From contig JAHWIN010000031.1 of NCBI GenBank assembly GCA_019322475.1, forward strand, positions 1-58,523: DNA of 58,523 nucleotides. The letters are read 5' to 3'. This document shows positions 1-58,523 of this stretch, piece by piece. The notes under the pieces are model-generated. The model was not told the origin of the DNA. It did not search any database and saw nothing but the letters and a program-made list of their open reading frames with translations. Every line of letters starts with the position of its first letter. The first letter of the stretch is position 1. The stretch comes from Candidatus Woesearchaeota archaeon. Its GTDB lineage: Archaea; Nanobdellota; Nanobdellia; Woesearchaeales; JACPBV01. Both the position numbers and the translations under genes were made by a program.

Positions 1-885
1 CTTAATGGTGCATATTTTATTACTTTTTCCTGCAGTATACAACCCACCATCAGATATATTTATCCTATATCCTATTTTTTCAAGGAATTCGCATAGGCGA
101 TCGCAATTTTCCTCGGTATGCATCCCTATGAACCCGTTTTTTGCCATATCTCCTGCCAAGGTTTCCAATAATGATTCCAGGCCAAGGCCATTATTGCCTT
201 CCCGCCTATCAAGCTCTTTTACTACGCTTAGTTTTGGGAAAGGGATGTGGAGAAAGAACCCTTTTAGGAGATGGTCCAGGTATTTTGCTACACTCATAAG
301 ATGGTAGTCCTGTATCCAAACAATATCTTCCTTACCTGGCCTTAAAGCTTCTATCTCTTCTGCAAATATTTCATTTACTTTCAGGTAGTTTGTGTAATCT
401 CCATGAAACCTTTGAGGTATTGGGAAAAACTCGCTTTGATTGATCTTATCTGAGATCATATGGAATGTTGGCCATAAAATTCCATTATCAACATAATTAT
501 ATACGTGCTTATGGATATTTAGGTTATTAATCTGCTCATCAAAGAAGATGAATTTTTCCCTTATTATATTCCCATTATCTTTTATCTCGAGAAGCCCATC
601 ATCGATGCTGATAGACTGCTTTCTGCTTGGGTTATTTATCTGACTGAATAATTTATTATATTCTCCATCTATGACAGCTCGGTTGGCATCCCCCATTGAA
701 GCTACTAACCAGAGGGGAGGTTTACTTAGGCTGAGGTAAGATGGGTTTATGCCCATCATAGCAAGTGCGAGTCCCCCTTTGCTGTGTTTAAGCTCAAGCT
801 TTCCTTCCTTTATTCCTTCCTCTAGGTTAATTATGTCCTCTAAACTGAAACCTATCGGTCCCCTGTTTGATATTACATATAACAT
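1..885 (-). CDS. Glycosyltransferase family 20 (trehalose-6-phosphate synthase-like), N-terminal ~295 aa; 3' end lies beyond the window edge
   Basis: Absent from the ORF track because it runs off the window. My minus-strand translation from the ATG at 885 reads MLYVISNRGP...YNYVDNGILWPTFHM...EDIVWIQDYHLMSVAKYL...GFFLHIPFP...GFIGMHTEEN. These are the conserved OtsA/GT20 N-half motifs. The frame stays open to position 1. Confidence 0.7.
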   Translation of the reverse strand, partial: MLYVISNRGPIGFSLEDIINLEEGIKEGKLELKHSKGGLALAMMGINPSYLSLSKPPLWLVASMGDANRAVIDGEYNKLFSQINNPSRKQSISIDDGLLEIKDNGNIIREKFIFFDEQINNLNIHKHVYNYVDNGILWPTFHMISDKINQSEFFPIPQRFHGDYTNYLKVNEIFAEEIEALRPGKEDIVWIQDYHLMSVAKYLDHLLKGFFLHIPFPKLSVVKELDRREGNNGLGLESLLETLAGDMAKNGFIGMHTEENCDRLCEFLEKIGYRINISDGGLYTAGKSNKICTIK

Positions 886-1157
886 ACTCGTCTTTACATT
901 CTCTCCTGAAGGTATGATTACAATATAGGCCAAAAGAAATACCTAAATTTGTCAATTTTTCCTATGATTTAGTCTGTTTAATAATGATATAAAGATTATC
1001 TTTATTTTTTTTGTAGAAAGAGGTAAATTTGGCTATAAAAGTAAAATATTACAAAAATTTATTTGGGTTTAGCTTAAGCCTCAGGTTTGATGATCTTGCT
1101 TTTGGCTTTTGAGGCCCTAAATCTTGTGCTGCCACTGAATTTTTCAAAACAAAAAGA

Positions 1158-1165
1158 TTTATAAA
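1158..1165 (+). promoter_or_regulatory. TATA-box-like element (TTTATAAA) upstream of purP
   Basis: TTTATAAA ends 22 nt before the ATG at 1187 and follows an A-rich BRE-like stretch. No Shine-Dalgarno (SD) motif lies between them, which fits an archaeal leaderless transcript. Confidence 0.45.
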
Positions 1166-1186
1166 GCTGAATGACTAACATATTTC

Positions 1187-2209
1187 ATGGTGGTAAATAA
1201 GCATTATAAGATAGCTACCTTGGGGTCTCATTCTGCGCTTCAGATACTTAAAGGAGCGAAGCAGGAAGGTTTTTCTACAATATGCATCTGCATAGAAGGA
1301 AGGGATAAGCCTTACAGGCAGTTCACTGTTGCAGATAAGATAATTACCATAAAAAACTACAATGAGCTTAAGGGGCTGCAGGACCAGCTTATAGCAGAGA
1401 ACGCCATCCTTATCCCCCACGCCTCTTTTATAACCTACATGGGCTTTGAGGCTATCGAGAAGCTAAGGGTTCCTTATTTTGGCAATAAAAATATACTGAA
1501 GTGGGAGTCAGACAGGAGCCTTGAGAGAAAATGGCTTAAACAGGCAGGGCTTAATCTTCCTAAGATATTCAGAAAGCCTGAGGACATAAACAAGCCGGTC
1601 ATAGTCAAGTTCCATGGAGCTGACGGAGGAAAAGGCTATTTTCTTGCAAAGAACTACAGGGATTTCCAGAAGAAGATCAAGCTTCACCCAGATAAGGGGT
1701 ATGTCATACAGGAATATATCCTGGGGGTCCATATGTATGCCCATTATTTTCATTCTCCCCTTACAGGAGAGACAGAGCTTATGGGATTTGACAAGAGGTA
1801 TGAGAGCAACGTTGACAGCTTAGGAAGGATATCTGCAAGGGACCAGATGGCGCTTCCGAAGGAGCAGGTTGATCCGAGCTATGTCATAGTGGGGAACATG
1901 CCTGTTGTCGTCAGAGAATCATTTCTTCATAGGTATATAGAAAAAGGGGAGAATGTGGTGAAGGTAAGCAAGGGCATAGCTCCGCCAGGGCTTTTCGGAC
2001 CTTTTTGCCTTGAGACGATAATGACCCCTGAAGAGGACATAATAACCTTTGAGATCTCGGCAAGGATAGTTGCCGGGACAAACCCTTATGTAAACGGCTC
2101 TCCTTATACGTGGCTTAAGTATGATGAGCCTATGTCAACCGGCAGAAGGATAGCCCGGGAGATAAAGACAGCTATAGAGCAGGATAAGCTTGGCAAGGTG
2201 CTTTGTTAA
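1187..2209 (+). CDS. purP: 5-formaminoimidazole-4-carboxamide ribonucleotide (FAICAR) synthetase PurP (archaeal ATP-grasp)
   Basis: The N-terminus KIATLGSHSALQILKGAKQEGFSTICI...RDKPYRQF..VADK closely matches my recollection of the archaeal PurP N-terminus (ITIATLGSH..L.ILKGAK.EGF). The 340-aa length is typical. Confidence 0.85.
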   Translation: MVVNKHYKIATLGSHSALQILKGAKQEGFSTICICIEGRDKPYRQFTVADKIITIKNYNELKGLQDQLIAENAILIPHASFITYMGFEAIEKLRVPYFGNKNILKWESDRSLERKWLKQAGLNLPKIFRKPEDINKPVIVKFHGADGGKGYFLAKNYRDFQKKIKLHPDKGYVIQEYILGVHMYAHYFHSPLTGETELMGFDKRYESNVDSLGRISARDQMALPKEQVDPSYVIVGNMPVVVRESFLHRYIEKGENVVKVSKGIAPPGLFGPFCLETIMTPEEDIITFEISARIVAGTNPYVNGSPYTWLKYDEPMSTGRRIAREIKTAIEQDKLGKVLC

Positions 2210-2210
2210 G

Positions 2211-3530
2211 ATGGCCAAGAAAAAAAAGATGATAAAAAGGAAGAAAAGGGTAATAAGGAGGCCAAAGGCAAGAAAAAGATCATTTAACAGATTCTTTAAG
2301 GGTGTGGAGATAGAGATAAACAAGGTCAAGGAACGAGCAGAGAAAAAGGAACCTTTTGTTTTTGACGCTCTTGAGGAGATAAAGGAAAAGGTCCTTAAGA
2401 TAAAGCCTTCAACCAGGATATTAAGCGTGCTGGAGAGCTATGATAAGTCTGACATAACGATAGGCGCTTTGGGAGGGCATTCTGCATTGGACGTATGCAG
2501 AGGAGCCAAGAAGCTTGGATTCAGGACATTGGCAGTCTGCCAGAGAGGGAGGGAGCAGACCTATGCCAAATACTATAAGGCAAGGAATGACGGGAGAGGA
2601 ATAATAGACGAGATAATACTTGTCGATAAGTTTAAGGACATAGTCAAAAAAGAGGTGCAGGAAAAGCTCAGGAAACTGAACACCATCTTTATCCATAACA
2701 GGTATTTCTGGGTGTATTGCGACTTTAAGGATATAGAAAAAAGGTTTAAGGTTCCTATATACGGGACAAGGACCATGGTGAAGCTTGAGGAAAGGGATGT
2801 CCCTAAGAACCAGTATTATCTTCTGAAGAAGGCAGGGATAAGGATACCTAAGATATTCAGGAGCCCTAAAGAGATTGATAGGTTAGCTATCGTCAAGGTT
2901 GCAGAGGCGGCAAGGGGCTATGAAAGGGCGTTCTTCTTCTGCAATGATGGGGAGAGCTATAAGAGGAAATCTGCGGATATGATAGCAAAGAAGATAATAA
3001 CAGCTGAGGCGCTGAAGAAGGCTGTTATAGAGGAGTATATCGTAGGCGCCCAGGTCAACTTCAATTATTTCTACAGCCCGCTGACAGAGGAGCTGGAGCT
3101 TATGGGGACTGACACAAGAAGGCAGACGAACCTTGACGGGCTGCTGAGGCTGCCTGCTGACGTTCAGCTTGAGGCCCTGAAATACCTTAAGCCAAAGCTT
3201 GTGGAGACAGGGCATATAGCTGTTACGACAAAGGAAAGCATACTGGAGAAGATATTCAGGATAGGGGAGCAGTTTGTAGAGACGTGCAAGAAAGAGCATC
3301 CTCCCGGGATAATAGGGCCTTTTGCCCTGCAGGGAGCGGTTGCAGCAGAGGATGGGAAAGAAGAACTGGTAATATTTGATGTTTCTATGAGAATACCCGG
3401 CTCTCCGGGAACAATATCTACGCCTTATTCAGGCTATCTGCATCATGAACCTGTCTCTTATGGCGAAAGGATCGCTATGGAGATAAAGAAAGCTATAGAG
3501 GAAGACAGGCTTGAGTGGATCTGCACCTAG
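2211..3530 (+). CDS. PurP-family paralog with a ~85-aa Lys/Arg-rich N-terminal extension
   Basis: The core ITIGALGGHSALDVCRGAKKLGFRTLAV...ELMGTDTRRQTN...PGIIGPFALQ parallels the upstream PurP (ELMGFDKRYESN...PGLFGPFCLE). I prefer the ATG at 2211 (MAKKKKMIKRKK) over the track's TTG at 2190, which overlaps the purP stop. Confidence 0.7.
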   Translation: MAKKKKMIKRKKRVIRRPKARKRSFNRFFKGVEIEINKVKERAEKKEPFVFDALEEIKEKVLKIKPSTRILSVLESYDKSDITIGALGGHSALDVCRGAKKLGFRTLAVCQRGREQTYAKYYKARNDGRGIIDEIILVDKFKDIVKKEVQEKLRKLNTIFIHNRYFWVYCDFKDIEKRFKVPIYGTRTMVKLEERDVPKNQYYLLKKAGIRIPKIFRSPKEIDRLAIVKVAEAARGYERAFFFCNDGESYKRKSADMIAKKIITAEALKKAVIEEYIVGAQVNFNYFYSPLTEELELMGTDTRRQTNLDGLLRLPADVQLEALKYLKPKLVETGHIAVTTKESILEKIFRIGEQFVETCKKEHPPGIIGPFALQGAVAAEDGKEELVIFDVSMRIPGSPGTISTPYSGYLHHEPVSYGERIAMEIKKAIEEDRLEWICT

Positions 3531-3629
3531 CATCTATACGGGGGACAGGCTTTTCATAGAAAGTTATGGATCGTGGCATAGCCTTATCGGGCTTTTCCGT
3601 ATATTGAGCATATTTGGGGGTGCTGCAGG

Positions 3630-4571
3630 ATGGACGTAAAAAAATTTATAGAAGAAAAAACAAAGGAGATAAAGGAAGCTGTAGGGGATGATACAGCAGT
3701 CAATGCATTATCCGGGGGGGTTGACAGCTCTGTGGTTGCAATACTTGCCCATAAGGCTTTGGGAAGCAAGCTTAAGAACATATTTCTTGATACAGGGATG
3801 ATGAGGCAGGGCGAGCCTGAAACCATAAAAGAGAGCTTTGATAAGATAGGCATAGATGTTGAGGTCAAGGATGTTTCTGAAAGGTTTTTCGATGCGCTTA
3901 AGGGGGAGGAGGACGGAGAAGAGAAAAGGAAGATATTCAGGGACACCTTCTATAAGGTTTTAGGGGAGATAGTCAAGGAGACCGGGGCAAGATGCCTTTT
4001 GCAGGGAACGATAAAGCCGGATGTGGAAGAGACAAAGGCAGGGGTAAAGACCCAGCATAACATACTTTCCCAGATAGGCATAGACCCTGAGGAGCAGTAC
4101 GGGTTTAAGACTGTAGAGCCGCTTATCGATCTTGTCAAATGGGAGGTCAGGGAAGTGGGAAAGGAGCTTGGGCTTCCTGAGACAAGGTTCAATACCATGC
4201 CTTTTTTAGGGCCGGGGCTTACAGGAAGGGTCATAGGAGAGATTACAAGGGATAGGGTAGAGATAGTAAGAAAAGCCAACAATATAGCTGAAGAGGAGCT
4301 GATGCCCCTGAAGCCTTTCCAGTGCCTTGCTGTACTTTTTAAGGACAAGGCGACGATGAAAGGCGAGGAGAATGCACAAGGGAGGAATTACGGAAACATA
4401 ATAGCTGTAAGGTGTGTTGAGAGCAAGGATGCCAGGACAGCAGAGATAACTGAGATCCCTTATGATGTTCTTAAGAGGATAACTGACAGGATGACCTCAG
4501 AGATACCTTCTGTCACAAAGGTCGTCTATGATATGACGCCGAAGCCGCCCAGCACGATAGAATATATCTAG
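3630..4571 (+). CDS. guaA: GMP synthase subunit B (ATP pyrophosphatase / dimerisation domains)
   Basis: PP-loop ALSGGVDSSV, then LQGTIKPDVEET, TQHN, EPL..L.K.EVRE.G.ELGLP, PFLGPGL and a C-terminal KPPSTIEYI. The 313-aa length matches the split archaeal GuaA-B form. Confidence 0.9.
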   Translation: MDVKKFIEEKTKEIKEAVGDDTAVNALSGGVDSSVVAILAHKALGSKLKNIFLDTGMMRQGEPETIKESFDKIGIDVEVKDVSERFFDALKGEEDGEEKRKIFRDTFYKVLGEIVKETGARCLLQGTIKPDVEETKAGVKTQHNILSQIGIDPEEQYGFKTVEPLIDLVKWEVREVGKELGLPETRFNTMPFLGPGLTGRVIGEITRDRVEIVRKANNIAEEELMPLKPFQCLAVLFKDKATMKGEENAQGRNYGNIIAVRCVESKDARTAEITEIPYDVLKRITDRMTSEIPSVTKVVYDMTPKPPSTIEYI

Positions 4572-6100
4572 GATTCGTAGCTTCTTTTTGTTTTTTTTCC
4601 TGACCTGAAATCTTTCAGTGTCCTGCAATAGGTGGCTCTGCCGCAAGGAGTGGGGTATTTTCCTGTCAAGCACCCCATACATAGGTCCTTTTTTGGAAGG
4701 CCTATGCTTTTCACCAATCCCGGAATGTCCTGGTAGATCAGGGAATCCGCTTCAAGGTCCCTGCTTATCTTTCTTAAGACCTTTTCTGATGTCTTTTCAG
4801 GATCCAGCTCTTTTTCATACTGGGGAAGCAACAGTTCTTTTACTGTTGACATGTCGATGCCATAGAAGCAGGGCGCTTTTATCGGAGGGCAGGTTACCCT
4901 TACATGGACCTCTTTTGCCCTCCCTATATGCTTCAGGTACCTTACGATCTGCCTTGATGTCGTTCCCCTTACGAGGCTGTCATCGACCAAGAGGACCTTT
5001 TTTCCTTTTAGGATCTCTTTCACTACAGTGTATTTGTTTGCGACCCTGTCTTTTCTTTTTTCCCCTTCGATAAATGTCCTTCCTACAAACCTGTTCCTTA
5101 TCAGGCCTTCCATAGACGGGATGCCAAGCTCGTAGGCGTATGCGTCTCCTGCTGCTTTTGCAGTGTCGGGGACAGGGACCACTATATGGTCTTTAGAGAT
5201 ATTCTCCTTTTCCAGCTTAGCCAGCTCTTTTCCCAGCTTTGTCCTTGCTACATATACAGACCTTCCGTCAAGGACAGAGCCTACGTTAGAGAAATATACC
5301 CATTCAAACATGCAGTGGGCTTTTCTTTTCGGCCTGCTGAACCTTTCTATCCTTATGTTTCCGTCCTCTGAGCTTATGAGCTTTCCAGGCTCAAGATGCC
5401 TGAAGTTATGCAGCCCTATATTTGTCAAAGCATTGCTTTCAGATGCTGCAAAAAGGTTTCCGTCCCTTACGGCATAGCATAACGGCCTGAACCCTAGCGG
5501 ATCCCTGCAGACAGCCAGGTCGCCATAAGCGTTTATGAAGTTGATGTTATAGGCTCCGTCGAATTTTCTGGAAAGGCTGCTGAAGACATTTGATATGTCC
5601 GGCTTCTTGTGGCCTTTCAACTCCCTTGCAAGATAATGCATGATTATCTCTGTGTCATTGTTAAGGGTGAAATGGTATTCTGTCTTTTCTATCAATGACC
5701 TTCTTAATTCATTTAGGTTTACAAGGTTTCCGTTAAAGGAGAAGCTGAACCATTTCCACATCCTTCCGTGCTTTCTCTCAAAAGGCTGCGCGTAGCTTTT
5801 TTCGTTTATCCCGGAGGTTGCATACCTTACATGGCCTATCCCCTTATTCCCTGCAAATTTCCTGAACAGCTCCATGCTTCTCTGCATGTTGCTTGTCCTG
5901 AAGACCTCGTTTACAGTCCCTATATTCCGGTATGTGTTAAGGAGCTGGGGCCTTTTTTGGCTGAATGTCGTTATACCTGCTGAGAGCTGACCCCTGTTCT
6001 GGAGGTTAAGAAGAAGCCTATAAAGGTAAAATAAAGCCTTGCTTTCCTTTTTTAGGGAGACTGCGGCAATCCCGCACTCCTCTTTTATTTCACCACTCAC
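4568..6100 (-). CDS. purF: Amidophosphoribosyltransferase (glutamine PRPP amidotransferase)
   Basis: A short propeptide is followed by CGIAAV (Ntn catalytic Cys). Other motifs are RGQLSAGI, the PRTase motif VLLVDDSLVRGTT, CPPIKAPCFYGIDM and a C-terminal CMGCLTGKYP. The start is GTG. Confidence 0.9.
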   Translation of the reverse strand: MSGEIKEECGIAAVSLKKESKALFYLYRLLLNLQNRGQLSAGITTFSQKRPQLLNTYRNIGTVNEVFRTSNMQRSMELFRKFAGNKGIGHVRYATSGINEKSYAQPFERKHGRMWKWFSFSFNGNLVNLNELRRSLIEKTEYHFTLNNDTEIIMHYLARELKGHKKPDISNVFSSLSRKFDGAYNINFINAYGDLAVCRDPLGFRPLCYAVRDGNLFAASESNALTNIGLHNFRHLEPGKLISSEDGNIRIERFSRPKRKAHCMFEWVYFSNVGSVLDGRSVYVARTKLGKELAKLEKENISKDHIVVPVPDTAKAAGDAYAYELGIPSMEGLIRNRFVGRTFIEGEKRKDRVANKYTVVKEILKGKKVLLVDDSLVRGTTSRQIVRYLKHIGRAKEVHVRVTCPPIKAPCFYGIDMSTVKELLLPQYEKELDPEKTSEKVLRKISRDLEADSLIYQDIPGLVKSIGLPKKDLCMGCLTGKYPTPCGRATYCRTLKDFRSGKKTKRSYES

Positions 6101-6204
6101 ATCTGAGCATATTCTTATATAATTTATAAATGTTTTGGATAGCCTGTGGGGATGTGCAGGTAAGGGGGCGGTTATCGAGACTGCAGCCTAACATGAGCTT
6201 AGCT

Positions 6205-6687
6205 TTAGGAAAGCCCCCATCCAGAATCAGAAAATTTCTTTTCTTTGAGCAGATTTTCTATCTCAGCCCTGATGCCTTTGACATCACCTTCATCAAGCGG
6301 CCTGAAATCCCTGTAATATTCAGGCTTTTCCTCCCTATGGGGAAAATAGCATGCCTGCCCATATTTGTGGGTCTTGGCGCTTTTGGCCCGGCCATAAAGA
6401 TGAATATGCAGATGAGAGCCTTCCGGCTTAAAAACAGTCCAGTTTCCATTATCCTGATAATTGATCCTTCCGATGTCGACACCACGGTCATTCATAACTT
6501 TAGCCATGGCTTGACCTGCAACGATAGTTAACCTCATAAGTTCAATAGCATGTTTAGGAGAAAGCTGCTGCCTGTCAAGAAGCCTGACTTTCGGATAGAT
6601 CTGGATGTGTCCGCCGTCCTCCCTGTCAATGTGGGGCTTTTCAACAGATTCTACGAAGAAATTTTTTGATTCATAGATCATTGCCAT
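6205..6687 (-). CDS. HIT (histidine triad) family nucleotide hydrolase/transferase
   Basis: Histidine triad motif GSHLHIHLYG; length 160 aa. Confidence 0.7.
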   Translation of the reverse strand: MAMIYESKNFFVESVEKPHIDREDGGHIQIYPKVRLLDRQQLSPKHAIELMRLTIVAGQAMAKVMNDRGVDIGRINYQDNGNWTVFKPEGSHLHIHLYGRAKSAKTHKYGQACYFPHREEKPEYYRDFRPLDEGDVKGIRAEIENLLKEKKFSDSGWGLS

Positions 6688-6765
6688 ATAACTGATAAAC
6701 AGATACAGGTATAAAAAGTTTTGGGGGATTTTGTTAAGAGACCGGATTTCATATAACTAACCTAT

Positions 6766-6806
6766 ACTAAAAGACAAAAATTTTTGAACAAATCTTGTCT
6801 TTTAGT
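6766..6806. repeat. Perfect 12-bp inverted repeat (ACTAAAAGACAA / TTGTCTTTTAGT) with a 17-nt loop
   Basis: Read directly from the sequence. It lies in the 316-bp divergent intergenic region between the HIT gene and the PurF-like gene. Confidence 0.8.
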
Positions 6807-6810
6807 AATA

Positions 6811-6854
6811 AGCAAGTGACCTATAATATTGTATAAAAATTTGTGTCACTTGCT
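6811..6854. repeat. Perfect 10-bp inverted repeat (AGCAAGTGAC / GTCACTTGCT) with a 24-nt AT-rich loop
   Basis: Read directly from the sequence. It starts 5 nt after the previous inverted repeat. Confidence 0.8.
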
Positions 6855-7003
6855 ATAACTTTTTTAACGAACCTCTTTGCAAACGGAAAGCCATCTCATT
6901 TTTGCTGCTTCTTTTTTCCAGGGTGATCTTTTAGCTGCTTATTCACTACTCAACCGGTTTAATAAACTTTAAATAAGGGCTTGTTTCCGTCTTTTCTGAT
7001 CTT

Positions 7004-8443
7004 TTGATGAGCGGAATATTCGGGGTCGTAAGCGGCGATAACTGTATCTTTACTTTGTATTACGGGATAGATTACCACAGCCACCTCGGTACAGAGTACG
7101 GGGGGATAGCGTTTATCGATGAGGACGGAAAGCCTGTGAAGAAGATCCACACCATATCCAATTCCCAGTTCAAGTCCAAGTTCTATTCGGGCTCTTCTGA
7201 AATAAAAAGCGGGAAGGGGATAGGGGTAATATCAGACAAGGATCCCCAGCCGTTGAGCTTTGAAAGCAGGTTTGGGCCTTTTGCTGTCTGCTGTGCAGGC
7301 CTACTTACCAACAAGGGCCAGCTGGTAAACGAGCTCATAAAGAAAGGGGTGCCTTTCAGCGAGGTGGTGCACGGCGAGATAAACACAACCGAGCTTATCG
7401 CCAGCCTTATAAACCAGGGGGATTCTATAGTTGACGGCATAGAGAAGATGCAGGCCAGGATAAGGGGGTCTATCTCTTTGCTTCTGCTGACCAAGGAAGG
7501 GATCTACGCTGCAAGGGACAAGAATGGGGTTACGCCTTTGGTGATAGGGGAGAAGGAAGGAGAGGTTGCTGTTGCGAGCGAAACATGCAGCTTCCCCAAC
7601 CTGGGCTTTAAGATAAAGAAGTTCATAGGGCCAGGAGAGATAGTTTTCATAAGCGACAGGGGCGTAGAGATAAAAAAGGCAGGGAGGAAATGCAACAAGA
7701 TATGCACTTTTCTTTGGATATATACAGGGTTTCCTGCCTCTTCCTATGAAGGCGTAAATGTGGAGAAGGTAAGGGAAAACTGCGGGAGGTTTCTTGCAAA
7801 GAGGGATGATGCGGAGCCTGATGTCGTATCAGGAGTTCCGGAATCAGGGACTGCACATGCGATAGGCTATGCCATGGAATCAGGCAGGCCCTTCAGGAGA
7901 GTCCTGCTTAAATATACAGAGGGCTATGGGAGAAGCTATACCCCCCTTACACAGGAGGTCAGGGACAGGGTGGCCCTGATGAAGCTTATAGCTAATGAGT
8001 CTATCATAAAGGACAATAAGATAGTGCTGTGCGAGGACTCTATAGTGAGAGGGACGCAGCTGAAGAACTTTACTGTAACCAAGCTAAAGAATGCAGGGGC
8101 TAAAGAGATACACATAAGGTCGGCATGCCCTCCTCTGATGTTTCCCTGCATATACAACCTTTCCACAAGGAGCGTAAATGAGCTTGTCGCGAGAAAGGCG
8201 ATAAGATCCCTGGAAGGGAGGGACATTGAAGACGTTTCTGAATATCTTGACCAGAATTCTGAAAAATACAGGAAGATGGTGAGCTGGATCTCAGAGGACG
8301 TGGGAGCTACATCATTGAAATTCCAGTTTCTTGAGGATATGTTTGAGGCTATAGGAATACCTAAGGAGAAGCTTTGCACCTACTGCTGGACGGGCAAAGG
8401 CGTGCAGAAGAGCCTTGATTCTTTTGAGACTAAAAAACCTTAG
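7004..8443 (+). CDS. Amidophosphoribosyltransferase-like paralog lacking the N-terminal catalytic Cys (MMSGIFGV)
   Basis: The PRTase half is conserved (IVLCEDSIVRGTQ, CPPLMFPCIYN, C-terminal LCTYCWTGKG). The Ntn half reads M-M-S-G-I-F-G (DNA atg atg agc gga), and HRGQ is replaced by HLGT. Confidence 0.65.
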   Translation: MMSGIFGVVSGDNCIFTLYYGIDYHSHLGTEYGGIAFIDEDGKPVKKIHTISNSQFKSKFYSGSSEIKSGKGIGVISDKDPQPLSFESRFGPFAVCCAGLLTNKGQLVNELIKKGVPFSEVVHGEINTTELIASLINQGDSIVDGIEKMQARIRGSISLLLLTKEGIYAARDKNGVTPLVIGEKEGEVAVASETCSFPNLGFKIKKFIGPGEIVFISDRGVEIKKAGRKCNKICTFLWIYTGFPASSYEGVNVEKVRENCGRFLAKRDDAEPDVVSGVPESGTAHAIGYAMESGRPFRRVLLKYTEGYGRSYTPLTQEVRDRVALMKLIANESIIKDNKIVLCEDSIVRGTQLKNFTVTKLKNAGAKEIHIRSACPPLMFPCIYNLSTRSVNELVARKAIRSLEGRDIEDVSEYLDQNSEKYRKMVSWISEDVGATSLKFQFLEDMFEAIGIPKEKLCTYCWTGKGVQKSLDSFETKKP

Positions 8444-8482
8444 CTACAAACAGCTTCATAAATCGAGCATAAAGAACAAGCT

Positions 8483-9595
8483 TCAGCAGTGCTCGTCATA
8501 TGTGAATGTCTTTCCGCAGTAATTCTTAAGAACTATCTTCCTGTCATCCCTTTCTACTATGTAGTTTGGAAGTATCGGTATCTTCCCCCCTCCGCCAGGA
8601 CTGTCTATGACAAAATGGGGGACTGCAAGGCCTGATGTCCACCCCTGTATGGAGCTTATTATACTGAGCCCTGCTTCAACCTTTGTCCTGAAATGGTTTA
8701 TGCCTTTTGTCATGTCTGCCTGATAGATATAGTATGGGCGGACCCTTATCGAAAGCAGCTTCTGCATCAGGTCTTTCATGACCTTGGGGTCATCGTTGAC
8801 GCCTTTCAGCAGGACTGTCTGGCTGCTTAGAAGTATCCCTGAGTCTGCCAGCATATTGCAGGCACTTGAGCTCATGTCAGTTATCTCATCAGGGTGCGCG
8901 AAATGGACATTTATGTATAGGGGATGGTATTTCTTCAGCATGCTGCATAATTCAGGGGTTACCCTGTGGGGAAGGGCGCATGGGACCCTTGTCCCTATCC
9001 TTATTATCTCAACATGCTTGATGCTCCTAAGCTGCTTAAGGATCCACTCAAGATAGGAGTCAGAGAGCAGGAAAGGGTCGCCTCCTGAAAGCAGGACATC
9101 CCTTATCTCAGGATGGGCTTTTATGTATTCTATGCCCCTCTGTATCTGGCTTCTTGTTATCCTCTTGAACGGGTCGCCGACTTTTCTTTTTCTTGTGCAG
9201 AACCTGCAGTACATCGAGCATTGGTTGCATACAAGGAACAATACCCTGTCAGGATACCTGTGGGTAAGGCCGGGAACAGGAGAGTCCCTCTCTTCACAGA
9301 GGGGGTCTTCAAAGCCTTCCGGATCATCCAGCTCATTTACATCAGGTATGCACTGCTTCCAGACGGCATCGTCCTTCTTTTTTATAAGGCTAAGGTAATA
9401 GGGGTTTATCCTCATTGGATATTTTTTTATGACTTCCTTCAGCTTTTCCTTGTCTATGTTGCCCCTGCAGATCGTGTCAAGCTGCTCTTCGTCGACTATG
9501 CTTTTCTTCAGCAGCTCTTCCCACAGCTCAACCTGCTCTATCTCTTTTACGAACCTCTTCTTCAACAATGTTTTTTCCTGCTGGTCCTGCATCAT
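8483..9595 (-). CDS. KamA-family radical SAM / PLP aminomutase (lysine 2,3-aminomutase-like)
   Basis: Motifs: CNQCSMYCRFCTRKR (CxxxCxxC), THRYPDRVLFLV, LSGGDP, IRIGTR. The 370-aa length fits the family. The substrate (Lys, Glu or Arg) cannot be assigned by eye. Confidence 0.85.
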   Translation of the reverse strand: MMQDQQEKTLLKKRFVKEIEQVELWEELLKKSIVDEEQLDTICRGNIDKEKLKEVIKKYPMRINPYYLSLIKKKDDAVWKQCIPDVNELDDPEGFEDPLCEERDSPVPGLTHRYPDRVLFLVCNQCSMYCRFCTRKRKVGDPFKRITRSQIQRGIEYIKAHPEIRDVLLSGGDPFLLSDSYLEWILKQLRSIKHVEIIRIGTRVPCALPHRVTPELCSMLKKYHPLYINVHFAHPDEITDMSSSACNMLADSGILLSSQTVLLKGVNDDPKVMKDLMQKLLSIRVRPYYIYQADMTKGINHFRTKVEAGLSIISSIQGWTSGLAVPHFVIDSPGGGGKIPILPNYIVERDDRKIVLKNYCGKTFTYDEHC

Positions 9596-9766
9596 AACCC
9601 TCTTTTTTACCTTTTTTGAACCTAATCTTCTATAGGCATACTATCATTATGTAAACACCAAAGAAAAACAATGTTTTTTCGAAACATATCTTATTTCACC
9701 AGTTTTTTACCAAAAAAATCTGAATTTTTATGAAATTTTATCCAGATTACTGATATTTAAAGGTTA

Positions 9767-9868
9767 TTATTTTTTTATTTTCTCGTCGGTAAAATAAGAA
9801 CAATCTCCAAAAAAATCTTTTTTATTTTTTCAGCAAAAATTATTTTTTTATTTTCTCGTCGGTAAAAT
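9767..9868. repeat. Two identical 29-bp direct repeats (TTATTTTTTTATTTTCTCGTCGGTAAAAT) at 9767-9795 and 9840-9868
   Basis: Read directly from the sequence. They lie in the 435-bp AT-rich gap between the decarboxylase and the KamA-like gene and are separated by 44 bp. Confidence 0.85.
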
Positions 9869-10030
9869 CAGCATTATGTTTTGAAAATTTTTTCTGAGAA
9901 TAATCTTTGCAGGCTATTTTTGTATTTTTTAGGCATGGCTTTTTTATGAGGTGTTGAAGATTTTCAATGGAGCTTATGCATGATCAAAATTTTCATCTAA
10001 GGCAAACAGGAAAGATAAAACTGGCCCCTC

Positions 10031-11401
10031 TTAAAACAAACATCCAGAATACCTGTCTTCGAACTTCTCTTTTTCCTTGGCTAAGACCAGCTTGTTGTTT
10101 GAGATTGCAACATATGGGGCGTTTTCCTTTATCAGCCTCCAGGCCCTTGAGAATGTGTAGCTTCCCTGCATCATGACGATAAGTATGTCTCCTTTGCAGC
10201 ACCCTTTGCCGAAGTAAGAATAGCCCCACAGGTCATCGGCCTTGCACAGGCTTCCGTAGATTATCTTTCTTGAAAGCTCAGGAGAGGGTCTTGAAAGGTT
10301 GACTATGGGGGAGAAAAGATGCTTTGAGAAGTCCAGCCCGCCTATGAGGTTCATGCCGCCATCGGCGATGACATTGCTTCCTTTTTCTGCAATCACCTTA
10401 AGCAGTATGTGCGTAGAGTTGTTTGATATATATCTTCCAGGCTCAAGATATAACCTGATATCTTTGTTGAAAGGGAATATATATTTTTTTAGGCTTTCTG
10501 ATATCTCCTTTCCGAACTTTTCAAGCGGATCTACGTCGTCTATAAAGAACCTTTGCCAGTCAAAGCCTATCTTTTTGCCTTCAGTCTCATGGACCACCTC
10601 TTCTAGGACATACCTGTGGGTAAATTTTGCCAGGGTTGCCTGGCTTTCAGGACATATGCCTCCCCCTATGTCAAGGAACTCTAATCCATTAAGATTTTCT
10701 TTCAGGAACTCCCCTATGGCCTTTATGCTCCTGCAGTACCTTTCCGGGCTGTCATTCCATGATGAGTGGAAATGCAGGCCTTTCAGGCATATGCTTTTGC
10801 TTTCTTTGGCTTTTTTTATCGCCTCTTTCAACGAGCCCAGAGGTACCCCGAACTTGCTCCAGTTTTTCATTATATCCCTGTCAGGGTTTACCCTTATGCT
10901 TACGCTTATCCTGCTGCTGCCGGCCATGCTTATTATCCTGTCAAGCTCGTCCTCGTTGTCAGCATTTATCATGACCTTTTCGCTGTTTCTTATGGCCAAC
11001 GCCAGCTCTTCATCACTTTTTCCAGGCCCGGTAAATATTATCTTTTCAAAACCAAGCTTCAGGGCAAGCTTTAGCTCAAAAAGGCCAGCGACGTCTGCGT
11101 TGTACCCTAATGACGTTACTTTTTTTGCCAGGTAAGGGAGGTCATTAGACTTAAGAGCGTAGAAAAATTCAGAGTTTGGGATGTGCTTCCTGAACGTCTT
11201 TATGAAGGAAAGGGCTTTTTCCTTCAATACATCTTCTTCAAGTATATACTGGGGGGTTCCAAACTCCTTTGCTGACCTCAGGAACAGCTCTTTTTTGCCT
11301 ATAGCTTTTTCTATAAGGCCCCTATAATAGCTTCCATCATCTGTCTCTATATCGTCTTCCCATGCTTTTCTTATTATGTCCTTTGATTCGTCCCATATCA
11401 T
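10031..11401 (-). CDS. Fold-III PLP-dependent decarboxylase (Orn/Lys/Arg/DAP decarboxylase family)
   Basis: Motifs: FYALKSN (PLP lysine context), GLHFHSS, LDIGGGI, LEPGRYI, GSLCKADD. The start overlaps the upstream gene's stop (ATGA). Confidence 0.8.
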   Translation of the reverse strand: MIWDESKDIIRKAWEDDIETDDGSYYRGLIEKAIGKKELFLRSAKEFGTPQYILEEDVLKEKALSFIKTFRKHIPNSEFFYALKSNDLPYLAKKVTSLGYNADVAGLFELKLALKLGFEKIIFTGPGKSDEELALAIRNSEKVMINADNEDELDRIISMAGSSRISVSIRVNPDRDIMKNWSKFGVPLGSLKEAIKKAKESKSICLKGLHFHSSWNDSPERYCRSIKAIGEFLKENLNGLEFLDIGGGICPESQATLAKFTHRYVLEEVVHETEGKKIGFDWQRFFIDDVDPLEKFGKEISESLKKYIFPFNKDIRLYLEPGRYISNNSTHILLKVIAEKGSNVIADGGMNLIGGLDFSKHLFSPIVNLSRPSPELSRKIIYGSLCKADDLWGYSYFGKGCCKGDILIVMMQGSYTFSRAWRLIKENAPYVAISNNKLVLAKEKEKFEDRYSGCLF

Positions 11402-12765
11402 CTGCTCAGCTCCTCATCAAATATGGAAGTTACCTTTTCCTTTATATTTCCTCTTATTGAGACGGCGTCATGGGCAGTGAAGAACCTGTCGTAAAGATGG
11501 TCTTCTCTTTCTTTGGCCTCACCTAAAAATAACCTTTTGAACTTATCTATAAGATGGCCTTTACAGCCGAGCTTAAAAGCAAGGTAAAAGGCGAAAAGCT
11601 GTTCGTCCCTTACCGCTTTCGGCTTTTCATATACCCTTTTTGGCTCTTTGTTGAACAAAGGGTAGAGATGCTCATGCTCTTTGCTGAAAAGATCCCTGTT
11701 GAACCGTATAATCGATGGGTCAATACCGTTCGCTTTCAGGTAGAGGAATGATTTTGCACACATAGGGCACTTATAGCACCATCTTTCACCTTCATCCTCT
11801 GATTCAGCCAGGGAGCAGGACATCTGGTATTTTGCAGCCTGAGGGTATCTTCTGAAAAGCACCTTTACCTCTGCTATGTTATAGAGCGGCTCTATCAGTG
11901 AATTGAGCTGTACTTTTCCTCCTGTAAGATCATCGAGGGCCTTGTTCTGGTCAAGCATGCACTTTGCTGACTGCTCATAGGATGGATAAGCCATGAAGCC
12001 TTCCATGTCTGTGAAATGATCGTTGAAGTTCTGCTCGTTGCCGAATATTATCCTGCTTTTTTTTCCGGCAGATGCAAACGGAAGGAGCATCATCATATAG
12101 CCGCTCATCGCATTGCTGCCGTATATCCCTGATGATCCTGTCCTGTTGATCTTGGGGTTTAAGTGTATGTCATCAAGGCCGTCCCGGACAAAGTGAATAT
12201 TCTCCCTGAACTCTTCCTGAAAAGAGGATATAAGCTTTTTCTTCTGGATAAGCTCTTCCTCGTTCATGTCCTCAAAGAATACGAGGTCCATGGGAATGCC
12301 GATCTCTTTTGCTAGGGCATAGGATAGAAGGCTGTCCTTTCCAAGGGAGAAAGACAAGACTGCACCCTCATCGGGGCAGCTTTCAAAAGAGCCTTTCTCA
12401 TCTGCGAGGCTTCCGGAACAGCCTCTACTGAAACTGAATTCAGCTTTCTGGAACCTTTTTTTAAGAGAAGAAGCTGAAACACTGTCTTCAAAAGCCATAC
12501 GGGGAAGATCAAGTTCAGCGCACCTGTCAAAAAAAGCCCTCAATAAGGGATGTGCTGTGCTGAAACTGAACTTTTCTTTGAGCAATGAGGCATATGAGGC
12601 TACCTTTAGGTAAGCTATATTATCGGCAAGTATGCTTTTTGACCTTTCACTTAAAATATCCCAGATGCCATCAGGATAATTTAAGAGATAGTCTTTTCCT
12701 ATATTGCAGCTAAGACCGTTTTCTTTAACCTTAGTCACTATTTCCATCTTTTCCTTCAGCAGCAT
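11398..12765 (-). CDS. Adenine-nucleotide alpha-hydrolase (PP-loop-like) superfamily protein with a C-terminal Cys cluster; function unknown
   Basis: AVLSFSLGKDSLLSYAL resembles the SGGxDS/SxGKDS PP-loop. A later segment reads SC...RWCYKCPMCAKS. I recognise no closer family. Confidence 0.4.
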   Translation of the reverse strand: MLLKEKMEIVTKVKENGLSCNIGKDYLLNYPDGIWDILSERSKSILADNIAYLKVASYASLLKEKFSFSTAHPLLRAFFDRCAELDLPRMAFEDSVSASSLKKRFQKAEFSFSRGCSGSLADEKGSFESCPDEGAVLSFSLGKDSLLSYALAKEIGIPMDLVFFEDMNEEELIQKKKLISSFQEEFRENIHFVRDGLDDIHLNPKINRTGSSGIYGSNAMSGYMMMLLPFASAGKKSRIIFGNEQNFNDHFTDMEGFMAYPSYEQSAKCMLDQNKALDDLTGGKVQLNSLIEPLYNIAEVKVLFRRYPQAAKYQMSCSLAESEDEGERWCYKCPMCAKSFLYLKANGIDPSIIRFNRDLFSKEHEHLYPLFNKEPKRVYEKPKAVRDEQLFAFYLAFKLGCKGHLIDKFKRLFLGEAKEREDHLYDRFFTAHDAVSIRGNIKEKVTSIFDEELSR

Positions 12766-13723
12766 GCCTTTCCATTGAATATGCCAGGATCTTTTCCATC
12801 AGCCCATCAAAGCTTATCCCTGCTTTTGCAGCTGCAAAAGGAAAGGCAGACCTGTCCGAAAGCCCGGCTATCCCGTTGATCTCTATGACATAAGGCTTTC
12901 CATCCTTATCACACCTGAAATCTATCCTTGCCCAGTCCTTACATCCAACAGCGTGATATGCTTTTTTAGCCATCTCCTTTATCTTTTCTTCCATCTCCCC
13001 GGGGAGGGGAGGGCAATCAAAATAGTTGGCTGACCGCTTGGACTTGTCCCAGATCATCCTGCTGCTGTTTTCTCTTGACCTTATCTCAACTATAGGAAGT
13101 ATCTCTAGTGATGAGTTGCCTAATATGCATACTGTGAATTCCCTTCCTTCGAGAAACTCCTCTATCATGGCAGGCTGGCCGTATTTTTCTACTATCTCTT
13201 TGGCCTTTTCCATGGCTTTTTCTTTGGAGATTACAATATTATCTTCAGATATGCCTATGCTTGAGCCTTCATAAGCAGGCTTTATTATCCATGGAAGCAT
13301 CAGGCTGATATTAGAGAACATATCTTCGCCAGGGCTTTTTATGCAGTGAAACCCCGGAGTGGCTATGTTATGATAGCTTAATATCTTCTTTGTCATTATC
13401 TTGTTGAATGTTATCCCTATGGCCAATGCACAGCTTCCTGTAAACGGGATCTTGAGCATCTCCAGGACAGCAGGAAAATAAAGCTCCCTGTTAGCGCCTT
13501 CGACGCCTTCGCTGAAATTAAAGACAAAATCATACCTCTTTTTTCTTAAGCTGTCCAGCGCTTCGGGAGACGCTTCGATAACATCAACATCGTGCTTTTT
13601 TCCGAATGCGTCCCTTATCCTGCTTATTGTCTTATGGGAGTCCATGTCATCGAACTTGTCCTTAGGCGATCTTTCGTCCAGCTCGTACTTTTCATAACAA
13701 TTGCATAAGACTGCCAGTTTCAT
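12731..13723 (-). CDS. D-Ala-D-Ala ligase-family ATP-grasp ligase, paralog 1
   Basis: Motifs: PWIIKPAYEGSSIGIS, QPAMIEEFLEGREFTVCILG, ARIDFRCDKDGKPYVIEINGIAGL. I prefer the ATG at 13723 (MKLAVL), preceded by AGGTG, over the track's GTG at 13732. Confidence 0.8.
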   Translation of the reverse strand: MKLAVLCNCYEKYELDERSPKDKFDDMDSHKTISRIRDAFGKKHDVDVIEASPEALDSLRKKRYDFVFNFSEGVEGANRELYFPAVLEMLKIPFTGSCALAIGITFNKIMTKKILSYHNIATPGFHCIKSPGEDMFSNISLMLPWIIKPAYEGSSIGISEDNIVISKEKAMEKAKEIVEKYGQPAMIEEFLEGREFTVCILGNSSLEILPIVEIRSRENSSRMIWDKSKRSANYFDCPPLPGEMEEKIKEMAKKAYHAVGCKDWARIDFRCDKDGKPYVIEINGIAGLSDRSAFPFAAAKAGISFDGLMEKILAYSMERHAAEGKDGNSD

Positions 13724-13743
13724 ATTTAGCACACCTGTCTGAT

Positions 13744-14763
13744 CTAAATGGCCTGTTTCATTTTAATACCTTTTTCACAGATATCCTGCCTTTTTAACGA
13801 TTCCCTGAATATCTTATAGATTATATCCTCGTATCCGAATCCGGCTGCCTTGGCTGACCTGATGAACCCTGCCCCTTTAGGGTTGATGCAGGGCTTTGTG
13901 TTCACTTCCAGCACATATGGGTCATTACCCTTAAGCCTGAAATCAACCCTTGCATAATCCCTGCAGCCCATGGCAAGAAACGCCTTTTTTGCTGCAGCAC
14001 AAATCTTTTCTTCCTCCGCTTTATCGAGCTCAGCAGGGCACTTCCCTACCGACCTTTTGTAAAGATCATCATCCTCCACCCATTTTGCCTCATAGGTGAG
14101 GATAGCAGGGATTCCAGGAGGGTAATCAAATACTATCTCAGAGAGAGGAAGAACCTCGATGCTTTTTCCGTTGCCTATGACTGCTGCGTTTATCTCCCTT
14201 CCTTCTATGTACTCTTCAGCCAATGCAGGCTGCTTATATACCCTTATTATCTCTTCTGCTTTTTTCCTTAATCCTGCTTCGCTTTTTACAACTGAATTTA
14301 GGCCTATGCCGAGGCTTCCATCGGTATAGCACGGCTTTAATATAATCGGGAAATCAAGGGTCATATCTTCGTTTCCGTCCTTAAACTGCTGAAAGTTCGG
14401 AGTTAAGATGCCTTCTTTGGAAAGGGCATTCTTTGCCTTTGTTTTTTCAAGGCAGCACCTAAGGGTATCTTCTCCTGATCCTGTATAGGGCATGCCTATC
14501 TTGTCAAGCTTTGCAGCTACTTCGCTTTCTGTTATTATGTCCCCTTTTACATCCTCTGCAAGGTTGAATATAAAATCAAACCTTTCAGCTAAGGTTTTAA
14601 ACGCATCAGGGCTGGCTTTTATCAGCGAGGCCTGATGGCCTTTTTTTTCAAGCGCTTTCTTGACACATAAGGAGGTTTCAAATATCTCATTATGGGCTAT
14701 CTCATCTATCTCTTTTCCTGTCCCTTCGCTTTCTGCCAGGTTATAAAGGATGCCTATTCTCAT
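13744..14763 (-). CDS. D-Ala-D-Ala ligase-family ATP-grasp ligase, paralog 2
   Basis: Motifs: FPIILKPCYTDGSLGI, QPALAEEYIEGREINAAVIG, TYEAKW, ARVDFRLKGNDPYVLEVNTKP. Confidence 0.8.
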   Translation of the reverse strand: MRIGILYNLAESEGTGKEIDEIAHNEIFETSLCVKKALEKKGHQASLIKASPDAFKTLAERFDFIFNLAEDVKGDIITESEVAAKLDKIGMPYTGSGEDTLRCCLEKTKAKNALSKEGILTPNFQQFKDGNEDMTLDFPIILKPCYTDGSLGIGLNSVVKSEAGLRKKAEEIIRVYKQPALAEEYIEGREINAAVIGNGKSIEVLPLSEIVFDYPPGIPAILTYEAKWVEDDDLYKRSVGKCPAELDKAEEEKICAAAKKAFLAMGCRDYARVDFRLKGNDPYVLEVNTKPCINPKGAGFIRSAKAAGFGYEDIIYKIFRESLKRQDICEKGIKMKQAI

Positions 14764-14771
14764 TTTTTCTT

Positions 14772-15791
14772 CTAGTAGACATTAATGTTCAGGCTGCCTG
14801 CTTTTCTTTTGAGCGCACTTTTTATTATCTTATCTATAAGCATGTTATAGGAATAGCCTTTTGATTCAGCCATCACAGCCAGGCCGGCGCATTCTGAGAT
14901 CGAGGGATTGGGGTTTACGTCCAGGACAAACGGGTTTTCTGACTTATCTACCCTGAAATCCACCCTGAAATAATCCCTGCACAGCATGACCTCAGATGAA
15001 AGAAGGGCCAGGCTGGTGAGCTTTTCTTTTAAGGTTTTGCTGATATAGGGGGAGTAGTTCTCTTTTGTCCCTTTATACTCCATGCTTTCAGAATCCCATT
15101 TTGCAGAATAGCTTACTATCCTTGGCTTTCCTTCCGGAAACTCGAATGTTGTCTCTGATATAGAAAGCACCTCTTTTTCCTCATCTCCAATGATGCCTAC
15201 GCTGAACTCCCTTCCATCTATGAATTCCTCGGCCAATGCAGGCTGCTTATACTCTTTTATGATTATCTCAACCCTGTCCCTCAGCTCTTCGTCGCATCTT
15301 ACTATCGACTCGTCCTTGATCCCTACCGAGGCGTCTTCCTTTACAGGCTTTACTATCAACGGAAAATTTAATGCAGGACCGATCTTCTCTTTCCCTTCCC
15401 TGAAAACCTGGAACCTTGGAGAAGGTATATTGTAATAAGCCAGCAGCCTTTTTGCCCTGGCCTTATTCAGGCTTAATGCAAGGCTTAGGTAATCAGAGCC
15501 TGTGTAGGGCATCTTTAGTATATCCAGCATCGCAGGCAGGTGGGGCTCCAGCTGGGAGTTTGAAAAAAACCCGTCATCACAGAGGTTGAATGCCAGGCCG
15601 ATGCTTTCTTTGTCCCTTTTTAGCTTTTCAAAAAGGCCAATATCTACGTGATAGACCTTTGCCTCATGGCCCAGAGCCTCTATCGCTTTTATCACAGACT
15701 CTGCGTCCTCATTGGTGTTCCTGCCTTCCCAGTCGAGATGGCACCCTTCAATCTCGTCTTCTGCTTTTGTAAACAGGACCGCTATCCTCAT
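14772..15791 (-). CDS. D-Ala-D-Ala ligase-family ATP-grasp ligase, paralog 3
   Basis: Motifs: FPLIVKPVKEDASVGI, QPALAEEFIDGREFSVGIIG, SYSAKW, FRVDFRVDKSENPFVLDVNPNP. A strong SD (AAGGAGGG) precedes the ATG. Confidence 0.8.
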   Translation of the reverse strand: MRIAVLFTKAEDEIEGCHLDWEGRNTNEDAESVIKAIEALGHEAKVYHVDIGLFEKLKRDKESIGLAFNLCDDGFFSNSQLEPHLPAMLDILKMPYTGSDYLSLALSLNKARAKRLLAYYNIPSPRFQVFREGKEKIGPALNFPLIVKPVKEDASVGIKDESIVRCDEELRDRVEIIIKEYKQPALAEEFIDGREFSVGIIGDEEKEVLSISETTFEFPEGKPRIVSYSAKWDSESMEYKGTKENYSPYISKTLKEKLTSLALLSSEVMLCRDYFRVDFRVDKSENPFVLDVNPNPSISECAGLAVMAESKGYSYNMLIDKIIKSALKRKAGSLNINVY

Positions 15792-15964
15792 GTCTTTTAA
15801 CCCTCCTTAAATGACAATTGCTGCTTTCGCCATAAAATTAAGATATCCCTAAAAAAAATAATCCTGGAGTATTATATAAATTTATTTGTTCTCCAGTATC
15901 ATTTAAGAGATTGGGCTGATGCTTCTGGCTGGATATTTTTCTGAACCAAAGAAATCTTCCGTGC

Positions 15965-17056
15965 CTATCTTTTTATGCCCCACCTTTCCATAGCGCTTCT
16001 TATGACTTCCTTTATGAGCTTTTCATAGCTCCATCCTGCTGCGTAAGCTGCTTTCGGCAGCCTTGAGTTTTTCTTCGGATCTTTCATAAAGCCGGGAAGG
16101 GCGTTAGCCTCAAGGACGTTTGGGATGTTATCCCTGTCAAGCCTTATGTCAACCCTTGCCCAGTCCCTGCAGTTTAGGGCCCTGAACGATTTTAATGCAA
16201 CGTCTTTGATGCTTGTTTCCAGCTCTTTGCTTATGTTAGCAGGGCAGACAATGGGATTGAACCCGCTTTTTTCTATGAATTCGGGGCTGTCATATACCCA
16301 CTTTGCCTCATAACTGTCCATAGGATGTATGTTTTTGGGGAGGTGGTCAAACCTTATCTCTACGATAGGGAGAATTGCCGGTGAATTGCAGCCTATGATC
16401 GATACGGTGAATTCCCTTCCTTCCAGGAACTCTTCTACCAATGCTGGCTGGCTGTAATCTGTTATAGTCTTTTTTACTATCCTTTTCAGCTCTTCTTTAT
16501 CATTTACAAGATTTTCGTTGAATAATCCCTTGGAAGAGCCTTCAAGCAGGGGCTTTACTATCAAGGGGAAGGCAAGATCATCTTGAATTGTCTCATCTGC
16601 ATCTTCAAAAACCTGGAACCTTGGAGTAGGTATGCTGTTCTTTTTGAGGATGTCTTTTGTCTTTGACTTGTTCAATGTTATCATGAGATCTTTGGATGCT
16701 GCAGCAGTGAATGGGATGCCTATGTCTTCACATATCTTAGGGACCAGTGATTCCCGGTCTTCCCCGCTCATGCCTTCGGCGACATTAAAGATGAGGCTGA
16801 TATCTTCTTTCTTTCTTTTTAATTCTTCCCGCAGGGCTTCTTCAGAGAACCTGTTCGTATCTATTATTATCGTTTCATAGCCGCTGGAGGCTATGGCTTC
16901 CTTAAGGTCATCGATAGTCTCTTCTGAGTCAAACTCTGCGTATCTTTCCTCTTCCTCTTCAGAAAGATCTTTGGGCTTTATGCTGCATGTTATGGCTATC
17001 TTTAGACCGTTGTTTTTATCTTCAGACTTATCCCTGCATCCGCAAGAAGGTTCCAT
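15965..17056 (-). CDS. D-Ala-D-Ala ligase-family ATP-grasp ligase, paralog 4 (with an N-terminal Cys/acidic extension)
   Basis: Motifs: FPLIVKPLLEGSSKGL, QPALVEEFLEGREFTVSIIG, SYEAKW, ARVDIRLDRDNIPNVLEANALPG. A 173-bp gap containing a TATA-like element separates it from paralog 3. Confidence 0.8.
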   Translation of the reverse strand: MEPSCGCRDKSEDKNNGLKIAITCSIKPKDLSEEEEERYAEFDSEETIDDLKEAIASSGYETIIIDTNRFSEEALREELKRKKEDISLIFNVAEGMSGEDRESLVPKICEDIGIPFTAAASKDLMITLNKSKTKDILKKNSIPTPRFQVFEDADETIQDDLAFPLIVKPLLEGSSKGLFNENLVNDKEELKRIVKKTITDYSQPALVEEFLEGREFTVSIIGCNSPAILPIVEIRFDHLPKNIHPMDSYEAKWVYDSPEFIEKSGFNPIVCPANISKELETSIKDVALKSFRALNCRDWARVDIRLDRDNIPNVLEANALPGFMKDPKKNSRLPKAAYAAGWSYEKLIKEVIRSAMERWGIKR

Positions 17057-17139
17057 AAAAATCCATTAAGAGAAACTTTAGGGTAGTATTTAAAATTTTG
17101 GGGTGTGAGTTTTTGATGGGAGGGTTTTTTGAAGGAAGA

Positions 17140-17147
17140 TTTATATA
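17140..17147 (+). promoter_or_regulatory. TATA-box-like element (TTTATATA) upstream of the GATase-like gene
   Basis: It ends 24 nt before the ATG at 17172, in the divergent 115-bp intergenic region. A TTTTAAATA element on the other strand lies about 30 nt upstream of the ATG at 17056. Confidence 0.4.
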
Positions 17148-17171
17148 GCCCACCAGACCCCTGGCTTTGCC

Positions 17172-17882
17172 ATGGCAAATCATTCCCCCATTAAGGCAAA
17201 AGATAAAGGTTATCCTATAAAAACTATCACAAAAGCCGATATGCCTATCCTTATAATAGACCATGGAAGCAAACTGGTCAACCAGTTTGAGCATATACTT
17301 GAGACCCAGGGATATAACTGTTCTGAGGTAAAGAATTACAAGGATCTTGGAGACATCAGCGGAAAGGATTATGCGGCTGTTTTTCTTTATGGCGGCAATG
17401 GGAAGATAAGGGGCAACTCTGATCTGAATAATGAGTTAGCCATCTTAAGATACTGCATCAATAATAAGGTACCTACCATGGGAATAAACCATGGGGCCCA
17501 GATTATATGTTATTATTCTGGAAAAGGATGTAATTCCGGAGGGCTTATTTCCAGGCTTGAAAATCCAAGGCAGGGCGTTTTTGGTGATTATGTGACCAAA
17601 GGCAAGGATTCTATACTGAAAGATGTTGAAGGTATAATTACAATGGAATGGCACAAGTGGGCTATAGACCATATAGGAGAGGATTATAATGTTTTGATCA
17701 CAGACGGTCTAAGAAAAATCCAGCTCGCTGTACATAAAGAAGCGCCAGTGTATGCTTCTCAGTTCCATCCTGAGATGAAAAGATCAGAAGGCAGCCTGAG
17801 AACAAATGGAGAGATAATATTTAACAATTTTTTGAATATTGCTTATAATGCTTACCAGAACGCACAAAGGCCTCTTTTGTAG
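17172..17882 (+). CDS. Class-I glutamine amidotransferase-like protein (GuaA-A-like) with the nucleophile Cys replaced by Asn
   Basis: ILIIDHGSKLVNQFEHILETQGY and ASQFHPE match the GMP-synthase GATase subunit pattern. The GIC.G.Q motif reads GINHGAQ (DNA gga ata aac cat). Confidence 0.6.
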   Translation: MANHSPIKAKDKGYPIKTITKADMPILIIDHGSKLVNQFEHILETQGYNCSEVKNYKDLGDISGKDYAAVFLYGGNGKIRGNSDLNNELAILRYCINNKVPTMGINHGAQIICYYSGKGCNSGGLISRLENPRQGVFGDYVTKGKDSILKDVEGIITMEWHKWAIDHIGEDYNVLITDGLRKIQLAVHKEAPVYASQFHPEMKRSEGSLRTNGEIIFNNFLNIAYNAYQNAQRPLL

Positions 17883-18713
17883 GATATGGAAGATGCGGCT
17901 TAATCTTTTTCCTTTGGCTTTTTTCTTGTATTTTCTTCTTACTTTTCCTTTGACTATATCGCTGATAATCTCTTCAGGAGCATAACCTGTTGTTCCTTGA
18001 GCATGGGGGCTTTTAACCTTTCCCTCTAAGGAACCAGTTTCAGCAGGCAGCGCCTTCCGCCCGGTTGCTTTTTGCAAGAATCTTACGATAGTTTCTTCGT
18101 CCTCTATTCTTTTTCTTCTTTCAGGATGATATTGCGTTCCTGAGAGATTTCCTTTTTCAAACTCCATTATATAATGGGTGCCCTGGTGCTTTTCTTTGGA
18201 TTTCACTGCTTCACGGATACGCCCGCTTAGTTTTCTTTGGTGTTTTGCAGGGATCAGATATTTGTGGTAAAGTCCCTTCTCTTTGTTGATGTTGAACTTT
18301 CCTGAGTTTACAGAATATGCTTCTAATGTTTGTGCGATGGCTTTGGCACCTTCGCATATGCCATGAACCTTTGCCCTTTTTTCTTTTATCAGGTAATCAT
18401 AGACACTGTTGGCCCTTTTCATCACCGGGTGTTTGTATTCTACCCCTTTATGCTTGGCAACATGGAATTCTTTCTCTTTTTCATACCAGTGCCCTGTTCC
18501 TCCTCCAGCTATGTAGCCATTAGCCTTATAGTTATTAAGATGCTTATTGTCTTTAAGGTACCTGCTCATCTCACCATGGTTTACTAATTTAACGTCAATC
18601 TTTTCTTTGAACCTTCTTCCTGCTATCTTATTGACATAATTATAGAGAAGTTTGGCTTTGCTACTATCTTTGTCCCTGTAATTGTTGATTATGTTTATCC
18701 TATAGCCAGCCAT
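17784..18713 (-). CDS. Divergent class-I glutamine amidotransferase-like protein with a basic C-terminal tail
   Basis: VHGICEGAKAIAQ (Cys retained) and GTQYHPE, about 90 aa apart. A Lys/Arg-rich tail follows. The 3' end overlaps the convergent gene by 99 nt. Confidence 0.45.
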   Translation of the reverse strand: MAGYRINIINNYRDKDSSKAKLLYNYVNKIAGRRFKEKIDVKLVNHGEMSRYLKDNKHLNNYKANGYIAGGGTGHWYEKEKEFHVAKHKGVEYKHPVMKRANSVYDYLIKEKRAKVHGICEGAKAIAQTLEAYSVNSGKFNINKEKGLYHKYLIPAKHQRKLSGRIREAVKSKEKHQGTHYIMEFEKGNLSGTQYHPERRKRIEDEETIVRFLQKATGRKALPAETGSLEGKVKSPHAQGTTGYAPEEIISDIVKGKVRRKYKKKAKGKRLSRIFHILQKRPLCVLVSIISNIQKIVKYYLSICSQAAF

Positions 18714-18909
18714 GATCTTTTTGAAGAGCCTGAATTATATAAATATTGCTGTAAACCGCCACGATATACCCCAATCAGGCAGAACCCACCAAAACATTTT
18801 TAAAGTAGCTTCTATTTTGATAGTTAGATAACAAGAAATCTCACTTTTTATTCATCGTTATTAATCCAAGTGGGCTTATTTTATTCCATTGAACTTATGG
18901 AAGTGCAGA

Positions 18910-19860
18910 ATGAAGATAGGGATAGTAAAGGAACATGGACTGGCTGACAAGAGGGCGATACTTCTTCCGGAAGAGGTCAGAAAGCTTGTAAGGGCCGGGA
19001 ATAAGGTTTTTGCAGAGAAAGGACTAGGCGAAGGGGTGTATTTTGAGGATTCAGAGTACAGGAAAGCCGGAGCAACGATAGTCAGCGAGCCCAAGGAGGC
19101 CTTTTCCCAGGAGCTTGTGGTGAAGCTGAGATGCCCTTCTGACAATGAGTTCCTCATGATGAAGAACAATATCCTTTTCAGCATGCTCCATTTGGAGCAG
19201 AACCTTCACAGGATCAGGATAGTCAAGAAGCAGAACATAAAGGCCATAGCCATGGAGCGCGTCTTGAATGAATATGGGGACAGGCTTGTTGACTGCACAG
19301 AGCTTACAGGGGAGCAGGCCATATTATACGCATTCAACCTGGCGATGAAATCCCCTTCAGAATGCAGGATACTTGTTCTTGGGTATGGAAGGGTCGCTAG
19401 CGGAGCGATAAACATAGCCAACAAGCTTGGGGCAAAGATAAAGATACTAAGAAAAAGCGAATATAAGCACATAAAGCACCGCCTGAAGGGCAAGGATATG
19501 CTGATAAACGGGATAACCTGGCCGAAGTACCATAGAGACAAGAAGGATTATGTTGTTACCAGGAAGATGCTGAAGCTGCTTAACAGGGGGGCTGTCGTCG
19601 TCGATATATCTGTAGATTATCCTAATCCTATAGAAACATGCAGGCCTACTTACCCTAATGACCCATGGTATGAGATAGACGGCGTAAAGCATGTAGGGAT
19701 ATACGGGTATCCGGCACTTGCTCCTATATCAAGCGCTGAGCGGTACTCAAGGCAGCTTCTTCCCCTCATCCTGGACATATCAAAAAACAGGATAAAGGAG
19801 ATGTCAAAGCCGCTTCAGAAGGCGCTGGTAAGGCCAAGAGATTACTTAAGAAAAGAATGA
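18910..19860 (+). CDS. Short alanine-dehydrogenase/PNT-family NAD(P) oxidoreductase, resembling N5-(carboxyethyl)ornithine synthase
   Basis: Motifs: MKIGIVKEHGLADKRAILLPEEVRKLV..G..V..E.GLGEG, LFSMLHLEQN, Rossmann ILVLGYGRVASGAINIANKLGAKIKIL, VVDISVDYPNPIETC. At 316 aa it is shorter than a true AlaDH. I prefer the ATG at 18910 over the track's TTG at 18889. Confidence 0.6.
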   Translation: MKIGIVKEHGLADKRAILLPEEVRKLVRAGNKVFAEKGLGEGVYFEDSEYRKAGATIVSEPKEAFSQELVVKLRCPSDNEFLMMKNNILFSMLHLEQNLHRIRIVKKQNIKAIAMERVLNEYGDRLVDCTELTGEQAILYAFNLAMKSPSECRILVLGYGRVASGAINIANKLGAKIKILRKSEYKHIKHRLKGKDMLINGITWPKYHRDKKDYVVTRKMLKLLNRGAVVVDISVDYPNPIETCRPTYPNDPWYEIDGVKHVGIYGYPALAPISSAERYSRQLLPLILDISKNRIKEMSKPLQKALVRPRDYLRKE

Positions 19861-21368
19861 AAACAATCCTTGTCATAGGCGACGACTCAGACTGGGAGTC
19901 ATTCCTTAAGTTTAAGAAGAAGAGGGAATTCTTCAGGAAAAATAAGATATCTTTTAAGGCGATAGGATACAGCCCTGTCCTGAAAGGGAAGCTTCCTGAA
20001 ATAAAAAACAAGGACATACTTATCTTTCTTTTTTTCCCTCTGGATTACTGGAACAACAGGATAGAGGGGAATTTTGTAAAAGGGAGAGTCTATGGAGACA
20101 GGAAATGCGCCCTCATGTTCTATGATTATCTTGATAAGGTAAAGGGCATGATCGATGATAGATACAGGGGCAAAAGGCTGAGCTATGTCAACTCTTTCGG
20201 GTCAGTCAAGGTTGACAGGGATAAGGAGCTGACAAAGAAGGTCATCGGAAAGGCTGTTCCTGTTCCTCTAGGTTATCCTGTAAGGAGGTATGAGGATATA
20301 GAAAAGCTGCTCTCCCTGGGGAAGAGGCTTTACATAAAGGTTAATTTCGGAGCAATGGGGAAAGGGATAACAAGGCTTGAGAAAGGAAAATGGGTTACAA
20401 ATTTCCTGTATAGGAAAGGGAATATAGTAAGCAGGAAGGGGGATTACGGATGGAAATTCAATGACATTACAGGCAGGAAAAATTTTCTTAAAAAACTGCT
20501 CAAGAAGGATGTTGTTGTCGAGGAGGCTATCGACCCTTATGTCATAAGGGGGAAGAAATTTGACATAAGGTATTATGTGGTATACGGAAAGATAAAACAC
20601 AGGATGATAAGAAGCACATCTGAAGGCAATGTCGTCACTAACATAACCCAGGGGGGAAGCAAGGAGGGAAAAGCCTTCATGAGGAAAATACCTAAAACAT
20701 TCCTTAAGAGGGCTGAAAAAAGCGCTGTTGAAGCTGCAAGAGCACTAAGGCTCAACCTTGCGGGGATCGATGTCATGATCTCAAGAAAAGGAATACCTTA
20801 TGTTATAGAAGCGCAGTCATTCCCGGGATTCCCTGCATCCAGGCATAACTTTTCAGAAAAGCTTGCAAAGGATATAATCAGGAACTGGAGATGCATAGAG
20901 ATAAGGAAGGCAGAGAAAAGAGACCTTAAGGATATCCTAAGGCTTAAGCTGAAGCTGAAGAAACAGGATCTTGAGATAGACAGATACCTTAAGGACCCTC
21001 ATGAGACCAAGGAGCTTTACAAAAGGTATCTTATAAGGGACCTAAGCAGGCAGGGCCAGGACAGGATCCTTTTTGTTGCTGTAATGAACAATAAGGTTGT
21101 AGGGTATGTGAGAGGGACCCTTACAAGGACCCTGCATGTCCTTAATGTAAGGCTGAGGGGAACTATAGACAACCTTTATGTAGAGAAAAGATACAGGGGG
21201 AAAGGCTTTGCAGGACAGCTTGTAAATGAGCTTATAGGATGGTTCAGGGAAAAGGGCGTTGATGTAATGACGCTTCATGTCTATCCTTCAAACTCAAAGG
21301 CCATATCATTATACAGGAGCTTCGGCTTTGAGGAATACACCTTAAACATGAGCAGAAAGACGGGTTAG
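19857..21368 (+). CDS. RimK-type ATP-grasp ligase fused to a C-terminal GNAT N-acetyltransferase
   Basis: ATP-grasp part: LYIKVNFGAMGKGI, DIRYYVVYGKI, NITQGGS, AGIDVMISRKGIPYVIEAQSFPGF. GNAT part: VVGYVRG...VEKRYRGKGFAGQLVNELIGWFREKG...LYRSFGFEE. The start overlaps the upstream stop (ATGA). Confidence 0.7.
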   Translation: MKTILVIGDDSDWESFLKFKKKREFFRKNKISFKAIGYSPVLKGKLPEIKNKDILIFLFFPLDYWNNRIEGNFVKGRVYGDRKCALMFYDYLDKVKGMIDDRYRGKRLSYVNSFGSVKVDRDKELTKKVIGKAVPVPLGYPVRRYEDIEKLLSLGKRLYIKVNFGAMGKGITRLEKGKWVTNFLYRKGNIVSRKGDYGWKFNDITGRKNFLKKLLKKDVVVEEAIDPYVIRGKKFDIRYYVVYGKIKHRMIRSTSEGNVVTNITQGGSKEGKAFMRKIPKTFLKRAEKSAVEAARALRLNLAGIDVMISRKGIPYVIEAQSFPGFPASRHNFSEKLAKDIIRNWRCIEIRKAEKRDLKDILRLKLKLKKQDLEIDRYLKDPHETKELYKRYLIRDLSRQGQDRILFVAVMNNKVVGYVRGTLTRTLHVLNVRLRGTIDNLYVEKRYRGKGFAGQLVNELIGWFREKGVDVMTLHVYPSNSKAISLYRSFGFEEYTLNMSRKTG

Positions 21369-22357
21369 TACATAAAGAACCTGAACTTTAATACCATAAA
21401 TATGATGTAGAGGCCTATGAGGACCAGGCCCCTTCTTGACGCTGTCTTTCCCTCTTTTGGTTCTGTCCTGAAAGATATCAGCAGCAGCGCTATTATGGAA
21501 GCTATGAACCAGAATGGGACATCAAAGAAAAGGAGGCTCTTGTCAAAGCTTAGCCCTGCGCTTCCTGTTGCGATCGCTCCGACTGCCATAGAGAACATGG
21601 GGTCTGTTATGTTCGAGCCTATCAGGGTTCCTATCGAAATGTCTCCTGCTTTCTTGAACAATGCCCTTAAGGCTGTAGATAATTCTGGGAGTGCAGTCCC
21701 TACACCTATTACCATGACGCCGATGAAGCTTTGAGCGACGCCCCATATCTCAGCTATGATCAGGGCAGAGCGCACAACAATGTCTGATGCCAGGATCAGG
21801 ATGCCTATGCCTAAAGCCATCAGAATGCCGTCTTTAAGGTAGGCCCTGAAGCTTTCTATCCTGAAATTCTTAATCTCATCCCTGACCTTTCCGATGACCT
21901 TTTCATGCATGCCTCTTGAGTGGAGATAAATGAAGTAAGCCAATAGCAGGATAATCCCTTCAGCTAAGGTTATCTTTGACCCAGTCAGGCCTACAATAAA
22001 GACAGCTATTATTGACAGCAGGACCATCATGCCGTCTTTTTTCATCAGCTTTTTTGTTGATGAGAGCGCTCCGAACAGTATTACACATCCCAGGATCAGG
22101 GTTATCTGGACGATGTCAGAACCCAGGTTTGTACCTACAGCTATGCCTGACGCTTCTATGCCGAGCCTTACCTTGAGCCCTGAGCTCAGGTTAGTCATTA
22201 TTTCAGGAAGCGAGGTTCCTATGGAGATTATTGTCAGGCCCACCAACGTTTGGGATATGTTAAGCCTTTCAGATATCTCTTTTGCACTTTCGACTACATA
22301 ATCAGCTCCAAAGTAGAGTCCTACAACTCCAGCTATAAGGAATATAAACGGGTTCAT
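21365..22357 (-). CDS. Ca2+/cation antiporter (CaCA, YrbG-type Na+/Ca2+ exchanger)
   Basis: Two alpha-repeat signatures (GTSLPEIMTNL and GTALPELSTAL). The protein is polytopic and hydrophobic, 330 aa. Confidence 0.85.
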   Translation of the reverse strand: MNPFIFLIAGVVGLYFGADYVVESAKEISERLNISQTLVGLTIISIGTSLPEIMTNLSSGLKVRLGIEASGIAVGTNLGSDIVQITLILGCVILFGALSSTKKLMKKDGMMVLLSIIAVFIVGLTGSKITLAEGIILLLAYFIYLHSRGMHEKVIGKVRDEIKNFRIESFRAYLKDGILMALGIGILILASDIVVRSALIIAEIWGVAQSFIGVMVIGVGTALPELSTALRALFKKAGDISIGTLIGSNITDPMFSMAVGAIATGSAGLSFDKSLLFFDVPFWFIASIIALLLISFRTEPKEGKTASRRGLVLIGLYIIFMVLKFRFFMY

Positions 22358-23001
22358 TCTTCTATCCTGGGCTCAAATCTTTTGAGGAAAGACCGTACAT
22401 CCTGGAATGAAGGCATGTCCAGGAAGCCTATGGAAGACAGCCTTGAATATATATCCATCTTTTTTACCCCCTTGCTGACAGCATAGTAGCTGCAAAGCCT
22501 GAACTGGGAAGAGCTTTCATCAAGGATATCATGGCCATAGTGAAGCTCTATACCTCCCTGCTTATGCTTTTCCAGTAAAACGTGAGATTCCTTTTGGTCA
22601 AAATAAGAGATGAATATCCTATCTTTTGCCTTGTCAACCTCTCTTGAAAACCTTTCAGGGTCTTCTATATCTGCCGCCCCGAAGTCCCTTGCTCCAACGG
22701 CTTTCAATCCGTCCATCTTTGAAGCGGTGCTTGTGAAAACATCCTTGACGCTTTTTTCCTTTATGATGACCTTTAGGGCAACATCCTCAGAAGTATCTTT
22801 GACCTTCAGGAGAATCCCCCTGTATTTCCTGTTAAAAATGCCGACAGCCTCCTTGAAGACCTTTATCTTCTTTTCTATGCCTTTAGTGAGCATAACATAC
22901 TCCTCTTTTATCCCAAAGTATACCCTTAACAGCTCAATAAAATCCTTTTTGAACTCCCTCAGATCCCCCTGGCTTAATTCACCTGTTATGCTCTTGTCCA
23001 T
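22354..23001 (-). CDS. Hypothetical cytoplasmic protein (215 aa), translationally coupled to the CaCA exchanger
   Basis: Long ORF in an otherwise empty interval, with a 4-nt overlap onto the downstream gene. No motif recognised. Confidence 0.5.
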   Translation of the reverse strand: MDKSITGELSQGDLREFKKDFIELLRVYFGIKEEYVMLTKGIEKKIKVFKEAVGIFNRKYRGILLKVKDTSEDVALKVIIKEKSVKDVFTSTASKMDGLKAVGARDFGAADIEDPERFSREVDKAKDRIFISYFDQKESHVLLEKHKQGGIELHYGHDILDESSSQFRLCSYYAVSKGVKKMDIYSRLSSIGFLDMPSFQDVRSFLKRFEPRIEE

Positions 23002-23055
23002 ATTTCCTATAAGAACCAGATCGTATATAAATCTTATGCATAAATCTTGATAGGG

Positions 23056-23613
23056 TCACTCTACAATGATCTCCCCCCTCATCTGGGGCTTTTTTTTGTA
23101 AAGTACATCAAAATAAGTGAAGGTTCCCCTGTTTTTGAAGGTGTAGCTGAACTCGTCGCCATAATATAGTATAGGGCTTCTGAACACATTGGAATGGGCA
23201 GCAATATAGTGCCTTGTCTCACCTTCCTCTTCCCATTCATCCTCATGCTTCCAAACTACAGTGTCTCCCTGTTTTATCATTATCTCCTGGGGCTCTAATT
23301 TCAGGCCTTTTATCGTTATTGTTATGGTTTCAGGAAGATGCTTTTCTTCACCATCTTCTTCCGCCTCTTCATCTTCTGCTTCATCAACAGATTCTTCACT
23401 TTCATTCTTTTTCGTTTCGTTCAGGCTTTCTTCGGCAGCCTTTTCTTTTACCGCTTCATTACTCTCTTTTTCTGCTTCTTCTTTACCTATAAGGCTCTCT
23501 TCTGCTTTCTCTTCTATGTTCTTAACTATCGGTTTTGTCTTTCCTATAGAACAGGCGCTAACAAAAAGAACCAGAATCATGATCATAACTATGGCTTTCA
23601 CCATCATGGTCAT
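23056..23613 (-). CDS. Exported lipoprotein-like protein with an acidic linker and a cupredoxin-like domain lacking the Cu-ligand Cys
   Basis: Signal sequence plus lipobox-like LFVSAC. An E/K-rich linker follows. The domain reads ITIKGLKLEPQEIMIKQGDTVVWKHED...FSYTFKNRGTFTYFDV...GEIIVE. Confidence 0.45.
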   Translation of the reverse strand: MTMMVKAIVMIMILVLFVSACSIGKTKPIVKNIEEKAEESLIGKEEAEKESNEAVKEKAAEESLNETKKNESEESVDEAEDEEAEEDGEEKHLPETITITIKGLKLEPQEIMIKQGDTVVWKHEDEWEEEGETRHYIAAHSNVFRSPILYYGDEFSYTFKNRGTFTYFDVLYKKKPQMRGEIIVE

Positions 23614-23749
23614 AGAATGGAAAGGGATATTTAAATTTTTCTATCATGACTACTTTTTAGTCATTAAATGAATCAGCAAGAACGATAGAGGTGTTGCGGT
23701 TCTATGGTTTTAGGGGGTTTAGAGCCTTGTTTTACAATAAAACAAAGTC

Positions 23750-23757
23750 TTTATATA
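23750..23757 (+). promoter_or_regulatory. TATA-box-like element (TTTATATA) upstream of the EndoQ-like gene
   Basis: It ends 22 nt before the ATG at 23780, with no SD in between. Confidence 0.4.
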
Positions 23758-23779
23758 CTTTTGTCAAAACTTTCTTTTC

Positions 23780-25048
23780 ATGGAAATCATATCTGACCTG
23801 CACATACATTCACGTTTCTCGAGAGCGACCTCAAAGCAGCTGAACCTGGAGAACCTTGAGAAATATGCAAGGATCAAGGGGGTCACTTTATTGGGCACAG
23901 GGGACTTTACTCATCCAGGATGGATAAAGGAGCTTAAAGAAAACCTAAGGGAGGACGGAACAGGAATACTCAGGTCTAAGGGTGATTTTCCTTTTGTCCT
24001 GCAGACAGAGGTATCCCTGATATATACACAAGGCGGGAGGGGAAGAAGGGTGCACCTTGTCCTTCTGGCGAAGAGCTTTGATGTTGTGGACCAGGTGACC
24101 GAGTATTTCGGGAAGCTTGGAAGGCTGGACTATGACGGAAGGCCCATATTCAACAAATCATGTTTCGAGGCTGTAGAGTCATTAAAGGAGATAGATGAGG
24201 ATATAGAGATAATACCTGCCCATATATGGACCCCATGGTTCAGCCTTTTTGGGTCCATGTCCGGCTTTGATTCTGTCGAGGAATGCTTTAAGGACCAGAC
24301 AAGGCATATCCATGCTATGGAGACAGGGCTGAGCAGCGACCCTGCGATGAACTGGAGGCTTTCCCAGCTTGATAGATATTCCCTGGTTTCCTTTTCTGAC
24401 CTTCACTCTTTCTGGCCGTGGAGGATAGGAAGGGAATCTACTGTCTTTGAGCTGAGAAGGCTTGATTATAGAAGCATCATCGATGCATTAAAGTCTAAGG
24501 AAGGGCTTAAGGAAACAATAGAGTTCCATGCTGAGGAAGGCAAGTACCATTTTTCAGGGCACAGGGCCTGTGATGTCTGCATGTCACCGAAGGAAGCCTT
24601 AATGTCCAAAGACATCTGCCCTAAATGCGGCAGGAAGATAACTGTAGGTGTTGCAGAAAGGATAGAAGAGCTTGCAGACAGGCCTGAGGGGTTCAAGCCG
24701 GAGGGCGCAGTCCCGTTCAGAAACCTTATACCCCTTTCCGAGCTTATCGCAGGAATGGCCGGGTCTTCTGTGAATACCAAGAAGGTTTGGGGGGAGTATA
24801 ACAAGCTGGTAGGCGCGTTTGGAAACGAGATGAACATACTTCTTAATGTTGATAAGCCTGAGCTTGAAGAGGTTATCGGGGGAAAGATAGCAGATATAAT
24901 AATCAGGAACAGGAGCCAGGATATCCCTTTCAAGCCCGGCTTTGACGGCGTATATGGAACCCCTATATTTGACGGAGATGAAGCAGGGGGTAAAGAAGAG
25001 CAGCCTCTTAGGCGGAGGATTTTGCAGAAGGAGCTGACAAGCTTTTGA
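23780..25048 (+). CDS. Endonuclease Q-like PHP-domain endonuclease (deaminated-base repair)
   Basis: Motifs: ISDLHIHSRFSRATS, GTGDFTHP, PAHIWTPW, GLSSD, SFSDLHS, then GKYH...C..C...CPKCGRKITVGVAERIEELAD (zinc finger) and a C-terminal PGFDGVYG. The 422-aa length and architecture match my recollection of Pyrococcus EndoQ. Confidence 0.7.
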   Translation: MEIISDLHIHSRFSRATSKQLNLENLEKYARIKGVTLLGTGDFTHPGWIKELKENLREDGTGILRSKGDFPFVLQTEVSLIYTQGGRGRRVHLVLLAKSFDVVDQVTEYFGKLGRLDYDGRPIFNKSCFEAVESLKEIDEDIEIIPAHIWTPWFSLFGSMSGFDSVEECFKDQTRHIHAMETGLSSDPAMNWRLSQLDRYSLVSFSDLHSFWPWRIGRESTVFELRRLDYRSIIDALKSKEGLKETIEFHAEEGKYHFSGHRACDVCMSPKEALMSKDICPKCGRKITVGVAERIEELADRPEGFKPEGAVPFRNLIPLSELIAGMAGSSVNTKKVWGEYNKLVGAFGNEMNILLNVDKPELEEVIGGKIADIIIRNRSQDIPFKPGFDGVYGTPIFDGDEAGGKEEQPLRRRILQKELTSF

Positions 25049-25247
25049 GAACTGAGGTTATGGAATGTATCATTAAATATTTTTTGAGCATATCCGTAAC
25101 TTTTTCTTGCTGTCCGGAACAGATTTATCGTCTGAAAACCAAAACATTTATATATAAGCTGCCCTTTTTTCTCGTCTATAATTGCGTGTGATTTAAGGCG
25201 GGGGATTTCCAAGTCTTAGATTATAGGTGAAAGGAGGTAGAACAAAA

Positions 25248-25475
25248 ATGGCAAAAAAAGTAGCAAAGGTAGGCGTTAAGAAAAAGCCAGGCTTTCTGTA
25301 TTTTGTTGATAAGAAAGGGAATGTAGCCTGTGCAAAGATGGCCCGAGGAAGAAAAAAAGGAAAGGCAAAAACAGAGGTAGTAGCAAAGGTAGGCGTCAAG
25401 AAAGAGAAAGGCTTCCTTTACTTTATCGACAAGAAAGGAGACATCTCCTGTGCAAAGATGGCCAGAGGAAGGTAA
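25248..25475 (+). CDS. Small, very basic protein made of two tandem ~36-aa repeats
   Basis: The two repeats read VAKVGVKKKPGFLYFVDKKGNVACAKMARGR and VAKVGVKKEKGFLYFIDKKGDISCAKMARGR. The ATG at 25248 is preceded by AGGAGGT. The track's GTG at 25227 is less likely. Confidence 0.6.
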   Translation: MAKKVAKVGVKKKPGFLYFVDKKGNVACAKMARGRKKGKAKTEVVAKVGVKKEKGFLYFIDKKGDISCAKMARGR

Positions 25476-25514
25476 ATCTTTCTTTATTTTTTCTTATTTT
25501 TTATATCTTTTTCT

Positions 25515-26168
25515 TTATCGCTTAGAATTATAATGGGTATATATCCCATGGCTTAAACCCAGTATCATTATCACGAACAGAAGGATAAAAAGGGCAAATA
25601 TGCCATCTTCTTTATTTTTGTTCAGGCTTACGCCAACAACATTCCCTGTTATGGGGAGGGGCTCTTTTTTCACAATGACAGTCCCTTTTCCTATCTTGGG
25701 GAATACCGCGTCAAAGTACCTGTGGGAGCCTTCCTGGGTGAACGTAAAGGAATACCTTTCTCCAGGGCTTAGCCTGGGCCCGTAGAAAAGCCGGGTGTAA
25801 GAAACTACCTTGTGGGGGGATGCGTCTTCATTGATCCAGACAACTGTTGTCCCGGGGGATATTATCACCTCTTTCGGGTCAAACTTCAGGTTTTTTATCC
25901 TTATGATAACTTCACCTATAGCTTCAGTCTCTTTTTCTTCAATCCCCTCAGGGGCTTTTTCAGGCGACTCTTCAACTGAAGGGGCGGTCTCTGTCTCTTC
26001 AGGTATTATGTCTTTCTGCTCTATGACCTCTTCAACAAGATATTTTTCCTCTTGAGCTTTTTTAGATCTAGAGACCTTATAGGCCGAGAAGATAAAGATG
26101 GATACAATCACCATGATAAGAAGAACAAGAACTATGAACAGATTTTTTTGTTTTGGTCCTGGCTTCAT
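25515..26168 (-). CDS. Membrane-anchored (N- and C-terminal TM) cupredoxin-like protein lacking the Cu-ligand Cys
   Basis: An N-terminal TM is followed by an acidic linker. The domain reads IRIKNLKFDPKEVIISPGTTVVWINEDASPHKVV...YSFTFTQEGSHRYFDA...GTVIVK. A C-terminal TM follows. Confidence 0.45.
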   Translation of the reverse strand: MKPGPKQKNLFIVLVLLIMVIVSIFIFSAYKVSRSKKAQEEKYLVEEVIEQKDIIPEETETAPSVEESPEKAPEGIEEKETEAIGEVIIRIKNLKFDPKEVIISPGTTVVWINEDASPHKVVSYTRLFYGPRLSPGERYSFTFTQEGSHRYFDAVFPKIGKGTVIVKKEPLPITGNVVGVSLNKNKEDGIFALFILLFVIMILGLSHGIYTHYNSKR

Positions 26169-26261
26169 GCCATAGCCTTTGATTTACCCATATAAATATC
26201 TTTGGTTTTTTAAAAAAAGAAAAATAAAGAAAAAGATAACAGTTTTTTGTGCTATGCAGGC

Positions 26262-26684
26262 CTATCCAGTTACAGTTATATATGCGCTTTTTTTGGAGAA
26301 TATATCGAATATCCTTATCTCTCCAGCTTCTTCTAATGTAACTTCATAGCTGCTTCCTTCTTCTATAACAGGGGTTGTTGACCCGTCGATGGTCATCTTA
26401 TGCCTTCCTTCGACAACCTTTAAGGATATCTTTGTCCCTGCAGCGACCTCAAGTTCAGCTGGGTCAAAGCCGGCGTTTGTTACGATCACCTCTGTTTCGA
26501 CAGCTCCTGATGGCATAACTCCAGGCATCTCCTCTGCCTCTGTTGGCATAACTCCCGGCGCTGAAGGTGTTGCCTCCGGCATTGCAGGTGGAGCTTCTGG
26601 TGCTGCAGGAGCCTCTTGCTGCTTTGTTGCACATCCTACCATAAGAACTATCATCAGAAGTGCAACCATATATATCGCTTTCAT
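26262..26684 (-). CDS. Lipoprotein-like exported cupredoxin-like protein
   Basis: MKAIYMVALLMIVLMVGC (lipobox) is followed by a Pro/Ala/Glu linker. The domain reads VIVTNAGFDPAELEVAAGTKISLKV...YEVTLEEAGEIRIFDI. I prefer the ATG at 26684, preceded by GAGGTG, over the track's TTG at 26720. Confidence 0.45.
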   Translation of the reverse strand: MKAIYMVALLMIVLMVGCATKQQEAPAAPEAPPAMPEATPSAPGVMPTEAEEMPGVMPSGAVETEVIVTNAGFDPAELEVAAGTKISLKVVEGRHKMTIDGSTTPVIEEGSSYEVTLEEAGEIRIFDIFSKKSAYITVTG

Positions 26685-26894
26685 TTTTTCACCTCGTAAT
26701 CTATGTTTTAGGATTAACAATCCTTATGTATGTCTTTTCTCCTCTACTTTATATATTTTTTGGTTTAAATCTTACGGCGGAGACCAACCGATAAAAAAGA
26801 AACAACATGGCTTTTTTGATCTTCTTTTTATAAAATAAAATATTTTATCTTCTTGCCTTTCTCATGAGGGTACTGCTATCATCCGGCAGCAGGC

Positions 26895-28808
26895 TTAATC
26901 CACTAGCCTGACCCAGTAGCCATACCCAGGAAGGAGGCGCTTGATGCTGTTAAGGCTCTCTTTTCTTCTTGCATAATAGCTTGACCAGACACTATCGTTA
27001 AAAGAATAGACAAGCGAGGAGTTTATCTTTGTCTCATCTATCAGCGCCTCATCCATGGAAGGATGCCCTATGAGGTTCCATCCAGGCTTTAGGCTTATGT
27101 TGTATGCGCTGAATTCTGTCCCTTGGATTTCAAGGGTATCGCTGCTGCCCATATCTATCCAGTATCCTCTTGTCTCATTTATCCTGTCCCCCTCTTTTAA
27201 CTCTATCCATCTTCCTTCCGAGTATGTCAGGATCCGGGTGTAGCCCCCTTCTATAGAACTTAAAGGAGCCGGGAGCGTCTTGTCAGCCAGGTTTAACGGG
27301 AAGGATATAAGGTTCCATCCCTTGTTCAGGCTGAAGCTTGCTGTAATCCCTGATATGACATCTTTCATGAGCATATTATTCGACTCAAGGCTCTCTTCCA
27401 CCTTGTTGCTGTAGTCTATGAATGCATATACCCTTTCTATATCTGAAGTGTCTGCATCAAAGCTTATGCTTACTGAAGATGAGGGAGCAAGGCGGTCGAA
27501 CAATGATCCTCCAATAGGGTTAAAGCCCTGGTCAAAAAGATCCAGGCTGAATTCCCAGGCATAGGCCTGCCCTTCATTAGCTATAACTGCATCAATCCCC
27601 TCATCGCTTATGTTCAGGGAACCGAAGGCAAGGTCAGGAAGCTCTGGCTTTTCAAAATCCCCGTAACTGTAGCTTTCTGTAGAGTATGCATCTGAAACAT
27701 GGTCGAGGACCACCCTATCTTTAATAAGCCGTATAAACCCGATCATATAAGGGCCGTTTATCCTGCTGCTGTAGATGTGGGTTCCATCTATCATCAGGCT
27801 TATGTTCTGCAGGCCTTTGCCGAGCGTGAACTCTTCGGAGGCATGTGTTATATACTCTCCTGACTGCCCCCTGAGCTCAATCTCTATCACATATGTACCT
27901 GACTCGTTGATGTCAAGGCTTGTGTTAATCTGGAGGAACTCAGCAAGGCTGTTGCTGTCCAGGTCTATCCCGGAGTCAGAGTAAGAATCCATCAGCATGC
28001 TTTGCTTGGCATCAAAATCATATAAGTTATAATCAAGGGGGTAATCGAAATAAAAATCATAGTTCCTTCCGTCCTCTATGGATATGAGGTATAATGATGG
28101 GGAGGCTATCCTCTTTTTCCTTATCTCTTTTCCATCAAAATCTATATAGATGCTGTTTATGCCTTCTTCCAGCTGATACTCCTTTTTTGAGCTTATCGTC
28201 CTGCTGTCTCCGATCAGGGCATTTATCCATGAACTTTCAACTGATGCAGAGGTTACTTCTGCATATATCCTTAACAAGTCATCCCTTAAGTCTGAATCTG
28301 TGTCTATAGGGCTGTAGGATGTTATCTCCAGGCCGATATCGGGCTTTTCATAAAGATCATTGTCAAAATAGAAGCTGAATGCATCCTCTTTCATGTAGAC
28401 TGCCAGGTAATCTTCCTGTATCCTAAGGCTCAGGTTATATTTTCCTTCCGGAAGCAGCCGGGCATCATAGCAGAGCTGGACCTCATTTTTTCCTTCATAC
28501 ATCCAGTATGCCTTACTTGTTGTGGCTATCATGTTGCCGCCATGGTATAGGTCTCCTGTAAACATGTAGCTTCCATCTTTATTATCCACGGTTATGTTGA
28601 TCACAAGAAGATCGTATAATGAGTTATGATCGGTGTCATTTCCGTAAAAGCTTATAGAGGTTACATCAATCCTTTCGGAGGAGTATGTAAAGTCATAAGA
28701 GCTTATCAGCTCTTCAATGGTTATTGATGAGGCTGGCCGGGTGGATGACAGCGAGATGACTACAATCAAAAGAATGTAAAGAATAACTTTCCTGAAACCC
28801 CCCAACAT
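26895..28808 (-). CDS. Large secreted protein with N-terminal beta-sandwich-like modules and two C-terminal GWNL modules
   Basis: Signal peptide MLGGFRKVILYILLIVVISLSS. Repeated pattern D.D...L.D.L.I...V....G.Y....L......I...GPY. The C-terminus holds KGWNLISFPL...RGYWIDM and PGWNLIGHPS...GYGYWVRL. Confidence 0.6.
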   Translation of the reverse strand: MLGGFRKVILYILLIVVISLSSTRPASSITIEELISSYDFTYSSERIDVTSISFYGNDTDHNSLYDLLVINITVDNKDGSYMFTGDLYHGGNMIATTSKAYWMYEGKNEVQLCYDARLLPEGKYNLSLRIQEDYLAVYMKEDAFSFYFDNDLYEKPDIGLEITSYSPIDTDSDLRDDLLRIYAEVTSASVESSWINALIGDSRTISSKKEYQLEEGINSIYIDFDGKEIRKKRIASPSLYLISIEDGRNYDFYFDYPLDYNLYDFDAKQSMLMDSYSDSGIDLDSNSLAEFLQINTSLDINESGTYVIEIELRGQSGEYITHASEEFTLGKGLQNISLMIDGTHIYSSRINGPYMIGFIRLIKDRVVLDHVSDAYSTESYSYGDFEKPELPDLAFGSLNISDEGIDAVIANEGQAYAWEFSLDLFDQGFNPIGGSLFDRLAPSSSVSISFDADTSDIERVYAFIDYSNKVEESLESNNMLMKDVISGITASFSLNKGWNLISFPLNLADKTLPAPLSSIEGGYTRILTYSEGRWIELKEGDRINETRGYWIDMGSSDTLEIQGTEFSAYNISLKPGWNLIGHPSMDEALIDETKINSSLVYSFNDSVWSSYYARRKESLNSIKRLLPGYGYWVRLVD

Positions 28809-28869
28809 TTTAGCTGCTTTAGGGTTGGTAAAGAGATATATAAGCCTTTTGTTTTTAGAGGGGTTGTTG

Positions 28870-29063
28870 CGGAATTCTCCTTTCAGTCGGAGTTAGCGCC
28901 TGGCTCGGCTGTACTGTTTTTAGGGGTAGCCGACGTCCCCCGACGGGTGTGTTAAACGCCATAAATTTACTTCGTAAATTTAATTCACCCCCCCTGTCGG
29001 CTTCATATAAGCATTAATAAGCCTCGCATAAATGGCGCTAACCCATCATTCCGCAACAACCCC
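28870..29063. mobile_element. MITE-like element: 194 bp with perfect 16-bp terminal inverted repeats and a flanking 9-10-bp direct repeat
   Basis: TIR GGGGTTGTTGCGGAAT (28870-28885) pairs with ATTCCGCAACAACCCC (29048-29063). Flanking GTTTTTAGA(G) occurs at 28861-28869/70 and 29064-29073. Internal pairing also exists (GTTAGCGCC/GGCGCTAAC, AGCCGACG/TGTCGGCT, AAATTTAC-TTC-GTAAATTT). The element is non-coding. Confidence 0.55.
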
Positions 29064-29078
29064 GTTTTTAGAGCAGCT

Positions 29079-29351
29079 TTATTTGTTGTGCACCTCATAT
29101 CTTAACAGCTTGATCTCTTCTACCTGGTTCTCTATCATCACCTTCAGCTCTTCTTTCATGTTCTCATTAACCGCTGCGGATATGACCATAAGTATCATAA
29201 GAAGCCATAAGAATACTGCCTGGATAAGGTCCCACGAAAGATTTTTTTCTATGAGGATCATCCTGTGAATGCTTATATAGCCTATCACGATCAATGCTAT
29301 CCCTATGCCTAACAGGATCATCTCAAAAGGATTGGGCTTTCTTTTTACCAA
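29079..29351 (-). CDS. Small membrane protein (two TM helices plus a coiled C-terminus)
   Basis: The 90-aa ORF has the hydrophobic segments ILLGIGIALIVIGYISI and VFLWLLMILMVISAAV. No homolog recognised. Confidence 0.4.
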   Translation of the reverse strand: MVKRKPNPFEMILLGIGIALIVIGYISIHRMILIEKNLSWDLIQAVFLWLLMILMVISAAVNENMKEELKVMIENQVEEIKLLRYEVHNK

Positions 29352-29494
29352 TGTTCCCTTTAGGATTTTACTTGTATTTAAATATTATGGAAATTTTTTG
29401 GCTGTTTGGGATACACGGCAAACTGCGAGTATCCCAGCAGCCCCTTGCGCCTCTTTCAGATAAATATTTAAAATATGCCTCCTTAATCTTTTCA

Positions 29495-30292
29495 ATGGCA
29501 ATCGTGAGGATAGATATAAACAAGCCGGTGGAACAGAACGCTTCAGCTTATTATGACGGAGCCAAGAAGATAAAGAAGAAGATAGCAGGGGCCAGAGAGG
29601 CTTTAGAGGAAACAAGGCATAAGCTGAAGAAACTGGAAAAAGAGCAGGAAAGGCATTCAAGAGAAGCAGCTTTGGAGATGGAGAAAAAAGCAGGATCTGC
29701 AGCCGGGGCCAGGAAGGAATGGTATGATAAGTTCAGGTGGTTCATATCTTCAGAGGGTTTTTTGGTCATAGGGGGCAGGGACGCAACTACCAATGAGATA
29801 CTTGTAAAGAAACACACGTCAAAGGGCGACCTTGTTTTCCATACCGATATGGTGGGGAGCCCTTTTTTTGCGGTGCAGGCCGGCAACAAGAAGGTAGGCA
29901 AGAAGACTATCCAGGAGGCTGCTGATGCTACAGCAGCCTTTTCAAGGGCATGGAAGATGGGGATGCAGAACTCCTCTGTTTTTTACTGCACTCCTGAACA
30001 GCTGACCAAGGAAGCCCCTTCAGGGGAGTATGTTCCCAGGGGAGGATTCATCACAAAGGGGAAGCTCAATTATATAGACAACAGGGCCAATTGTGCTGTC
30101 GGCATCTATAACGGAAAGGTGATGGCTGGGCCTGTAGAGGCTGTAAAGAAAAACTGCGAGAAATATGTTGAGATAAAACAGGGGAGGGATAAGGCAAGCG
30201 CCGTTGCAAAAAATATCCAGAAGAAGATAGGCGGGAATATAGATGAGATAATAAGGGCGCTGCCAAGCGGCGGATGCAGGATCAGCAAGTGA
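29495..30292 (+). CDS. Short NFACT-family protein (coiled coil + NFACT-R/DUF814), Rqc2/RqcH-like C-terminal half
   Basis: WYDKFRWFISSEGFLVIGGRDATTNEILVKKHTSKGDLVFHTDMVGSPF is the DUF814 signature. I prefer the ATG at 29495 (MAIVRIDI) because the track start at 29294 overlaps the convergent membrane ORF. Confidence 0.65.
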   Translation: MAIVRIDINKPVEQNASAYYDGAKKIKKKIAGAREALEETRHKLKKLEKEQERHSREAALEMEKKAGSAAGARKEWYDKFRWFISSEGFLVIGGRDATTNEILVKKHTSKGDLVFHTDMVGSPFFAVQAGNKKVGKKTIQEAADATAAFSRAWKMGMQNSSVFYCTPEQLTKEAPSGEYVPRGGFITKGKLNYIDNRANCAVGIYNGKVMAGPVEAVKKNCEKYVEIKQGRDKASAVAKNIQKKIGGNIDEIIRALPSGGCRISK

Positions 30293-30336
30293 GCTAATGC
30301 CCCCCGATCCCTGAGATCTTAACATAGCGATTTAAG

Positions 30337-31119
30337 ATGACCTTGAAATTCAAATGCACACAATGCGGACAATGCTGCAGCCATATAAGGGGCATGATCT
30401 CTGAAAGCGAGAAGGGGTTTTTGCAGGAGTATGCTTATGGGAAGCTTCCCCTGATCCAGCTTTTTCCTGTAGAGAGGATGTCTTTTCCGCTCTTTGATTT
30501 TGAAGCAAGGCGCTTTAAGGAATGGGAGAAAAAGGCCAAATCAGGAGCTAAGATAGAGCCTTCGAGAGTCCTTTTTGACCTGAAGTCAAACAGGTCTGTC
30601 GTGTTCGCCTATTATATGGACCATACAAGCTGCCCTTTCCTGAAGGGAGGGCGATGCCTTATATATGACAGGAAGAGGGCATTCATATGCAGGATGTTCC
30701 CCTTTAACAGGGGGCCTTTCCTTGAGACAGGGGAAGAGCTGAAGAAGGAAGATATGTTTGGATCCTGCAAGGAAGCAGAGGGCATAATATCCAGCCTGGA
30801 TATGAAGGATAAAAAAAGGATGGTGAGCCAGCTGTACAGCGCATTTGGCGACGACCTTCTTGATGTTATAGAGTATGACCATATCTCCCAATGGACCAAC
30901 AGGATGGCTGTAGATATGATAAGATTGGGGAAGGTGAGGCCTGCAATGAACTACCCTTACAAGCATCTTCTGAAGAGGATAATGGGCTCTGAGAAGACAG
31001 ACCTTATGGACTTTCTTGTTGAGGAAGGGATAAAAACAAGGGAAGAGATAGAAAATTTAATAAACAGGGCGGATAATAATATTGACGCTAAAGAGATATT
31101 GGCGGGGTTTTTGGGATGA
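30337..31119 (+). CDS. YkgJ-family cysteine-cluster (putative Fe-S/Zn) protein
   Basis: The N-terminal CTQCGQCC motif is followed by a later CPFL..GRCLIYDRKRAFICRMFP, typical of the UPF0153/YkgJ family. Confidence 0.55.
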   Translation: MTLKFKCTQCGQCCSHIRGMISESEKGFLQEYAYGKLPLIQLFPVERMSFPLFDFEARRFKEWEKKAKSGAKIEPSRVLFDLKSNRSVVFAYYMDHTSCPFLKGGRCLIYDRKRAFICRMFPFNRGPFLETGEELKKEDMFGSCKEAEGIISSLDMKDKKRMVSQLYSAFGDDLLDVIEYDHISQWTNRMAVDMIRLGKVRPAMNYPYKHLLKRIMGSEKTDLMDFLVEEGIKTREEIENLINRADNNIDAKEILAGFLG

Positions 31120-31157
31120 ATCGTTTGCTGTTGCATTAGTGGTGGTGAGGAGGAAAA

Positions 31158-31778
31158 ATGATGATAACTTCAGCTGAGATGAGGGATCTTGAAGATAATT
31201 GCGGGATATCAAAGCTTCAGCTAATGGCAAATGCCGGAAAAGGGATATATGAAACGCTTAACAGCAGGTTTCCTGACCTTGCAGATAAGAGGATATTGAT
31301 AGTTTCTTATCATGGGAACAATGGAGGGGACGGATTTGTTGCAGCCCGCCACCTTTGCGAAAAGGCAGAGACAGACATCCTTTTTATAGGTGATGAGAAC
31401 AAGCTTAAGGATGAGGCAAGGGCAAACTATGCAAGGGCGGAGAACAATAACAGGATACAGCTTTTTTTGCAGCCTGAGGGGATAGATTTTGATGCTTATG
31501 ACATAATCATAGACGCTTTACTGGGGATAGGGGCCAGAGGGGAGCTCAAGGAGCCTATAGCTTCTATAGTTGAAAGCATCAATGATTCATCATCATTTAA
31601 GGTATCTGTCGATGTGCCTACAGGGATGGACGCTGACACAGGGGAATCTTACGGAAAGCATGTGGATCCTGACCTGATAATAACATTTCATGACATAAAG
31701 AAAGGATTAGAGGCGCTTAAGGACAAGACGGTCATAGTGGACATAGGGATAAAAAGAGGTGATAAGGATGTACAATAA
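31158..31778 (+). CDS. NAD(P)H-hydrate epimerase (YjeF N-terminal domain, stand-alone)
   Basis: Motifs: SYHGNNGGDGFVAARHL, DALLGIG, SVDVPTG. Confidence 0.8.
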   Translation: MMITSAEMRDLEDNCGISKLQLMANAGKGIYETLNSRFPDLADKRILIVSYHGNNGGDGFVAARHLCEKAETDILFIGDENKLKDEARANYARAENNNRIQLFLQPEGIDFDAYDIIIDALLGIGARGELKEPIASIVESINDSSSFKVSVDVPTGMDADTGESYGKHVDPDLIITFHDIKKGLEALKDKTVIVDIGIKRGDKDVQ

Positions 31779-31995
31779 GTGCTTTGGAAGCGGATTGATC
31801 TCTGCAATAGCTACATGGGGTTTTTTTGCCCTGCTTCTTACCCTGCTGAAGGTTGAGAACGCCCAGGTGAATGCAGTATGGCTTACACTGCTTGCAGTTG
31901 CTGCTGTATTTTTCTGCCCTGTGATGAACAAGGATATATTAAAGTGTTGCGGGAAGAAGGCTGGCGAAGGAAAAAACGGGAAGAAAGGGAAGTGA
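31768..31995 (+). CDS. Small two-TM membrane protein with a Lys/Gly-rich tail
   Basis: The ATG at 31768 is preceded by AGAGGTGA. Hydrophobic segments are LISAIATWGFFALLLTLL and VWLTLLAVAAVFFCPV. It overlaps the upstream gene by 11 nt. Confidence 0.35.
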   Translation: MYNKCFGSGLISAIATWGFFALLLTLLKVENAQVNAVWLTLLAVAAVFFCPVMNKDILKCCGKKAGEGKNGKKGK

Positions 31996-32059
31996 GCGGC
32001 TGACTTCTAGGTAGGGCTTATAGCAATAGATTTAAATATCTACTTTCCTATGGTGTATA

Positions 32060-32872
32060 ATGATGAAGGCCATAACAAGGAAGGATATAAGGCTGCCAAG
32101 GAGGGCTTTAGGCAGCCATAAAGGGGATAATGGAAGGGTTCTTGTAATAGGGGGCAGCAGGGATTATGTTGGTGCAGCTGCTTTGGCAGGGATCGCTGCC
32201 CTCAGGTCAGGGGCAGACTGGGTAACTGTCGCTGCTCCTGAAAAGGCAGGATATGCTATAAACGCCTTAAGTGCTGACCTTGTAGTAAAAAAATATAAAG
32301 GGGATCATTTTCGTGTTTCCCATGTTAAGGGACTATTGGAGCTTGAGAGACAGTTTGATTCTGTGCTTATCGGAAATGGCATAGGCATCAAGGCAGGGCC
32401 TTTTGTAAGGAAATATGTAAATGGAAGCAGAAAGCCATTGGTGATAGACGCTGATGCTATAAAGGTAGTTTCTATAAAAGATGTTAATAACGCTATACTT
32501 ACTCCCCATAGGAGGGAGCTGGACATATTTCTGAAGAACAGCGGCATCAAGGAAGGGGCGCTTAGAAAGAGAATAGGCCGTAATGTTATATTATTGAAAG
32601 GAAGGACAGACAGGATAATAAGCTCTGCTAAGGAATATTATAACAAGACCGGCAATCCAGGGATGACAAAGGCCGGGACAGGAGACGTTTTAGCGGGGCT
32701 GTGTGCCGGGTTTTTAGGGCAGGGCTTGAGCTTACTGCAGTCTGCTGTGAATGCCGCTTACTTTAACGGGCTGGCAGGGGACATACTCTTAAGGAAGAAA
32801 AAGGGGTTTACTTACCTTGCTTCAGACCTGGCTGATGAGCTCAGTAGGATTCTAAGAAAGCATAAGGTTTAG
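32060..32872 (+). CDS. ADP/ATP-dependent NAD(P)H-hydrate dehydratase (YjeF C-terminal domain, stand-alone)
   Basis: Motifs: SHKGDNGRVLVIGGS..YVGAAALAG.AALRSGAD, ILTPH, GTGDVLAGL. Confidence 0.8.
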   Translation: MMKAITRKDIRLPRRALGSHKGDNGRVLVIGGSRDYVGAAALAGIAALRSGADWVTVAAPEKAGYAINALSADLVVKKYKGDHFRVSHVKGLLELERQFDSVLIGNGIGIKAGPFVRKYVNGSRKPLVIDADAIKVVSIKDVNNAILTPHRRELDIFLKNSGIKEGALRKRIGRNVILLKGRTDRIISSAKEYYNKTGNPGMTKAGTGDVLAGLCAGFLGQGLSLLQSAVNAAYFNGLAGDILLRKKKGFTYLASDLADELSRILRKHKV

Positions 32873-32966
32873 ATTCTATCTTTCACAAATAATTTAAACG
32901 CTTCTGCACTTCTCTATTCTTTTGTTGCTTTGGGAACTATAATGGAAGGGCTTAATTCAGGATAAA

Positions 32967-33431
32967 ATGATATACCAGATAAGTCAGAAGATAAGTCGGT
33001 TTTATGACAACGCTCCTCTTCTTTTTTCTTTGGGAGTAGCTTATGGGACCATCAACCTAGTAGCTTTGGTGGGCATCGCCGAAGGGGCTGGAAGAAGGAC
33101 GATAGAGGGAATGATGATAGAACCGGTTGCTTATGTGAGCTCTAATCTAGCAACTCAACCAGGCATTGTTGGTGGGGCTGGAAGAAGGACGAGAGAACCA
33201 ACTTTGGACTTTGTTTTGCAACAATCTAATCCTAGTGGGAGCAGCTTCTTTGTTCCCCCTAAGCCACCATCACAGTGGGGCGCTTCCTGTGCATTGATAT
33301 ATGCTCCAGACCTATCTCCTGAAGTGGTGAAAGAGATCAATCAAAAATATGCTCCTCCGGGCAAGGAGCTTTTTGCAGTCTATCCATTTTTTAATGAGAG
33401 GTGTTTTCTCTGGCAATGGAAGTTGAAGTAA
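32967..33431 (+). CDS. Hypothetical protein with the internal duplicate G(A/G)GAGRRT(I/R)E
   Basis: It is the only long ORF in the interval. The DNA segment ggggctggaagaaggacga occurs twice. No homolog recognised. Confidence 0.3.
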   Translation: MIYQISQKISRFYDNAPLLFSLGVAYGTINLVALVGIAEGAGRRTIEGMMIEPVAYVSSNLATQPGIVGGAGRRTREPTLDFVLQQSNPSGSSFFVPPKPPSQWGASCALIYAPDLSPEVVKEINQKYAPPGKELFAVYPFFNERCFLWQWKLK

Positions 33432-33508
33432 TCTTTACTTATTTTTCTTAGGCTTGCATATTTCTTGGCAGAGCCAGAATCCCAGTTTAACCAAAGCCCA
33501 CAGTAAGA

Positions 33509-33518
33509 TTTATAAATA
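33509..33518 (+). promoter_or_regulatory. TATA box (TTTATAAATA) of the L44e-S27e-aIF2alpha-Nop10-PAC2 operon
   Basis: It ends 24 nt before the ATG at 33543, with no SD between. This fits a leaderless first gene. Confidence 0.5.
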
Positions 33519-33542
33519 AATGCCCTATTCCAGATACTGCAA

Positions 33543-33851
33543 ATGAAAATACCCAAGCTAATAAAGAGATACTGCAGGCACTGCAAGAAGCATACAGAGC
33601 ATAAGGTAGCTCAGACCAAAAGGGGCAGCCCAAGGAGCATGAGCTATGGCAGCAAGGTAAGGGCAAAGAGGAGAGGGGCAGCCAGGGGGATAGGCAACAG
33701 AGGCAGGTATTCAAAGAAAGCGATAACAAAGTTCAAGATGACAGGGAAGAAGATGACAAAGAAGACTGACTTAAGATACAGCTGCAAGGAATGCAAAAAG
33801 ACTACAGTCCAGAGACAGGGAATAAGGGCTAAGAGAGTAGAGTTCATTTAA
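33543..33851 (+). CDS. rpl44e: Ribosomal protein L44e (eL42)
   Basis: MKIPKLIKRYCRHCKKHTEHKV...CKECKKTT zinc-ribbon pattern. The protein is basic and ~100 aa long. Confidence 0.9.
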   Translation: MKIPKLIKRYCRHCKKHTEHKVAQTKRGSPRSMSYGSKVRAKRRGAARGIGNRGRYSKKAITKFKMTGKKMTKKTDLRYSCKECKKTTVQRQGIRAKRVEFI

Positions 33852-33904
33852 TTTCTATCATATGGTCCGATAGGGACAAGGCATAACTATAAAGGGGATA
33901 AACA

Positions 33905-34090
33905 ATGAAGCAAATGAAAGAGCCGTCAAGCAAATTCATAAAGGTAAGGTGCCCTAAGTGCAAGAATGAGCAGATAGTTTTCGGCAAGGTCACTTCGCAG
34001 GTAAACTGCCTGGTCTGCAGCAAGAAGATAGCTGACCCTACCGGCGGCAAGGCAAAGGTCAAGGCGCGTATCCTGGAAGTTTTAGAATAG
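33905..34090 (+). CDS. rps27e: Ribosomal protein S27e (eS27)
   Basis: FIKVRCPKCKNEQIVFG....VNCLVCSKKIA C4 zinc ribbon; 61 aa. Confidence 0.9.
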   Translation: MKQMKEPSSKFIKVRCPKCKNEQIVFGKVTSQVNCLVCSKKIADPTGGKAKVKARILEVLE

Positions 34091-34093
34091 AAG

Positions 34094-34867
34094 ATGCTAT
34101 TAAACAAAAGCGGCTTTCCAGAGGAAGATGAGCTTGTTCTGTGTAGTACTACAAACATATTTCACCACGGGGTATTTGTCAACCTGGACGAGTACGGCAA
34201 AAGCGGAATGATCCATATCTCTGAGGTCAGCCCCGGAAGGATAAGGAACATAAGGGACTTTGTAAAAGAGGGCAAGAAGATCGTCTGCAAGGTCTTAAGG
34301 GTGGACAAGGAGAAAGGGCATATCGACCTGAGCCTCAGAAGGGTAAACGAAAGGCAGAAAAAAGAGAAGATCAATGAGATAAAGCAGGAGCAGAAAGCAG
34401 AAAAGATAGTTGAGTTTACAGCAAAGAAACTGGATATAGGCATGAACAAGTTTTATTATGATGTTTTTTCAAAAATATCAAAGAGCTACCCCATGCTTTA
34501 CTATTGTTTTGAGGATGTTGTCAAGGGGGAAATTTCCCTTGAGAATCTTGGTATAGAAAAAAAGGCGGCAGATACCCTGACAGAATGCATCAAGGAGAGG
34601 ATGAAGCCCCAAAAGGTCTTTGTCAGGGGAACATTGAACTTAAGCTCTTATTCAGATGATGGCGTAGAGATAATAAAATCCTCCCTGGGCAAGGCCCTTG
34701 AGCAGAAGGATGTTACTGTACTGTATGAAGGGGCAGGAAAATATAAGGTAACGGTAACTGCGGATGAGTATAAGGACGCTGAGAAGATCCTTGAGGAGTC
34801 AACCAGGAAGACGATCGATTTTCTAGAGGAACATGGCGGGACAGGGGAGTTTGTCAAGTCAGAATGA
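34094..34867 (+). CDS. eif2a: Translation initiation factor aIF2 alpha subunit
   Basis: The N-terminal S1 domain reads PEEDELVL..........GVFVNLDEY.KSGMIHISEVS..RIRNIRDFVKEGKK.VCKVLRVDKEKGHIDLSLRRV. Length is 257 aa. It sits in the conserved operon context. Confidence 0.9.
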   Translation: MLLNKSGFPEEDELVLCSTTNIFHHGVFVNLDEYGKSGMIHISEVSPGRIRNIRDFVKEGKKIVCKVLRVDKEKGHIDLSLRRVNERQKKEKINEIKQEQKAEKIVEFTAKKLDIGMNKFYYDVFSKISKSYPMLYYCFEDVVKGEISLENLGIEKKAADTLTECIKERMKPQKVFVRGTLNLSSYSDDGVEIIKSSLGKALEQKDVTVLYEGAGKYKVTVTADEYKDAEKILEESTRKTIDFLEEHGGTGEFVKSE

Positions 34868-35040
34868 AGCATATCCTTAAGTGCGGGGATTGCGGAGCAT
34901 ATACCCTTAAGGAGGTATGCCCTAAATGCGGGCGAGCTGCTGTAACTCCTATCCCCCCTAAATATTCCCCATCTGACAAATATGGAGCCTACAGGAGAAA
35001 GGCAAAATCAGGATCATTAAAGGAGGCCGGCATAATATGA
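34864..35040 (+). CDS. nop10: H/ACA RNP protein Nop10
   Basis: Absent from the track because it is under 60 aa. My translation is MKHILKCGDCGAYTLKEVCPKCGRAAVTPIPPKYSPSDKYGAYRRKAKSGSLKEAGII. It has ATGA overlaps with both neighbours. Confidence 0.85.
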   Translation: MKHILKCGDCGAYTLKEVCPKCGRAAVTPIPPKYSPSDKYGAYRRKAKSGSLKEAGII

Positions 35041-35819
35041 GCAAGTGGAACATATGCCCTGTTGGAAGGAAGCTGAAGCTGAATGACCCTATCTTTATAG
35101 AAGGGCTTCCGGGGATAGGGAATGTCGGCAAGGTGGCTATAGACTTTATGGCAGATGAGCTGGAATCCAGAAAAGCCTATGAGATAACCTCAGACACATT
35201 TCCCCATTCTGTCTTTGTCAATGAGGATAATCTTGTAGAGCTTCCTAAGATCGAGATAGTCCATGCAAGATGCAAGGGAAGGGATCTTTTGCTTATGGGC
35301 GGGGATGTGCAGCCCATAGATGAGGTAAGCTCCTATGAGTTCTCTGAGAAGATCCTTGATATTATAGAGGGGTTTGAGGGAAAAGAGATAATAACCTTGG
35401 GGGGCATAGGCCTGTCAGAGATACCAAAAAAGCCAAAGGTCTATTGCACAGGGAACTCCAAGAGGATAATCGAGAAATACAAGGACAAAAGGCTTAACAA
35501 TAATATATATGGGGTAGTAGGGCCCATAGTTGGGGTTTCAGGGCTGCTGCTTGGGCTTGCTGCAAAAAGGAATATCGGCGCTATAACATTATTGGCAGAG
35601 ACTTATGACCATCCCATGTATCTTGGGATAAAGGGCGCCAGGGAGATCCTTAACGTATTAAGGGATAAGCTGAAGCTTGAGATAAAGGTGAATAAGCTTG
35701 AGAAGGAGATAGCTTATATAGAGAAACAGATAATCAAGAGGACAGAGGAGCTTGGCGATGTCTCTAAAAAGAGCGCCTTGGACAAGATAAAGAGGAGAGA
35801 AGCCAATTATATAGGCTAG
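35037..35819 (+). CDS. PAC2-family proteasome assembly chaperone-like protein
   Basis: FIEGLPGIGNVGKVAIDFM signature. Length 260 aa. It occupies the conserved position after nop10. Confidence 0.7.
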   Translation: MSKWNICPVGRKLKLNDPIFIEGLPGIGNVGKVAIDFMADELESRKAYEITSDTFPHSVFVNEDNLVELPKIEIVHARCKGRDLLLMGGDVQPIDEVSSYEFSEKILDIIEGFEGKEIITLGGIGLSEIPKKPKVYCTGNSKRIIEKYKDKRLNNNIYGVVGPIVGVSGLLLGLAAKRNIGAITLLAETYDHPMYLGIKGAREILNVLRDKLKLEIKVNKLEKEIAYIEKQIIKRTEELGDVSKKSALDKIKRREANYIG

Positions 35820-35995
35820 GCCGTTTTATTGCGGGATTTCTTCAATAATATGTATTTGGTTTTAAGCTTTTTTGGGCAAAAACCCCATTTTTTCACTCTA
35901 AAATAGAAAAGTAGTTAAATAAGCGTCACTTCCCAGAGGTAATTGTAGGTATATACGCGTATATAATCGGATAAAAAGGGGTGGGAGTATTATAT

Positions 35996-36913
35996 ATGAG
36001 ATATAAACCTGTTTTGGGAGTTTTGATCTTTGTAATATTTTCTACTATTGTCTTTGCTAACGTCCCTCCACCGATACCTACAGAGTACTGGGGCAGGCTT
36101 CTTATCGACGGTGAACTGGCTCCTGACGGGACAGAGGTAAGCTATTTTAACGGGGACGAGTGGGCTATAACAACCACTGTTGACGGATGGTACAGCCTTA
36201 TGCTGACAGGCGGGGACAGCGACCTTACGTTTGCTGATGACCATGAATGTGTCCAGCATTGGGCTGATGAAGAGGCATGCATACCATGCAATCCTGGGGT
36301 TGACTGTATAGAGGGGCCGCAGGAAGGGGATGAGGTAGATGTTTATGTTGATGATATACCTGTTTCTGTAGACTGGGGGGGTGATGCTTCAATAAAAGAG
36401 ACTCAGTTTAGGGTCATAAGGCTAAATGAGGGATGGAACCTGAGGAGCCTTCCATTAAAAGAAAATGATAATTCAATAGAGAGAATCATCCATGGCCTTT
36501 CAGGTCAGATAGTCATCTGGAACTACAACGAATCAGGGGACTGGAATGTTTATGATACTGAAGCCCCATTTCCCTGGATAAACACTCTTCAGACCTTAGA
36601 ATATGGAAAGGCCTATTGGATAAAATCTGAAATGAGCCAGGATCTTGCTCTTGCAGGAACTCCAGCCGGCGAAAAGACAATAGTTTTGAGAGAGGGATGG
36701 AATTTTGTAGGGTTCAACTCTTCACAGGCTCCTATTCCTGAAGCTATCTCAGGGCTGGAATCTCCTCTTGTAATATGGGGGTACAACGAATCAGGGGACT
36801 GGAATGTTTATGATACTGAAGCCCCATTTCCCTGGATAAACACACTAAAGGATATGAAACAGAGCATGGGCTATTGGATAAAGTCAGCCATACAGCAGGC
36901 ATGGCAGATCTGA
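35996..36913 (+). CDS. Secreted protein with two GWNL modules and an exact internal 62-bp duplication
   Basis: Signal peptide MRYKPVLGVLIFVIFSTIVFA. Motifs: EGWNLRSLPL...GDWNVYDTEAPFPWINTL...KAYWIKS and EGWNFVGFNS...GDWNVYDTEAPFPWINTL...MGYWIKS. DNA at 36524-36585 is identical to 36782-36843. Confidence 0.6.
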   Translation: MRYKPVLGVLIFVIFSTIVFANVPPPIPTEYWGRLLIDGELAPDGTEVSYFNGDEWAITTTVDGWYSLMLTGGDSDLTFADDHECVQHWADEEACIPCNPGVDCIEGPQEGDEVDVYVDDIPVSVDWGGDASIKETQFRVIRLNEGWNLRSLPLKENDNSIERIIHGLSGQIVIWNYNESGDWNVYDTEAPFPWINTLQTLEYGKAYWIKSEMSQDLALAGTPAGEKTIVLREGWNFVGFNSSQAPIPEAISGLESPLVIWGYNESGDWNVYDTEAPFPWINTLKDMKQSMGYWIKSAIQQAWQI

Positions 36914-36925
36914 AAGGGATGAAAG

Positions 36926-39900
36926 ATGAAAACAAAACAACTATGGGCTTTGATCTTTTCGGTGCTTTTGCTGCCTATAGTATTTGCACAACCTCCTACT
37001 CCTTCAGGTTTTTTTGGAACTGCAACTTTAGATTCACAGCCGATAACGGCCGGAACGACAGTAGATGCTTATGATCCTGACGGCATCCTTTGCGGCACAT
37101 TTACCAATCCGGGGGGCATCCAGGAAGGGTATTATGGTTCTTTGTTCTGTTCAGGAGATGATTCTGAAACTTCGCAGGATGAAGGGGCGGAACAGGGAGA
37201 CCAGATAACATTCTATATAAATGGGTTTTCAGCTTCTTTAGTGCTTTCTTCTACGACAGATGATATGTGGACAGAAGGGGGAACAAAATGGGGGACTAAC
37301 CTGGAGGCATATTCCGGATGCCAGAATGACCTTGAGTGTGATGACGGGGTGTACTGCAATGGAGCTGAGATCTGTAATATTGTAAGCCATGAGTGTGAAG
37401 CAGGAACACCAGCAGACTGCAATGATGATGTTGACTGCACATATGACAGCTGCAACGAGGCTACAGACAGCTGCGACAACACAGCAGATGACGCTTACTG
37501 TGATGACAACTTGTGGTGCAACGGAATAGAGACATGCGATGCTATAAACGACTGCCAGGCAGGGACTGCTCCTGTCCTTGATGACGGCGTTTCCTGCACT
37601 GTAGACCAGTGTGATGAGGCTAATGATGAAATCACACATACGCCTGACGACAGCCTTTGCTTAGACGGCCTGTGGTGCAACGGAATAGAGACATGCGATT
37701 CTATAAACGACTGCCAGGCAGGAACACCAGCAGACTGCAATGATGATGTTGACTGCACAGACGACAGCTGCAACGAGGCTACAGACAGCTGCGACAACAC
37801 TGCAGATGACGCTTACTGTGATGACAACTTGTGGTGCAACGGAATAGAGACGTGCGATTCTATAAACGACTGCCAGGCAGGGACTGCTCCTGTCCTTGAT
37901 GACGGCATTTCCTGCACTGTAGACCAGTGCGACGAGGCTAATGATGAAATCACACATACGCCTGACGACAGCCTATGCTTAGACGGCCTGTGGTGCAACG
38001 GAATAGAGACATGCGATGCTATAAACGACTGCCAGGATGGTATCATCCCAGATTGTGATGACGGCATTTCCTGCACTGTAGACCAGTGTGGTGAGGGTAT
38101 AGACCTGGACGACAATCTTGGCACATGCATCTATGACACCTCTTCCTGCTCCTGTGTTTTAGATACTGACTGCGATGACGGCAACCCATGCACAGATGAC
38201 ACCTGCAATCCTGACCTGACATGCTCTCACACCAATAATGATGCAAACAGCTGCAACGACGGCCTTTACTGCACGATAAATGACCACTGCTCTTCAGGCT
38301 CATGCACCTCTGACCAGAGGCCTGCAGATGACGGCATTTCCTGCACTGTAGACCAGTGCGACGAGGCTAATGATGAAATCACGCATACGCCTGACGACAG
38401 CCTTTGCTTAGACGGCCTATGGTGCAACGGCGCTGAGTACTGTGATCTCTTGCAGGACTGTCAGGATGGCACCAGCATTGACTGTGGTGATGAGGTTTCC
38501 TGCACTGTAGACCAGTGTGATGAGGGCATAGACCTTAACGATAATCTTGGAGTATGCACCTATGACACCTCTTCCTGCGCCTGCGCTTTAGATACAGATT
38601 GCGATGACGGCAACCCCTGCACAGATGACACCTGTAATCCTGACCTGACATGCTCTCACACCAACAATGATGAAAACCAATGCGATGACGGATTCTTCTG
38701 CACCATAAATGACCACTGCTCTTCAGGCTCCTGCATCTCAGCAGACCTAAGGCCTTTTGATGACGGCATTTCCTGCACCTATGACAGCTGTGACGAGGCT
38801 AATGATCAGATATTGAACGAGCCTGATGATTCTTACTGTGATGATGACCTATTCTGCAACGGCATGGAAATATGCGATGCTATAAACGACTGCCAGGACG
38901 GAACACCAGCAGACTGCAATGATGATGTTGACTGCACAGAAGACAGCTGCAACGAAGCCACAGACAGCTGCGACAACACTGCAAGTGACGCTTATTGTGA
39001 TGACAACTTGTGGTGCAACGGCCAGGAGACATGCCACGAGTTAGACGACTGCCAGGACGGAACTGCCCCTACCCTTGATGACGGCATTTCCTGCACTGTA
39101 GACCAGTGCGACGAGGCTAATGATGAAATCACACATACGCCTGACGACAGCCTTTGCTTAGACGGCCTGTGGTGCAACGGAATAGAGACATGCGACGCTA
39201 TAAACGACTGCCAGGATGGTATCATCCCAGATTGTGATGACGGGGTTTCCTGCACTGAAGACAGCTGCGATGAGGGCATAGACCTTAACGATAATCTTGG
39301 AGTATGCACCTATGACACCTCTTCCTGCAGTTGCGCTTCAGATCCAGACTGCGATGACGGCAACCCATGCACAGACGACACCTGCAATCCTGACCTGACA
39401 TGCTCTCACACCAATAATGATGAAAACCAATGCGATGACGGATTCTTCTGCACCATAAATGACCACTGCTCTTCAGGCTCCTGCATCTCAGACTTAAGGC
39501 CTTTTGATGACGGCATTTCCTGCACCGATGACAGCTGCGACGAGGCTAATGACAAGGTATTGAACGAGCCTGACAATCTTAAATGTGATGATGAAAATGA
39601 ATGCACCAAGGATGTTTGCGACGATATTAACGGCTGTTCTAACAACCCTGATGATGAGCTTATTGATAAACCATGCGGAGAGTTTATCGTGTGTCCTCCT
39701 GCTAAGTGTGAGGGTCCTATTGCACAGTTCTATCCTTCTGGAGGCCGTGGCTTCTGTGGCTATGATGGAGAATGCTGGGATTATTTATGTGAAATAGTGG
39801 CCTTACACTGCTCAGATGATGACCCTTTTGATGGTGTAAACGGCCTGCAGTGCGGAGCAGAGTGCGATCAGGATGAAGATTGCCCATGCCAGAATGAATG

Positions 39901-40567
39901 CATAGACTCAGATGGTGACGGGATCATAGACGATTATAAGTGGCATACTACTGCCTATGGCTCATGTGATGCAGGATGTGAATGCACGGGCTGCCAGCCA
40001 GACATATCCCTGGATGACCAGAGGTGCATAACTACGATGAAGTTTCCTATAGAGGCAGGGGCAAGCATCTTTTCCCTTCCTTTGATCCCTGAGACAGAAG
40101 TAACCTTTGACGCTATAAACCCAAGAATGGAAGATAGAGACGATGGAAGTGTCGATTGTTCTTTTCCTTCAGGGGTCTTAGCTGGGATAGCTTATTGGGA
40201 TCCTTTAAAGACACCTGAGAAGGATGGATCCAGGTATAGGCTCCTTTTTTCAGACAGTACCCTTTATCCTGGACAGGGCTATTACACCACCCAGGACCAT
40301 GATTGCAGCCTTAAAATGGAAGGGTATGAGTTCACTGCAGAAAAATTAGGGTATCTTGGAACCGGTAAAATATATAATGGATGGAATATGATAGGGGCTC
40401 CAAGCGAGGGGCTGGATGATTTTGACCTTGTTGATGAAAACTGCACCGTCATAAGCGGACCCTGGAGGCGTAACCCTGTTGAAAAGGAGTATGAGAGAAC
40501 TCAGGAGCTTGTGCCAGGGAAAGGCTATTTTATAAATGTAACAACCGAAATCTGCAGCCTGGGATAA
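36926..40567 (+). CDS. Giant secreted Cys/Asp-rich repeat protein (1213 aa) with a C-terminal GWNL-type module
   Basis: Signal peptide MKTKQLWALIFSVLLLPIVFA. Three module types are each reiterated 3-5 times: CNDDVDCT.DSCNEATDSCDNTADDAYCDDNLWCNG.ETCD, DDG.SCTVDQCDEANDEITHTPDDSLCLDGLWCNGIETCD.INDCQ.G, and DCDDGNPCTDDTCNPDLTCSHTNND..CDDG.FCTINDHCSSGSC. The C-terminus holds FSLPLIPE...GWNMIGAPS...GKGYFINV. Confidence 0.75.
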   Translation: MKTKQLWALIFSVLLLPIVFAQPPTPSGFFGTATLDSQPITAGTTVDAYDPDGILCGTFTNPGGIQEGYYGSLFCSGDDSETSQDEGAEQGDQITFYINGFSASLVLSSTTDDMWTEGGTKWGTNLEAYSGCQNDLECDDGVYCNGAEICNIVSHECEAGTPADCNDDVDCTYDSCNEATDSCDNTADDAYCDDNLWCNGIETCDAINDCQAGTAPVLDDGVSCTVDQCDEANDEITHTPDDSLCLDGLWCNGIETCDSINDCQAGTPADCNDDVDCTDDSCNEATDSCDNTADDAYCDDNLWCNGIETCDSINDCQAGTAPVLDDGISCTVDQCDEANDEITHTPDDSLCLDGLWCNGIETCDAINDCQDGIIPDCDDGISCTVDQCGEGIDLDDNLGTCIYDTSSCSCVLDTDCDDGNPCTDDTCNPDLTCSHTNNDANSCNDGLYCTINDHCSSGSCTSDQRPADDGISCTVDQCDEANDEITHTPDDSLCLDGLWCNGAEYCDLLQDCQDGTSIDCGDEVSCTVDQCDEGIDLNDNLGVCTYDTSSCACALDTDCDDGNPCTDDTCNPDLTCSHTNNDENQCDDGFFCTINDHCSSGSCISADLRPFDDGISCTYDSCDEANDQILNEPDDSYCDDDLFCNGMEICDAINDCQDGTPADCNDDVDCTEDSCNEATDSCDNTASDAYCDDNLWCNGQETCHELDDCQDGTAPTLDDGISCTVDQCDEANDEITHTPDDSLCLDGLWCNGIETCDAINDCQDGIIPDCDDGVSCTEDSCDEGIDLNDNLGVCTYDTSSCSCASDPDCDDGNPCTDDTCNPDLTCSHTNNDENQCDDGFFCTINDHCSSGSCISDLRPFDDGISCTDDSCDEANDKVLNEPDNLKCDDENECTKDVCDDINGCSNNPDDELIDKPCGEFIVCPPAKCEGPIAQFYPSGGRGFCGYDGECWDYLCEIVALHCSDDDPFDGVNGLQCGAECDQDEDCPCQNECIDSDGDGIIDDYKWHTTAYGSCDAGCECTGCQPDISLDDQRCITTMKFPIEAGASIFSLPLIPETEVTFDAINPRMEDRDDGSVDCSFPSGVLAGIAYWDPLKTPEKDGSRYRLLFSDSTLYPGQGYYTTQDHDCSLKMEGYEFTAEKLGYLGTGKIYNGWNMIGAPSEGLDDFDLVDENCTVISGPWRRNPVEKEYERTQELVPGKGYFINVTTEICSLG
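37898..38064 (+). repeat. Intragenic long repeat, copy A (167 bp, near-identical to 39077-39243)
   Basis: Both copies run from gatgacggcatttcctgcactgtagaccagtgcgacgaggctaatgatgaaatcacacatacgcctgacgac to gattgtgatgacgg. I saw only two mismatches by eye. Shorter related copies start near 37578 and 38329. Confidence 0.8.
39077..39243 (+). repeat. Intragenic long repeat, copy B
   Basis: See copy A. The two copies are 1.18 kb apart within the same ORF and in the same frame. Confidence 0.8.
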
Positions 40568-40666
40568 ATTTTCTTTTTTACGAGTTCAATAATAAAAGAG
40601 GTGATAATGTAGGCAGAGTTAGAGTAGTGAGGTTAGAAGATACAAACAAAACACTGGTGAGAAAAA

Positions 40667-41383
40667 ATGACATTACTTTATACAAGAAACCATAGAGGCA
40701 GGATAATAAGCAAACTTAATCCGAGGAATCCAGATATGCCTCTCTATAACCAAATATTCTCATATGCGACATTAGTTGCAATGTCACTTTATATCTCTGT
40801 CTTCGGTGTGGGTTGTAGCAAAAGTAAGGGGGGGTCTGAAAATCCAAATATCCCTTCACAATCAGACTCTAACACATCTACCCCTCAATCAGACTCTAAC
40901 ACATCTACCCCTCAATCAGACTCTAACACATCTACCCCTCAATCAGACTCTAACACTTCTATCTTTGACCCCATAACTGGAGTCCCTCGTTCTCCTTTTG
41001 ACTTAAGCATATATAATATCCCCCAGAAAAAAACGACGGATGAGATTGTTCAACACTATATTAAAAAATCACTATCTTATGACCCGAATTCAGATGTAGA
41101 TAGGGCTGTTCTGAGATATATTTATAGTTCATTCTCTCCCTCCAACGCGGGAGGCGTATATCCTATGCATGACCCTAATAGGAACCAACAGGACCATGGC
41201 TGCTTTATTACTAGTTTGTCTAACTATCTTAATGCATCTTCTCCCAATAAAATTCATGGATCCAGGAATAATTATCCTCCTGATATTAGCTATGAATGTT
41301 TGGGACCAGATTACCATAAATTTTCTAATCATTTTGAGCCATATAACCTAAGGAGGCGTGATATAAATTGCAGACCACATTAA
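40667..41383 (+). CDS. Lipoprotein-like protein with a (TSTPQSDSN)x4 tandem repeat
   Basis: The lipobox-like SVFGVGC follows a hydrophobic stretch, then SQSDSNTSTPQSDSNTSTPQSDSNTSTPQSDSNTS. An alternative start is the ATG at 40736 (MPLYNQ). Confidence 0.5.
   Translation: MTLLYTRNHRGRIISKLNPRNPDMPLYNQIFSYATLVAMSLYISVFGVGCSKSKGGSENPNIPSQSDSNTSTPQSDSNTSTPQSDSNTSTPQSDSNTSIFDPITGVPRSPFDLSIYNIPQKKTTDEIVQHYIKKSLSYDPNSDVDRAVLRYIYSSFSPSNAGGVYPMHDPNRNQQDHGCFITSLSNYLNASSPNKIHGSRNNYPPDISYECLGPDYHKFSNHFEPYNLRRRDINCRPH
40859..40956 (+). repeat. 27-bp tandem repeat, ~3.6 copies (CAATCAGACTCTAACACATCTACCCCT)
   Basis: Three perfect copies occupy 40859-40885, 40886-40912 and 40913-40939, followed by a 17-nt partial copy. 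All are in frame within the CDS. Confidence 0.9.
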
Positions 41384-43614
41384 TCACTGTTTTTTTATTT
41401 TTGCTCCTTTTACCTACTGTCAGTGCCAGCTATTTTACCGGAAACTTCAATGATCATGGGGAGGACATAGATTCTGACGGGCTTTTTGACTATCTTACTG
41501 TCAGGGCTGAGACCTATATCGACAAGCTGTCTTCAGGATACGAGTTCTTTGGGATGCTTCAGGACAGCGAGGGTAACGTATTAGAGTCAAGAACATGCGA
41601 AGAGCCTTCTTTTACCGGAAAACAATACCTTGAGCTGGATTTTTCAGGGACACAGCTTTACAGGAAAAAGGTAAACGGGCCTTATACCTTAAAGTATATA
41701 GAGATAAGCCCTAAGGACTGCGGCGGTGGAGGGATGGCTCCTCCGATGCCTCCTGAGTCTTCTCTGCATGATGCTTATACGACAGGACCGTACCTGTACA
41801 GCCAGTTCCAGAGCGGAGAGCCTGCAGTATACTGTGAGAGTTCTCCCTGTGTGGCATCGTCTTCCCTGATAGGGTCCAGGGATAATATCAATATTCCTGA
41901 GCCTAATTCCCCCAATACTATAGATTCATGCAAGGATGGGGGGGCAGGGTCATACCTTCATGACGAGTCGATAGAGAGCATAACAGCTACCAGCCTTGGC
42001 AGCGGCTTTTTCAAGGCAGGGGGCGATGTTGATGTGGAGGTGCAGGTTTACTGCAGCAGCCCTATGGACAAGCTTAATCTTGTATATTCTAACGACATAG
42101 ATGATATAGAATGGGAAGTGAAAGAGACCATGCAGTGCAGCTCAACAAAAGCGATGGAAACCATGTCAGCGTCATTTTTTCTGGATGATAATGCAGGGGA
42201 GCATGCAATAAGGTGCGTTTTTGGGCAAAATCTTGGTGAAGGCGAGGTATGCGGCGATGATAATTATGATGACAATGATGATATAGTCATTTATGTGAAG
42301 GAGTGCAATTCTGCAGGAGACTGCCAGAAGACAGAATGCGACCATCTGGACAGCTCTGCAGCAGGCTGCTATGGCGGGACTTATAGGGATTATAGTGATA
42401 TGCTGAATGAATGTAAGGTGGATTTTACATGCACGAAAAAAACATGCACAAGCTACAGCGAGATAATAACAGATAATGACGGTGACGGCTATGATACAGA
42501 ATGCGACAATGACTGTGATGACAGCAACCCGGATGCCAGTCCGGGGGCAGAGGAGATATGCTATAACGGCATAGATGATGACTGCAACGGATATACAGAC
42601 ATGGATGATCCGGAGTGCATGGGGAAGCACATGATCAGCCTGAAGAAGGGATGGAACCTGGTGTCTATACCTGTAATAAGCAGCAATAAGATAATTGAGA
42701 ACCCTGATCTCTCGAATGCAAACGTCAATAAGATAGCTGCACTTAAAAAAGGCGAGTGGAAGCTTTATGACGGGACCTCAAACTCAAACCTTGAGGAGCT
42801 TTTTAACCATGACGGGTTCTGGATCAGCTTAGAAGAAGATACGCCTATCCTGGTGGATGATGCAGAGGAAGAGGTGACCAGCTTTAGCCTTGCAAGGGGG
42901 TGGAACCTTATAGGGTACCCTTCTTTTGAGGAGAAGGACATAATGCTGCTGTTCAGCGATGTTATGGACAACATACTTAAGATATATGTTTATGACGGTG
43001 AATTCAGGCCTTTTAACCCTAAAAACCCTTCCAGCATAACCATAGGCCCCGGAGCAGGGATATTTGTCATGGTAAGTGGCGATGAGACATGGCACTTTGA
43101 CGGGGTGTATAAAAAAAGCAAGCAGAGCTTTAAGCTTGAGATACCTTCCGGATGGAGCCTGATCAGCCTGCCTTTGGCCCAGGAGGATACGGTCTCTGAG
43201 GTTTTTGGGGGGAATAATCTGTATTATCTTGAGGACGGCCTTTGGAAGGACATAAGCGGAAGCAGCACCATCCCTCTCAAGTATAGTTATTGGATCGATT
43301 CACCGGGAATCTCAGCAGATATAGAAGGCTATCTTATCCACAGCCTTGACATCGAAATAAATAAGGGATGGAACACGATAAGCTTCCCCAGGATGGAAGA
43401 GAAGGGCGCAGGGGAATTATTTTATGATGTTAAGGAAGATATAGATCTTGTAGAAACCTTTGAAGACGGGGAATGGAAGGTCTTTAGCCCTTCGAGGCCT
43501 CCTATGCTGAACTCATTAATATCTATAAAGCCGGGAGACGGGATATTTGTCAAGGCGAGAAACAGTGCTGAATGGAGATTTGAAGGAGACCACATAGAAA
43601 GGAGGGATGATTGA
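41368..43614 (+). CDS. Secreted protein with a MopE-like Cys/Asp metal-binding-type motif and four GWNL modules
   Basis: A TTG start lies 11 nt after AGGAGG. The signal peptide is MQTTLITVFLFLLLLPTVSA. DNDGDGYDTECDNDCDDSNPDASPGAEEICYNGIDDDCNGYTDMDD matches the DGDGY...CDD.NP...PGA.E.C.NGIDDDC pattern. The four modules read KGWNLVSIPV, RGWNLIGYPS, SGWSLISLPL and KGWNTISFPR. Confidence 0.65.
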   Translation: MQTTLITVFLFLLLLPTVSASYFTGNFNDHGEDIDSDGLFDYLTVRAETYIDKLSSGYEFFGMLQDSEGNVLESRTCEEPSFTGKQYLELDFSGTQLYRKKVNGPYTLKYIEISPKDCGGGGMAPPMPPESSLHDAYTTGPYLYSQFQSGEPAVYCESSPCVASSSLIGSRDNINIPEPNSPNTIDSCKDGGAGSYLHDESIESITATSLGSGFFKAGGDVDVEVQVYCSSPMDKLNLVYSNDIDDIEWEVKETMQCSSTKAMETMSASFFLDDNAGEHAIRCVFGQNLGEGEVCGDDNYDDNDDIVIYVKECNSAGDCQKTECDHLDSSAAGCYGGTYRDYSDMLNECKVDFTCTKKTCTSYSEIITDNDGDGYDTECDNDCDDSNPDASPGAEEICYNGIDDDCNGYTDMDDPECMGKHMISLKKGWNLVSIPVISSNKIIENPDLSNANVNKIAALKKGEWKLYDGTSNSNLEELFNHDGFWISLEEDTPILVDDAEEEVTSFSLARGWNLIGYPSFEEKDIMLLFSDVMDNILKIYVYDGEFRPFNPKNPSSITIGPGAGIFVMVSGDETWHFDGVYKKSKQSFKLEIPSGWSLISLPLAQEDTVSEVFGGNNLYYLEDGLWKDISGSSTIPLKYSYWIDSPGISADIEGYLIHSLDIEINKGWNTISFPRMEEKGAGELFYDVKEDIDLVETFEDGEWKVFSPSRPPMLNSLISIKPGDGIFVKARNSAEWRFEGDHIERRDD

Positions 43615-43615
43615 T

Positions 43616-44716
43616 ATGATCCTTAAGAGACTGATATTTATTTTTGCAACGGCCTTATTGTTATCGGGGCTTATCTCTCCAGCATATGGGTGGATTCCTC
43701 CGCCTCCAGGGACTAGCTGGGAGAACAACAATTCCCAGGAAACTTCCTTATCCTATGATTCGACGCTTCAGATGGAATCTTTTAAGATAGAGGTCGACGG
43801 GAAAACCGACAGCATAGGGAAAAATGGGAGTAAGATCTCAAGAGAGGCTAAGGAGGAGTCAGACATAGAGGTAAGGCTCAGCATCAAGAATATATGGGAA
43901 AAAGATATAGAGGATATCGATATCGAAGCAGCCATAGAGGACATAGATGATGGTGACGACCTTAAGGCTGATGATGACATAAGCCTGCTGGAGCCTGGCG
44001 ACTCTAAGAGGGCTGATCTTGATTTTAAGCTTCCCTTAAGGGTTGATGAGGGCAGCTACACCTTGGTGATAGAGGCAAAGGGAATTGATGAGGATCATAA
44101 TGTCCATACCCTGAGCTGGGAGGCTGTACTTGAGGTGGAGAAAGAAAAGCATAACCTGAAGATCACAAAGGCTTCATTATCCCCTTCTACAGCCAGATGC
44201 GGAGAGAACCTAAGGCTGAGCCTGGGCATCCTTAACCTTGGGAGGGATGAAGAGGAGGTTAAGATAGAGATAAAGAACGAATACCTTGAGGTAGATATAA
44301 TTGAAGAAGGGGTAGAGCTGGGCACAGGAACGGATAATGATGCCTCCTATGAGAAATCCTTCAGGCTTACCCTCCCTTCCAGCATAGAAAGCGGGACATA
44401 CTATCTTGATGTGAATGCATATTACGATGACGGCAAAAGCCCGGTTTCAGAGAAAAAGGAGATTGCAGTTGAATGCATAACAGGGGCAAACAAGGAGGTG
44501 AGGCAGCTTCCTGTAAAATCCCTTCCCCCCACTGTTTCAGAGAAGTTAAGCACGCTTGGGGAAGAGAAGAGCACCAGCGCAACAATATCTGCGGAAAGCA
44601 GGAAGTCTGCTGTCCTGCTGTTTACTCTGCTTTTTTTGGCTATGCTTGGCCTTATCATCTTCTTATTGGCGGTGATCATAATAATAAACGGCCGCCGGAG
44701 AAAGAGAGCCATATAG
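43616..44716 (+). CDS. Secreted surface protein with a C-terminal TM anchor and basic tail
   Basis: Signal peptide MILKRLIFIFATALLLSGLISPAYG. Two acidic beta-sandwich-like modules follow, possibly CARDB-like (LKITKASLSPSTARCGENLRLSLGILNLGRDEEEVKIEIKNE). The C-terminal anchor reads AVLLFTLLFLAMLGLIIFLLAVIIIINGRRRKRAI. I prefer the ATG at 43616, 9 nt after AAGGAGGG. Confidence 0.6.
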   Translation: MILKRLIFIFATALLLSGLISPAYGWIPPPPGTSWENNNSQETSLSYDSTLQMESFKIEVDGKTDSIGKNGSKISREAKEESDIEVRLSIKNIWEKDIEDIDIEAAIEDIDDGDDLKADDDISLLEPGDSKRADLDFKLPLRVDEGSYTLVIEAKGIDEDHNVHTLSWEAVLEVEKEKHNLKITKASLSPSTARCGENLRLSLGILNLGRDEEEVKIEIKNEYLEVDIIEEGVELGTGTDNDASYEKSFRLTLPSSIESGTYYLDVNAYYDDGKSPVSEKKEIAVECITGANKEVRQLPVKSLPPTVSEKLSTLGEEKSTSATISAESRKSAVLLFTLLFLAMLGLIIFLLAVIIIINGRRRKRAI

Positions 44717-44770
44717 GCATTTTTAATCAGAAGCTTGTTATTGGGGCTGTGCTGCTTATAGGCAGATGCC

Positions 44771-44920
44771 TTATCCTGCAAGCCCTACCAGGCTTAGCAT
44801 GTCTTTGGAAGCAGCCTGAATGTCCCATCCATTCTTGATAAGGAAAATGAGCAGTATAATGGCCAATGCTGCAATTATCAGGGAGAATATCCTTATCCTT
44901 GCGCCTTTCATAATCTTCAT
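44771..44920 (-). CDS. Possible small membrane protein (49 aa)
   Basis: Absent from the track because it is under 60 aa. My translation is MKIMKGARIRIFSLIIAALAILLIFLIKNGWDIQAASKDMLSLVGLAG. GGAGG lies 10 nt upstream of the ATG. Confidence 0.3.
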   Translation of the reverse strand: MKIMKGARIRIFSLIIAALAIILLIFLIKNGWDIQAASKDMLSLVGLAG

Positions 44921-44994
44921 CTTTTTAGGGCCTCCTACATTTTTTTATGCAGAACCTTATAAACTTTCCTATCTTCCGATGGGCCGCCAGACCT

Positions 44995-45933
44995 TTAATA
45001 TTCCATGCTCATCCTTGTTTCAGTCAGGTCCCTGAGGATTTCCAGTATGCCCACCAGCTTATTCAGAAGCCTCATCTCCTTGAACGACCCTTTTTTTATA
45101 TTGTCTATCCTCTTTATGGCCTTGTTCCTGTTTTCCATGAAATTTATCACCCTGCCAATCTCGAACTTATAGAACAATTCAAAGTAGTCCTTGATAGAAT
45201 CCCGGATAAAGCCCAATATGGCATTATACTCGTCATTAAACCTGGGATTGTACTCCAGGATATCCCTTGCAGTATACTTTAAGATGTCTGTTATTTTGTC
45301 AAGGCTCGCTATGATGTGGTATAAGAATGTTATGTTCTGCGAGTTAGGTGATCCATGCTTATTCAACAGCCTTAAGCAGTAGCTAGCGAATTTGGTGATG
45401 GTGTCATGCTTCCTCTCAATGGTCTCTATCAGGATAAGGTTGTTGGACTTGGCTCCGCTTATGAGATCCTGGCTGGCGAGGTCCAGCAGCAAGAACATCC
45501 TCCTTAAGGCGGTGTTGAACTCTTTTATAGAAGACTTTGATATATCCTTTATGATACATGAGTTTTCCTTTTCCTCAACTATCTCTCCTCCGACAAGCCG
45601 GTTAACTTCCTGGTGGATTATAGAGCTTACCTTAATCTTTTTGTCAAGCTCGAAATAGTTTGTTAGAACCTTATTGAAATGTATCGATATAGTATCATAG
45701 CCTTTCCTATAAGCTGACCTTATAAGATGGATTATGGATGTCCTGTCAAGCCCTGTAATGTCAAGCTCTACCTTGTTAAGCTCAATTCCCTTTTCAGTGC
45801 TTATGATGATCTTGTTTCCGTCTTCCTTGACATCGATCTCGTCACCCTTTTTTATCCCGTGCTGCAACGCCCACCTTCTTGGAAGCGAGATCAGCTGCGT
45901 ACTATTGGCTATCTGTATGACCTTTCTTTTCAA
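44995..45933 (-). CDS. AbrB/SpoVT-domain plus PhoU-like domain regulator (archaeal phosphate-uptake-regulator-like)
   Basis: The N-terminal KVIQIANSTQLISLPRRWALQHGIKKGDEIDVKEDGNKIII has the AbrB swapped-hairpin pattern. The remaining ~240 aa are helical, with the duplicated arrangement typical of archaeal AbrB-PhoU fusions. Confidence 0.6.
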   Translation of the reverse strand: MKRKVIQIANSTQLISLPRRWALQHGIKKGDEIDVKEDGNKIIISTEKGIELNKVELDITGLDRTSIIHLIRSAYRKGYDTISIHFNKVLTNYFELDKKIKVSSIIHQEVNRLVGGEIVEEKENSCIIKDISKSSIKEFNTALRRMFLLLDLASQDLISGAKSNNLILIETIERKHDTITKFASYCLRLLNKHGSPNSQNITFLYHIIASLDKITDILKYTARDILEYNPRFNDEYNAILGFIRDSIKDYFELFYKFEIGRVINFMENRNKAIKRIDNIKKGSFKEMRLLNKLVGILEILRDLTETRMSMEY

Positions 45934-46121
45934 TTTAATCCCCCCTGTTATGAGTTATTCCCTCTTGATGGGAATCTAAGCTTCACCTTTTTTTCACTAT
46001 TAAGGGAATTCAATTTTCTATATAAATCTTTCTTTTTATATAAACATTATAAAATTTAAGCGATAATTATATAAAAAAATCTTCATTACTTTTGGTAGTA
46101 AAAATAAGAGAGATAAGAACT

Positions 46122-46271
46122 ATGGGGGTAGATAAAATGAATATATTGGAGGAAAACAAGGACAGCTGCAGCTGGGGAGTTTATGGAAAAGAGTCCCGCG
46201 AGGAGCTTTTGGAAGGGGACGAGCTGACGCCCGAAGAGGAAGGCTTTATGCAGGGCTATATGGAGGCTTAA
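46122..46271 (+). CDS. Small acidic protein (49 aa) sharing a motif with the ORF at 53938-54183
   Basis: My translation is MGVDKMNILEENKDSCSWGVYGKESREELLEGDELTPEEEGFMQGYMEA. Its motif aligns with YSEEGREDLVEADEISPLEEGFMEGA of the TRASH-like protein. Confidence 0.4.
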   Translation: MGVDKMNILEENKDSCSWGVYGKESREELLEGDELTPEEEGFMQGYMEA

Positions 46272-46469
46272 GGCAATGGACGACTATGCTCCTTTCAGGA
46301 AGGAGAAAAAGAAGAATTTTGACCTTGGCTATGGGATAATATTTGTGAATACAGAGGACAAGATGAACGATTTTATGGATAAGTGACATGGCTGGTATAG
46401 CATTGTTTCTTCGGATAAATCCATAGCATTATGAACTTTCAAGAATACAGAGCTTGAAGGATACACACA

Positions 46470-47726
46470 TCACTCTTTTATCAGGCCATAGCCTATAAGC
46501 CTGAACCTGTTGCCTATCATCCGGGATATGGTCACTCTTGAACCTATCTCTGCGCAGACAGGGAGCTTTAGCCTGCATTTTATATGGCTTTTTTTAAGTT
46601 CAGAAACTATGCCTACTGTTGCAGCAGAGTTTACATTGAGCATCAGGACCTCATTCAGCTTTATGGGCTCAACATCCAGGTCTTCTTTTGACCCTACGAC
46701 CCTTTTAAGAAGATTGGTTGCCAGTTTCAGCTCATACCAGACAGGAGGCAGTTTTCCGGAAAGCCCAACTATGGATCCGGTCAGCTTATCAGAGAATACA
46801 ATAGAAGGGTCCAGAGAGGTCAATACACCAATAGAGCCTCCAGGGCCCACTTCTTTTAAAGAAGCGCTTCCTGATCTTAGGTCAATTATCCTGGCTTTCA
46901 GGGTTTTCCATACCTTCCTGTTTTTTTCCTCTACCTCATAGCCCGGCTTGATCTCTATCTCTTCGCCTTTTTTCAGTATCCCCTGCTTTAAGGCCCCTCC
47001 AAGAACACCTCCCTGTATCTTTTCTATCCCTATCCCAGGCTTGTTGACATCAAAGGATCTTGCAACAAGCATCAGGGGGTCTTTTTTGGTGTCCCTTTTG
47101 GGCGTCTTGATATTTTTTTCTACAGCCCCTATCAATTCTGAGACCCCAACATTATGCTGGGCTGAGATAGGTATTATGGGAGCATCCCTGTATTTTGTGG
47201 ACTTTATGAAGCTTTTTATCTGCTTGTAATTCTTTACGGCCTGCTCTTCATTGACCAGGTCTATCTTGTTCTGGACTATGACTATATTCTCTATCCCTAT
47301 TATCTCCATAGCCATTATATGCTCCCTTGTCTGGGGCTGAGGGCATTCCTCATTTGCGGATATCAGAATCAATGCTCCGTCTACTATGGTAGCTCCTGCC
47401 AGCATGGTGGCCATCAGGCTTTCGTGGCCGGGAGCATCCACGAAGCTTACTTTCCTAACCGCTTTTGTTTTTTCCTTGCAGGAGGGGCATTCTTTTTTTA
47501 CGGTGTACAGTCCGCATTTTTCACATCTCCTGAAAGTTACGTCAGCATAGCCCAGCCTTATCGTTATGCCCCTTTTCATCTCCTCAGAATGAGTATCTGC
47601 CCACTTTCCGCTTAGCCTTTCAAGCAGGGTGGTCTTTCCATGGTCAACATGGCCGACTAACCCGATATTTACTACAGGGTTTTTAGGCTCTTCATCTTTA
47701 GGTGCTGCAGATTTTTTTCTTGGCAT
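46470..47726 (-). CDS. eif2g: Translation initiation factor aIF2 gamma subunit
   Basis: G-domain motifs NIGLVGHVDHGKTTL, VDAPGHE, NKID. A zinc knuckle reads C.KCG...CPSC. Length 418 aa. Confidence 0.92.
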   Translation of the reverse strand: MPRKKSAAPKDEEPKNPVVNIGLVGHVDHGKTTLLERLSGKWADTHSEEMKRGITIRLGYADVTFRRCEKCGLYTVKKECPSCKEKTKAVRKVSFVDAPGHESLMATMLAGATIVDGALILISANEECPQPQTREHIMAMEIIGIENIVIVQNKIDLVNEEQAVKNYKQIKSFIKSTKYRDAPIIPISAQHNVGVSELIGAVEKNIKTPKRDTKKDPLMLVARSFDVNKPGIGIEKIQGGVLGGALKQGILKKGEEIEIKPGYEVEEKNRKVWKTLKARIIDLRSGSASLKEVGPGGSIGVLTSLDPSIVFSDKLTGSIVGLSGKLPPVWYELKLATNLLKRVVGSKEDLDVEPIKLNEVLMLNVNSAATVGIVSELKKSHIKCRLKLPVCAEIGSRVTISRMIGNRFRLIGYGLIKE

Positions 47727-47729
47727 ATT

Positions 47730-48254
47730 TTACTTTTTCTCTTCTTCTTTTGGAGCTTCTTTAGCCGCTTCTTTCTTTTCTTCTTTCTTAGGCTCTTCTT
47801 TTGGAGCTTCTTTAGCCGCTTCTTTCTTTTCTTCTTTCTTAGGCTTCTCTTTGGCGGGCTCTTCACCTTCTTTTTTTGCAGAAGGCAGGACATCTTCTAT
47901 CTTTTTGGTCCCTTCCTTAACAATCTTTAGGTTTATCTGGGTTATCTTTTCGTTTATCTTATGCCCGCAGACGGTCTTTCTTGTCTTTTCCCCTTTCTTA
48001 AGCTTTGGGAAGCCTACCCCTCCTGTGGAATATATCTTTTTTCTTATGCCCTGTATGCCGTGTCTCATAGGGAATCCGCAGTAGTCAGAGCCGCCTGTTA
48101 TGAGGAACTCGTATCCAGGCATCCCGAAAGAGTCTCCGCTTACATTTTCCCCGATATTCAGGTTGAGGAAAACCTGCGCTTCCTGGTCTTTAGCCTCTTT
48201 TTGATAGCATTTTCCTGTTTTAGCGTCACCTATACATAATTTGAATGAAACCAT
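47730..48254 (-). CDS. rps6e: Ribosomal protein S6e (eS6) with a Lys/Glu/Ala/Pro-rich C-terminal extension
   Basis: FKLCIGDAKTGKCYQKE...GYEFLITGGSDYCGFPMRHGIQG is the S6e core. The tail reads PKKEEKKEAAKEAPKEE twice. Confidence 0.88.
   Translation of the reverse strand: MVSFKLCIGDAKTGKCYQKEAKDQEAQVFLNLNIGENVSGDSFGMPGYEFLITGGSDYCGFPMRHGIQGIRKKIYSTGGVGFPKLKKGEKTRKTVCGHKINEKITQINLKIVKEGTKKIEDVLPSAKKEGEEPAKEKPKKEEKKEAAKEAPKEEPKKEEKKEAAKEAPKEEEKK
47744..47845. repeat. 51-bp perfect tandem duplication (x2) encoding the S6e tail
   Basis: 47744-47794 and 47795-47845 read identically (cttcttttggagcttctttagccgcttctttcttttcttctttcttaggct). Confidence 0.85.
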
Positions 48255-48406
48255 CTCAATAACCTCCTTAAGTGTTTACTATAAGAAATTATTGCCCATT
48301 TAAAAAGCTTTATGTTTTGTAAAGTCGAACTATCCATCATATAAGCAGAGCGGCGGAATGCAGGCGCCACTAAGGGACATCGATACTCATCACTGAACTA
48401 TATGGC

Positions 48407-48736
48407 CTAGGACTTTACATGCTTATACCTGAATAAATCGGGCCTGCAGCTTTCAACCTCTTCAGAATCGACAAAAGGATAGAGCCTGCATACTTCAGGC
48501 CTTATATCATAGATGGTGCAAAAGTACATCCCTTTTCTTTTGCTTAGAAAAAGACACCCTTTTTCAGCTCTCTTAAGTACAGGGTTTTTTATTATATCAT
48601 CAAATTCCACGAAAGAGCTTTTCTTATGGCCTTTTTTTTCTATGGCTCCTATATCTTTTTTGCTTAGCTTTACTATCAGGTGTTTACAGCACTCTGCACA
48701 GCTCCTGTTACATGTGAAGTTTTGCTTTGTCAGCAT
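48407..48736 (-). CDS. YkgJ-family cysteine-cluster protein (short form)
   Basis: CNRSCAECCKHL at the N-terminus, then a later GCLFL....YFCTIYDIRPEVCRLYPF. Confidence 0.55.
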   Translation of the reverse strand: MLTKQNFTCNRSCAECCKHLIVKLSKKDIGAIEKKGHKKSSFVEFDDIIKNPVLKRAEKGCLFLSKRKGMYFCTIYDIRPEVCRLYPFVDSEEVESCRPDLFRYKHVKS

Positions 48737-48742
48737 AATGAC

Positions 48743-49516
48743 CTATCCTTTATCGCTTATCTTTTTAATATATTCTATAAGCTCTGTCGGGACAGGGAGT
48801 ATTATTGTGCTGTTCTTTTCAGAAGCGATCTCGCTCATGGTCTGGAACAGCCTTAATTGGAGACCTGCAGGCTCTTTTCCTATCACCTTTGCTGCCTGAG
48901 CAAGTTTTTCAGCGGCCTGGGACTCTCCTAAGGCTAAGGTAATCCTTGCTCTTCTGTCCCTTTCAGCCTCTGCCTGGTGGGCCATAGCCCTTTTCATGGT
49001 GTCAGGAAGCTCGATGTCCTTTATCTCTATCTTAGAGACCTTTATGCCCCATGGATCTGTGTCCTTATCGACTATCTGCTGGATCTTGTTTGAGATGTCC
49101 TCCCTTTTCTGGAGAATCTCGTCAAGCTCAAATTCCCCTACGATATTCCTCATGGTCGTCTGGGCGAGCTGGGAGACAGCATAGCCAAAGACCTCTACCT
49201 CAAGCACAGCCTTGTCTGCAACACTTACCTTATAGTAAAGGACCGCATTTACCTTGAGGCTTACATTGTCCCTGCTTACGCATTCCTGTGAAGGAACGTC
49301 AACTGCCTTTACCCTCATATCTACACGCTCCCATGTCTGGATGAGAGGTATTATAATCCTAAGGCCGGGATCCATAATGCCTACATATTTTCCAAAGGTA
49401 AACTTTACGCCCCTTTCGTACTGCCTTACTACCTTTAAAGAACCCAGAAAGATGACAATTACCCAAAAAAGTATAAACCCGCTTATTCCAAGACCGAAAA
49501 ATACCATCTGAACCAC
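48743..49516 (-). CDS. SPFH/Band-7 (stomatin/prohibitin-like) membrane protein
   Basis: An N-terminal TM is followed by VVRQYERGVKFTFGKY...DMRVKAVDVPSQE..SRDNV.L.V.AV.YYKV and AEAERDRRA. Confidence 0.85.
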   Translation of the reverse strand: MVQMVFFGLGISGFILFWVIVIFLGSLKVVRQYERGVKFTFGKYVGIMDPGLRIIIPLIQTWERVDMRVKAVDVPSQECVSRDNVSLKVNAVLYYKVSVADKAVLEVEVFGYAVSQLAQTTMRNIVGEFELDEILQKREDISNKIQQIVDKDTDPWGIKVSKIEIKDIELPDTMKRAMAHQAEAERDRRARITLALGESQAAEKLAQAAKVIGKEPAGLQLRLFQTMSEIASEKNSTIILPVPTELIEYIKKISDKG

Positions 49517-49531
49517 CTCCCTAAAGATTAA

Positions 49532-50593
49532 CTACCTTTTGTTTAAATATCTTTCTATCCTCTTAAGGCCCTCTTCAATCTTGTCTATGTCAAGGGCGTA
49601 GCTGAGCCTTATCCTTCCTTCTGCCCCGAACCAGTCGCCAAGATAAGTTATCACTTTATGCCTCTTGTAAAGGTTCCATACGGCGTCCTTTGCATCCTTT
49701 ATCTTAGGAAGGACATAGAATGCGCCTTCCGGCTTCCATAGGTCCAGGCCTATATCCTGCAGCCCGCTATAGATAGCATCCCTTCTTTCTTTCCATATCC
49801 TGACCCTGCTTTCTATGTAGCCTTTTGGGGCATTAAATGCCCTGTATGCCATCTCCTGAGCTAAGATGTTCGTGTTCATGGAGGAATGGGTCTTTATCTC
49901 TACTACCTTGCTTATTATAGCAGGATCATTTGAGTACAGGTAGCCTACCCTGAAGCCGCACAGGGCATAGGTCTTTGAGAACGAGTTTATAGTAACTACG
50001 TGTTTTCCTTTCAGCATATAATTGTCCCTTTCATATATGAGGTCCTTGTATACTTCATCAGACAGGATAGTTATGTTAAGGTCTGCACAAAGCTTTTCTA
50101 TCTTCTTAAGCGTCGATATCTCCTGTATCCTTCCTGTAGGGTTAGACGGGGAATTTATGAGGACGGCCCTGCAGCCCCTTACCTTGTCATCAAAGTCTTC
50201 CATATCTATCTTTCCGTCTTCAGTTTCTGTGAAGACCGGGTTGAGGTGGTTGATCCTTACAAGAGGAAGATATGAGTAATAGTAAGGCTTATGCAGAAGT
50301 ATGTTGTCTTTTGGGGACAGTACAGCCCTGAATGCAAGGTCAAGGGCTTCAGAGGCCCCGTTTGTTATCACAAAATCATCCTTTCCTGAGCCTTCAAAGC
50401 CTTCCTGCCTCGAGATGGCTTTCCGAAGGTTGTCCTGGCCCTGTATAAGGCCGTACTTGAACTGCCTGTATGTGGGAAGAACCTTAAATACAGATTCAGG
50501 AGGGGGGAGATCAGGCTGGCCGGAGCCGAAGCTTATGATGTCATCCCCATGCACACCTATGAACATGGAAGCGCTAAGATTTTCCTTTTTCAA
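49532..50593 (-). CDS. Class I/II PLP-dependent aminotransferase (aspartate/aromatic aminotransferase-like)
   Basis: Motifs: INSPSNPTG, LSDEVY, NSFSKTYALCGFRVGY (PLP lysine), and R near the C-terminus. Confidence 0.8.
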   Translation of the reverse strand: MKKENLSASMFIGVHGDDIISFGSGQPDLPPPESVFKVLPTYRQFKYGLIQGQDNLRKAISRQEGFEGSGKDDFVITNGASEALDLAFRAVLSPKDNILLHKPYYYSYLPLVRINHLNPVFTETEDGKIDMEDFDDKVRGCRAVLINSPSNPTGRIQEISTLKKIEKLCADLNITILSDEVYKDLIYERDNYMLKGKHVVTINSFSKTYALCGFRVGYLYSNDPAIISKVVEIKTHSSMNTNILAQEMAYRAFNAPKGYIESRVRIWKERRDAIYSGLQDIGLDLWKPEGAFYVLPKIKDAKDAVWNLYKRHKVITYLGDWFGAEGRIRLSYALDIDKIEEGLKRIERYLNKR

Positions 50594-50728
50594 GATATCT
50601 CAGATTAATGGTGGTTGGTATATAAATATAACTGAATGCCCTGGCTTTTTGCTTATCTTTTATATCTACTATTTAGTAGTAATTTAATCGAAAGGTTTAA
50701 AAAAGATGAGGGGTTATTGGGGGGTAAT

Positions 50729-51277
50729 ATGGCTTACGGAGTTGAAGAATTAAAGAAACCATTTCTTAGCCGCCTTTGTACTAAAATTACTGGTGGAATT
50801 GAGCGAAAATTAACAAATAATCCTGTTACAAACTATATTTCCGGAAGAAATGAGAAAAATGCTTTTACATATCTTGATACAAAAAGAAGAGAACTTGCTA
50901 AGGAAAAACCAGAGGACATAAATAGTGCTGTAATTGATGATATTCTTGGCTTGGCGCCTATCTTGAATTATAGCCTGGATGTAGCGATATATGAGGCGGA
51001 TAAAGGCAAGCTAACTTTTGTTGATTCTGGAAGTACTTCTGAATCAGATTCTTTTAGATTCAGTAAGGGGATGGATCATAGTGGATTGGATCAGTATCCC
51101 CTTTATATGAACATACATGATTGCTGTCAGATCAATAATATCTATGTCTTTAGGATGGAAAATACTTATCTTATGATCAAAACCGGAAAAAATAAAAAAT
51201 TCTCACTTGATTTATATAAAAAAATTGATGGCTATCTGAGAAAAGCTTTTTCTTCTAACAACAAAAAGAAAAAGTGA
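50729..51277 (+). CDS. Hypothetical protein (182 aa) in a locally AT-rich segment
   Basis: The ATG at 50729 is preceded by a G-rich SD-like stretch (GGGGGGT). The track start at 50636 adds a hydrophobic read-through of the intergenic region. No motif recognised. Confidence 0.4.
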   Translation: MAYGVEELKKPFLSRLCTKITGGIERKLTNNPVTNYISGRNEKNAFTYLDTKRRELAKEKPEDINSAVIDDILGLAPILNYSLDVAIYEADKGKLTFVDSGSTSESDSFRFSKGMDHSGLDQYPLYMNIHDCCQINNIYVFRMENTYLMIKTGKNKKFSLDLYKKIDGYLRKAFSSNNKKKK

Positions 51278-51287
51278 TATGCACCAA

Positions 51288-52364
51288 TCATCTATTCTTA
51301 AGATGCACATCCATCTGGGGGAAAGGTATGCTTATCCTGTTCTTATTGAGGGTGTTATAGATCATGCAGTTCAGCTTCTCTTTTGTCGTAAACCTTTCCT
51401 TGTATGATTTCAGCCAGACAAAAGCCTTGAAGTTTAAAGATGATTCTCCCATCTCGAGGAACATGACTGCAGGGTCGTGGTTCTTTTCGAGATTGTCCAG
51501 CTTCATTATCTCTTTCATCACCACCTTCTTTACCTTGTCTATGTCTGAGCCGTAAGCTACTGAAAAAGGGACGACTATCCTTTCTGTGGGGTTTGGGAGA
51601 ACATAGTTCCTTATGTTGGAGCTTGCGAGCTTTCCGTTAGGTATCATTATCACTTCGTTGTCCCAGGTCCTAATCCTTGTGCTTCTTAAGCCTACATCCA
51701 TCACTGTCCCTGTCAGGCTGTCATCTATCTTGACGATATCCCCTAGTTTTATGCTCCTGTCTATCAGCAATGATATGCCCCCAAATATGTTGCCGAGGGT
51801 GCTTTGAAGGCCGAAGGCAACAGCTATTCCCACTATCCCAAGGGAAGCCAGCAGAGGCCCTATCTCAATCCTCCAGATCTTCAGGACGAAAATAAGGCCC
51901 AGGAGCAAGGCTAAGAATCTTGTTGTCTTGCAGCTTACCTTTACCAGGTTCTCGTCCATCTCTTTTTCCCTTTTTGCGGCTTTTCTTTTTGCACAGCCTT
52001 TTATCAGTATCTCTATGACCTTTACAGCCAGATAGATCAGAAGTATCACCGATAATGTGGATGTGCCTCTATGCACTAGGGTATTGATATTTTCCTGCAG
52101 GCCTAAAGGGATAATTGCGAGCTTGATGCCCAGGACAAGAAGAAGCAATGATACCGGCTCATGGGTTTTCTGGACAAGGAGGTCATCTATGTCTGTTTCT
52201 GTCTTTGCAGTCAGCTTTAATATATATTTTTCAGCTATTACAGTAACCAGCTTTGCCCCGAGAAAAAATCCTATAAGGGTTATTATCGAGCGGGTGTACG
52301 GGCTTTTTAAAAGATGCTCAATATTCATCCCCATAAACTCTACAACCGCCATCCCATTAATCAT
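51288..52364 (-). CDS. Small-conductance mechanosensitive channel (MscS family)
   Basis: Several TM helices are followed by GNIFGGISLLIDRSIKLGDIVKIDD..GTVMDVGLRSTRIRTWDNEVIMIPNGKL. Confidence 0.85.
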   Translation of the reverse strand: MINGMAVVEFMGMNIEHLLKSPYTRSIITLIGFFLGAKLVTVIAEKYILKLTAKTETDIDDLLVQKTHEPVSLLLLVLGIKLAIIPLGLQENINTLVHRGTSTLSVILLIYLAVKVIEILIKGCAKRKAAKREKEMDENLVKVSCKTTRFLALLLGLIFVLKIWRIEIGPLLASLGIVGIAVAFGLQSTLGNIFGGISLLIDRSIKLGDIVKIDDSLTGTVMDVGLRSTRIRTWDNEVIMIPNGKLASSNIRNYVLPNPTERIVVPFSVAYGSDIDKVKKVVMKEIMKLDNLEKNHDPAVMFLEMGESSLNFKAFVWLKSYKERFTTKEKLNCMIYNTLNKNRISIPFPQMDVHLKNR

Positions 52365-52403
52365 GCAGAATTCACACTTTATGCAGTTTAAATAATTTTA
52401 TGA

Positions 52404-52937
52404 CTAATCCTGAGTGGCTACGTTTTCCACTTCTATGAGGTATGATCCGGGTATCTTTTTCCTGAACCTTTCCAGCCCTTTTTTTGCTGTGCCTATGTTC
52501 TGCTTGCTGACAGATATGCTGACTATCTTCTCACCTTTTTTTACCCTTATGGCAGAGCCTATTGGCTTTCCGAACGACTTCTGCATGCCTGTCGAGAACC
52601 TGTCTGCCCCTGCACCTGCTGCAAGGGGGTTTTCCCTCAGTATATGGAAAGGGTATTTTCTTAGCTGCATGCTGTATCTAGAAGGGCCTAATGTTGTCTC
52701 AAGAAGCCTGTTGCAGGTCTGCCTTCCGCTTTCTAACGCATTGTCCCTTATCTGAAGGCATCCTTTTGATATAAGATTTAAGGAGTATGGAAATTTCTTT
52801 TTTAAGTTTCCAGTCTTAAACTTGACTATCTTAATATTGGCTGTCGTCCTGATAAATGATTTTTTCTTGTATTTTGAGAGCCTTGTGTAGGGCCTTTCCA
52901 GCGACCTATATGCCACGAATTTCCTAAGTCTTGCCAT
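52404..52937 (-). CDS. rpl10e: Ribosomal protein L10e (uL16)
   Basis: MARLRKFVAYRSLERPYTR...KYPFHILRENPLAAGAGADRFSTGM; 177 aa. Confidence 0.9.
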   Translation of the reverse strand: MARLRKFVAYRSLERPYTRLSKYKKKSFIRTTANIKIVKFKTGNLKKKFPYSLNLISKGCLQIRDNALESGRQTCNRLLETTLGPSRYSMQLRKYPFHILRENPLAAGAGADRFSTGMQKSFGKPIGSAIRVKKGEKIVSISVSKQNIGTAKKGLERFRKKIPGSYLIEVENVATQD

Positions 52938-53038
52938 TTTATCTTAAAGATTGGCTGGCTATTTTTAAATCTTTTGGATTGCCGGCCTGCAGCACCACAT
53001 AAGCCTTTTGGAGCCAGAAAATACCCTTTTTGTGCTGC

Positions 53039-53698
53039 TTATCTTATCATAGTCCCTTTAAAGCCTTTTTCATCCAGCACCTTCTTTAGGTTGGAGAGGC
53101 TTTTTCCTATCACTGCAACCTTTATCTTCAGCTTTTCAGCCTCTTTTGCAGCTATCGGGTCAAAGGGCATATTCAGGCCGGGCTTCCACTCATCTCCAAC
53201 TATCTTCCTTAGCTTTTTCCATGTCGTCTCTTTTATGGCCCTGGCGCCTTTTAGCGAAGGATCCCTGTCATAGACATAATCGACATTGGTCATATTGACC
53301 ACTATGTCTGCCCTTATATTTTTAGCCAGCAGGACAGCATCATAGTCAGTAGAGAAGCCCGGCTTCCATCCTGCGGCAACGAGGATGTTTTCCTTGAAAT
53401 CCAGCTTTGATGAAGGGTCAAGTATGAGCGGCGCTTTGATGCCTAACTCTTCCTTAAGCCTTGACGCATTTATCCTTGTAGCATATATGCCGATCCAGTC
53501 AAGCTCCTCGTCTGTAGTTTTTTTGAGCTCTTTTGCCTTTTTCTGCAGGTTCCTTGCCAGCTTTCCTCCTCCGCAGACTATTATAAACCTGCCTTCAGGG
53601 TATTTTTTTATGAGCTTTTTGAAACCCTGCAGAAAGCCATAGTCCATCTTATCAGGAAATATTACAGAACCCCCTAATGATATGACTGTCTTTTTCAT
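53039..53698 (-). CDS. pyrH: UMP kinase (archaeal-type uridylate kinase)
   Basis: Amino-acid-kinase fold motifs ISLGGSVI, IIVCGGGKLAR, GWKPGFSTD, NVDYVYDRDP. The 219-aa length fits the short archaeal PyrH form. Confidence 0.8.
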   Translation of the reverse strand: MKKTVISLGGSVIFPDKMDYGFLQGFKKLIKKYPEGRFIIVCGGGKLARNLQKKAKELKKTTDEELDWIGIYATRINASRLKEELGIKAPLILDPSSKLDFKENILVAAGWKPGFSTDYDAVLLAKNIRADIVVNMTNVDYVYDRDPSLKGARAIKETTWKKLRKIVGDEWKPGLNMPFDPIAAKEAEKLKIKVAVIGKSLSNLKKVLDEKGFKGTMIR

Positions 53699-53859
53699 CA
53701 GATTGAATTATCCTTTTTCTTTGGCTTTTTTATCTCTCTTATGTTCTCCTCTTTAGTGAGCCTTTCGTGGACAGGGATGTCAGAACTATCAAGCTCTATG
53801 CTCTTTTCTGCCTCTTCCTTTATCTTTTTCTTTATCGCCTTTATTTTTTCCATCTGCAT
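53698..53859 (-). CDS. Possible small Lys/Glu-rich coiled-coil protein (53 aa) coupled to pyrH
   Basis: Absent from the track. My translation is MQMEKIKAIKKKIKEEAEKSIELDSSDIPVHERLTKEENIREIKKPKKKDNSI. Its stop overlaps the pyrH ATG (TGATG arrangement). Confidence 0.3.
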   Translation of the reverse strand: MQMEKIKAIKKKIKEEAEKSIELDSSDIPVHERLTKEENIREIKKPKKKDNSI

Positions 53860-53937
53860 CTTACAGCATAATAAACTTTATAAACTTTGTTTTTTCGATG
53901 CTTGTTAGAGGATAATCCTGTAAGGAGGGTGATAATT

Positions 53938-54183
53938 ATGGGCGACGAAAAAGACATCTATTCTGAGGAAGGGAGAGAGGATCTTGTAGAGGCTGACGAG
54001 ATAAGCCCTTTGGAGGAGGGCTTTATGGAAGGTGCTGAAGGCGACGGGCAAGGCGCCAAATGCAGAAGGTGCGGCAAGATACTTATGGACGATTTTATAG
54101 AGAAAAAGATCGATGACGAGATATGCAGGTTCTGCAGCGACGAATGCGCCGATAAGTACAGCGAGGAGAAAAAGGAAGAATAG
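53938..54183 (+). CDS. Small acidic protein with a C-terminal TRASH/zf-FCS-like zinc domain
   Basis: The ATG at 53938 is preceded by GGAGGGTGA. The C-terminus reads CRRCGKIL...........CRFCSDECADKY. The N-terminus shares the EEGFM motif with the ORF at 46122-46271. Confidence 0.55.
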   Translation: MGDEKDIYSEEGREDLVEADEISPLEEGFMEGAEGDGQGAKCRRCGKILMDDFIEKKIDDEICRFCSDECADKYSEEKKEE

Positions 54184-54297
54184 CAGGTTATTTTTTATTT
54201 ATTGGGAATTTCGCAGGAAATTTCCTAGGGCTCTAATACCCTGCATTTTGCTGCGGTTGGGATAGGCGATGCATATCCTGCCTTATCTTTTCTTATC

Positions 54298-55494
54298 TTA
54301 TGTACCAGGTGCAGCAGATTTCCCCTTATTCCTGTCAGGGACAAAGAGAAGGAACAGAAGGCCTAATGCAAAGAACAATAACAGGACTGTCAGGGCAGCA
54401 TTGTAGCCGGCCTTGACTACAACAAAGCCGAATATTATGGGGCCTAAGACACCTGAGAATTTTTCTGTCAGGCCCTGAAACCCGAAAAGCTGGGCAACCT
54501 TATTTTTTGGAGCAAGGTTTACAAGCATGGGCCTTGTCACTGTCCATACTGCGCCTAAGGCAGCCCCTCCGAGGCAGCCTGCTATTATGAATGTTGTTAT
54601 GCTGGACAGCTCCATAAGAAGGACTATTATGAATGCCCAAGTCAGCAAAAGGGTTATGAGCGTCCTTTTGGGGCCTATCAGGTCTGAGACCTTTCCAAAA
54701 GCCAACGACCCTATTATCGCTGCAAGCGCAAAAAGGGCATAAAAATAGAAGAATGTTGTCAGGCTTAGGCTTATCTGCTCTTTTGCATACAGGTAAAGAA
54801 AAAGGATGACAGTGTTCATGCCGTCTGTGTAAAGGAAGGAGGCTATCAAAAACGGAAGAAGGCCCTTGTGCTGGGGCATATTCCTGAAGGTATCTTTTAT
54901 ATGGCGGAATGCCTTTTTCATGTTTTCCTTAAGCGGGAGTGCTGCTTTTTTTGCCTTGTCCTTTACAAGCTTAAACGTGACCAATGAGAACGAAAGGAAG
55001 AATAGTGCAGTGAAGGGAAATATGGCTTTTATCCCTGTTACTGAGCCCCATCCAAAAAAGCTTATGATGCAATAGGCTATCGCCAGGCTTAATATAACGC
55101 CTACATAGCCGAGGGCAACACCATAGCCTGATATCTTTCCCCTGTTTTCGCTTGTCGATATGTCGACCAGCTTGGCATCATATACATCGAGGGCGGTGTG
55201 GTAGCTCAACATGGCTATAAGGGCAAAGGCAAGGGCGAAGTAAAGAGGGACATAAGCTGTCAATGCCGTAAATATGACGCATATGATGGTAAAGGATATT
55301 ATGAAGCTCATCCTTTTTCCGCTGACATCAGACAGGGCTCCTATGAAAGGGACGATAATGCCTGCCAGGAGCATCGAGATGCCTGAAACAAGCCCTATCT
55401 GGAACTCATTTCCCCCTAAGTATACCTTGACAAGCAGGGGAAAGAAGAACGTGATGAAAAGGGCTGAGAAAGCTGTGTTTGCCAGATCATACAT
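54298..55494 (-). CDS. MFS transporter (N-terminus resembles the UMF1/Atg22-like subfamily)
   Basis: About 12 predicted hydrophobic helices. The N-terminal YDLANTAFSALFITFFFP resembles the YDWANSAY motif I associate with UMF1-family MFS proteins. The gene lies 23 nt downstream of the acyl-ligase fusion. Confidence 0.7.
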   Translation of the reverse strand: MYDLANTAFSALFITFFFPLLVKVYLGGNEFQIGLVSGISMLLAGIIVPFIGALSDVSGKRMSFIISFTIICVIFTALTAYVPLYFALAFALIAMLSYHTALDVYDAKLVDISTSENRGKISGYGVALGYVGVILSLAIAYCIISFFGWGSVTGIKAIFPFTALFFLSFSLVTFKLVKDKAKKAALPLKENMKKAFRHIKDTFRNMPQHKGLLPFLIASFLYTDGMNTVILFLYLYAKEQISLSLTTFFYFYALFALAAIIGSLAFGKVSDLIGPKRTLITLLLTWAFIIVLLMELSSITTFIIAGCLGGAALGAVWTVTRPMLVNLAPKNKVAQLFGFQGLTEKFSGVLGPIIFGFVVVKAGYNAALTVLLLFFALGLLFLLFVPDRNKGKSAAPGT

Positions 55495-55517
55495 ACACCA
55501 GCCGAATATCTCTTTTT

Positions 55518-58016
55518 TTAGAGTGATTTTACACTATCCTCTATTTTTTTGGTAATCTCTGAGTACGGCGCATAGGTAGAATATAAACCTTTTGAAAATC
55601 CCAGGTATTGGCCAGGGTATATAGGCTTTCCGAACTTAAGCATAACCCTGCCCCTTTTTTTTGGGAAATTAGAGCCTCTTGGGAGTATCCGGAACAGCCC
55701 CTCTATCCTCACAGGGACTATAGGGACCTTCATGTTTGAGGCTATCAAACCTATGCCCTGCTTAAACGGCCTTATCTTTCCGTCTTTTGTCCTCTCGCCT
55801 TCAGGGAATATAAGTATGTTAAAGCCCCTGCTTATGAGCTCGCCTGTGTACCTTATGCTTTTTATGAAGCCTTTTTTTTGGGAGAAGAGGTATAGGTTAA
55901 GGAGAGCGGTTCCAAGCTCAAGCATGGCCCTTTTTTTTATCCGCTTAAAGACACTTTTCACTTCGAAATACTCTTTTGATGCTGCAATCGCCATATCTTT
56001 TTTGAGGTATGAAGGCAGCTTTGACATTATCACCAACGAGTCAAAATGGGAGGTGTGATTAGAGACAAAGATAACAGGAGGGCTTAATGGGCTTAGGTTC
56101 TCTTTCCCTTTGACATCTATGCTGCAGAAAATCCTCATTATAGGGAATATGAGCAGTTCCTGCGTTATGCGCCTTACCGTCTTTATGGGCCATCTCAATG
56201 CCCATCTTCTTTGCTTTTGCACTTCAGAAGCTTTTCTTTCTATCAGCTTTTTCAGGTCCCTTACTGTTGTCTTGTCCGTTATCAGCTCCTCTTCTATGTC
56301 GATATTGAACTCCTGCTCGATCTCTGAAACCAGCTCTACCCGGTCTATCGAGCTTAGCTTGAGATCATACACAAGGTTTGATCTGGGCCTTATGCTTCCT
56401 TCGCTTACCCCCTTTATGCCGGCGATGATAGAATATACCCTGCCTTTTTCCGGCTCTGTCCCCTGTTTTTTTCCCAGCACCTGCTTTTTTACAGCATCCC
56501 TTACAATGTTCTTCTTTATCTTCATAGTTGATGTCCTGGGGAAGTCCTTCATAGGCCATACCGTGCTGTCCTTGATCTGCTGGTATTGTGAAAGCCTTTT
56601 GTTTGCCTGTCTGATGATCTTCCCTGCTTCGTTCTCATGCCCTTTCTCCAGAAGAAGGACTGCGTGGACCTCTTCCTGGCCCTCCTCTTTTACTCCGATG
56701 ACACAGCTTTCCTTCACGCCTTTGATGCTGTTCACCACATCCTCTATGTCCTCAGGATAGACATTGACCCCTTCGGGAGTGGCTATCATGTCTTTTTTCC
56801 TGCCTTTTATGAACAGGAAGCCTTCATCGTCAAGGCACCCTATGTCTCCTGTGCGCATCCAATTATCTGCGAACAGCTTTTTTGTCTCTTCATCCCTCTT
56901 ATAATATCCCTGTGTTATATTGCTGCCTTTTACAAGTATCTCATCATACTGCCCTATCTTTACATGGACATCAGGAATAACTTTTCCTACAGAGCCGATC
57001 CTCCTTTTTTTAGGGGAATTGCAGGATACTACAGGAGAGCATTCAGTCAGGCCGTAACCCTGGATGAGCCTGAAGCCCATAGAGTCCCAGAACCTTTCCA
57101 GGCTTATGCTTAACGGAGAGCCTCCCACGATAAGGAACCTTACCTTGGGAAACAGCTTATGGACCTTCCTGAAAAATATCCTGCCTGAGAAAGGGACCCT
57201 TTCGGCTATCTTTAGCGACCTTTCAAGCGCCTTTTCCTTTCCCTTCTTTTTGGCTTCAGAGGTTATCCTTTTTTTCAGGGACTGAAGGATCCTTGGCACC
57301 AGGACCATGATAGTGATATCCTCCTTCAGGGCATCAAATATGGCTGAGGGCTTTAAGGATGAGATGTATACTATCGAAGAGCCTGAGCTTAACGGGGTAA
57401 AAAGGCCGACTGTCTGCTCAAAGAGGTGGCTTAAAGGAAGAAGGGAAAGGAACCTGTCTTTAGGGCTTAGCCTGAAGACCTTTTTAAGTGAGCTTATGTT
57501 TGATGTTATGTTCTTATGGGTAAGGATGACCCCTTTTGGGTTTCCTGTGGTCCCTGACGTGTAGACTATCTCCACTATGTCCTCTTTTTTTATGCTTTCT
57601 TTCTTTTCTGAAGGATTTATGCCTTCAAGGAGGAGATCCAGGTCTTCCAGGATAATCCTTTTTGCCTTGATCTTTGCGCTCCTGTATCTTGTAGAGAAAA
57701 GCAATCTGGGTTTAGCCTGCTGCATGACCCTCCCTATGAAGTCGTCTGTGCACCTTATGTCCAGGGGGACAAGGATCACGCCTTTTAATATTGCACCGAA
57801 GAAAACTATAAGGTATGCAGGGGAATTATAACCCATGACTGCGATCCTGTCACCTTTCCTTATGCCGCTCTTTTCCAGGAAGGCAGCAAATCTTTTTATA
57901 TAGCTGTGAAGCTTTGAGTAGGTCCAGCGGAACTCCCTGAATTCTGCCTTGTGGATGACAGCTATATCATTATCGTACTGCTTGAACCTGCTTACCAGTT
58001 GGACAAGTGTTTCCAT
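55518..58016 (-). CDS. Tri-domain fusion: acyl-AMP/CoA ligase (ANL) - phosphopantetheine carrier domain - PlsC/LPLAT acyltransferase
   Basis: ANL domain: VYTSGTTGNPKGV, GYGLTE, TGDIG, plus a late K. Carrier domain: LVYDLKLSSIDRVELVSEIE (DSL-type Ser). Acyltransferase domain: FVSNHTSHFDS (HxxxxD), IFPEGERTKDG, PIVPV. Confidence 0.8.
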   Translation of the reverse strand: METLVQLVSRFKQYDNDIAVIHKAEFREFRWTYSKLHSYIKRFAAFLEKSGIRKGDRIAVMGYNSPAYLIVFFGAILKGVILVPLDIRCTDDFIGRVMQQAKPRLLFSTRYRSAKIKAKRIILEDLDLLLEGINPSEKKESIKKEDIVEIVYTSGTTGNPKGVILTHKNITSNISSLKKVFRLSPKDRFLSLLPLSHLFEQTVGLFTPLSSGSSIVYISSLKPSAIFDALKEDITIMVLVPRILQSLKKRITSEAKKKGKEKALERSLKIAERVPFSGRIFFRKVHKLFPKVRFLIVGGSPLSISLERFWDSMGFRLIQGYGLTECSPVVSCNSPKKRRIGSVGKVIPDVHVKIGQYDEILVKGSNITQGYYKRDEETKKLFADNWMRTGDIGCLDDEGFLFIKGRKKDMIATPEGVNVYPEDIEDVVNSIKGVKESCVIGVKEEGQEEVHAVLLLEKGHENEAGKIIRQANKRLSQYQQIKDSTVWPMKDFPRTSTMKIKKNIVRDAVKKQVLGKKQGTEPEKGRVYSIIAGIKGVSEGSIRPRSNLVYDLKLSSIDRVELVSEIEQEFNIDIEEELITDKTTVRDLKKLIERKASEVQKQRRWALRWPIKTVRRITQELLIFPIMRIFCSIDVKGKENLSPLSPPVIFVSNHTSHFDSLVIMSKLPSYLKKDMAIAASKEYFEVKSVFKRIKKRAMLELGTALLNLYLFSQKKGFIKSIRYTGELISRGFNILIFPEGERTKDGKIRPFKQGIGLIASNMKVPIVPVRIEGLFRILPRGSNFPKKRGRVMLKFGKPIYPGQYLGFSKGLYSTYAPYSEITKKIEDSVKSL

Positions 58017-58017
58017 C

Positions 58018-58353
58018 TTATTTCAGGATAAGGGCTGCGTATGCGGCAGCATAGTCCTTGTCATGCGATATGCTGCAGGACATGCTTACCAGGCTTTTTA
58101 TCTTGATGTCTTCGCTTAGCGTCACTTTTGGCTCTCCGCTTCTCTTATTTGTTACTTCTATAGAAAGCCACCTGGGCTTTATCCCCAAAGCCTTGAAGAA
58201 CGCCTCTTTCAGGGCAAATATGCCTGCAAGGTGCTCTGCATCCATCACCTTAAGCTCGCTTTTGCTGAAGATCCTGCCAAGAACTCTCTTGTTTCTGGTT
58301 ATCTTTTCTATCCTGGGGATATAGGCTATGTCTATCCCTGTTTTTAGCTGCAT
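58018..58353 (-). CDS. acpS: Holo-[acyl-carrier-protein] synthase (AcpS-type 4'-phosphopantetheinyl transferase)
   Basis: GIDIAYIPRIEK...IFS..E.........LAGIFALKEAFFKALG...IEV.....GEPKV.L.........SISHDKDYAAA. The 111-aa length is typical of AcpS. Its stop lies 1 nt from the fusion gene's start. Confidence 0.75.
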   Translation of the reverse strand: MQLKTGIDIAYIPRIEKITRNKRVLGRIFSKSELKVMDAEHLAGIFALKEAFFKALGIKPRWLSIEVTNKRSGEPKVTLSEDIKIKSLVSMSCSISHDKDYAAAYAALILK

Positions 58354-58424
58354 ATACCATTCTTATCTTCTTTGTTTATAAATTTAACCTGTTTTCAGCC
58401 CCGTAGAAATCCTATGCTACTACA

Positions 58425-58463
58425 CTGACCATAACCCTAAACTTTGTTTAGGAACATGGTCAG
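58425..58463. other. Compound perfect hairpin: CTGACCAT-AAC-CCTAAAC-TTT-GTTTAGG-AAC-ATGGTCAG
   Basis: Read directly from the sequence. An 8-bp outer stem and a 7-bp inner stem are separated by a symmetric AAC/AAC internal loop. It lies 72 nt upstream of the acpS start, in unannotated sequence at the window edge. Confidence 0.6.
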
Positions 58464-58523
58464 CTCGCTTTGAAAAGCTTCGCTTTTCTAACCTCTTACC
58501 CTGCTTCGCAAGCTAAGACGTCC

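What the first reader, a model, noticed from the sequence alone, without database searches (positions are those of the whole stretch)
8483..21368. Orphan amino-acid/peptide biosynthetic island with five ATP-grasp ligases plus an aminomutase, decarboxylase, PP-loop enzyme, GATase-like pair, opine-type dehydrogenase and GNAT
Across about 13 kb, nearly every gene is an amino-acid-activating or -modifying enzyme, and I cannot map the set to a named pathway.

Minus strand, tightly packed with overlaps or gaps under 12 nt from 15791 to 10031:
- four diverged Ddl-family ATP-grasp ligases
- a PP-loop-like protein (SLGKDS)
- a fold-III PLP decarboxylase
- after an AT-rich 435-bp gap, a KamA-type radical-SAM 2,3-aminomutase

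Divergent from these:
- a GuaA-like amidotransferase homolog without its Cys
- a second GATase-like protein
- a short AlaDH-family enzyme resembling N5-(carboxyethyl)ornithine synthase
- a RimK-type ATP-grasp fused to a GNAT

The established chemistry of these families is beta-amino acid formation from Lys/Glu/Arg, decarboxylation of Orn/Lys/Arg/DAP, reductive opine formation on Orn/Lys side chains, ATP-dependent amide ligation, and N-acetylation. All of this converges on basic or diamino acids.

Inference: the island carries out ribosome- and NRPS-independent assembly of a short peptide, pseudopeptide or polyamine conjugate containing a beta- or diamino acid. Candidate products include a compatible solute, a metallophore or an envelope component. 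No murein or Mur-ligase genes are visible, so a peptidoglycan role for the Ddl homologs is unlikely.
Basis: partly seen in the sequence, partly recalled or inferred. Interest (0 to 1): 0.8.

Follow-up and report, generated by a model that had tools for sequence, protein, structure and literature searches.

The report
Conserved archaeal beta-lysine peptide-ligase gene island
A tiny symbiotic-type (DPANN) archaeon carries a conserved 13-kb set of genes that most likely builds a small beta-lysine-containing peptide without ribosomes or NRPS enzymes, using five ATP-grasp ligases and an undescribed QueC-like enzyme; the product is unknown.

Summary
Window 8483-21368 encodes a lysine-type 2,3-aminomutase, a fold-III PLP decarboxylase, a 449-455-aa PP-loop protein, four diverged but catalytically intact Ddl-family ATP-grasp ligases, two GATase-like proteins, a short AlaDH-family enzyme and a YheCD/RimK ATP-grasp fused to GNAT.

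It is not a chance juxtaposition. The same gene set is syntenic in three other Woesearchaeota/Nanoarchaeia genomes at about 50% protein identity.

New findings:
- The "PP-loop-like" protein founds an uncharacterised QueC-superfamily clade. Its fold is closest to QatC and QueC, and it keeps an SxGKDS loop and a Cys4 zinc motif. A Ddl-like ligase lies within 6 kb in 51 of 78 loci across DPANN, CPR bacteria, Bathyarchaeia and Thorarchaeota.
- KamA is fused to a Ddl4-type ligase in four genomes, so beta-lysine is probably that ligase's substrate.
- The island is two separable modules.
- The Cys-less GATase is a conserved pseudo-enzyme.

No characterised pathway matches. The best reading is an NRPS-independent beta-lysine (pseudo)peptide pathway with an unknown product. 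I rate it a new variant of a known kind, of moderately high interest.

The parts
8483..9595 (-). KamA/AblA-type radical-SAM lysine 2,3-aminomutase (370 aa), the predicted source of beta-lysine
   Evidence: Radical_SAM + LAM_C. TIGR03820 AblA scores 492 bits (cut-off 525); the KamA subfamily TIGR00238 scores 300 bits (cut-off 199). E = 6e-118 to 2A5H, with CxxxCxxC, the GGGGK PLP-lysine and the equivalents of Asp293 and Asp330 conserved.
9596..10030 (-). AT-rich control region upstream of KamA: two copies of an operator-like motif (9766-9794 and 9839-9867), a BRE/TATA-like AATAACCTTTAAATA, and an SD-preceded 21-codon uORF (9622-9687)
   Evidence: GC 21-30%. Exact 29-nt repeat, 73 nt apart, 0 expected by chance. 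Motif, TATA and uORF are conserved in homologous gaps of L082, L002, L003 and L005. No Rfam hit and no consensus fold.
10031..11401 (-). Fold-III PLP-dependent decarboxylase (456 aa), LysA/FslC/BtrK-like but not an equivalog of any of them
   Evidence: Orn_Arg_deC_N, 101 bits. LysA scores 147 bits against a 298 cut-off; FslC scores 99 bits. Nearest structures are DAP decarboxylase 2P3E, N-citrylornithine decarboxylase 7KH2 and BtrK; the ALKSN PLP-lysine is present. 4-nt overlap with the PP-loop gene.
11398..12765 (-). QueC-superfamily PP-loop ATP-pyrophosphatase of an undescribed clade (455-aa ORF; probable start 12747, 449 aa), a predicted adenylating amidoligase or amidotransferase
   Evidence: No Pfam, NCBIfam or PADLOC hit. 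Conserved SxGKDS, FGNE and C317...C330-x2-C333-x2-C336. AF2 model pLDDT 92.9. Foldseek top hits are QatC 9Y02_B (E = 6e-5, full length), QueC 3BL5 and Cap9 9NTO. 188 clusters at E<=1e-30.
12731..13732 (-). Ddl-family ATP-grasp ligase, paralogue 1 (333 aa)
   Evidence: Dala_Dala_lig_C, 133 bits. Best NCBIfam Ddl model scores 195 bits against a 243 cut-off. E = 3e-33 to Ddl 4ZQI with the R-x-D...E-x-N motif kept.
13744..14763 (-). Ddl-family ATP-grasp ligase, paralogue 2 (339 aa)
   Evidence: Dala_Dala_lig_C, 99 bits. Catalytic set kept; the EGSS motif is replaced by TDGS. 34-39% identical to the other paralogues.
14772..15791 (-). Ddl-family ATP-grasp ligase, paralogue 3 (339 aa); orthologous to one of the two ligases kept in relatives
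   Evidence: Dala_Dala_lig_C, 100 bits. Catalytic set kept, with Glu to Asp at the second Mg ligand. Best match of the second ligase in L002, L003, L004 and L019.
15965..17056 (-). Ddl-family ATP-grasp ligase, paralogue 4 (363 aa); the type fused to KamA elsewhere, so the predicted beta-lysine ligase
   Evidence: Dala_Dala_lig_C, 124 bits. Structure-sequence hits to Ddl. The ATP-grasp half of KamA fusions in L006, L010, L040 and L076 is 42-47% identical to it, against 33-38% for paralogues 1-3. It is the usual neighbour of the PP-loop gene in Bathyarchaeia.
17172..17882 (+). Class-I GATase-fold protein lacking the nucleophile (Cys to Asn): a conserved pseudo-amidotransferase
   Evidence: GATase, 68 bits. 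GMP synthase subunit A scores 57 bits against a 198 cut-off. GINHGAQ versus GICVGAQ. The L090 orthologue (45% identity) also has Asn and has additionally lost His-Glu.
17784..18713 (-). Second GATase/peptidase-C26-like protein (309 aa) with a putative Cys-His-Glu (HGICEGAK ... YHPE); its 3' end overlaps the convergent gene by 99 nt
   Evidence: Pfam GATase scores 19 bits, below the cut-off. Translation. 54% identical orthologue in L082 keeps both motifs and lacks the last ~46 residues. The L090 positional counterpart is only 26% identical and lacks the Cys.
18889..19860 (+). Short AlaDH/PNT-family dehydrogenase (probable start 18910, 316 aa)
   Evidence: AlaDh_PNT_N + AlaDh_PNT_C. alaDH equivalog scores 124 bits against a 392 cut-off. 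Nearest structures are alanine dehydrogenases; equivalents of Arg15, His96 and Asp270 are kept and Lys75 is Arg. Orthologues are 75-83% identical in Woesearchaeota and about 55% in Omnitrophota.
19857..21368 (+). YheCD/RimK-type ATP-grasp fused to a C-terminal GNAT acetyltransferase (503 aa)
   Evidence: ATPgrasp_YheCD 68 bits, Acetyltransf_1 67 bits. No NCBIfam equivalog: MptN 59/350, Ngg 34/569. In L082, L084 and L090 the two domains are separate adjacent genes directly after the AlaDH-like gene.
21365..22357 (-). Na+/Ca2+-exchanger-family membrane protein; possible but unproven accessory (transport)
   Evidence: Na_Ca_ex, 165 bits. Found next to or near the AlaDH/ATP-grasp/GNAT module in L002, L082, L090 and the more distant L089. 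This could be plain synteny.

Best explanation
The island is a ribosome- and NRPS-independent assembly line for a small beta-lysine-containing peptide or pseudopeptide, in a Woesearchaeota-type (DPANN) archaeon. It consists of two modules.

Module B (8483-17056):
- KamA converts L-lysine to beta-lysine.
- The Ddl4-type ATP-grasp ligase joins beta-lysine to a partner through an acyl-phosphate.
- Paralogues 3, 2 and 1 add further residues.
- The QueC-like PP-loop enzyme adenylates a carboxylate of the intermediate and converts it to an amide, with ammonia or an amine.
- The fold-III PLP decarboxylase removes the alpha-carboxylate of a residue that still has a free alpha-amine. This is the ligate-then-decarboxylate logic of N-citrylornithine decarboxylase.

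Module A (17172-21368): the AlaDH-like dehydrogenase, the YheCD/RimK ATP-grasp-GNAT and the GATase-fold proteins supply or tailor a building block by reductive amination or opine formation, a further ligation and N-acetylation.

Shown here: gene content, conservation, intact catalytic motifs, lysine-type residues in KamA, the fusions, and the QueC/QatC-like fold.

Inferred: the order of steps, the substrates other than lysine, the amidation, and the link between modules A and B.

The product is unknown. A polycationic or N-acetylated amide such as an osmolyte, a polyamine surrogate or an exported effector is plausible.
For: Gene families:
- Pfam and NCBIfam place every gene in an amino-acid-activating or -modifying family, none reaching an equivalog cut-off.

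Conservation:
- Gene order KamA-PLPdc-PPloop-Ddl-Ddl-(GATase-like)-AlaDH-ATPgrasp-GNAT is kept in L082 and L090 and rearranged in L002. PP-loop identity to these relatives is only 49-54%.
- Ddl-Ddl-PPloop-PLPdc-KamA is also kept in L003, L004 and L019.

Link between KamA and a ligase:
- KamA::Ddl fusion proteins of about 700 aa occur in L006, L010, L040 and L076. The fused ligase is Ddl4-type.
- KamA has the lysine-specific Asp pair.

Ligases and PP-loop enzyme:
- All four ligases keep their catalytic residues yet are only 31-39% identical to each other, which suggests different substrates.
- The PP-loop protein has the QueC core, a Zn-Cys4 site and QatC-like N- and C-terminal extensions. QueC-family enzymes adenylate a carboxylate and form an amide (PMC13329287, PMC13279940).
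- A Ddl-like gene lies within 6 kb of the PP-loop gene in 51 of 78 loci from several phyla.

Against a protein or peptide substrate:
- No conserved non-enzymatic partner or small ORF accompanies the pair.

Export in some variants:
- CPR variants add an L-amino-acid-ligase fusion, another ATP-grasp, the decarboxylase and an ABC exporter.
Against: - No product or activity is shown.
- Module A occurs without module B in other genomes (L084/L085 and L086-L089). Their adjacency here may reflect shared regulation or mere synteny within one lineage.
- KamA sits behind its own promoter-like region rather than in the tight operon.
- The GATase next to the cluster is a pseudo-enzyme and the second one is not conserved, so the ammonia source for an amidation is unclear.
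- The closest structural relatives of the PP-loop protein, QatC and Cap9, modify protein N-termini, not small molecules.
- Many homologous clusters come from groundwater organisms (record titles). That argues against a classical osmolyte role.
Confidence: 0.55

Rival explanations
1. It is a protein-tagging or protein-modification system. The QueC-like enzyme, like QatC and Cap9, adenylates a carboxylate and couples it to the N-terminus or a side chain of a protein. The ATP-grasp ligases, like RimK or TTL, extend a peptide tail containing beta-lysine on a protein.
For: - The best structural matches of the PP-loop protein are QatC (full length) and Cap9, both protein-modifying enzymes (PMC13279940, PMC13329287).
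- It shares QatC's N- and C-terminal extensions around the QueC core. In QatC the C-terminal helices bind the protein substrate (PMC13279940).
- RimK and TTL Pfam models give weak hits on several of the ligases.
Against: - No conserved candidate target protein or small ORF is found next to the PP-loop/Ddl pair in 80 loci.
- There is no PADLOC hit and no qatA/B/D or CD-NTase neighbour.
- The QueC and QatC signature motifs listed in PMC13329287 are not seen in the family alignment.
- Amino-acid-supplying enzymes (KamA, PALP, decarboxylase, epimerase) and an ABC exporter in variants fit metabolite synthesis better.
Confidence: 0.13
2. The region holds two or three unrelated operons that happen to be neighbours. 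Module B makes one product. The AlaDH-like/ATP-grasp/GNAT module has a separate function, for example alanine or opine metabolism plus an N-acetyl dipeptide. The GATase-like genes relate to the purine genes upstream.
For: - The AlaDH-like + YheCD ATP-grasp pair occurs alone in a Woesearchaeon (L084/L085) and in bacteria (L086-L088).
- Most PP-loop loci lack module A.
- The two modules are divergently transcribed.
- The window also carries PurP x2, the GuaA ATP-PPase subunit and PurF x2 just upstream. The Cys-less GATase is most like GMP synthase subunit A.
Against: - The A-B adjacency, including GATase-like genes between them, is kept in at least four genomes whose proteins have diverged to about 50% identity (window, L082, L090, L002).
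- Bathyarchaeial module B variants carry their own GNAT fused to the Ddl-like ligase. A ligase-GNAT pairing therefore recurs independently.
- The purine genes are not adjacent in L082 or L090.
Confidence: 0.2
3. It is a cell-envelope peptide pathway: synthesis of a murein- or pseudomurein-like stem peptide or another wall polymer by the Ddl homologues.
For: - The ligases belong to the Ddl family.
- They give weak hits to the NCBIfam model for the putative pseudomurein ATP-grasp protein.
- A DapF-like epimerase sits in some variant clusters.
Against: - No Mur-family ligase, MraY-like transferase or glycosyltransferase was found among the window ORFs scanned.
- NF053643 scores 34-57 bits against a cut-off of 500.
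- The Ddl N-terminal D-Ala-binding motif is absent.
- The same cluster type occurs in CPR bacteria, which are known (established knowledge, not tested here) to have ordinary peptidoglycan genes.
Confidence: 0.05

Closest known systems
N-acetylglutaminylglutamine amide (NAGGN) pathway, Ngg + AsnO (established knowledge: Sagot et al. 2010; NCBIfam TIGR03103 and TIGR03104)
   Same: The same three chemistries occur in one locus. An ATP-grasp dipeptide ligase is fused to a GNAT N-acetyltransferase, and an adenylating PP-loop-type enzyme amidates the product. The Bathyarchaeial minimal form (PP-loop + Ddl::GNAT) mirrors this closely.
   Different: - There is no homology at family level: Ngg scores 34 bits against a 569 cut-off, in the GNAT part only.
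- The amidating enzyme here is QueC-like, not asparagine-synthetase-like.
- The ligases are Ddl-type.
- Domain order is reversed.
- Four extra ligases, KamA and a decarboxylase are present.
ablAB, N-epsilon-acetyl-beta-lysine synthesis in methanogens
   Same: An AblA-like lysine 2,3-aminomutase (492 bits against a 525 cut-off, lysine-binding Asp pair kept) lies in a locus that also has a GNAT.
   Different: - No AblB-type GNAT lies next to KamA. The only GNAT is fused to an ATP-grasp about 10 kb away, and no AblB model was hit.
- KamA is instead linked, and elsewhere fused, to Ddl-type ligases.
QueC superfamily: QueC, QatC (QatABCD defence), Cap9 (type IV CBASS)
   Same: PP-loop core, a Cys4 zinc site (C-x12-C-x2-C-x2-C) and a QatC-like layout with N- and C-terminal extensions. 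The shared chemistry is carboxylate adenylation followed by amide formation (PMC13329287).
   Different: - It is not recognised by PF06508 or PADLOC.
- QueC and QatC substrate motifs are absent.
- There are no que, qat or CBASS neighbours; the constant neighbour is an ATP-grasp ligase.
- It is not among the clusters described in PMC13329287.
ATP-grasp L-amino-acid-ligase natural-product pathways (dapdiamide DdaF/G/H, bacilysin BacD, tabtoxin TabS) - recalled knowledge, not tested here
   Same: Short peptides are made by stand-alone ATP-grasp ligases together with an adenylating amidotransferase and PLP enzymes that make the unusual amino acid. CPR variants even contain a LAL_C2-type ligase and an exporter.
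   Different: - No gene-for-gene match.
- A radical-SAM aminomutase fused to the ligase, a QueC-like rather than AsnB-like amidating enzyme, and hosts that are DPANN, CPR or Bathyarchaeia.
Rhizoferrin FslA/FslC (ligate, then decarboxylate)
   Same: The decarboxylase's second-best structural relative is N-citrylornithine decarboxylase 7KH2, and FslC is its second-best NCBIfam hit. An operon-embedded fold-III decarboxylase acting on an already ligated diamino acid would fit the tight coupling seen here.
   Different: There is no NIS synthetase, and the score is far below the FslC cut-off (99 against 500). The substrate is unknown.
Bacterial D-Ala-D-Ala ligase (Ddl)
   Same: The same Pfam family and the same catalytic ATP-grasp residues.
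   Different: - Below every NCBIfam Ddl cut-off.
- The N-terminal GGxSxEhxVS motif is missing.
- Four paralogues are present.
- There is no mur/dcw context.

Membership tests
[quoted passage not shown] | Dala_Dala_lig_C domain above the Pfam gathering score | tested here: met
   All four paralogues score 99-133 bits against a cut-off of 24.
[quoted passage not shown] | Reaches an NCBIfam Ddl subfamily or equivalog cut-off | tested here: not met
   Best scores are 195, 144, 139 and 169 bits against a cut-off of 243 for PRK01372.
[quoted passage not shown] | ATP-grasp catalytic and Mg-binding residues (Lys, Glu, R-x-D, E-x-N) | tested here: met
   Invariant K, E, R269, D271 and N286 in the alignment. 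The second Mg ligand is E, or D in paralogue 3. Alignments to 4ZQI and 3R23 agree.
[quoted passage not shown] | N-terminal GGxSxEhxVS motif with the Glu that binds D-Ala1 (established knowledge of DdlB) | tested here: not met
   The N-termini read (L/F)CNxxE...D..ETI..V..A instead; no GG-S-E-VS motif is present.
[quoted passage not shown] | Genomic association with mur/dcw genes | tested here: not met
   No Mur ligase or MraY among the 39 window ORFs scanned.
Lysine 2,3-aminomutase (KamA/AblA) | Radical-SAM CxxxCxxC and the PLP-binding Lys | tested here: met
   CSMYCRFC and GGGGK align with 2A5H.
Lysine 2,3-aminomutase (KamA/AblA) | Asp293 and Asp330 (2A5H numbering), which bind the lysine epsilon-ammonium and are replaced in glutamate 2,3-aminomutase (established knowledge) | tested here: met
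   YQAD and FVID align with YQCD293 and FVVD330.
Lysine 2,3-aminomutase (KamA/AblA) | NCBIfam AblA equivalog cut-off | tested here: not met
   492.1 bits against 525.4. The KamA-family subfamily model is met (300 against 199).
QueC family (PF06508) | PP-loop SGGxDS-type motif and C...CxxCxxC zinc site | tested here: met
   S140-x-G142-K143-D/E-S145 and C317, C330, C333, C336 are invariant or nearly so in 24 sequences.
QueC family (PF06508) | Recognised by the Pfam QueC model | tested here: not met
   No hit for the window protein. Only 4 of 24 homologues hit, best E = 1.8e-5.
QueC family (PF06508) | QueC-like fold | tested here: met
   Foldseek: QueC 3BL5 with TM 0.77 (target-normalised) and probability 1.00; QatC over the full length.
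QueC family (PF06508) | Canonical substrate motifs YxQxHxxE, VPxRN and YPDC (PMC13329287), and queD/queE neighbours | tested here: not met
   The motifs are not present in the family consensus. No que genes appear in 80 loci.
QatC / Cap9 defence enzymes | PADLOC model hit, and qatA/B/D or CD-NTase neighbours | tested here: not met
   No PADLOC hit at E<=0.1. The neighbours are ATP-grasp ligases.
NAGGN pathway (Ngg/AsnO) | TIGR03103 and TIGR03104 equivalogs | tested here: not met
   Ngg scores 34 bits against 569, on the GNAT part only. The only AsnO-model (TIGR03104) hit among island and flanking proteins was 26 bits on PurF, which lies outside the island.
Pseudomurein ATP-grasp protein (NF053643) | Equivalog cut-off | tested here: not met
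   34-57 bits against 500.
Diaminopimelate / ornithine / lysine decarboxylase (fold III) | Orn_Arg_deC_N domain and the PLP lysine | tested here: met
   101 bits against a 23 cut-off. The ALKSN lysine aligns with 2P3E.
Diaminopimelate / ornithine / lysine decarboxylase (fold III) | A substrate-specific equivalog (LysA, FslC, DokD, NspC) | tested here: not met
   LysA 147/298, FslC 99/500, DokD 64/700, NspC 42/409.
Class-I glutamine amidotransferase | Cys-His-Glu triad | tested here: not met
   In 17172-17882 the Cys is Asn, and also in the L090 orthologue. 17784-18713 has GIC...HPE by inspection but scores below the Pfam cut-off.
N5-(carboxyethyl)ornithine synthase (CEOS) | Sequence similarity to a characterised CEOS | not testable with these tools
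   No CEOS model, structure or annotated record was reachable. The nearest testable relatives are alanine dehydrogenases.

The most novel reading that the evidence does not exclude
The QueC-like PP-loop enzyme plus a Ddl-type ATP-grasp ligase form an ancient, previously unrecognised two-enzyme amide-forming core. It is shared by DPANN archaea, CPR bacteria, Bathyarchaeia and Asgard archaea. The core has been decorated lineage by lineage: KamA fusion, PALP enzyme, LAL fusion, decarboxylase, GNAT, exporter. The result would be a family of unknown ribosome-independent peptides. In Woesearchaeota it has expanded into a five-ligase beta-lysine pathway whose polycationic product serves these minimal-genome symbionts, for example as a polyamine surrogate or a host-interaction molecule.
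Probability: 0.3. Interest if true: 0.8.

Novelty: new variant of a known kind. Interest (0 to 1): 0.62.

Why it matters
DPANN archaea and CPR bacteria are thought to have almost no biosynthetic capacity. A conserved 13-kb island devoted to making one peptide-like compound implies that the product matters for their lifestyle.

The island also defines an uncharacterised clade of the QueC superfamily, with 188 clusters at E<=1e-30 among 1.84 billion representatives. Its constant partner is an ATP-grasp ligase. That extends the recent finding that QueC-fold enzymes are general carboxylate-to-amide ligases.

The KamA::ligase fusion gives a directly testable substrate prediction: beta-lysine for the Ddl4-type enzyme. 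The cluster is small enough to express heterologously.

Tried and rejected
- **Known pathways.** NCBIfam equivalogs for Ddl/Van ligases, AblA, Glu and Arg aminomutases, LysA, FslC, NspC, GuaA, AlaDH, MptN, RimK, Ngg and AsnO are all below cut-off.
- **Defence system.** PADLOC gave no relevant hit.
- **Pseudomurein or murein.** No Mur ligase or MraY was found, and NF053643 scores far below its cut-off.
- **Structured RNA.** A riboswitch or structured leader upstream of KamA is not supported: no Rfam hit at E<=1 and no consensus structure.
- **tRNA or Rfam landmarks in the window.** None.
- **RiPP precursor or carrier protein.** No small ORF is conserved across the 80 loci. The small uORF before KamA is conserved only within the Woesearchaeota/Nanoarchaeia relatives examined, and looks like a leader.
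- **CEOS identity of the AlaDH-like gene.** tblastn against plasmids returned only alanine dehydrogenases and transhydrogenases, so it is not testable.
- **Literature.** Six full-text searches were made: ATP-grasp + aminomutase + DPANN; QueC-like + ATP-grasp; beta-lysine + ATP-grasp + decarboxylase + archaea; DPANN + Ddl; amidoligases + PP-loop; QatC + QueC. None describes this cluster.
- **Sequence-only PDB search with the PP-loop profile.** It gave only a marginal TtuA hit. The fold search was needed.

Full report
**1. What is in the sequence**

On the minus strand lie:
- a KamA-type radical-SAM aminomutase (8483-9595);
- a fold-III PLP decarboxylase (10031-11401);
- a 455-aa ORF without any Pfam or NCBIfam hit but with an SLGKDS loop (11398-12765);
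- four Ddl-family ATP-grasp genes (12731-13732, 13744-14763, 14772-15791, 15965-17056).

Then follow:
- a class-I GATase (17172-17882, +);
- a weak GATase-like ORF (17784-18713, -);
- a short AlaDH/PNT-family gene (18889-19860, +);
- a YheCD/RimK ATP-grasp fused to GNAT (19857-21368, +).

Gaps and overlaps in the block 10031-15791 are 8 nt, 11 nt, -35 nt and -4 nt. The 435-bp gap before KamA has 21-30% GC.

- Only three Ddl genes are in the tight block; the fourth is 173 nt upstream.
- The second GATase-like gene is on the minus strand and overlaps the first convergently by 99 nt.
- Homologues suggest slightly later starts for the PP-loop gene (449 aa) and the AlaDH-like gene (316 aa).

**2. 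Source organism and surroundings**

The window has no tRNA or Rfam feature. Its proteins match MAGs labelled Woesearchaeota, Nanoarchaeota or Nanoarchaeia. The window also encodes an aIF2-gamma-like GTPase, so the source is a DPANN archaeon.

Upstream of the island are two PurP, the GMP-synthase ATP-PPase subunit, PurF and a PurF paralogue. Downstream are a Na/Ca-exchanger-family protein and membrane proteins. No Mur ligase, MraY or glycosyltransferase was found among 39 ORFs scanned.

**3. The individual enzymes**

*KamA.* It aligns with Clostridium lysine 2,3-aminomutase 2A5H at E = 6e-118. It keeps CxxxCxxC, the PLP lysine and the equivalents of Asp293 and Asp330. By established knowledge those two residues bind the lysine epsilon-ammonium and are replaced in glutamate 2,3-aminomutase. 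The predicted product is therefore beta-lysine. The AblA equivalog score is just under cut-off (492 against 525).

*Ddl paralogues.* They are only 31-39% identical to each other. All keep the ATP-grasp catalytic set. All fall below every NCBIfam Ddl cut-off, and they lack the N-terminal D-Ala1-binding motif. They are active ligases, but not D-Ala-D-Ala ligases.

*Decarboxylase.* It has the PLP lysine. Its nearest structures are DAP decarboxylase, N-citrylornithine decarboxylase and BtrK, with no equivalog reached.

*GATase at 17172-17882.* It has Asn in place of the nucleophile Cys. Its orthologue in L090 also has Asn and has lost His-Glu as well. It is a conserved pseudo-enzyme, not a sequencing error.

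*Second GATase-like protein.* It keeps GIC...HPE here and in L082, but its positional counterpart in L090 does not.

*AlaDH-like protein.* It keeps the equivalents of Arg15, His96 and Asp270, with Lys75 replaced by Arg. It is far below the AlaDH cut-off. Its claimed likeness to N5-(carboxyethyl)ornithine synthase could not be tested.

**4. The PP-loop protein is a new QueC-superfamily clade**

An alignment of 24 homologues shows four conserved features:
- S-x-G-K-D/E-S;
- FGNE;
- a Cys cluster, C317...C330-x2-C333-x2-C336;
- a very conserved C-terminal helical region.

Pfam QueC is hit by only 4 of 24 members. A profile search of PDB sequences gives only a marginal TtuA match.

An AlphaFold2 model built with that alignment is confident (pLDDT 92.9). 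Foldseek places it nearest QatC over the full length (E = 6e-5), then QueC, Cap9, YcfA and GMP synthase. Like QatC, it has N- and C-terminal extensions around a QueC core with a Cys4 zinc site (PMC13279940).

QueC-family enzymes adenylate a carboxylate and turn it into an amide, with ammonia or a protein amine (PMC13329287). That survey of the family does not describe this clade. PADLOC does not recognise the protein.

A full HMMER scan of 1.84 billion representatives finds 188 clusters at E<=1e-30 and 485 at E<=1e-10.

**5. Conservation and modularity**

A genome-collection scan found more than 506 loci encoding this protein. They come from DPANN (Woese-, Nano-, Aenigmat-, Iainarchaeota), CPR/Patescibacteria, Omnitrophota, Bathyarchaeia and Thorarchaeota.

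In the 80 loci fetched:
- 51 of 78 have a Ddl-like gene within 6 kb;
- 14 have KamA;
- 9 have the decarboxylase;
- 16 have two PP-loop paralogues.

The closest relatives keep Ddl4-Ddl3-PPloop-PLPdc-KamA (L002, L003, L004, L019). The window has two extra ligases whose types occur in other lineages (L055, L072).

Four loci encode KamA fused to an ATP-grasp ligase. The fused domain is Ddl4-type, at 42-47% identity against 33-38% for the other paralogues. This is a Rosetta-stone argument that beta-lysine is a substrate of Ddl4.

Variants elsewhere:
- Bathyarchaeia have a threonine-synthase-like PALP enzyme, the PP-loop gene and a Ddl::GNAT fusion.
- CPR have the PP-loop gene, a LAL::Ddl fusion, another ATP-grasp, the decarboxylase and an ABC exporter.
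- Some Woesearchaeota add DUF1611 and a DapF-like epimerase.

The whole island, including the GATase-like genes, the AlaDH-like gene, the YheCD ATP-grasp, the GNAT and the Na/Ca-exchanger gene, is syntenic in L082 and L090 and rearranged in L002.

However, the AlaDH-like + YheCD ATP-grasp (+GNAT) unit also occurs alone in a Woesearchaeon and in bacteria. The island is therefore two separable modules that travel together in one lineage.

**6. Small molecule or protein tag?**

De novo clustering of all neighbours, and of small ORFs of 18-100 aa, found no conserved non-enzymatic partner, precursor or carrier next to the PP-loop/Ddl pair.

The presence of amino-acid-supplying enzymes, and of an exporter in variants, favours a metabolite. 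The QatC/Cap9 structural kinship keeps a protein-modification reading alive at low probability.

**7. Proposed mechanism** (inferred except where noted)

- Lysine is converted to beta-lysine by KamA. The residues are shown; the activity is inferred.
- Ddl4 ligates beta-lysine. Paralogues 3, 2 and 1 extend the chain.
- The QueC-like enzyme adenylates a carboxylate and forms an amide.
- The decarboxylase, translationally coupled to the PP-loop gene, trims a residue that keeps a free alpha-amine, as FslC does.
- Module A supplies or tailors a unit and N-acetylates it.

Functionally, the minimal PP-loop + ligase + GNAT set works like the NAGGN pathway, but without homology to it.

**8. Regulation, seen in passing**

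The gap before KamA carries two exact copies of TTTTACCGACGAGAAAATAAAAAAATAAT, 73 nt apart, and the motif is unique in the window.

The same pair, with the 9-nt core inverted inside conserved flanks, lies in the homologous gap of L082. Single related sites occur in L002, L003, L005 and L072.

The proximal copy abuts a conserved TATA-like TTTAAATA. About 45 nt further on, a GGTGA Shine-Dalgarno-like motif precedes a 14-27-codon uORF with a shared K/E-N/K-I-x-F-L-L core. No RNA structure is conserved.

KamA thus appears to be separately and specifically regulated.

**9. Verdict**

No described pathway matches. It is a new variant of the known kind "stand-alone ATP-grasp peptide pathways", built around an undescribed QueC-like enzyme. 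Interest is moderately high, and the product is unknown.

Noticed in passing
window 9596-10030 (minus strand); L082 3694-4097; L002 12724-13078: Conserved control region upstream of KamA. It holds two operator-like pseudo-palindromic sites (TTTnCCGnCGAnAAAA, 73-74 nt apart), a TATA-like TTTAAATA, and an SD-preceded 14-27-codon uORF (window 9622-9687, MFRKNIVFLWCLHNDSMPIED). In L082 the 9-nt core of both sites is inverted within otherwise conserved flanks.
   Followed up: partly
window 54298-58016 (minus strand): An MFS transporter lies next to an 832-aa AMP-binding + PP-binding + acyltransferase protein. By recalled knowledge this resembles the bacterial LplT/Aas lysophospholipid re-acylation pair, which would be unexpected in an archaeon and suggests lipid scavenging.
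   Followed up: no
window 1187-8443: A purine-gene group: two PurP (DUF1246/DUF1297) paralogues, the GMP-synthase ATP-PPase subunit, a bona fide PurF (358 bits, propeptide then Cys), and a second PurF-like gene (7004-8443, 218 bits) whose N-terminus reads MSGIFG, with Ser in place of the nucleophile Cys. It is not adjacent to the island in L082 or L090.
   Followed up: partly
window 17784-17882: The two convergent GATase-like genes overlap by 99 nt. The last ~46 residues of the minus-strand protein have no counterpart in its L082 orthologue, so this tail may be a read-through extension.
   Followed up: partly
window 21365-22357; L002 3200-4222; L082 12443-13465; L090 12585-13571; L089 14051-14948: A Na+/Ca2+-exchanger-family gene recurs next to or near the AlaDH-like/ATP-grasp/GNAT module in five genomes, including a distant one. 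It may be a transporter for the pathway or just synteny.
   Followed up: no
window 25248-25475 (+); L082 16370-16597; L090 16290-16520: A highly conserved 75-aa basic protein made of two ~37-aa repeats (AKVGxKKKxGFLYFxDKKGxxxCAKMARG). It has no annotation and may be a small nucleic-acid-binding protein.
   Followed up: no
L008 9935-18666, L016, L071 (CPR); L025-L059 (Bathyarchaeia); L057 and L064 (Woesearchaeota/Nanoarchaeia); L017 and L020 (Aenigmatarchaeota): Variant clusters occur around the same PP-loop family. In CPR: a LAL::Ddl 808-aa fusion, a 444-aa ATP-grasp, the decarboxylase and an ABC exporter. In Bathyarchaeia: PALP (PRK06381-type) plus Ddl::GNAT. In L057 and L064: duplicated PP-loop, DUF1611 and a DapF-like epimerase. 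In Aenigmatarchaeota: ThiF and DUF763 neighbours.
   Followed up: partly
window 26895-28808, 36926-40567 and 41368-43614: Large ORFs (637, 1213 and 748 aa) with only CARDB, DUF5975 or MopE-type metal-binding motifs, plus cupredoxin-like small proteins at 23056-23613 and 25515-26168. They were not examined further; a surface or secreted role is only a guess.
   Followed up: no

Follow-up and report, generated by a model that had tools for sequence, protein, structure and literature searches.

A three-gene locus in an archaeal contig

What would an archaeon do with a set of typically bacterial genes for activating, carrying and transferring fatty acids? Most archaea have neither the acyl carrier protein (ACP) nor AcpS, the latter being normally absent there (PMC3533463), as the first-pass annotation of this DNA had also remarked. 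The window, i.e., the whole stretch of 58,523 nucleotides that was analysed (contig JAHWIN010000031.1 of a Candidatus Woesearchaeota archaeon, GCA_019322475.1), contains three intact open reading frames on the minus strand, to which all coordinates below refer. They encode an AcpS-type 4'-phosphopantetheinyl transferase (58353..58018; 111 aa), a fusion of a long-chain fatty-acyl ligase of the ANL type, an ACP-like carrier and a PlsC-like (LPLAT) acyltransferase (58016..55518; 832 aa) and a UMF1/Atg22-like MFS transporter (55494..54298; 398 aa). Gaps of 1 nt (58017) and 23 nt (55495-55517) separate these genes, and the ORF listing thereby reproduces the co-directional arrangement of the first-pass annotation to the exact coordinate. 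Its gene calls and domain order are upheld by Pfam and NCBIfam, with profile E-values far below chance, so the matches of the module are real rather than chance motifs.

The archaeal identity of the host, a very small symbiont of the DPANN group, is borne out by the genes for aIF2-alpha, aIF2-gamma, ribosomal proteins S6e and L10e, PAC2 and two PurP proteins in the window. The module is adjoined by L10e, MscS, an aminotransferase, Band7 and aIF2-gamma, which occur in identical order in a Woesearchaeota MAG (GCA_019323195), and the GC content across the module region is flat (0.41-0.46). Being archaeal over its whole length and sharing synteny with this MAG, the contig is not a chimera. Its end lies 170 nt upstream of AcpS. 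In this short region, an archaeal TATA-box-like element read from the sequence, TTTATAAA (58375..58382; approximately 22-29 nt before the ATG of AcpS), is a possible, weak candidate for the promoter of the three-gene unit. The window contains no further acyl-lipid genes and no hydrolase, and no free-standing ACP was seen in it.

Domain architecture of the fusion protein

Pfam profiles divide the fusion into an AMP-binding domain (PF00501; aa 12-372, 56901..57983; E = 1e-74), an AMP-binding_C domain (aa 424-499), a PP-binding carrier domain (PF00550; aa 526-591, 56244..56441; 2e-9) and an acyltransferase domain (PF01553; aa 633-771, 55704..56120; 6e-21). The motifs quoted in the first-pass annotation (YTSGTTGNPKG, LSSIDRVEL, NHTSHFD and FPEG) are all found on re-translation. 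An alignment of 12 diverse homologues shows the P-loop, E325, D391, R406, the A10 lysine Lys499, Ser556, HX4D and PEG to be invariant; the carrier serine and the acyltransferase His/Asp pair are thus located at their catalytic positions. The identities of the domains and the integrity of their catalytic residues are established.

Judged by its sequence, the ligase is of the FadD/ACSL type and carries a fatty-acyl-CoA-synthetase signature. Its P-loop YTSGTTGNPKG spans aa 152-162 (57531-57563) and is followed by GYGLTE (57042-57059). Alignment to E. coli FadD (30% identity) places the signature segment WMRTGDIGCLDDEGFLFIKGRKKD at 56790-56861, ahead of the ANL C-terminal subdomain (together 56484..56861), in which Lys499 is encoded at 56520-56522. 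FadD13 (3R44; 8e-52) is the best solved relative. In the carrier, the phosphopantetheine-attachment residue is Ser556 (56349-56351), embedded in LSSIDRVEL with the motif L-[ST]-S-[IV]. A profile search against the PDB retrieved type II FAS ACPs (approximately 1e-10), with Ser556 over the serine of DSL, and Foldseek matched the predicted fold to AcpP-type ACPs (TM approximately 0.8). In both sequence and model, the carrier resembles the type II FAS ACP, which is the substrate class of AcpS-type transferases, and not the PCP of NRPS systems.

The acyltransferase domain comprises motif I (NHTSHFD; aa 653-659, 56040-56060), motif III (FPEG; aa 737-740, 55797-55808) and motif IV (VPIVPV), and H654, D659, P738, E739 and G740 do not vary in the 12-sequence alignment. 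In motif II, a tyrosine (LNLY) takes the place of the PlsC arginine according to one MAFFT alignment with E. coli PlsC and Aas, in which this region is gapped. Thermotoga maritima PlsC (5KYM) is the top match of aa ~620-830 in both profile (1.3e-19) and fold (Foldseek E = 2.8e-11, TM 0.61), followed in fold by GPATs and PatA. It shares HX4D, FPEG, VPxxP and an N-terminal helix ahead of the core with the fusion, while the latter lacks the motif-II arginine (in the comparison with E. coli PlsC) and would have its acyl donor tethered in cis instead of acting as a stand-alone enzyme. The corresponding amphipathic/hydrophobic helix, WPIKTVRRITQELLIFPIMRIF (aa 609-630, 56127..56192), was seen in the AF2 model as residues 95-116 of the C-terminal construct (pLDDT > 90), and its R615 is invariant in homologue alignments. 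By analogy with the N-terminal helices of PlsC, specifically that of T. maritima, it is a probable membrane-interface anchor.

The AcpS and MFS partners

AcpS matches PF01648 (5e-13) and TIGR00516 (67.8 bits, with the cut-off at 59.8), and aligns over its full length with the AcpS of Helicobacter pylori (5XUK; 7.5e-11) and Bacillus subtilis (1F80; 7e-8), with the GID, KEAxxKA and SISH motifs kept. Like these group I transferases, it is a single domain of ~110-120 aa with conserved Asp/Glu/Lys/His motifs; unlike a typical member, it has an archaeal host. AcpS is predicted to convert the carrier domain of the fusion from its apo to its holo form.

The MFS protein (PF07690, 4e-38; PF11700, 3e-30) has 12 predicted transmembrane helices (AF2 pLDDT 87, pTM 0.87), and every named homologue is from Woesearchaeota or Nanoarchaeota. 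A Shine-Dalgarno-like GGTG is present in the 23-nt gap ahead of the gene. Specific similarity was found neither to LplT (E = 0.9) nor to any of the lipid-transporting MFS proteins compared, and the earlier view of this gene as the counterpart of LplT is not sustained beyond the superfamily. The transporter adjoins the AcpS-fusion pair or is one gene off in 11 retrieved loci (10 distinct contigs), in several gene orders, and is a candidate importer or flippase of either the fatty acid or the acceptor. The MFS gene is retained without AcpS and fusion in a woesearchaeal locus that is syntenic with L001; therefore, the transporter may also act independently.

Distribution and gene linkage

The fusion has more than 7,000 homologues. 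Among the 120 matches listed, all combine AMP-binding and acyltransferase domains, and in nearly all of them a PP-binding domain is called as well. The family is bacterial in breadth (approximately 1,300 clusters at 50% identity) and its outer clades in neighbour-joining trees are bacterial. In Acidobacteriota, Geobacteraceae and Bacteroidales the fusion is present without AcpS or MFS, and it also stands alone in bacteria with larger genomes, which have an AcpS and a FAS of their own. In high-GC soil bacteria, a homologue neighbours a divergent, elbE-like NAD-epimerase/dehydratase.

At least four archaeal clades, each well supported, combine AcpS with the fusion; the gene order takes several forms, and the MFS gene is usually present, a membrane-anchored alpha/beta-hydrolase sometimes. 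This recurrence indicates that the archaeal module is not the product of a one-off transfer. Of the horizontal acquisition proposed in the first-pass annotation, the bacterial affinity hence stands, but an isolated recent transfer does not, as the module recurs in many DPANN contigs. tblastn located AcpS beside or near the fusion in L001, L004, L005, L006, L087, L088, L091-L093, L108, L111, L114, L119 and L148, and the surroundings of the module are clearly archaeal in L001, L087, L088, L108 and L114. Among the AcpS homologues on contigs no shorter than 3 kb, 21 out of 27 are on a contig of the same length as that of a fusion homologue, which is only a proxy for co-location; AcpS homologues mostly appear to share contigs with fusion homologues. 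AcpS tracks the fusion. CPR loci have the order PGAP1-like lipase/esterase, AcpS, fusion, while an orthologous membrane-anchored serine hydrolase is located within the module of the DPANN loci L091, L114 and L119. The linkage is conserved in DPANN and CPR alike.

Comparison with characterised systems

By described architecture, Myxococcus ElbD minus its reductase domain, and not Aas, comes closest among characterised proteins. In ElbD (M. xanthus MXAN_1528), too, an acyl-CoA-synthetase-like (ACS) ligase, an ACP and an AGPAT-like acyltransferase follow each other in one polypeptide; in vitro work confirmed its ACS and ACP activities but failed to demonstrate acyltransferase activity (PMC9131029). 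The fusion differs by the absence of the N-terminal fatty-acyl reductase (FAR) domain and of elbA/B/C/E-type neighbours, by its archaeal host, and by being accompanied by its own AcpS, an MFS protein and, in relatives, a hydrolase. FAR-less ElbD-like homologues in other bacterial phyla were noted by Lorenzen et al. 2014, as cited in PMC9131029, and 'ElbD hits' were already reported for Woesearchaeia MAGs (PMC11868695).

The proposed likeness to E. coli Aas holds for the ligase (27% identity over 414 aa, E = 4e-40) and for the general logic, as Aas, too, is a single protein, encoded next to an MFS gene, that both activates fatty acids on a carrier and acylates lysolipids. Both share HX4D, FPEG and the missing motif-II arginine. 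The domain order is reversed, however, Aas uses free ACP whereas the fusion has a built-in carrier, the acyltransferase domains show only local similarity (54 aa), and LplT and the window MFS belong to different families. The same functional logic in a host-dependent organism is found in Chlamydia trachomatis, where the acyl-ACP synthetase AasC (CT776) and the lysophospholipid acyltransferase LpaT (CT775) are separate proteins that bring host fatty acids into the bacterium's own membrane (PMC5693948). These rely on free ACP, and Chlamydia retains a full FAS II (PMC6167442), whereas the window module is fused, with an AcpS apparently serving a single carrier.

Proposed function and alternatives

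We give an even chance to the reading that the fusion primes itself and uses scavenged fatty acids to re-acylate lysolipids that are scavenged too, a lipid-scavenging role that the first-pass annotation had also inferred. The dedicated AcpS would transfer phosphopantetheine from CoA to Ser556, after which the ligase domain would adenylate a free fatty acid, presumably long-chain, and thioesterify it onto the carrier in cis. Such loading would make free ACP, and possibly also acyl-CoA, unnecessary. Anchored to the membrane through its N-terminal helix, the PlsC-like domain would then use the His654/Asp659 dyad to pass the acyl group to a hydroxyl of a membrane-embedded acceptor. This is most probably not lysophosphatidic acid but a lysophospholipid obtained from a host or the environment. 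The UMF1-type transporter next to the fusion may supply or flip either the acceptor or the fatty acid, and the membrane-anchored alpha/beta-hydrolase of relatives may act on foreign lipids to free lysolipids or fatty acids. Known DPANN membranes consist of host-derived isoprenoid ethers and offer no obvious lyso-acyl acceptor, which argues against this reading, as do the lack of other acyl-lipid genes and of a hydrolase in the window, the missing specific likeness of the MFS protein to LplT, the woesearchaeal locus with the MFS gene alone and the outcome of the ElbD acyltransferase assays. The invariant catalytic residues, the type II FAS-like carrier with an AcpS that tracks it, the FadD-type ligase, the PlsC-like fold, the lipid-flavoured partner genes (lipase/esterase, serine hydrolase) and an MFS gene that stays adjacent through several gene orders argue for it. 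Lipid synthesis is missing in DPANN and CPR, and lysolipids are enriched in CPR fractions (PMC7242380). Cyclopropane-fatty-acid synthase and Fab genes also occur in Woesearchaeota (PMC10936187).

It is clearly less probable that the same activate-carry-transfer chemistry serves a different acceptor, possibly imported or exported by the MFS protein, such as an OlsA-like lyso-aminolipid, a sugar or glycolipid, a monoether intermediate of archaeal lipids or a small metabolite. The LPLAT superfamily includes acyltransferases that act on acceptors other than phospholipids, with PatA among the fold matches, the phosphate-contacting arginine of PlsC is missing, the Atg22/UMF1 family has no known lipid substrate and DPANN are thought to have ether lipids. 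Nonetheless, PlsC and then GPATs are the best sequence and fold matches, Aas lacks the same arginine as a genuine lysophospholipid acyltransferase, and both CPR and DPANN modules have linked hydrolases of the lipase/esterase type.

Two further readings are improbable. An ElbD-type enzyme would take a first step to alkyl-ether lipids, either by acylating DHAP or G3P or by providing an acyl or aldehyde intermediate, the role proposed for Myxococcus ElbD. The identical ACS-ACP-AGPAT order, the Woesearchaeia hits and the elbE-like neighbour in soil bacteria fit this idea, but Pfam finds no FAR/NAD_binding_4 domain in the fusion, ElbE-, ElbB- or AGPS-like neighbours are absent from the window and from every archaeal or CPR locus examined, and AcpS, MFS and hydrolases are the partners instead. 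Equally doubtful is a true PlsC, i.e., a lysophosphatidic-acid acyltransferase producing phosphatidic acid de novo from exogenous fatty acids in place of FAS. Such an enzyme is the top PDB match, DPANN PlsC and PlsY homologues have been listed (PMC6431249) and some Woesearchaeota have a G3P dehydrogenase (PMC8204110); yet the motif-II arginine is not conserved, no NCBIfam PlsC equivalog exceeds its cut-off in the fusion, and PlsY, PlsX and CdsA genes are absent from the window and the flanks of the loci examined. Finally, that the 54-58 kb end is a bacterial fragment misassembled or misbinned with an archaeal contig, as its terminal position and typically bacterial protein families might suggest, is effectively refuted by the flat GC, the MAG synteny, the archaeal contexts of the module elsewhere and the upstream TATA-like box.

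The three-gene kit recurs among DPANN archaea and among CPR bacteria, neither of which can make lipids of their own. For cells of both groups, the module offers a testable route to membranes.

Gene layout and genomic context

The module lies at the contig end and comprises three intact open reading frames on the minus strand: an AcpS-type phosphopantetheinyl transferase of 111 aa (58353..58018), a ligase-carrier-acyltransferase fusion of 832 aa (58016..55518) and an MFS transporter of 398 aa (55494..54298), which Pfam and NCBIfam profiles place in the Atg22/UMF1 kind. The ORF calls reproduced the co-directional arrangement with gaps of 1 nt and 23 nt described in the first-pass annotation, and every motif quoted there was recovered on re-translation. 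A TTTATAAA element is located around 22-29 nt ahead of the AcpS start and a GGTG stands within the 23-nt gap preceding the MFS gene; together, these are weak evidence, compatible with transcription of the three genes as one archaeal unit. Neither an Rfam nor a tRNA scan of the window gave a match. Convergent with the MFS gene, an acidic protein of 98 aa (53887-54183) has a zinc ribbon at its C-terminus (CxxC...CxxxC; weak zf-FCS match), and similarly sized small ORFs occur at the equivalent position of the homologous locus L002.

Markers of an archaeal host are spread across the window, including two PurP genes (1187-3530), aIF2-alpha (34094-34867), PAC2 (35037-35819), aIF2-gamma (46470-47726) and the ribosomal proteins S6e (47730-48254) and L10e (52404-52937). 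A chimeric or mis-binned contig end is ruled out because the GC content of the last 10 kb is flat (0.41-0.46), the flanks are archaeal and synteny with a contig of the Woesearchaeota MAG GCA_019323195 extends from around 45 kb up to the fusion gene (order: MazE-domain protein, aIF2-gamma, Band7, aminotransferase, MscS, L10e, MFS, fusion). The closest homologues of AcpS, fusion and MFS among the matches listed all come from Woesearchaeota/Nanoarchaeota. The source organism is a DPANN archaeon.

Domains of the priming enzyme and the fusion

The phosphopantetheinyl transferase consists of a single ACPS domain that, as in the AcpS family with its single domain of ~120 aa, scores above the curated thresholds (PF01648: 49.5 bits, cut-off 25; TIGR00556: 75.9, cut-off 45.35; TIGR00516: 67.8 bits, cut-off 59.8). 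Its alignment with the solved structures 5XUK and 1F80 spans the entire protein and keeps GIDI, LKEAFFKAL and SISHD; residue by residue, the GxD motif, the Glu/Lys of KEAxxKA and the C-terminal S-I-[ST]-H are all present, which we take to be Mg2+/CoA-binding after B. subtilis AcpS.

The ligase is recognized by an AMP-binding domain at aa 12-372 of the fusion (Pfam, 1e-74), with AMP-binding_C next to it. The defining ANL motifs A3 (P-loop, YTSGTTGNPKG), A5 (GYGLTE), A7 (TGD), A8 (GRKKD) and A10 (catalytic Lys499) align with those of FadD and Aas and are invariant in 12 fusion homologues sharing 41-60% identity, as are Glu325 of GYGxTE, Asp391 and Arg406. The family also has a 35-aa insert of the ACSL type following A4. 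Identity amounts to 30% with E. coli FadD and 27% with the ligase domain of Aas; among solved structures, CoA ligases come nearest (FadD13, 8e-52), and 3PBK, a member of the FAAL type in which a specific insertion (cd05931 signature) blocks CoA use, matches only at 3e-21. The segment WMRTGDIGCLDDEGFLFIKGRKKD aligns with the FACS signature of E. coli FadD, a hallmark of fatty-acid-specific members, and this clear signature segment predicts a fatty-acid-specific ligase.

The PP-binding carrier follows at aa 526-591 (PF00550, 37.9 bits) and the PF01553 acyltransferase at aa 633-771 (6e-21). Carrier Ser556, Asn653-His654...Asp659 and Pro738-Glu739-Gly740 are invariant across the 12 homologues, with Ser556, H654 and D659 aligned to the catalytic positions. 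An AlphaFold (AF2) model of aa 515-832, built from 25 homologues, reached a pLDDT of 89 and a pTM of 0.79. The carrier resembles the ACPs of type II FAS, both in profile searches against the PDB (~1e-10) and in Foldseek comparisons (TM ~0.8, rmsd 1.5-2 Å), having an AcpP-like bundle with the serine at the start of helix 2; Ser556 falls on the DSL serine of AcpP-type ACPs, with the motif reading L-[ST]-S and not D-S-L. An AcpS-type enzyme and such an ACP-type carrier beside it form a coherent pair.

For the acyltransferase domain, the best match is PlsC of T. maritima (1.3e-19 in a profile search against the PDB), and the AF2 model adopts a PlsC-like fold (Foldseek: PlsC 5KYM, E 2.8e-11, TM 0.61 normalised to target; then GPATs and PatA). 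HX4D is the catalytic dyad of PlsC/LPLAT acyltransferases, and the LPLAT motifs I (NHTSHFD), III (FPEG) and IV (VPIVPV) are all present. A 22-residue amphipathic helix (aa 609-630) ahead of the core is, by analogy to PlsC, likely a membrane anchor. In E. coli PlsC, the motif II arginine (LLIDR) binds glycerol-phosphate. This arginine, which marks PlsC sensu stricto (lysophosphatidic-acid acyltransferase), is replaced by Tyr/Phe in the fusion family (LNLY, VNAY, LNLF, FNIY) and by Phe in Aas, as read from a single alignment in a gapped region. Its absence points, tentatively, away from lysophosphatidic acid as the acceptor.

Comparison with Aas and ElbD

In E. coli Aas, an N-terminal acyltransferase precedes a C-terminal acyl-ACP synthetase that uses free ACP, whereas the fusion has the order ligase, carrier, acyltransferase. 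The Pfam domains of both proteins, with no PP-binding domain in Aas, bear out the earlier proposal of a reversed domain order with a built-in carrier. The same order of ACS, ACP and AGPAT-like domains as in the fusion is found, by published description, in the ether-lipid enzyme ElbD (Myxococcus MXAN_1528), for which ACS and ACP activities were confirmed in vitro (PMC9131029). ElbD, however, has an N-terminal FAR1-like reductase and an elbE-type epimerase neighbour, both of which the fusion lacks: no NAD_binding_4 or Epimerase match was found in the fusion or in adjacent ORFs of the window. ElbD-like proteins without the reductase domain have been seen in other bacterial phyla and are still uncharacterised (PMC9131029). 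Going by its domains, this archaeal module combines an ElbD-like/Aas-like acyl-lipid enzyme with a transporter and a priming enzyme of its own.

Distribution and gene order

A word-indexed search retrieved more than 7000 relatives of the fusion. All 120 listed relatives contain both AMP-binding and acyltransferase domains, and PP-binding was called in nearly all of them. At E <= 1e-30, a profile of carrier plus acyltransferase matched 1320 clusters (50% identity), the best 150 of which are nearly all ~800-860 aa in length or fragments. Named family members belong to Woesearchaeota, Pacearchaeota, Patescibacteria, Geobacteraceae, Acidobacteriota, Terriglobia, Bacteroidales and Gammaproteobacteria. 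The genome-contig search with the full-length alignment drew on generic ANL patterns, and the matches listed are mostly ordinary acyl-CoA ligases, with L006-L011 and L014 as the only full-length relatives among them. A narrower alignment of the C-terminal half (A3) was used for the metagenome search, where the matches listed are mainly soil bacterial homologues. Equal longest-contig size is only an aggregate proxy for a shared contig: L113 (GC 0.67) and L173 (GC 0.34) both have 87,549 bp.

In bacteria other than CPR (L003, L007-L011, L089 and L090, placed by title or flanking genes), the fusion occurs alone, with no dedicated AcpS in the neighbourhood. The same holds for around 70 metagenome loci, many from soil, with a GC content of 63-67% in the four measured. 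Three high-GC soil loci encode an NAD-dependent epimerase/dehydratase of 307 aa a short way upstream of the fusion and in the opposite orientation, reminiscent of elbE; its gene is adjacent in L096 (3369-4292) and L170 (3432-4355) and one gene away in L113 (1746-2669). Among the loci examined, only these soil homologues have an Epimerase-family neighbour.

CPR loci L004 and L005 show the order PGAP1-like alpha/beta-hydrolase, AcpS, fusion in a bacterial setting (L004: L25p, UvrA, MreB/FtsA and RuvX; L005: bacterial-type NusG and fused GuaA). In archaeal loci, the pair is joined by the MFS and gene order varies: AcpS, fusion, MFS in the window and L001; MFS, AcpS, fusion in L088/L093; fusion, AcpS, MFS in L108 and L148; fusion, AcpS, hydrolase, MFS in L114 and L119; and AcpS, hydrolase, MFS, fusion in L091. 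In L111, the MFS gene is divergent and upstream, and L087, L092 and L006 comprise AcpS and fusion only. Archaeal markers flank L001 (Cdc45/GAN-like and TrmB), L087 (S15P/S13e and an S-layer domain), L088 (proteasome, exosome and SBDS), L108 (PAN) and L114 (GatE), while the flanks of L111, L148 and L092 contain universal families only, which give no domain-of-life placement. The 6-kb contig L006 (CAYWOP010000055.1, labelled a Methanosarcinales MAG) carries AcpS and a fusion with 39% identity to that of the window and groups weakly with Geobacteraceae-type sequences in the tree; either mis-binning of the fragment or one more acquisition by archaea could account for it.

Transporter and hydrolase partners

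The first-pass annotation had likened the MFS transporter to LplT, the partner of Aas. Orthology to LplT is ruled out: a BLASTP comparison with E. coli LplT yielded an E-value of 0.9, and the protein is Atg22/UMF1-like. As to its substrate, PDB profile and Foldseek searches returned generic MFS matches only (SV2A, SLC45A4, LmrP, NorA and a Rv1410 homologue). The Woesearchaeal locus L173 (7305-11050) is syntenic with L001 (8889-13725) and keeps the MFS gene, with a DUF763 gene and a small zinc-finger gene instead of AcpS and the fusion, which means that the MFS does not strictly require the pair. About 3 kb upstream, L173 also has a stand-alone AMP-binding gene of 482 aa.

A serine alpha/beta-hydrolase is encoded in or near several DPANN modules (L091:1820-6822; L114:4486-9216; L119:2106-7439; L001:4207-4986; L173:4022-4879), the gene being 4-5 kb away from the module position in L001 and L173. 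These copies are mutually orthologous (45-82% identity), with GFSLS, HGEKD and DHG motifs and an N-terminal hydrophobic segment that is likely a membrane anchor. The PGAP1-like hydrolase of CPR (L004:6966-7649; L005:6998-7681) is unrelated to the DPANN one and occupies an equivalent place. No hydrolase resembling those of L091, L114 or L004 was found in the window.

Phylogeny and origin

Neighbour-joining trees with 200 bootstrap replicates recovered five clades with 100% support: the window with P0002 and P0009; Pacearchaeota/Woesearchaeota including P0012/L091, P0028 and P0030; a second archaeal 'triad' clade (L108, L111, L114, L119 and L148); CPR L004/L005 with the archaeal L087; and the soil sequences. 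A split with 81% support separates soil/Acidobacteriota plus Gammaproteobacteria/Bacteroidales from the rest, i.e., further bacterial lineages and all archaeal sequences. Deeper relations among the archaeal clades have 0-1% bootstrap, and we therefore make no claim on DPANN monophyly or the number of transfers beyond the well-supported clades.

The AcpS and fusion pair of L087 (9681-12478; Woesearchaeota GCA_016192915) groups among CPR L004 and L005, apart from the other archaeal clades. This grouping, with its 100% bootstrap, indicates gene exchange between CPR and DPANN, and at least one such event is well supported. The fusion family has its breadth in bacteria, and this breadth and the trees are most parsimoniously explained by an origin there. 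The earlier interpretation is borne out in part: the gene identities and the bacterial affinity hold, and the LplT likeness does not. We conclude that the module is of long standing in DPANN and has been retained widely among them, and that this genome did not gain it recently.

Other features of the window

A dense cluster (8483-21368) includes a KamA-family radical-SAM aminomutase (AblA-like, just under the cut-off), a DAP-decarboxylase-like PLP enzyme, a 455-aa protein without an assigned family, a GATase, an AlaDH-like protein and an ATP-grasp plus GNAT fusion. It also contains four tandem D-Ala-D-Ala-ligase-like ATP-grasp genes, all under the Ddl cut-offs, two of which weakly match an archaeal 'pseudomurein ATP-grasp' model. 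Its gene content resembles a pathway for the ligation of peptides or beta-amino acids, something unusual in a DPANN archaeon. Two cupredoxin-domain proteins, of 217 and 152 aa, are encoded side by side next to a 637-aa CARDB-domain protein (25515-28808); a published discussion of DPANN in oxygen-deficient zones covers cupredoxin/nosZ-like genes (PMC10936187). The GC-richest stretch (36926-44716, up to 0.496) encodes a 1213-aa ORF with a DUF5975 match only, a 748-aa ORF in which a MopE-type metal-binding motif was recognised, and neighbours that lack annotation; these are probably large surface proteins. The PurP paralogues (DUF1246 + DUF1297) at 1187-3530 are in tandem; the second (446 aa) has an N-terminal extension of ~90 aa and a TTG start, and overlaps the first by 20 nt.

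Proposed function and significance

In the mechanism we propose, AcpS would prime Ser556 of the carrier, after which the ligase would adenylate a free long-chain fatty acid and load it onto the in-cis carrier. The PlsC-like domain would then pass the acyl group to an acceptor in the membrane, for which a scavenged lysophospholipid is the most probable candidate, with the MFS, plus the hydrolase where present, providing substrates. Strong homology, together with the in vitro ACS and ACP activities of ElbD, argues for priming and loading; homology to PlsC and Aas and the lipase-type partners point to acyl transfer. The acceptor identity and the MFS role we infer. ACP and ACP synthase are absent in most archaea (PMC3533463), in agreement with the premise of the first-pass annotation, and the presence of a dedicated AcpS is understandable in DPANN and CPR, which lack FAS machinery.

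Parts of this picture have surfaced in the literature. CPR fractions are enriched in lysolipids, with no ACP-producing or ACP-requiring enzymes reported for the corresponding CPR genomes (PMC7242380). PlsC-family matches in DPANN were tabulated in passing and ascribed to bacterial transfer (PMC6431249), 'ElbD hits' in Woesearchaeia were mentioned in passing with speculation on the modification of host bacterial lipids (PMC11868695), and Fab and cyclopropane-fatty-acid synthase genes are present in Woesearchaeota (PMC10936187). No description of AcpS-fusion-MFS(-hydrolase) in DPANN or of hydrolase-AcpS-fusion in CPR was found in the searchable literature, the incomplete coverage of which leaves this absence unproven.

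The fusion family is ordinary in bacteria; what is notable is its conserved, self-sufficient form in two lipid-auxotrophic episymbiont radiations. As a means by which DPANN and CPR without lipid-synthesis genes could acquire and maintain their membranes, the module is a concrete and compact candidate: a kit of AcpS, fusion, and a transporter and/or hydrolase. We regard it as possible, if on balance doubtful, that many DPANN archaea and, in parallel, CPR bacteria unable to make fatty acids or lipids build or repair membranes with this self-priming fusion by placing scavenged fatty acids onto scavenged lysolipids, and that some archaea thus have ester or mixed ether/ester lipids produced by an ACP-dependent enzyme of their own. 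If true, the 'lipid divide' would here be crossed in nature, by an adaptation shared and exchanged between the two radiations. Should the module work as proposed, it would provide a route from free fatty acids and lysolipids to membrane lipids in DPANN and CPR cells, ester-bound acyl chains would be expected in some archaea, gene sharing between DPANN and CPR would be documented, and an uncharacterised bacterial family of ~1300 clusters at 50% identity would gain a first function.
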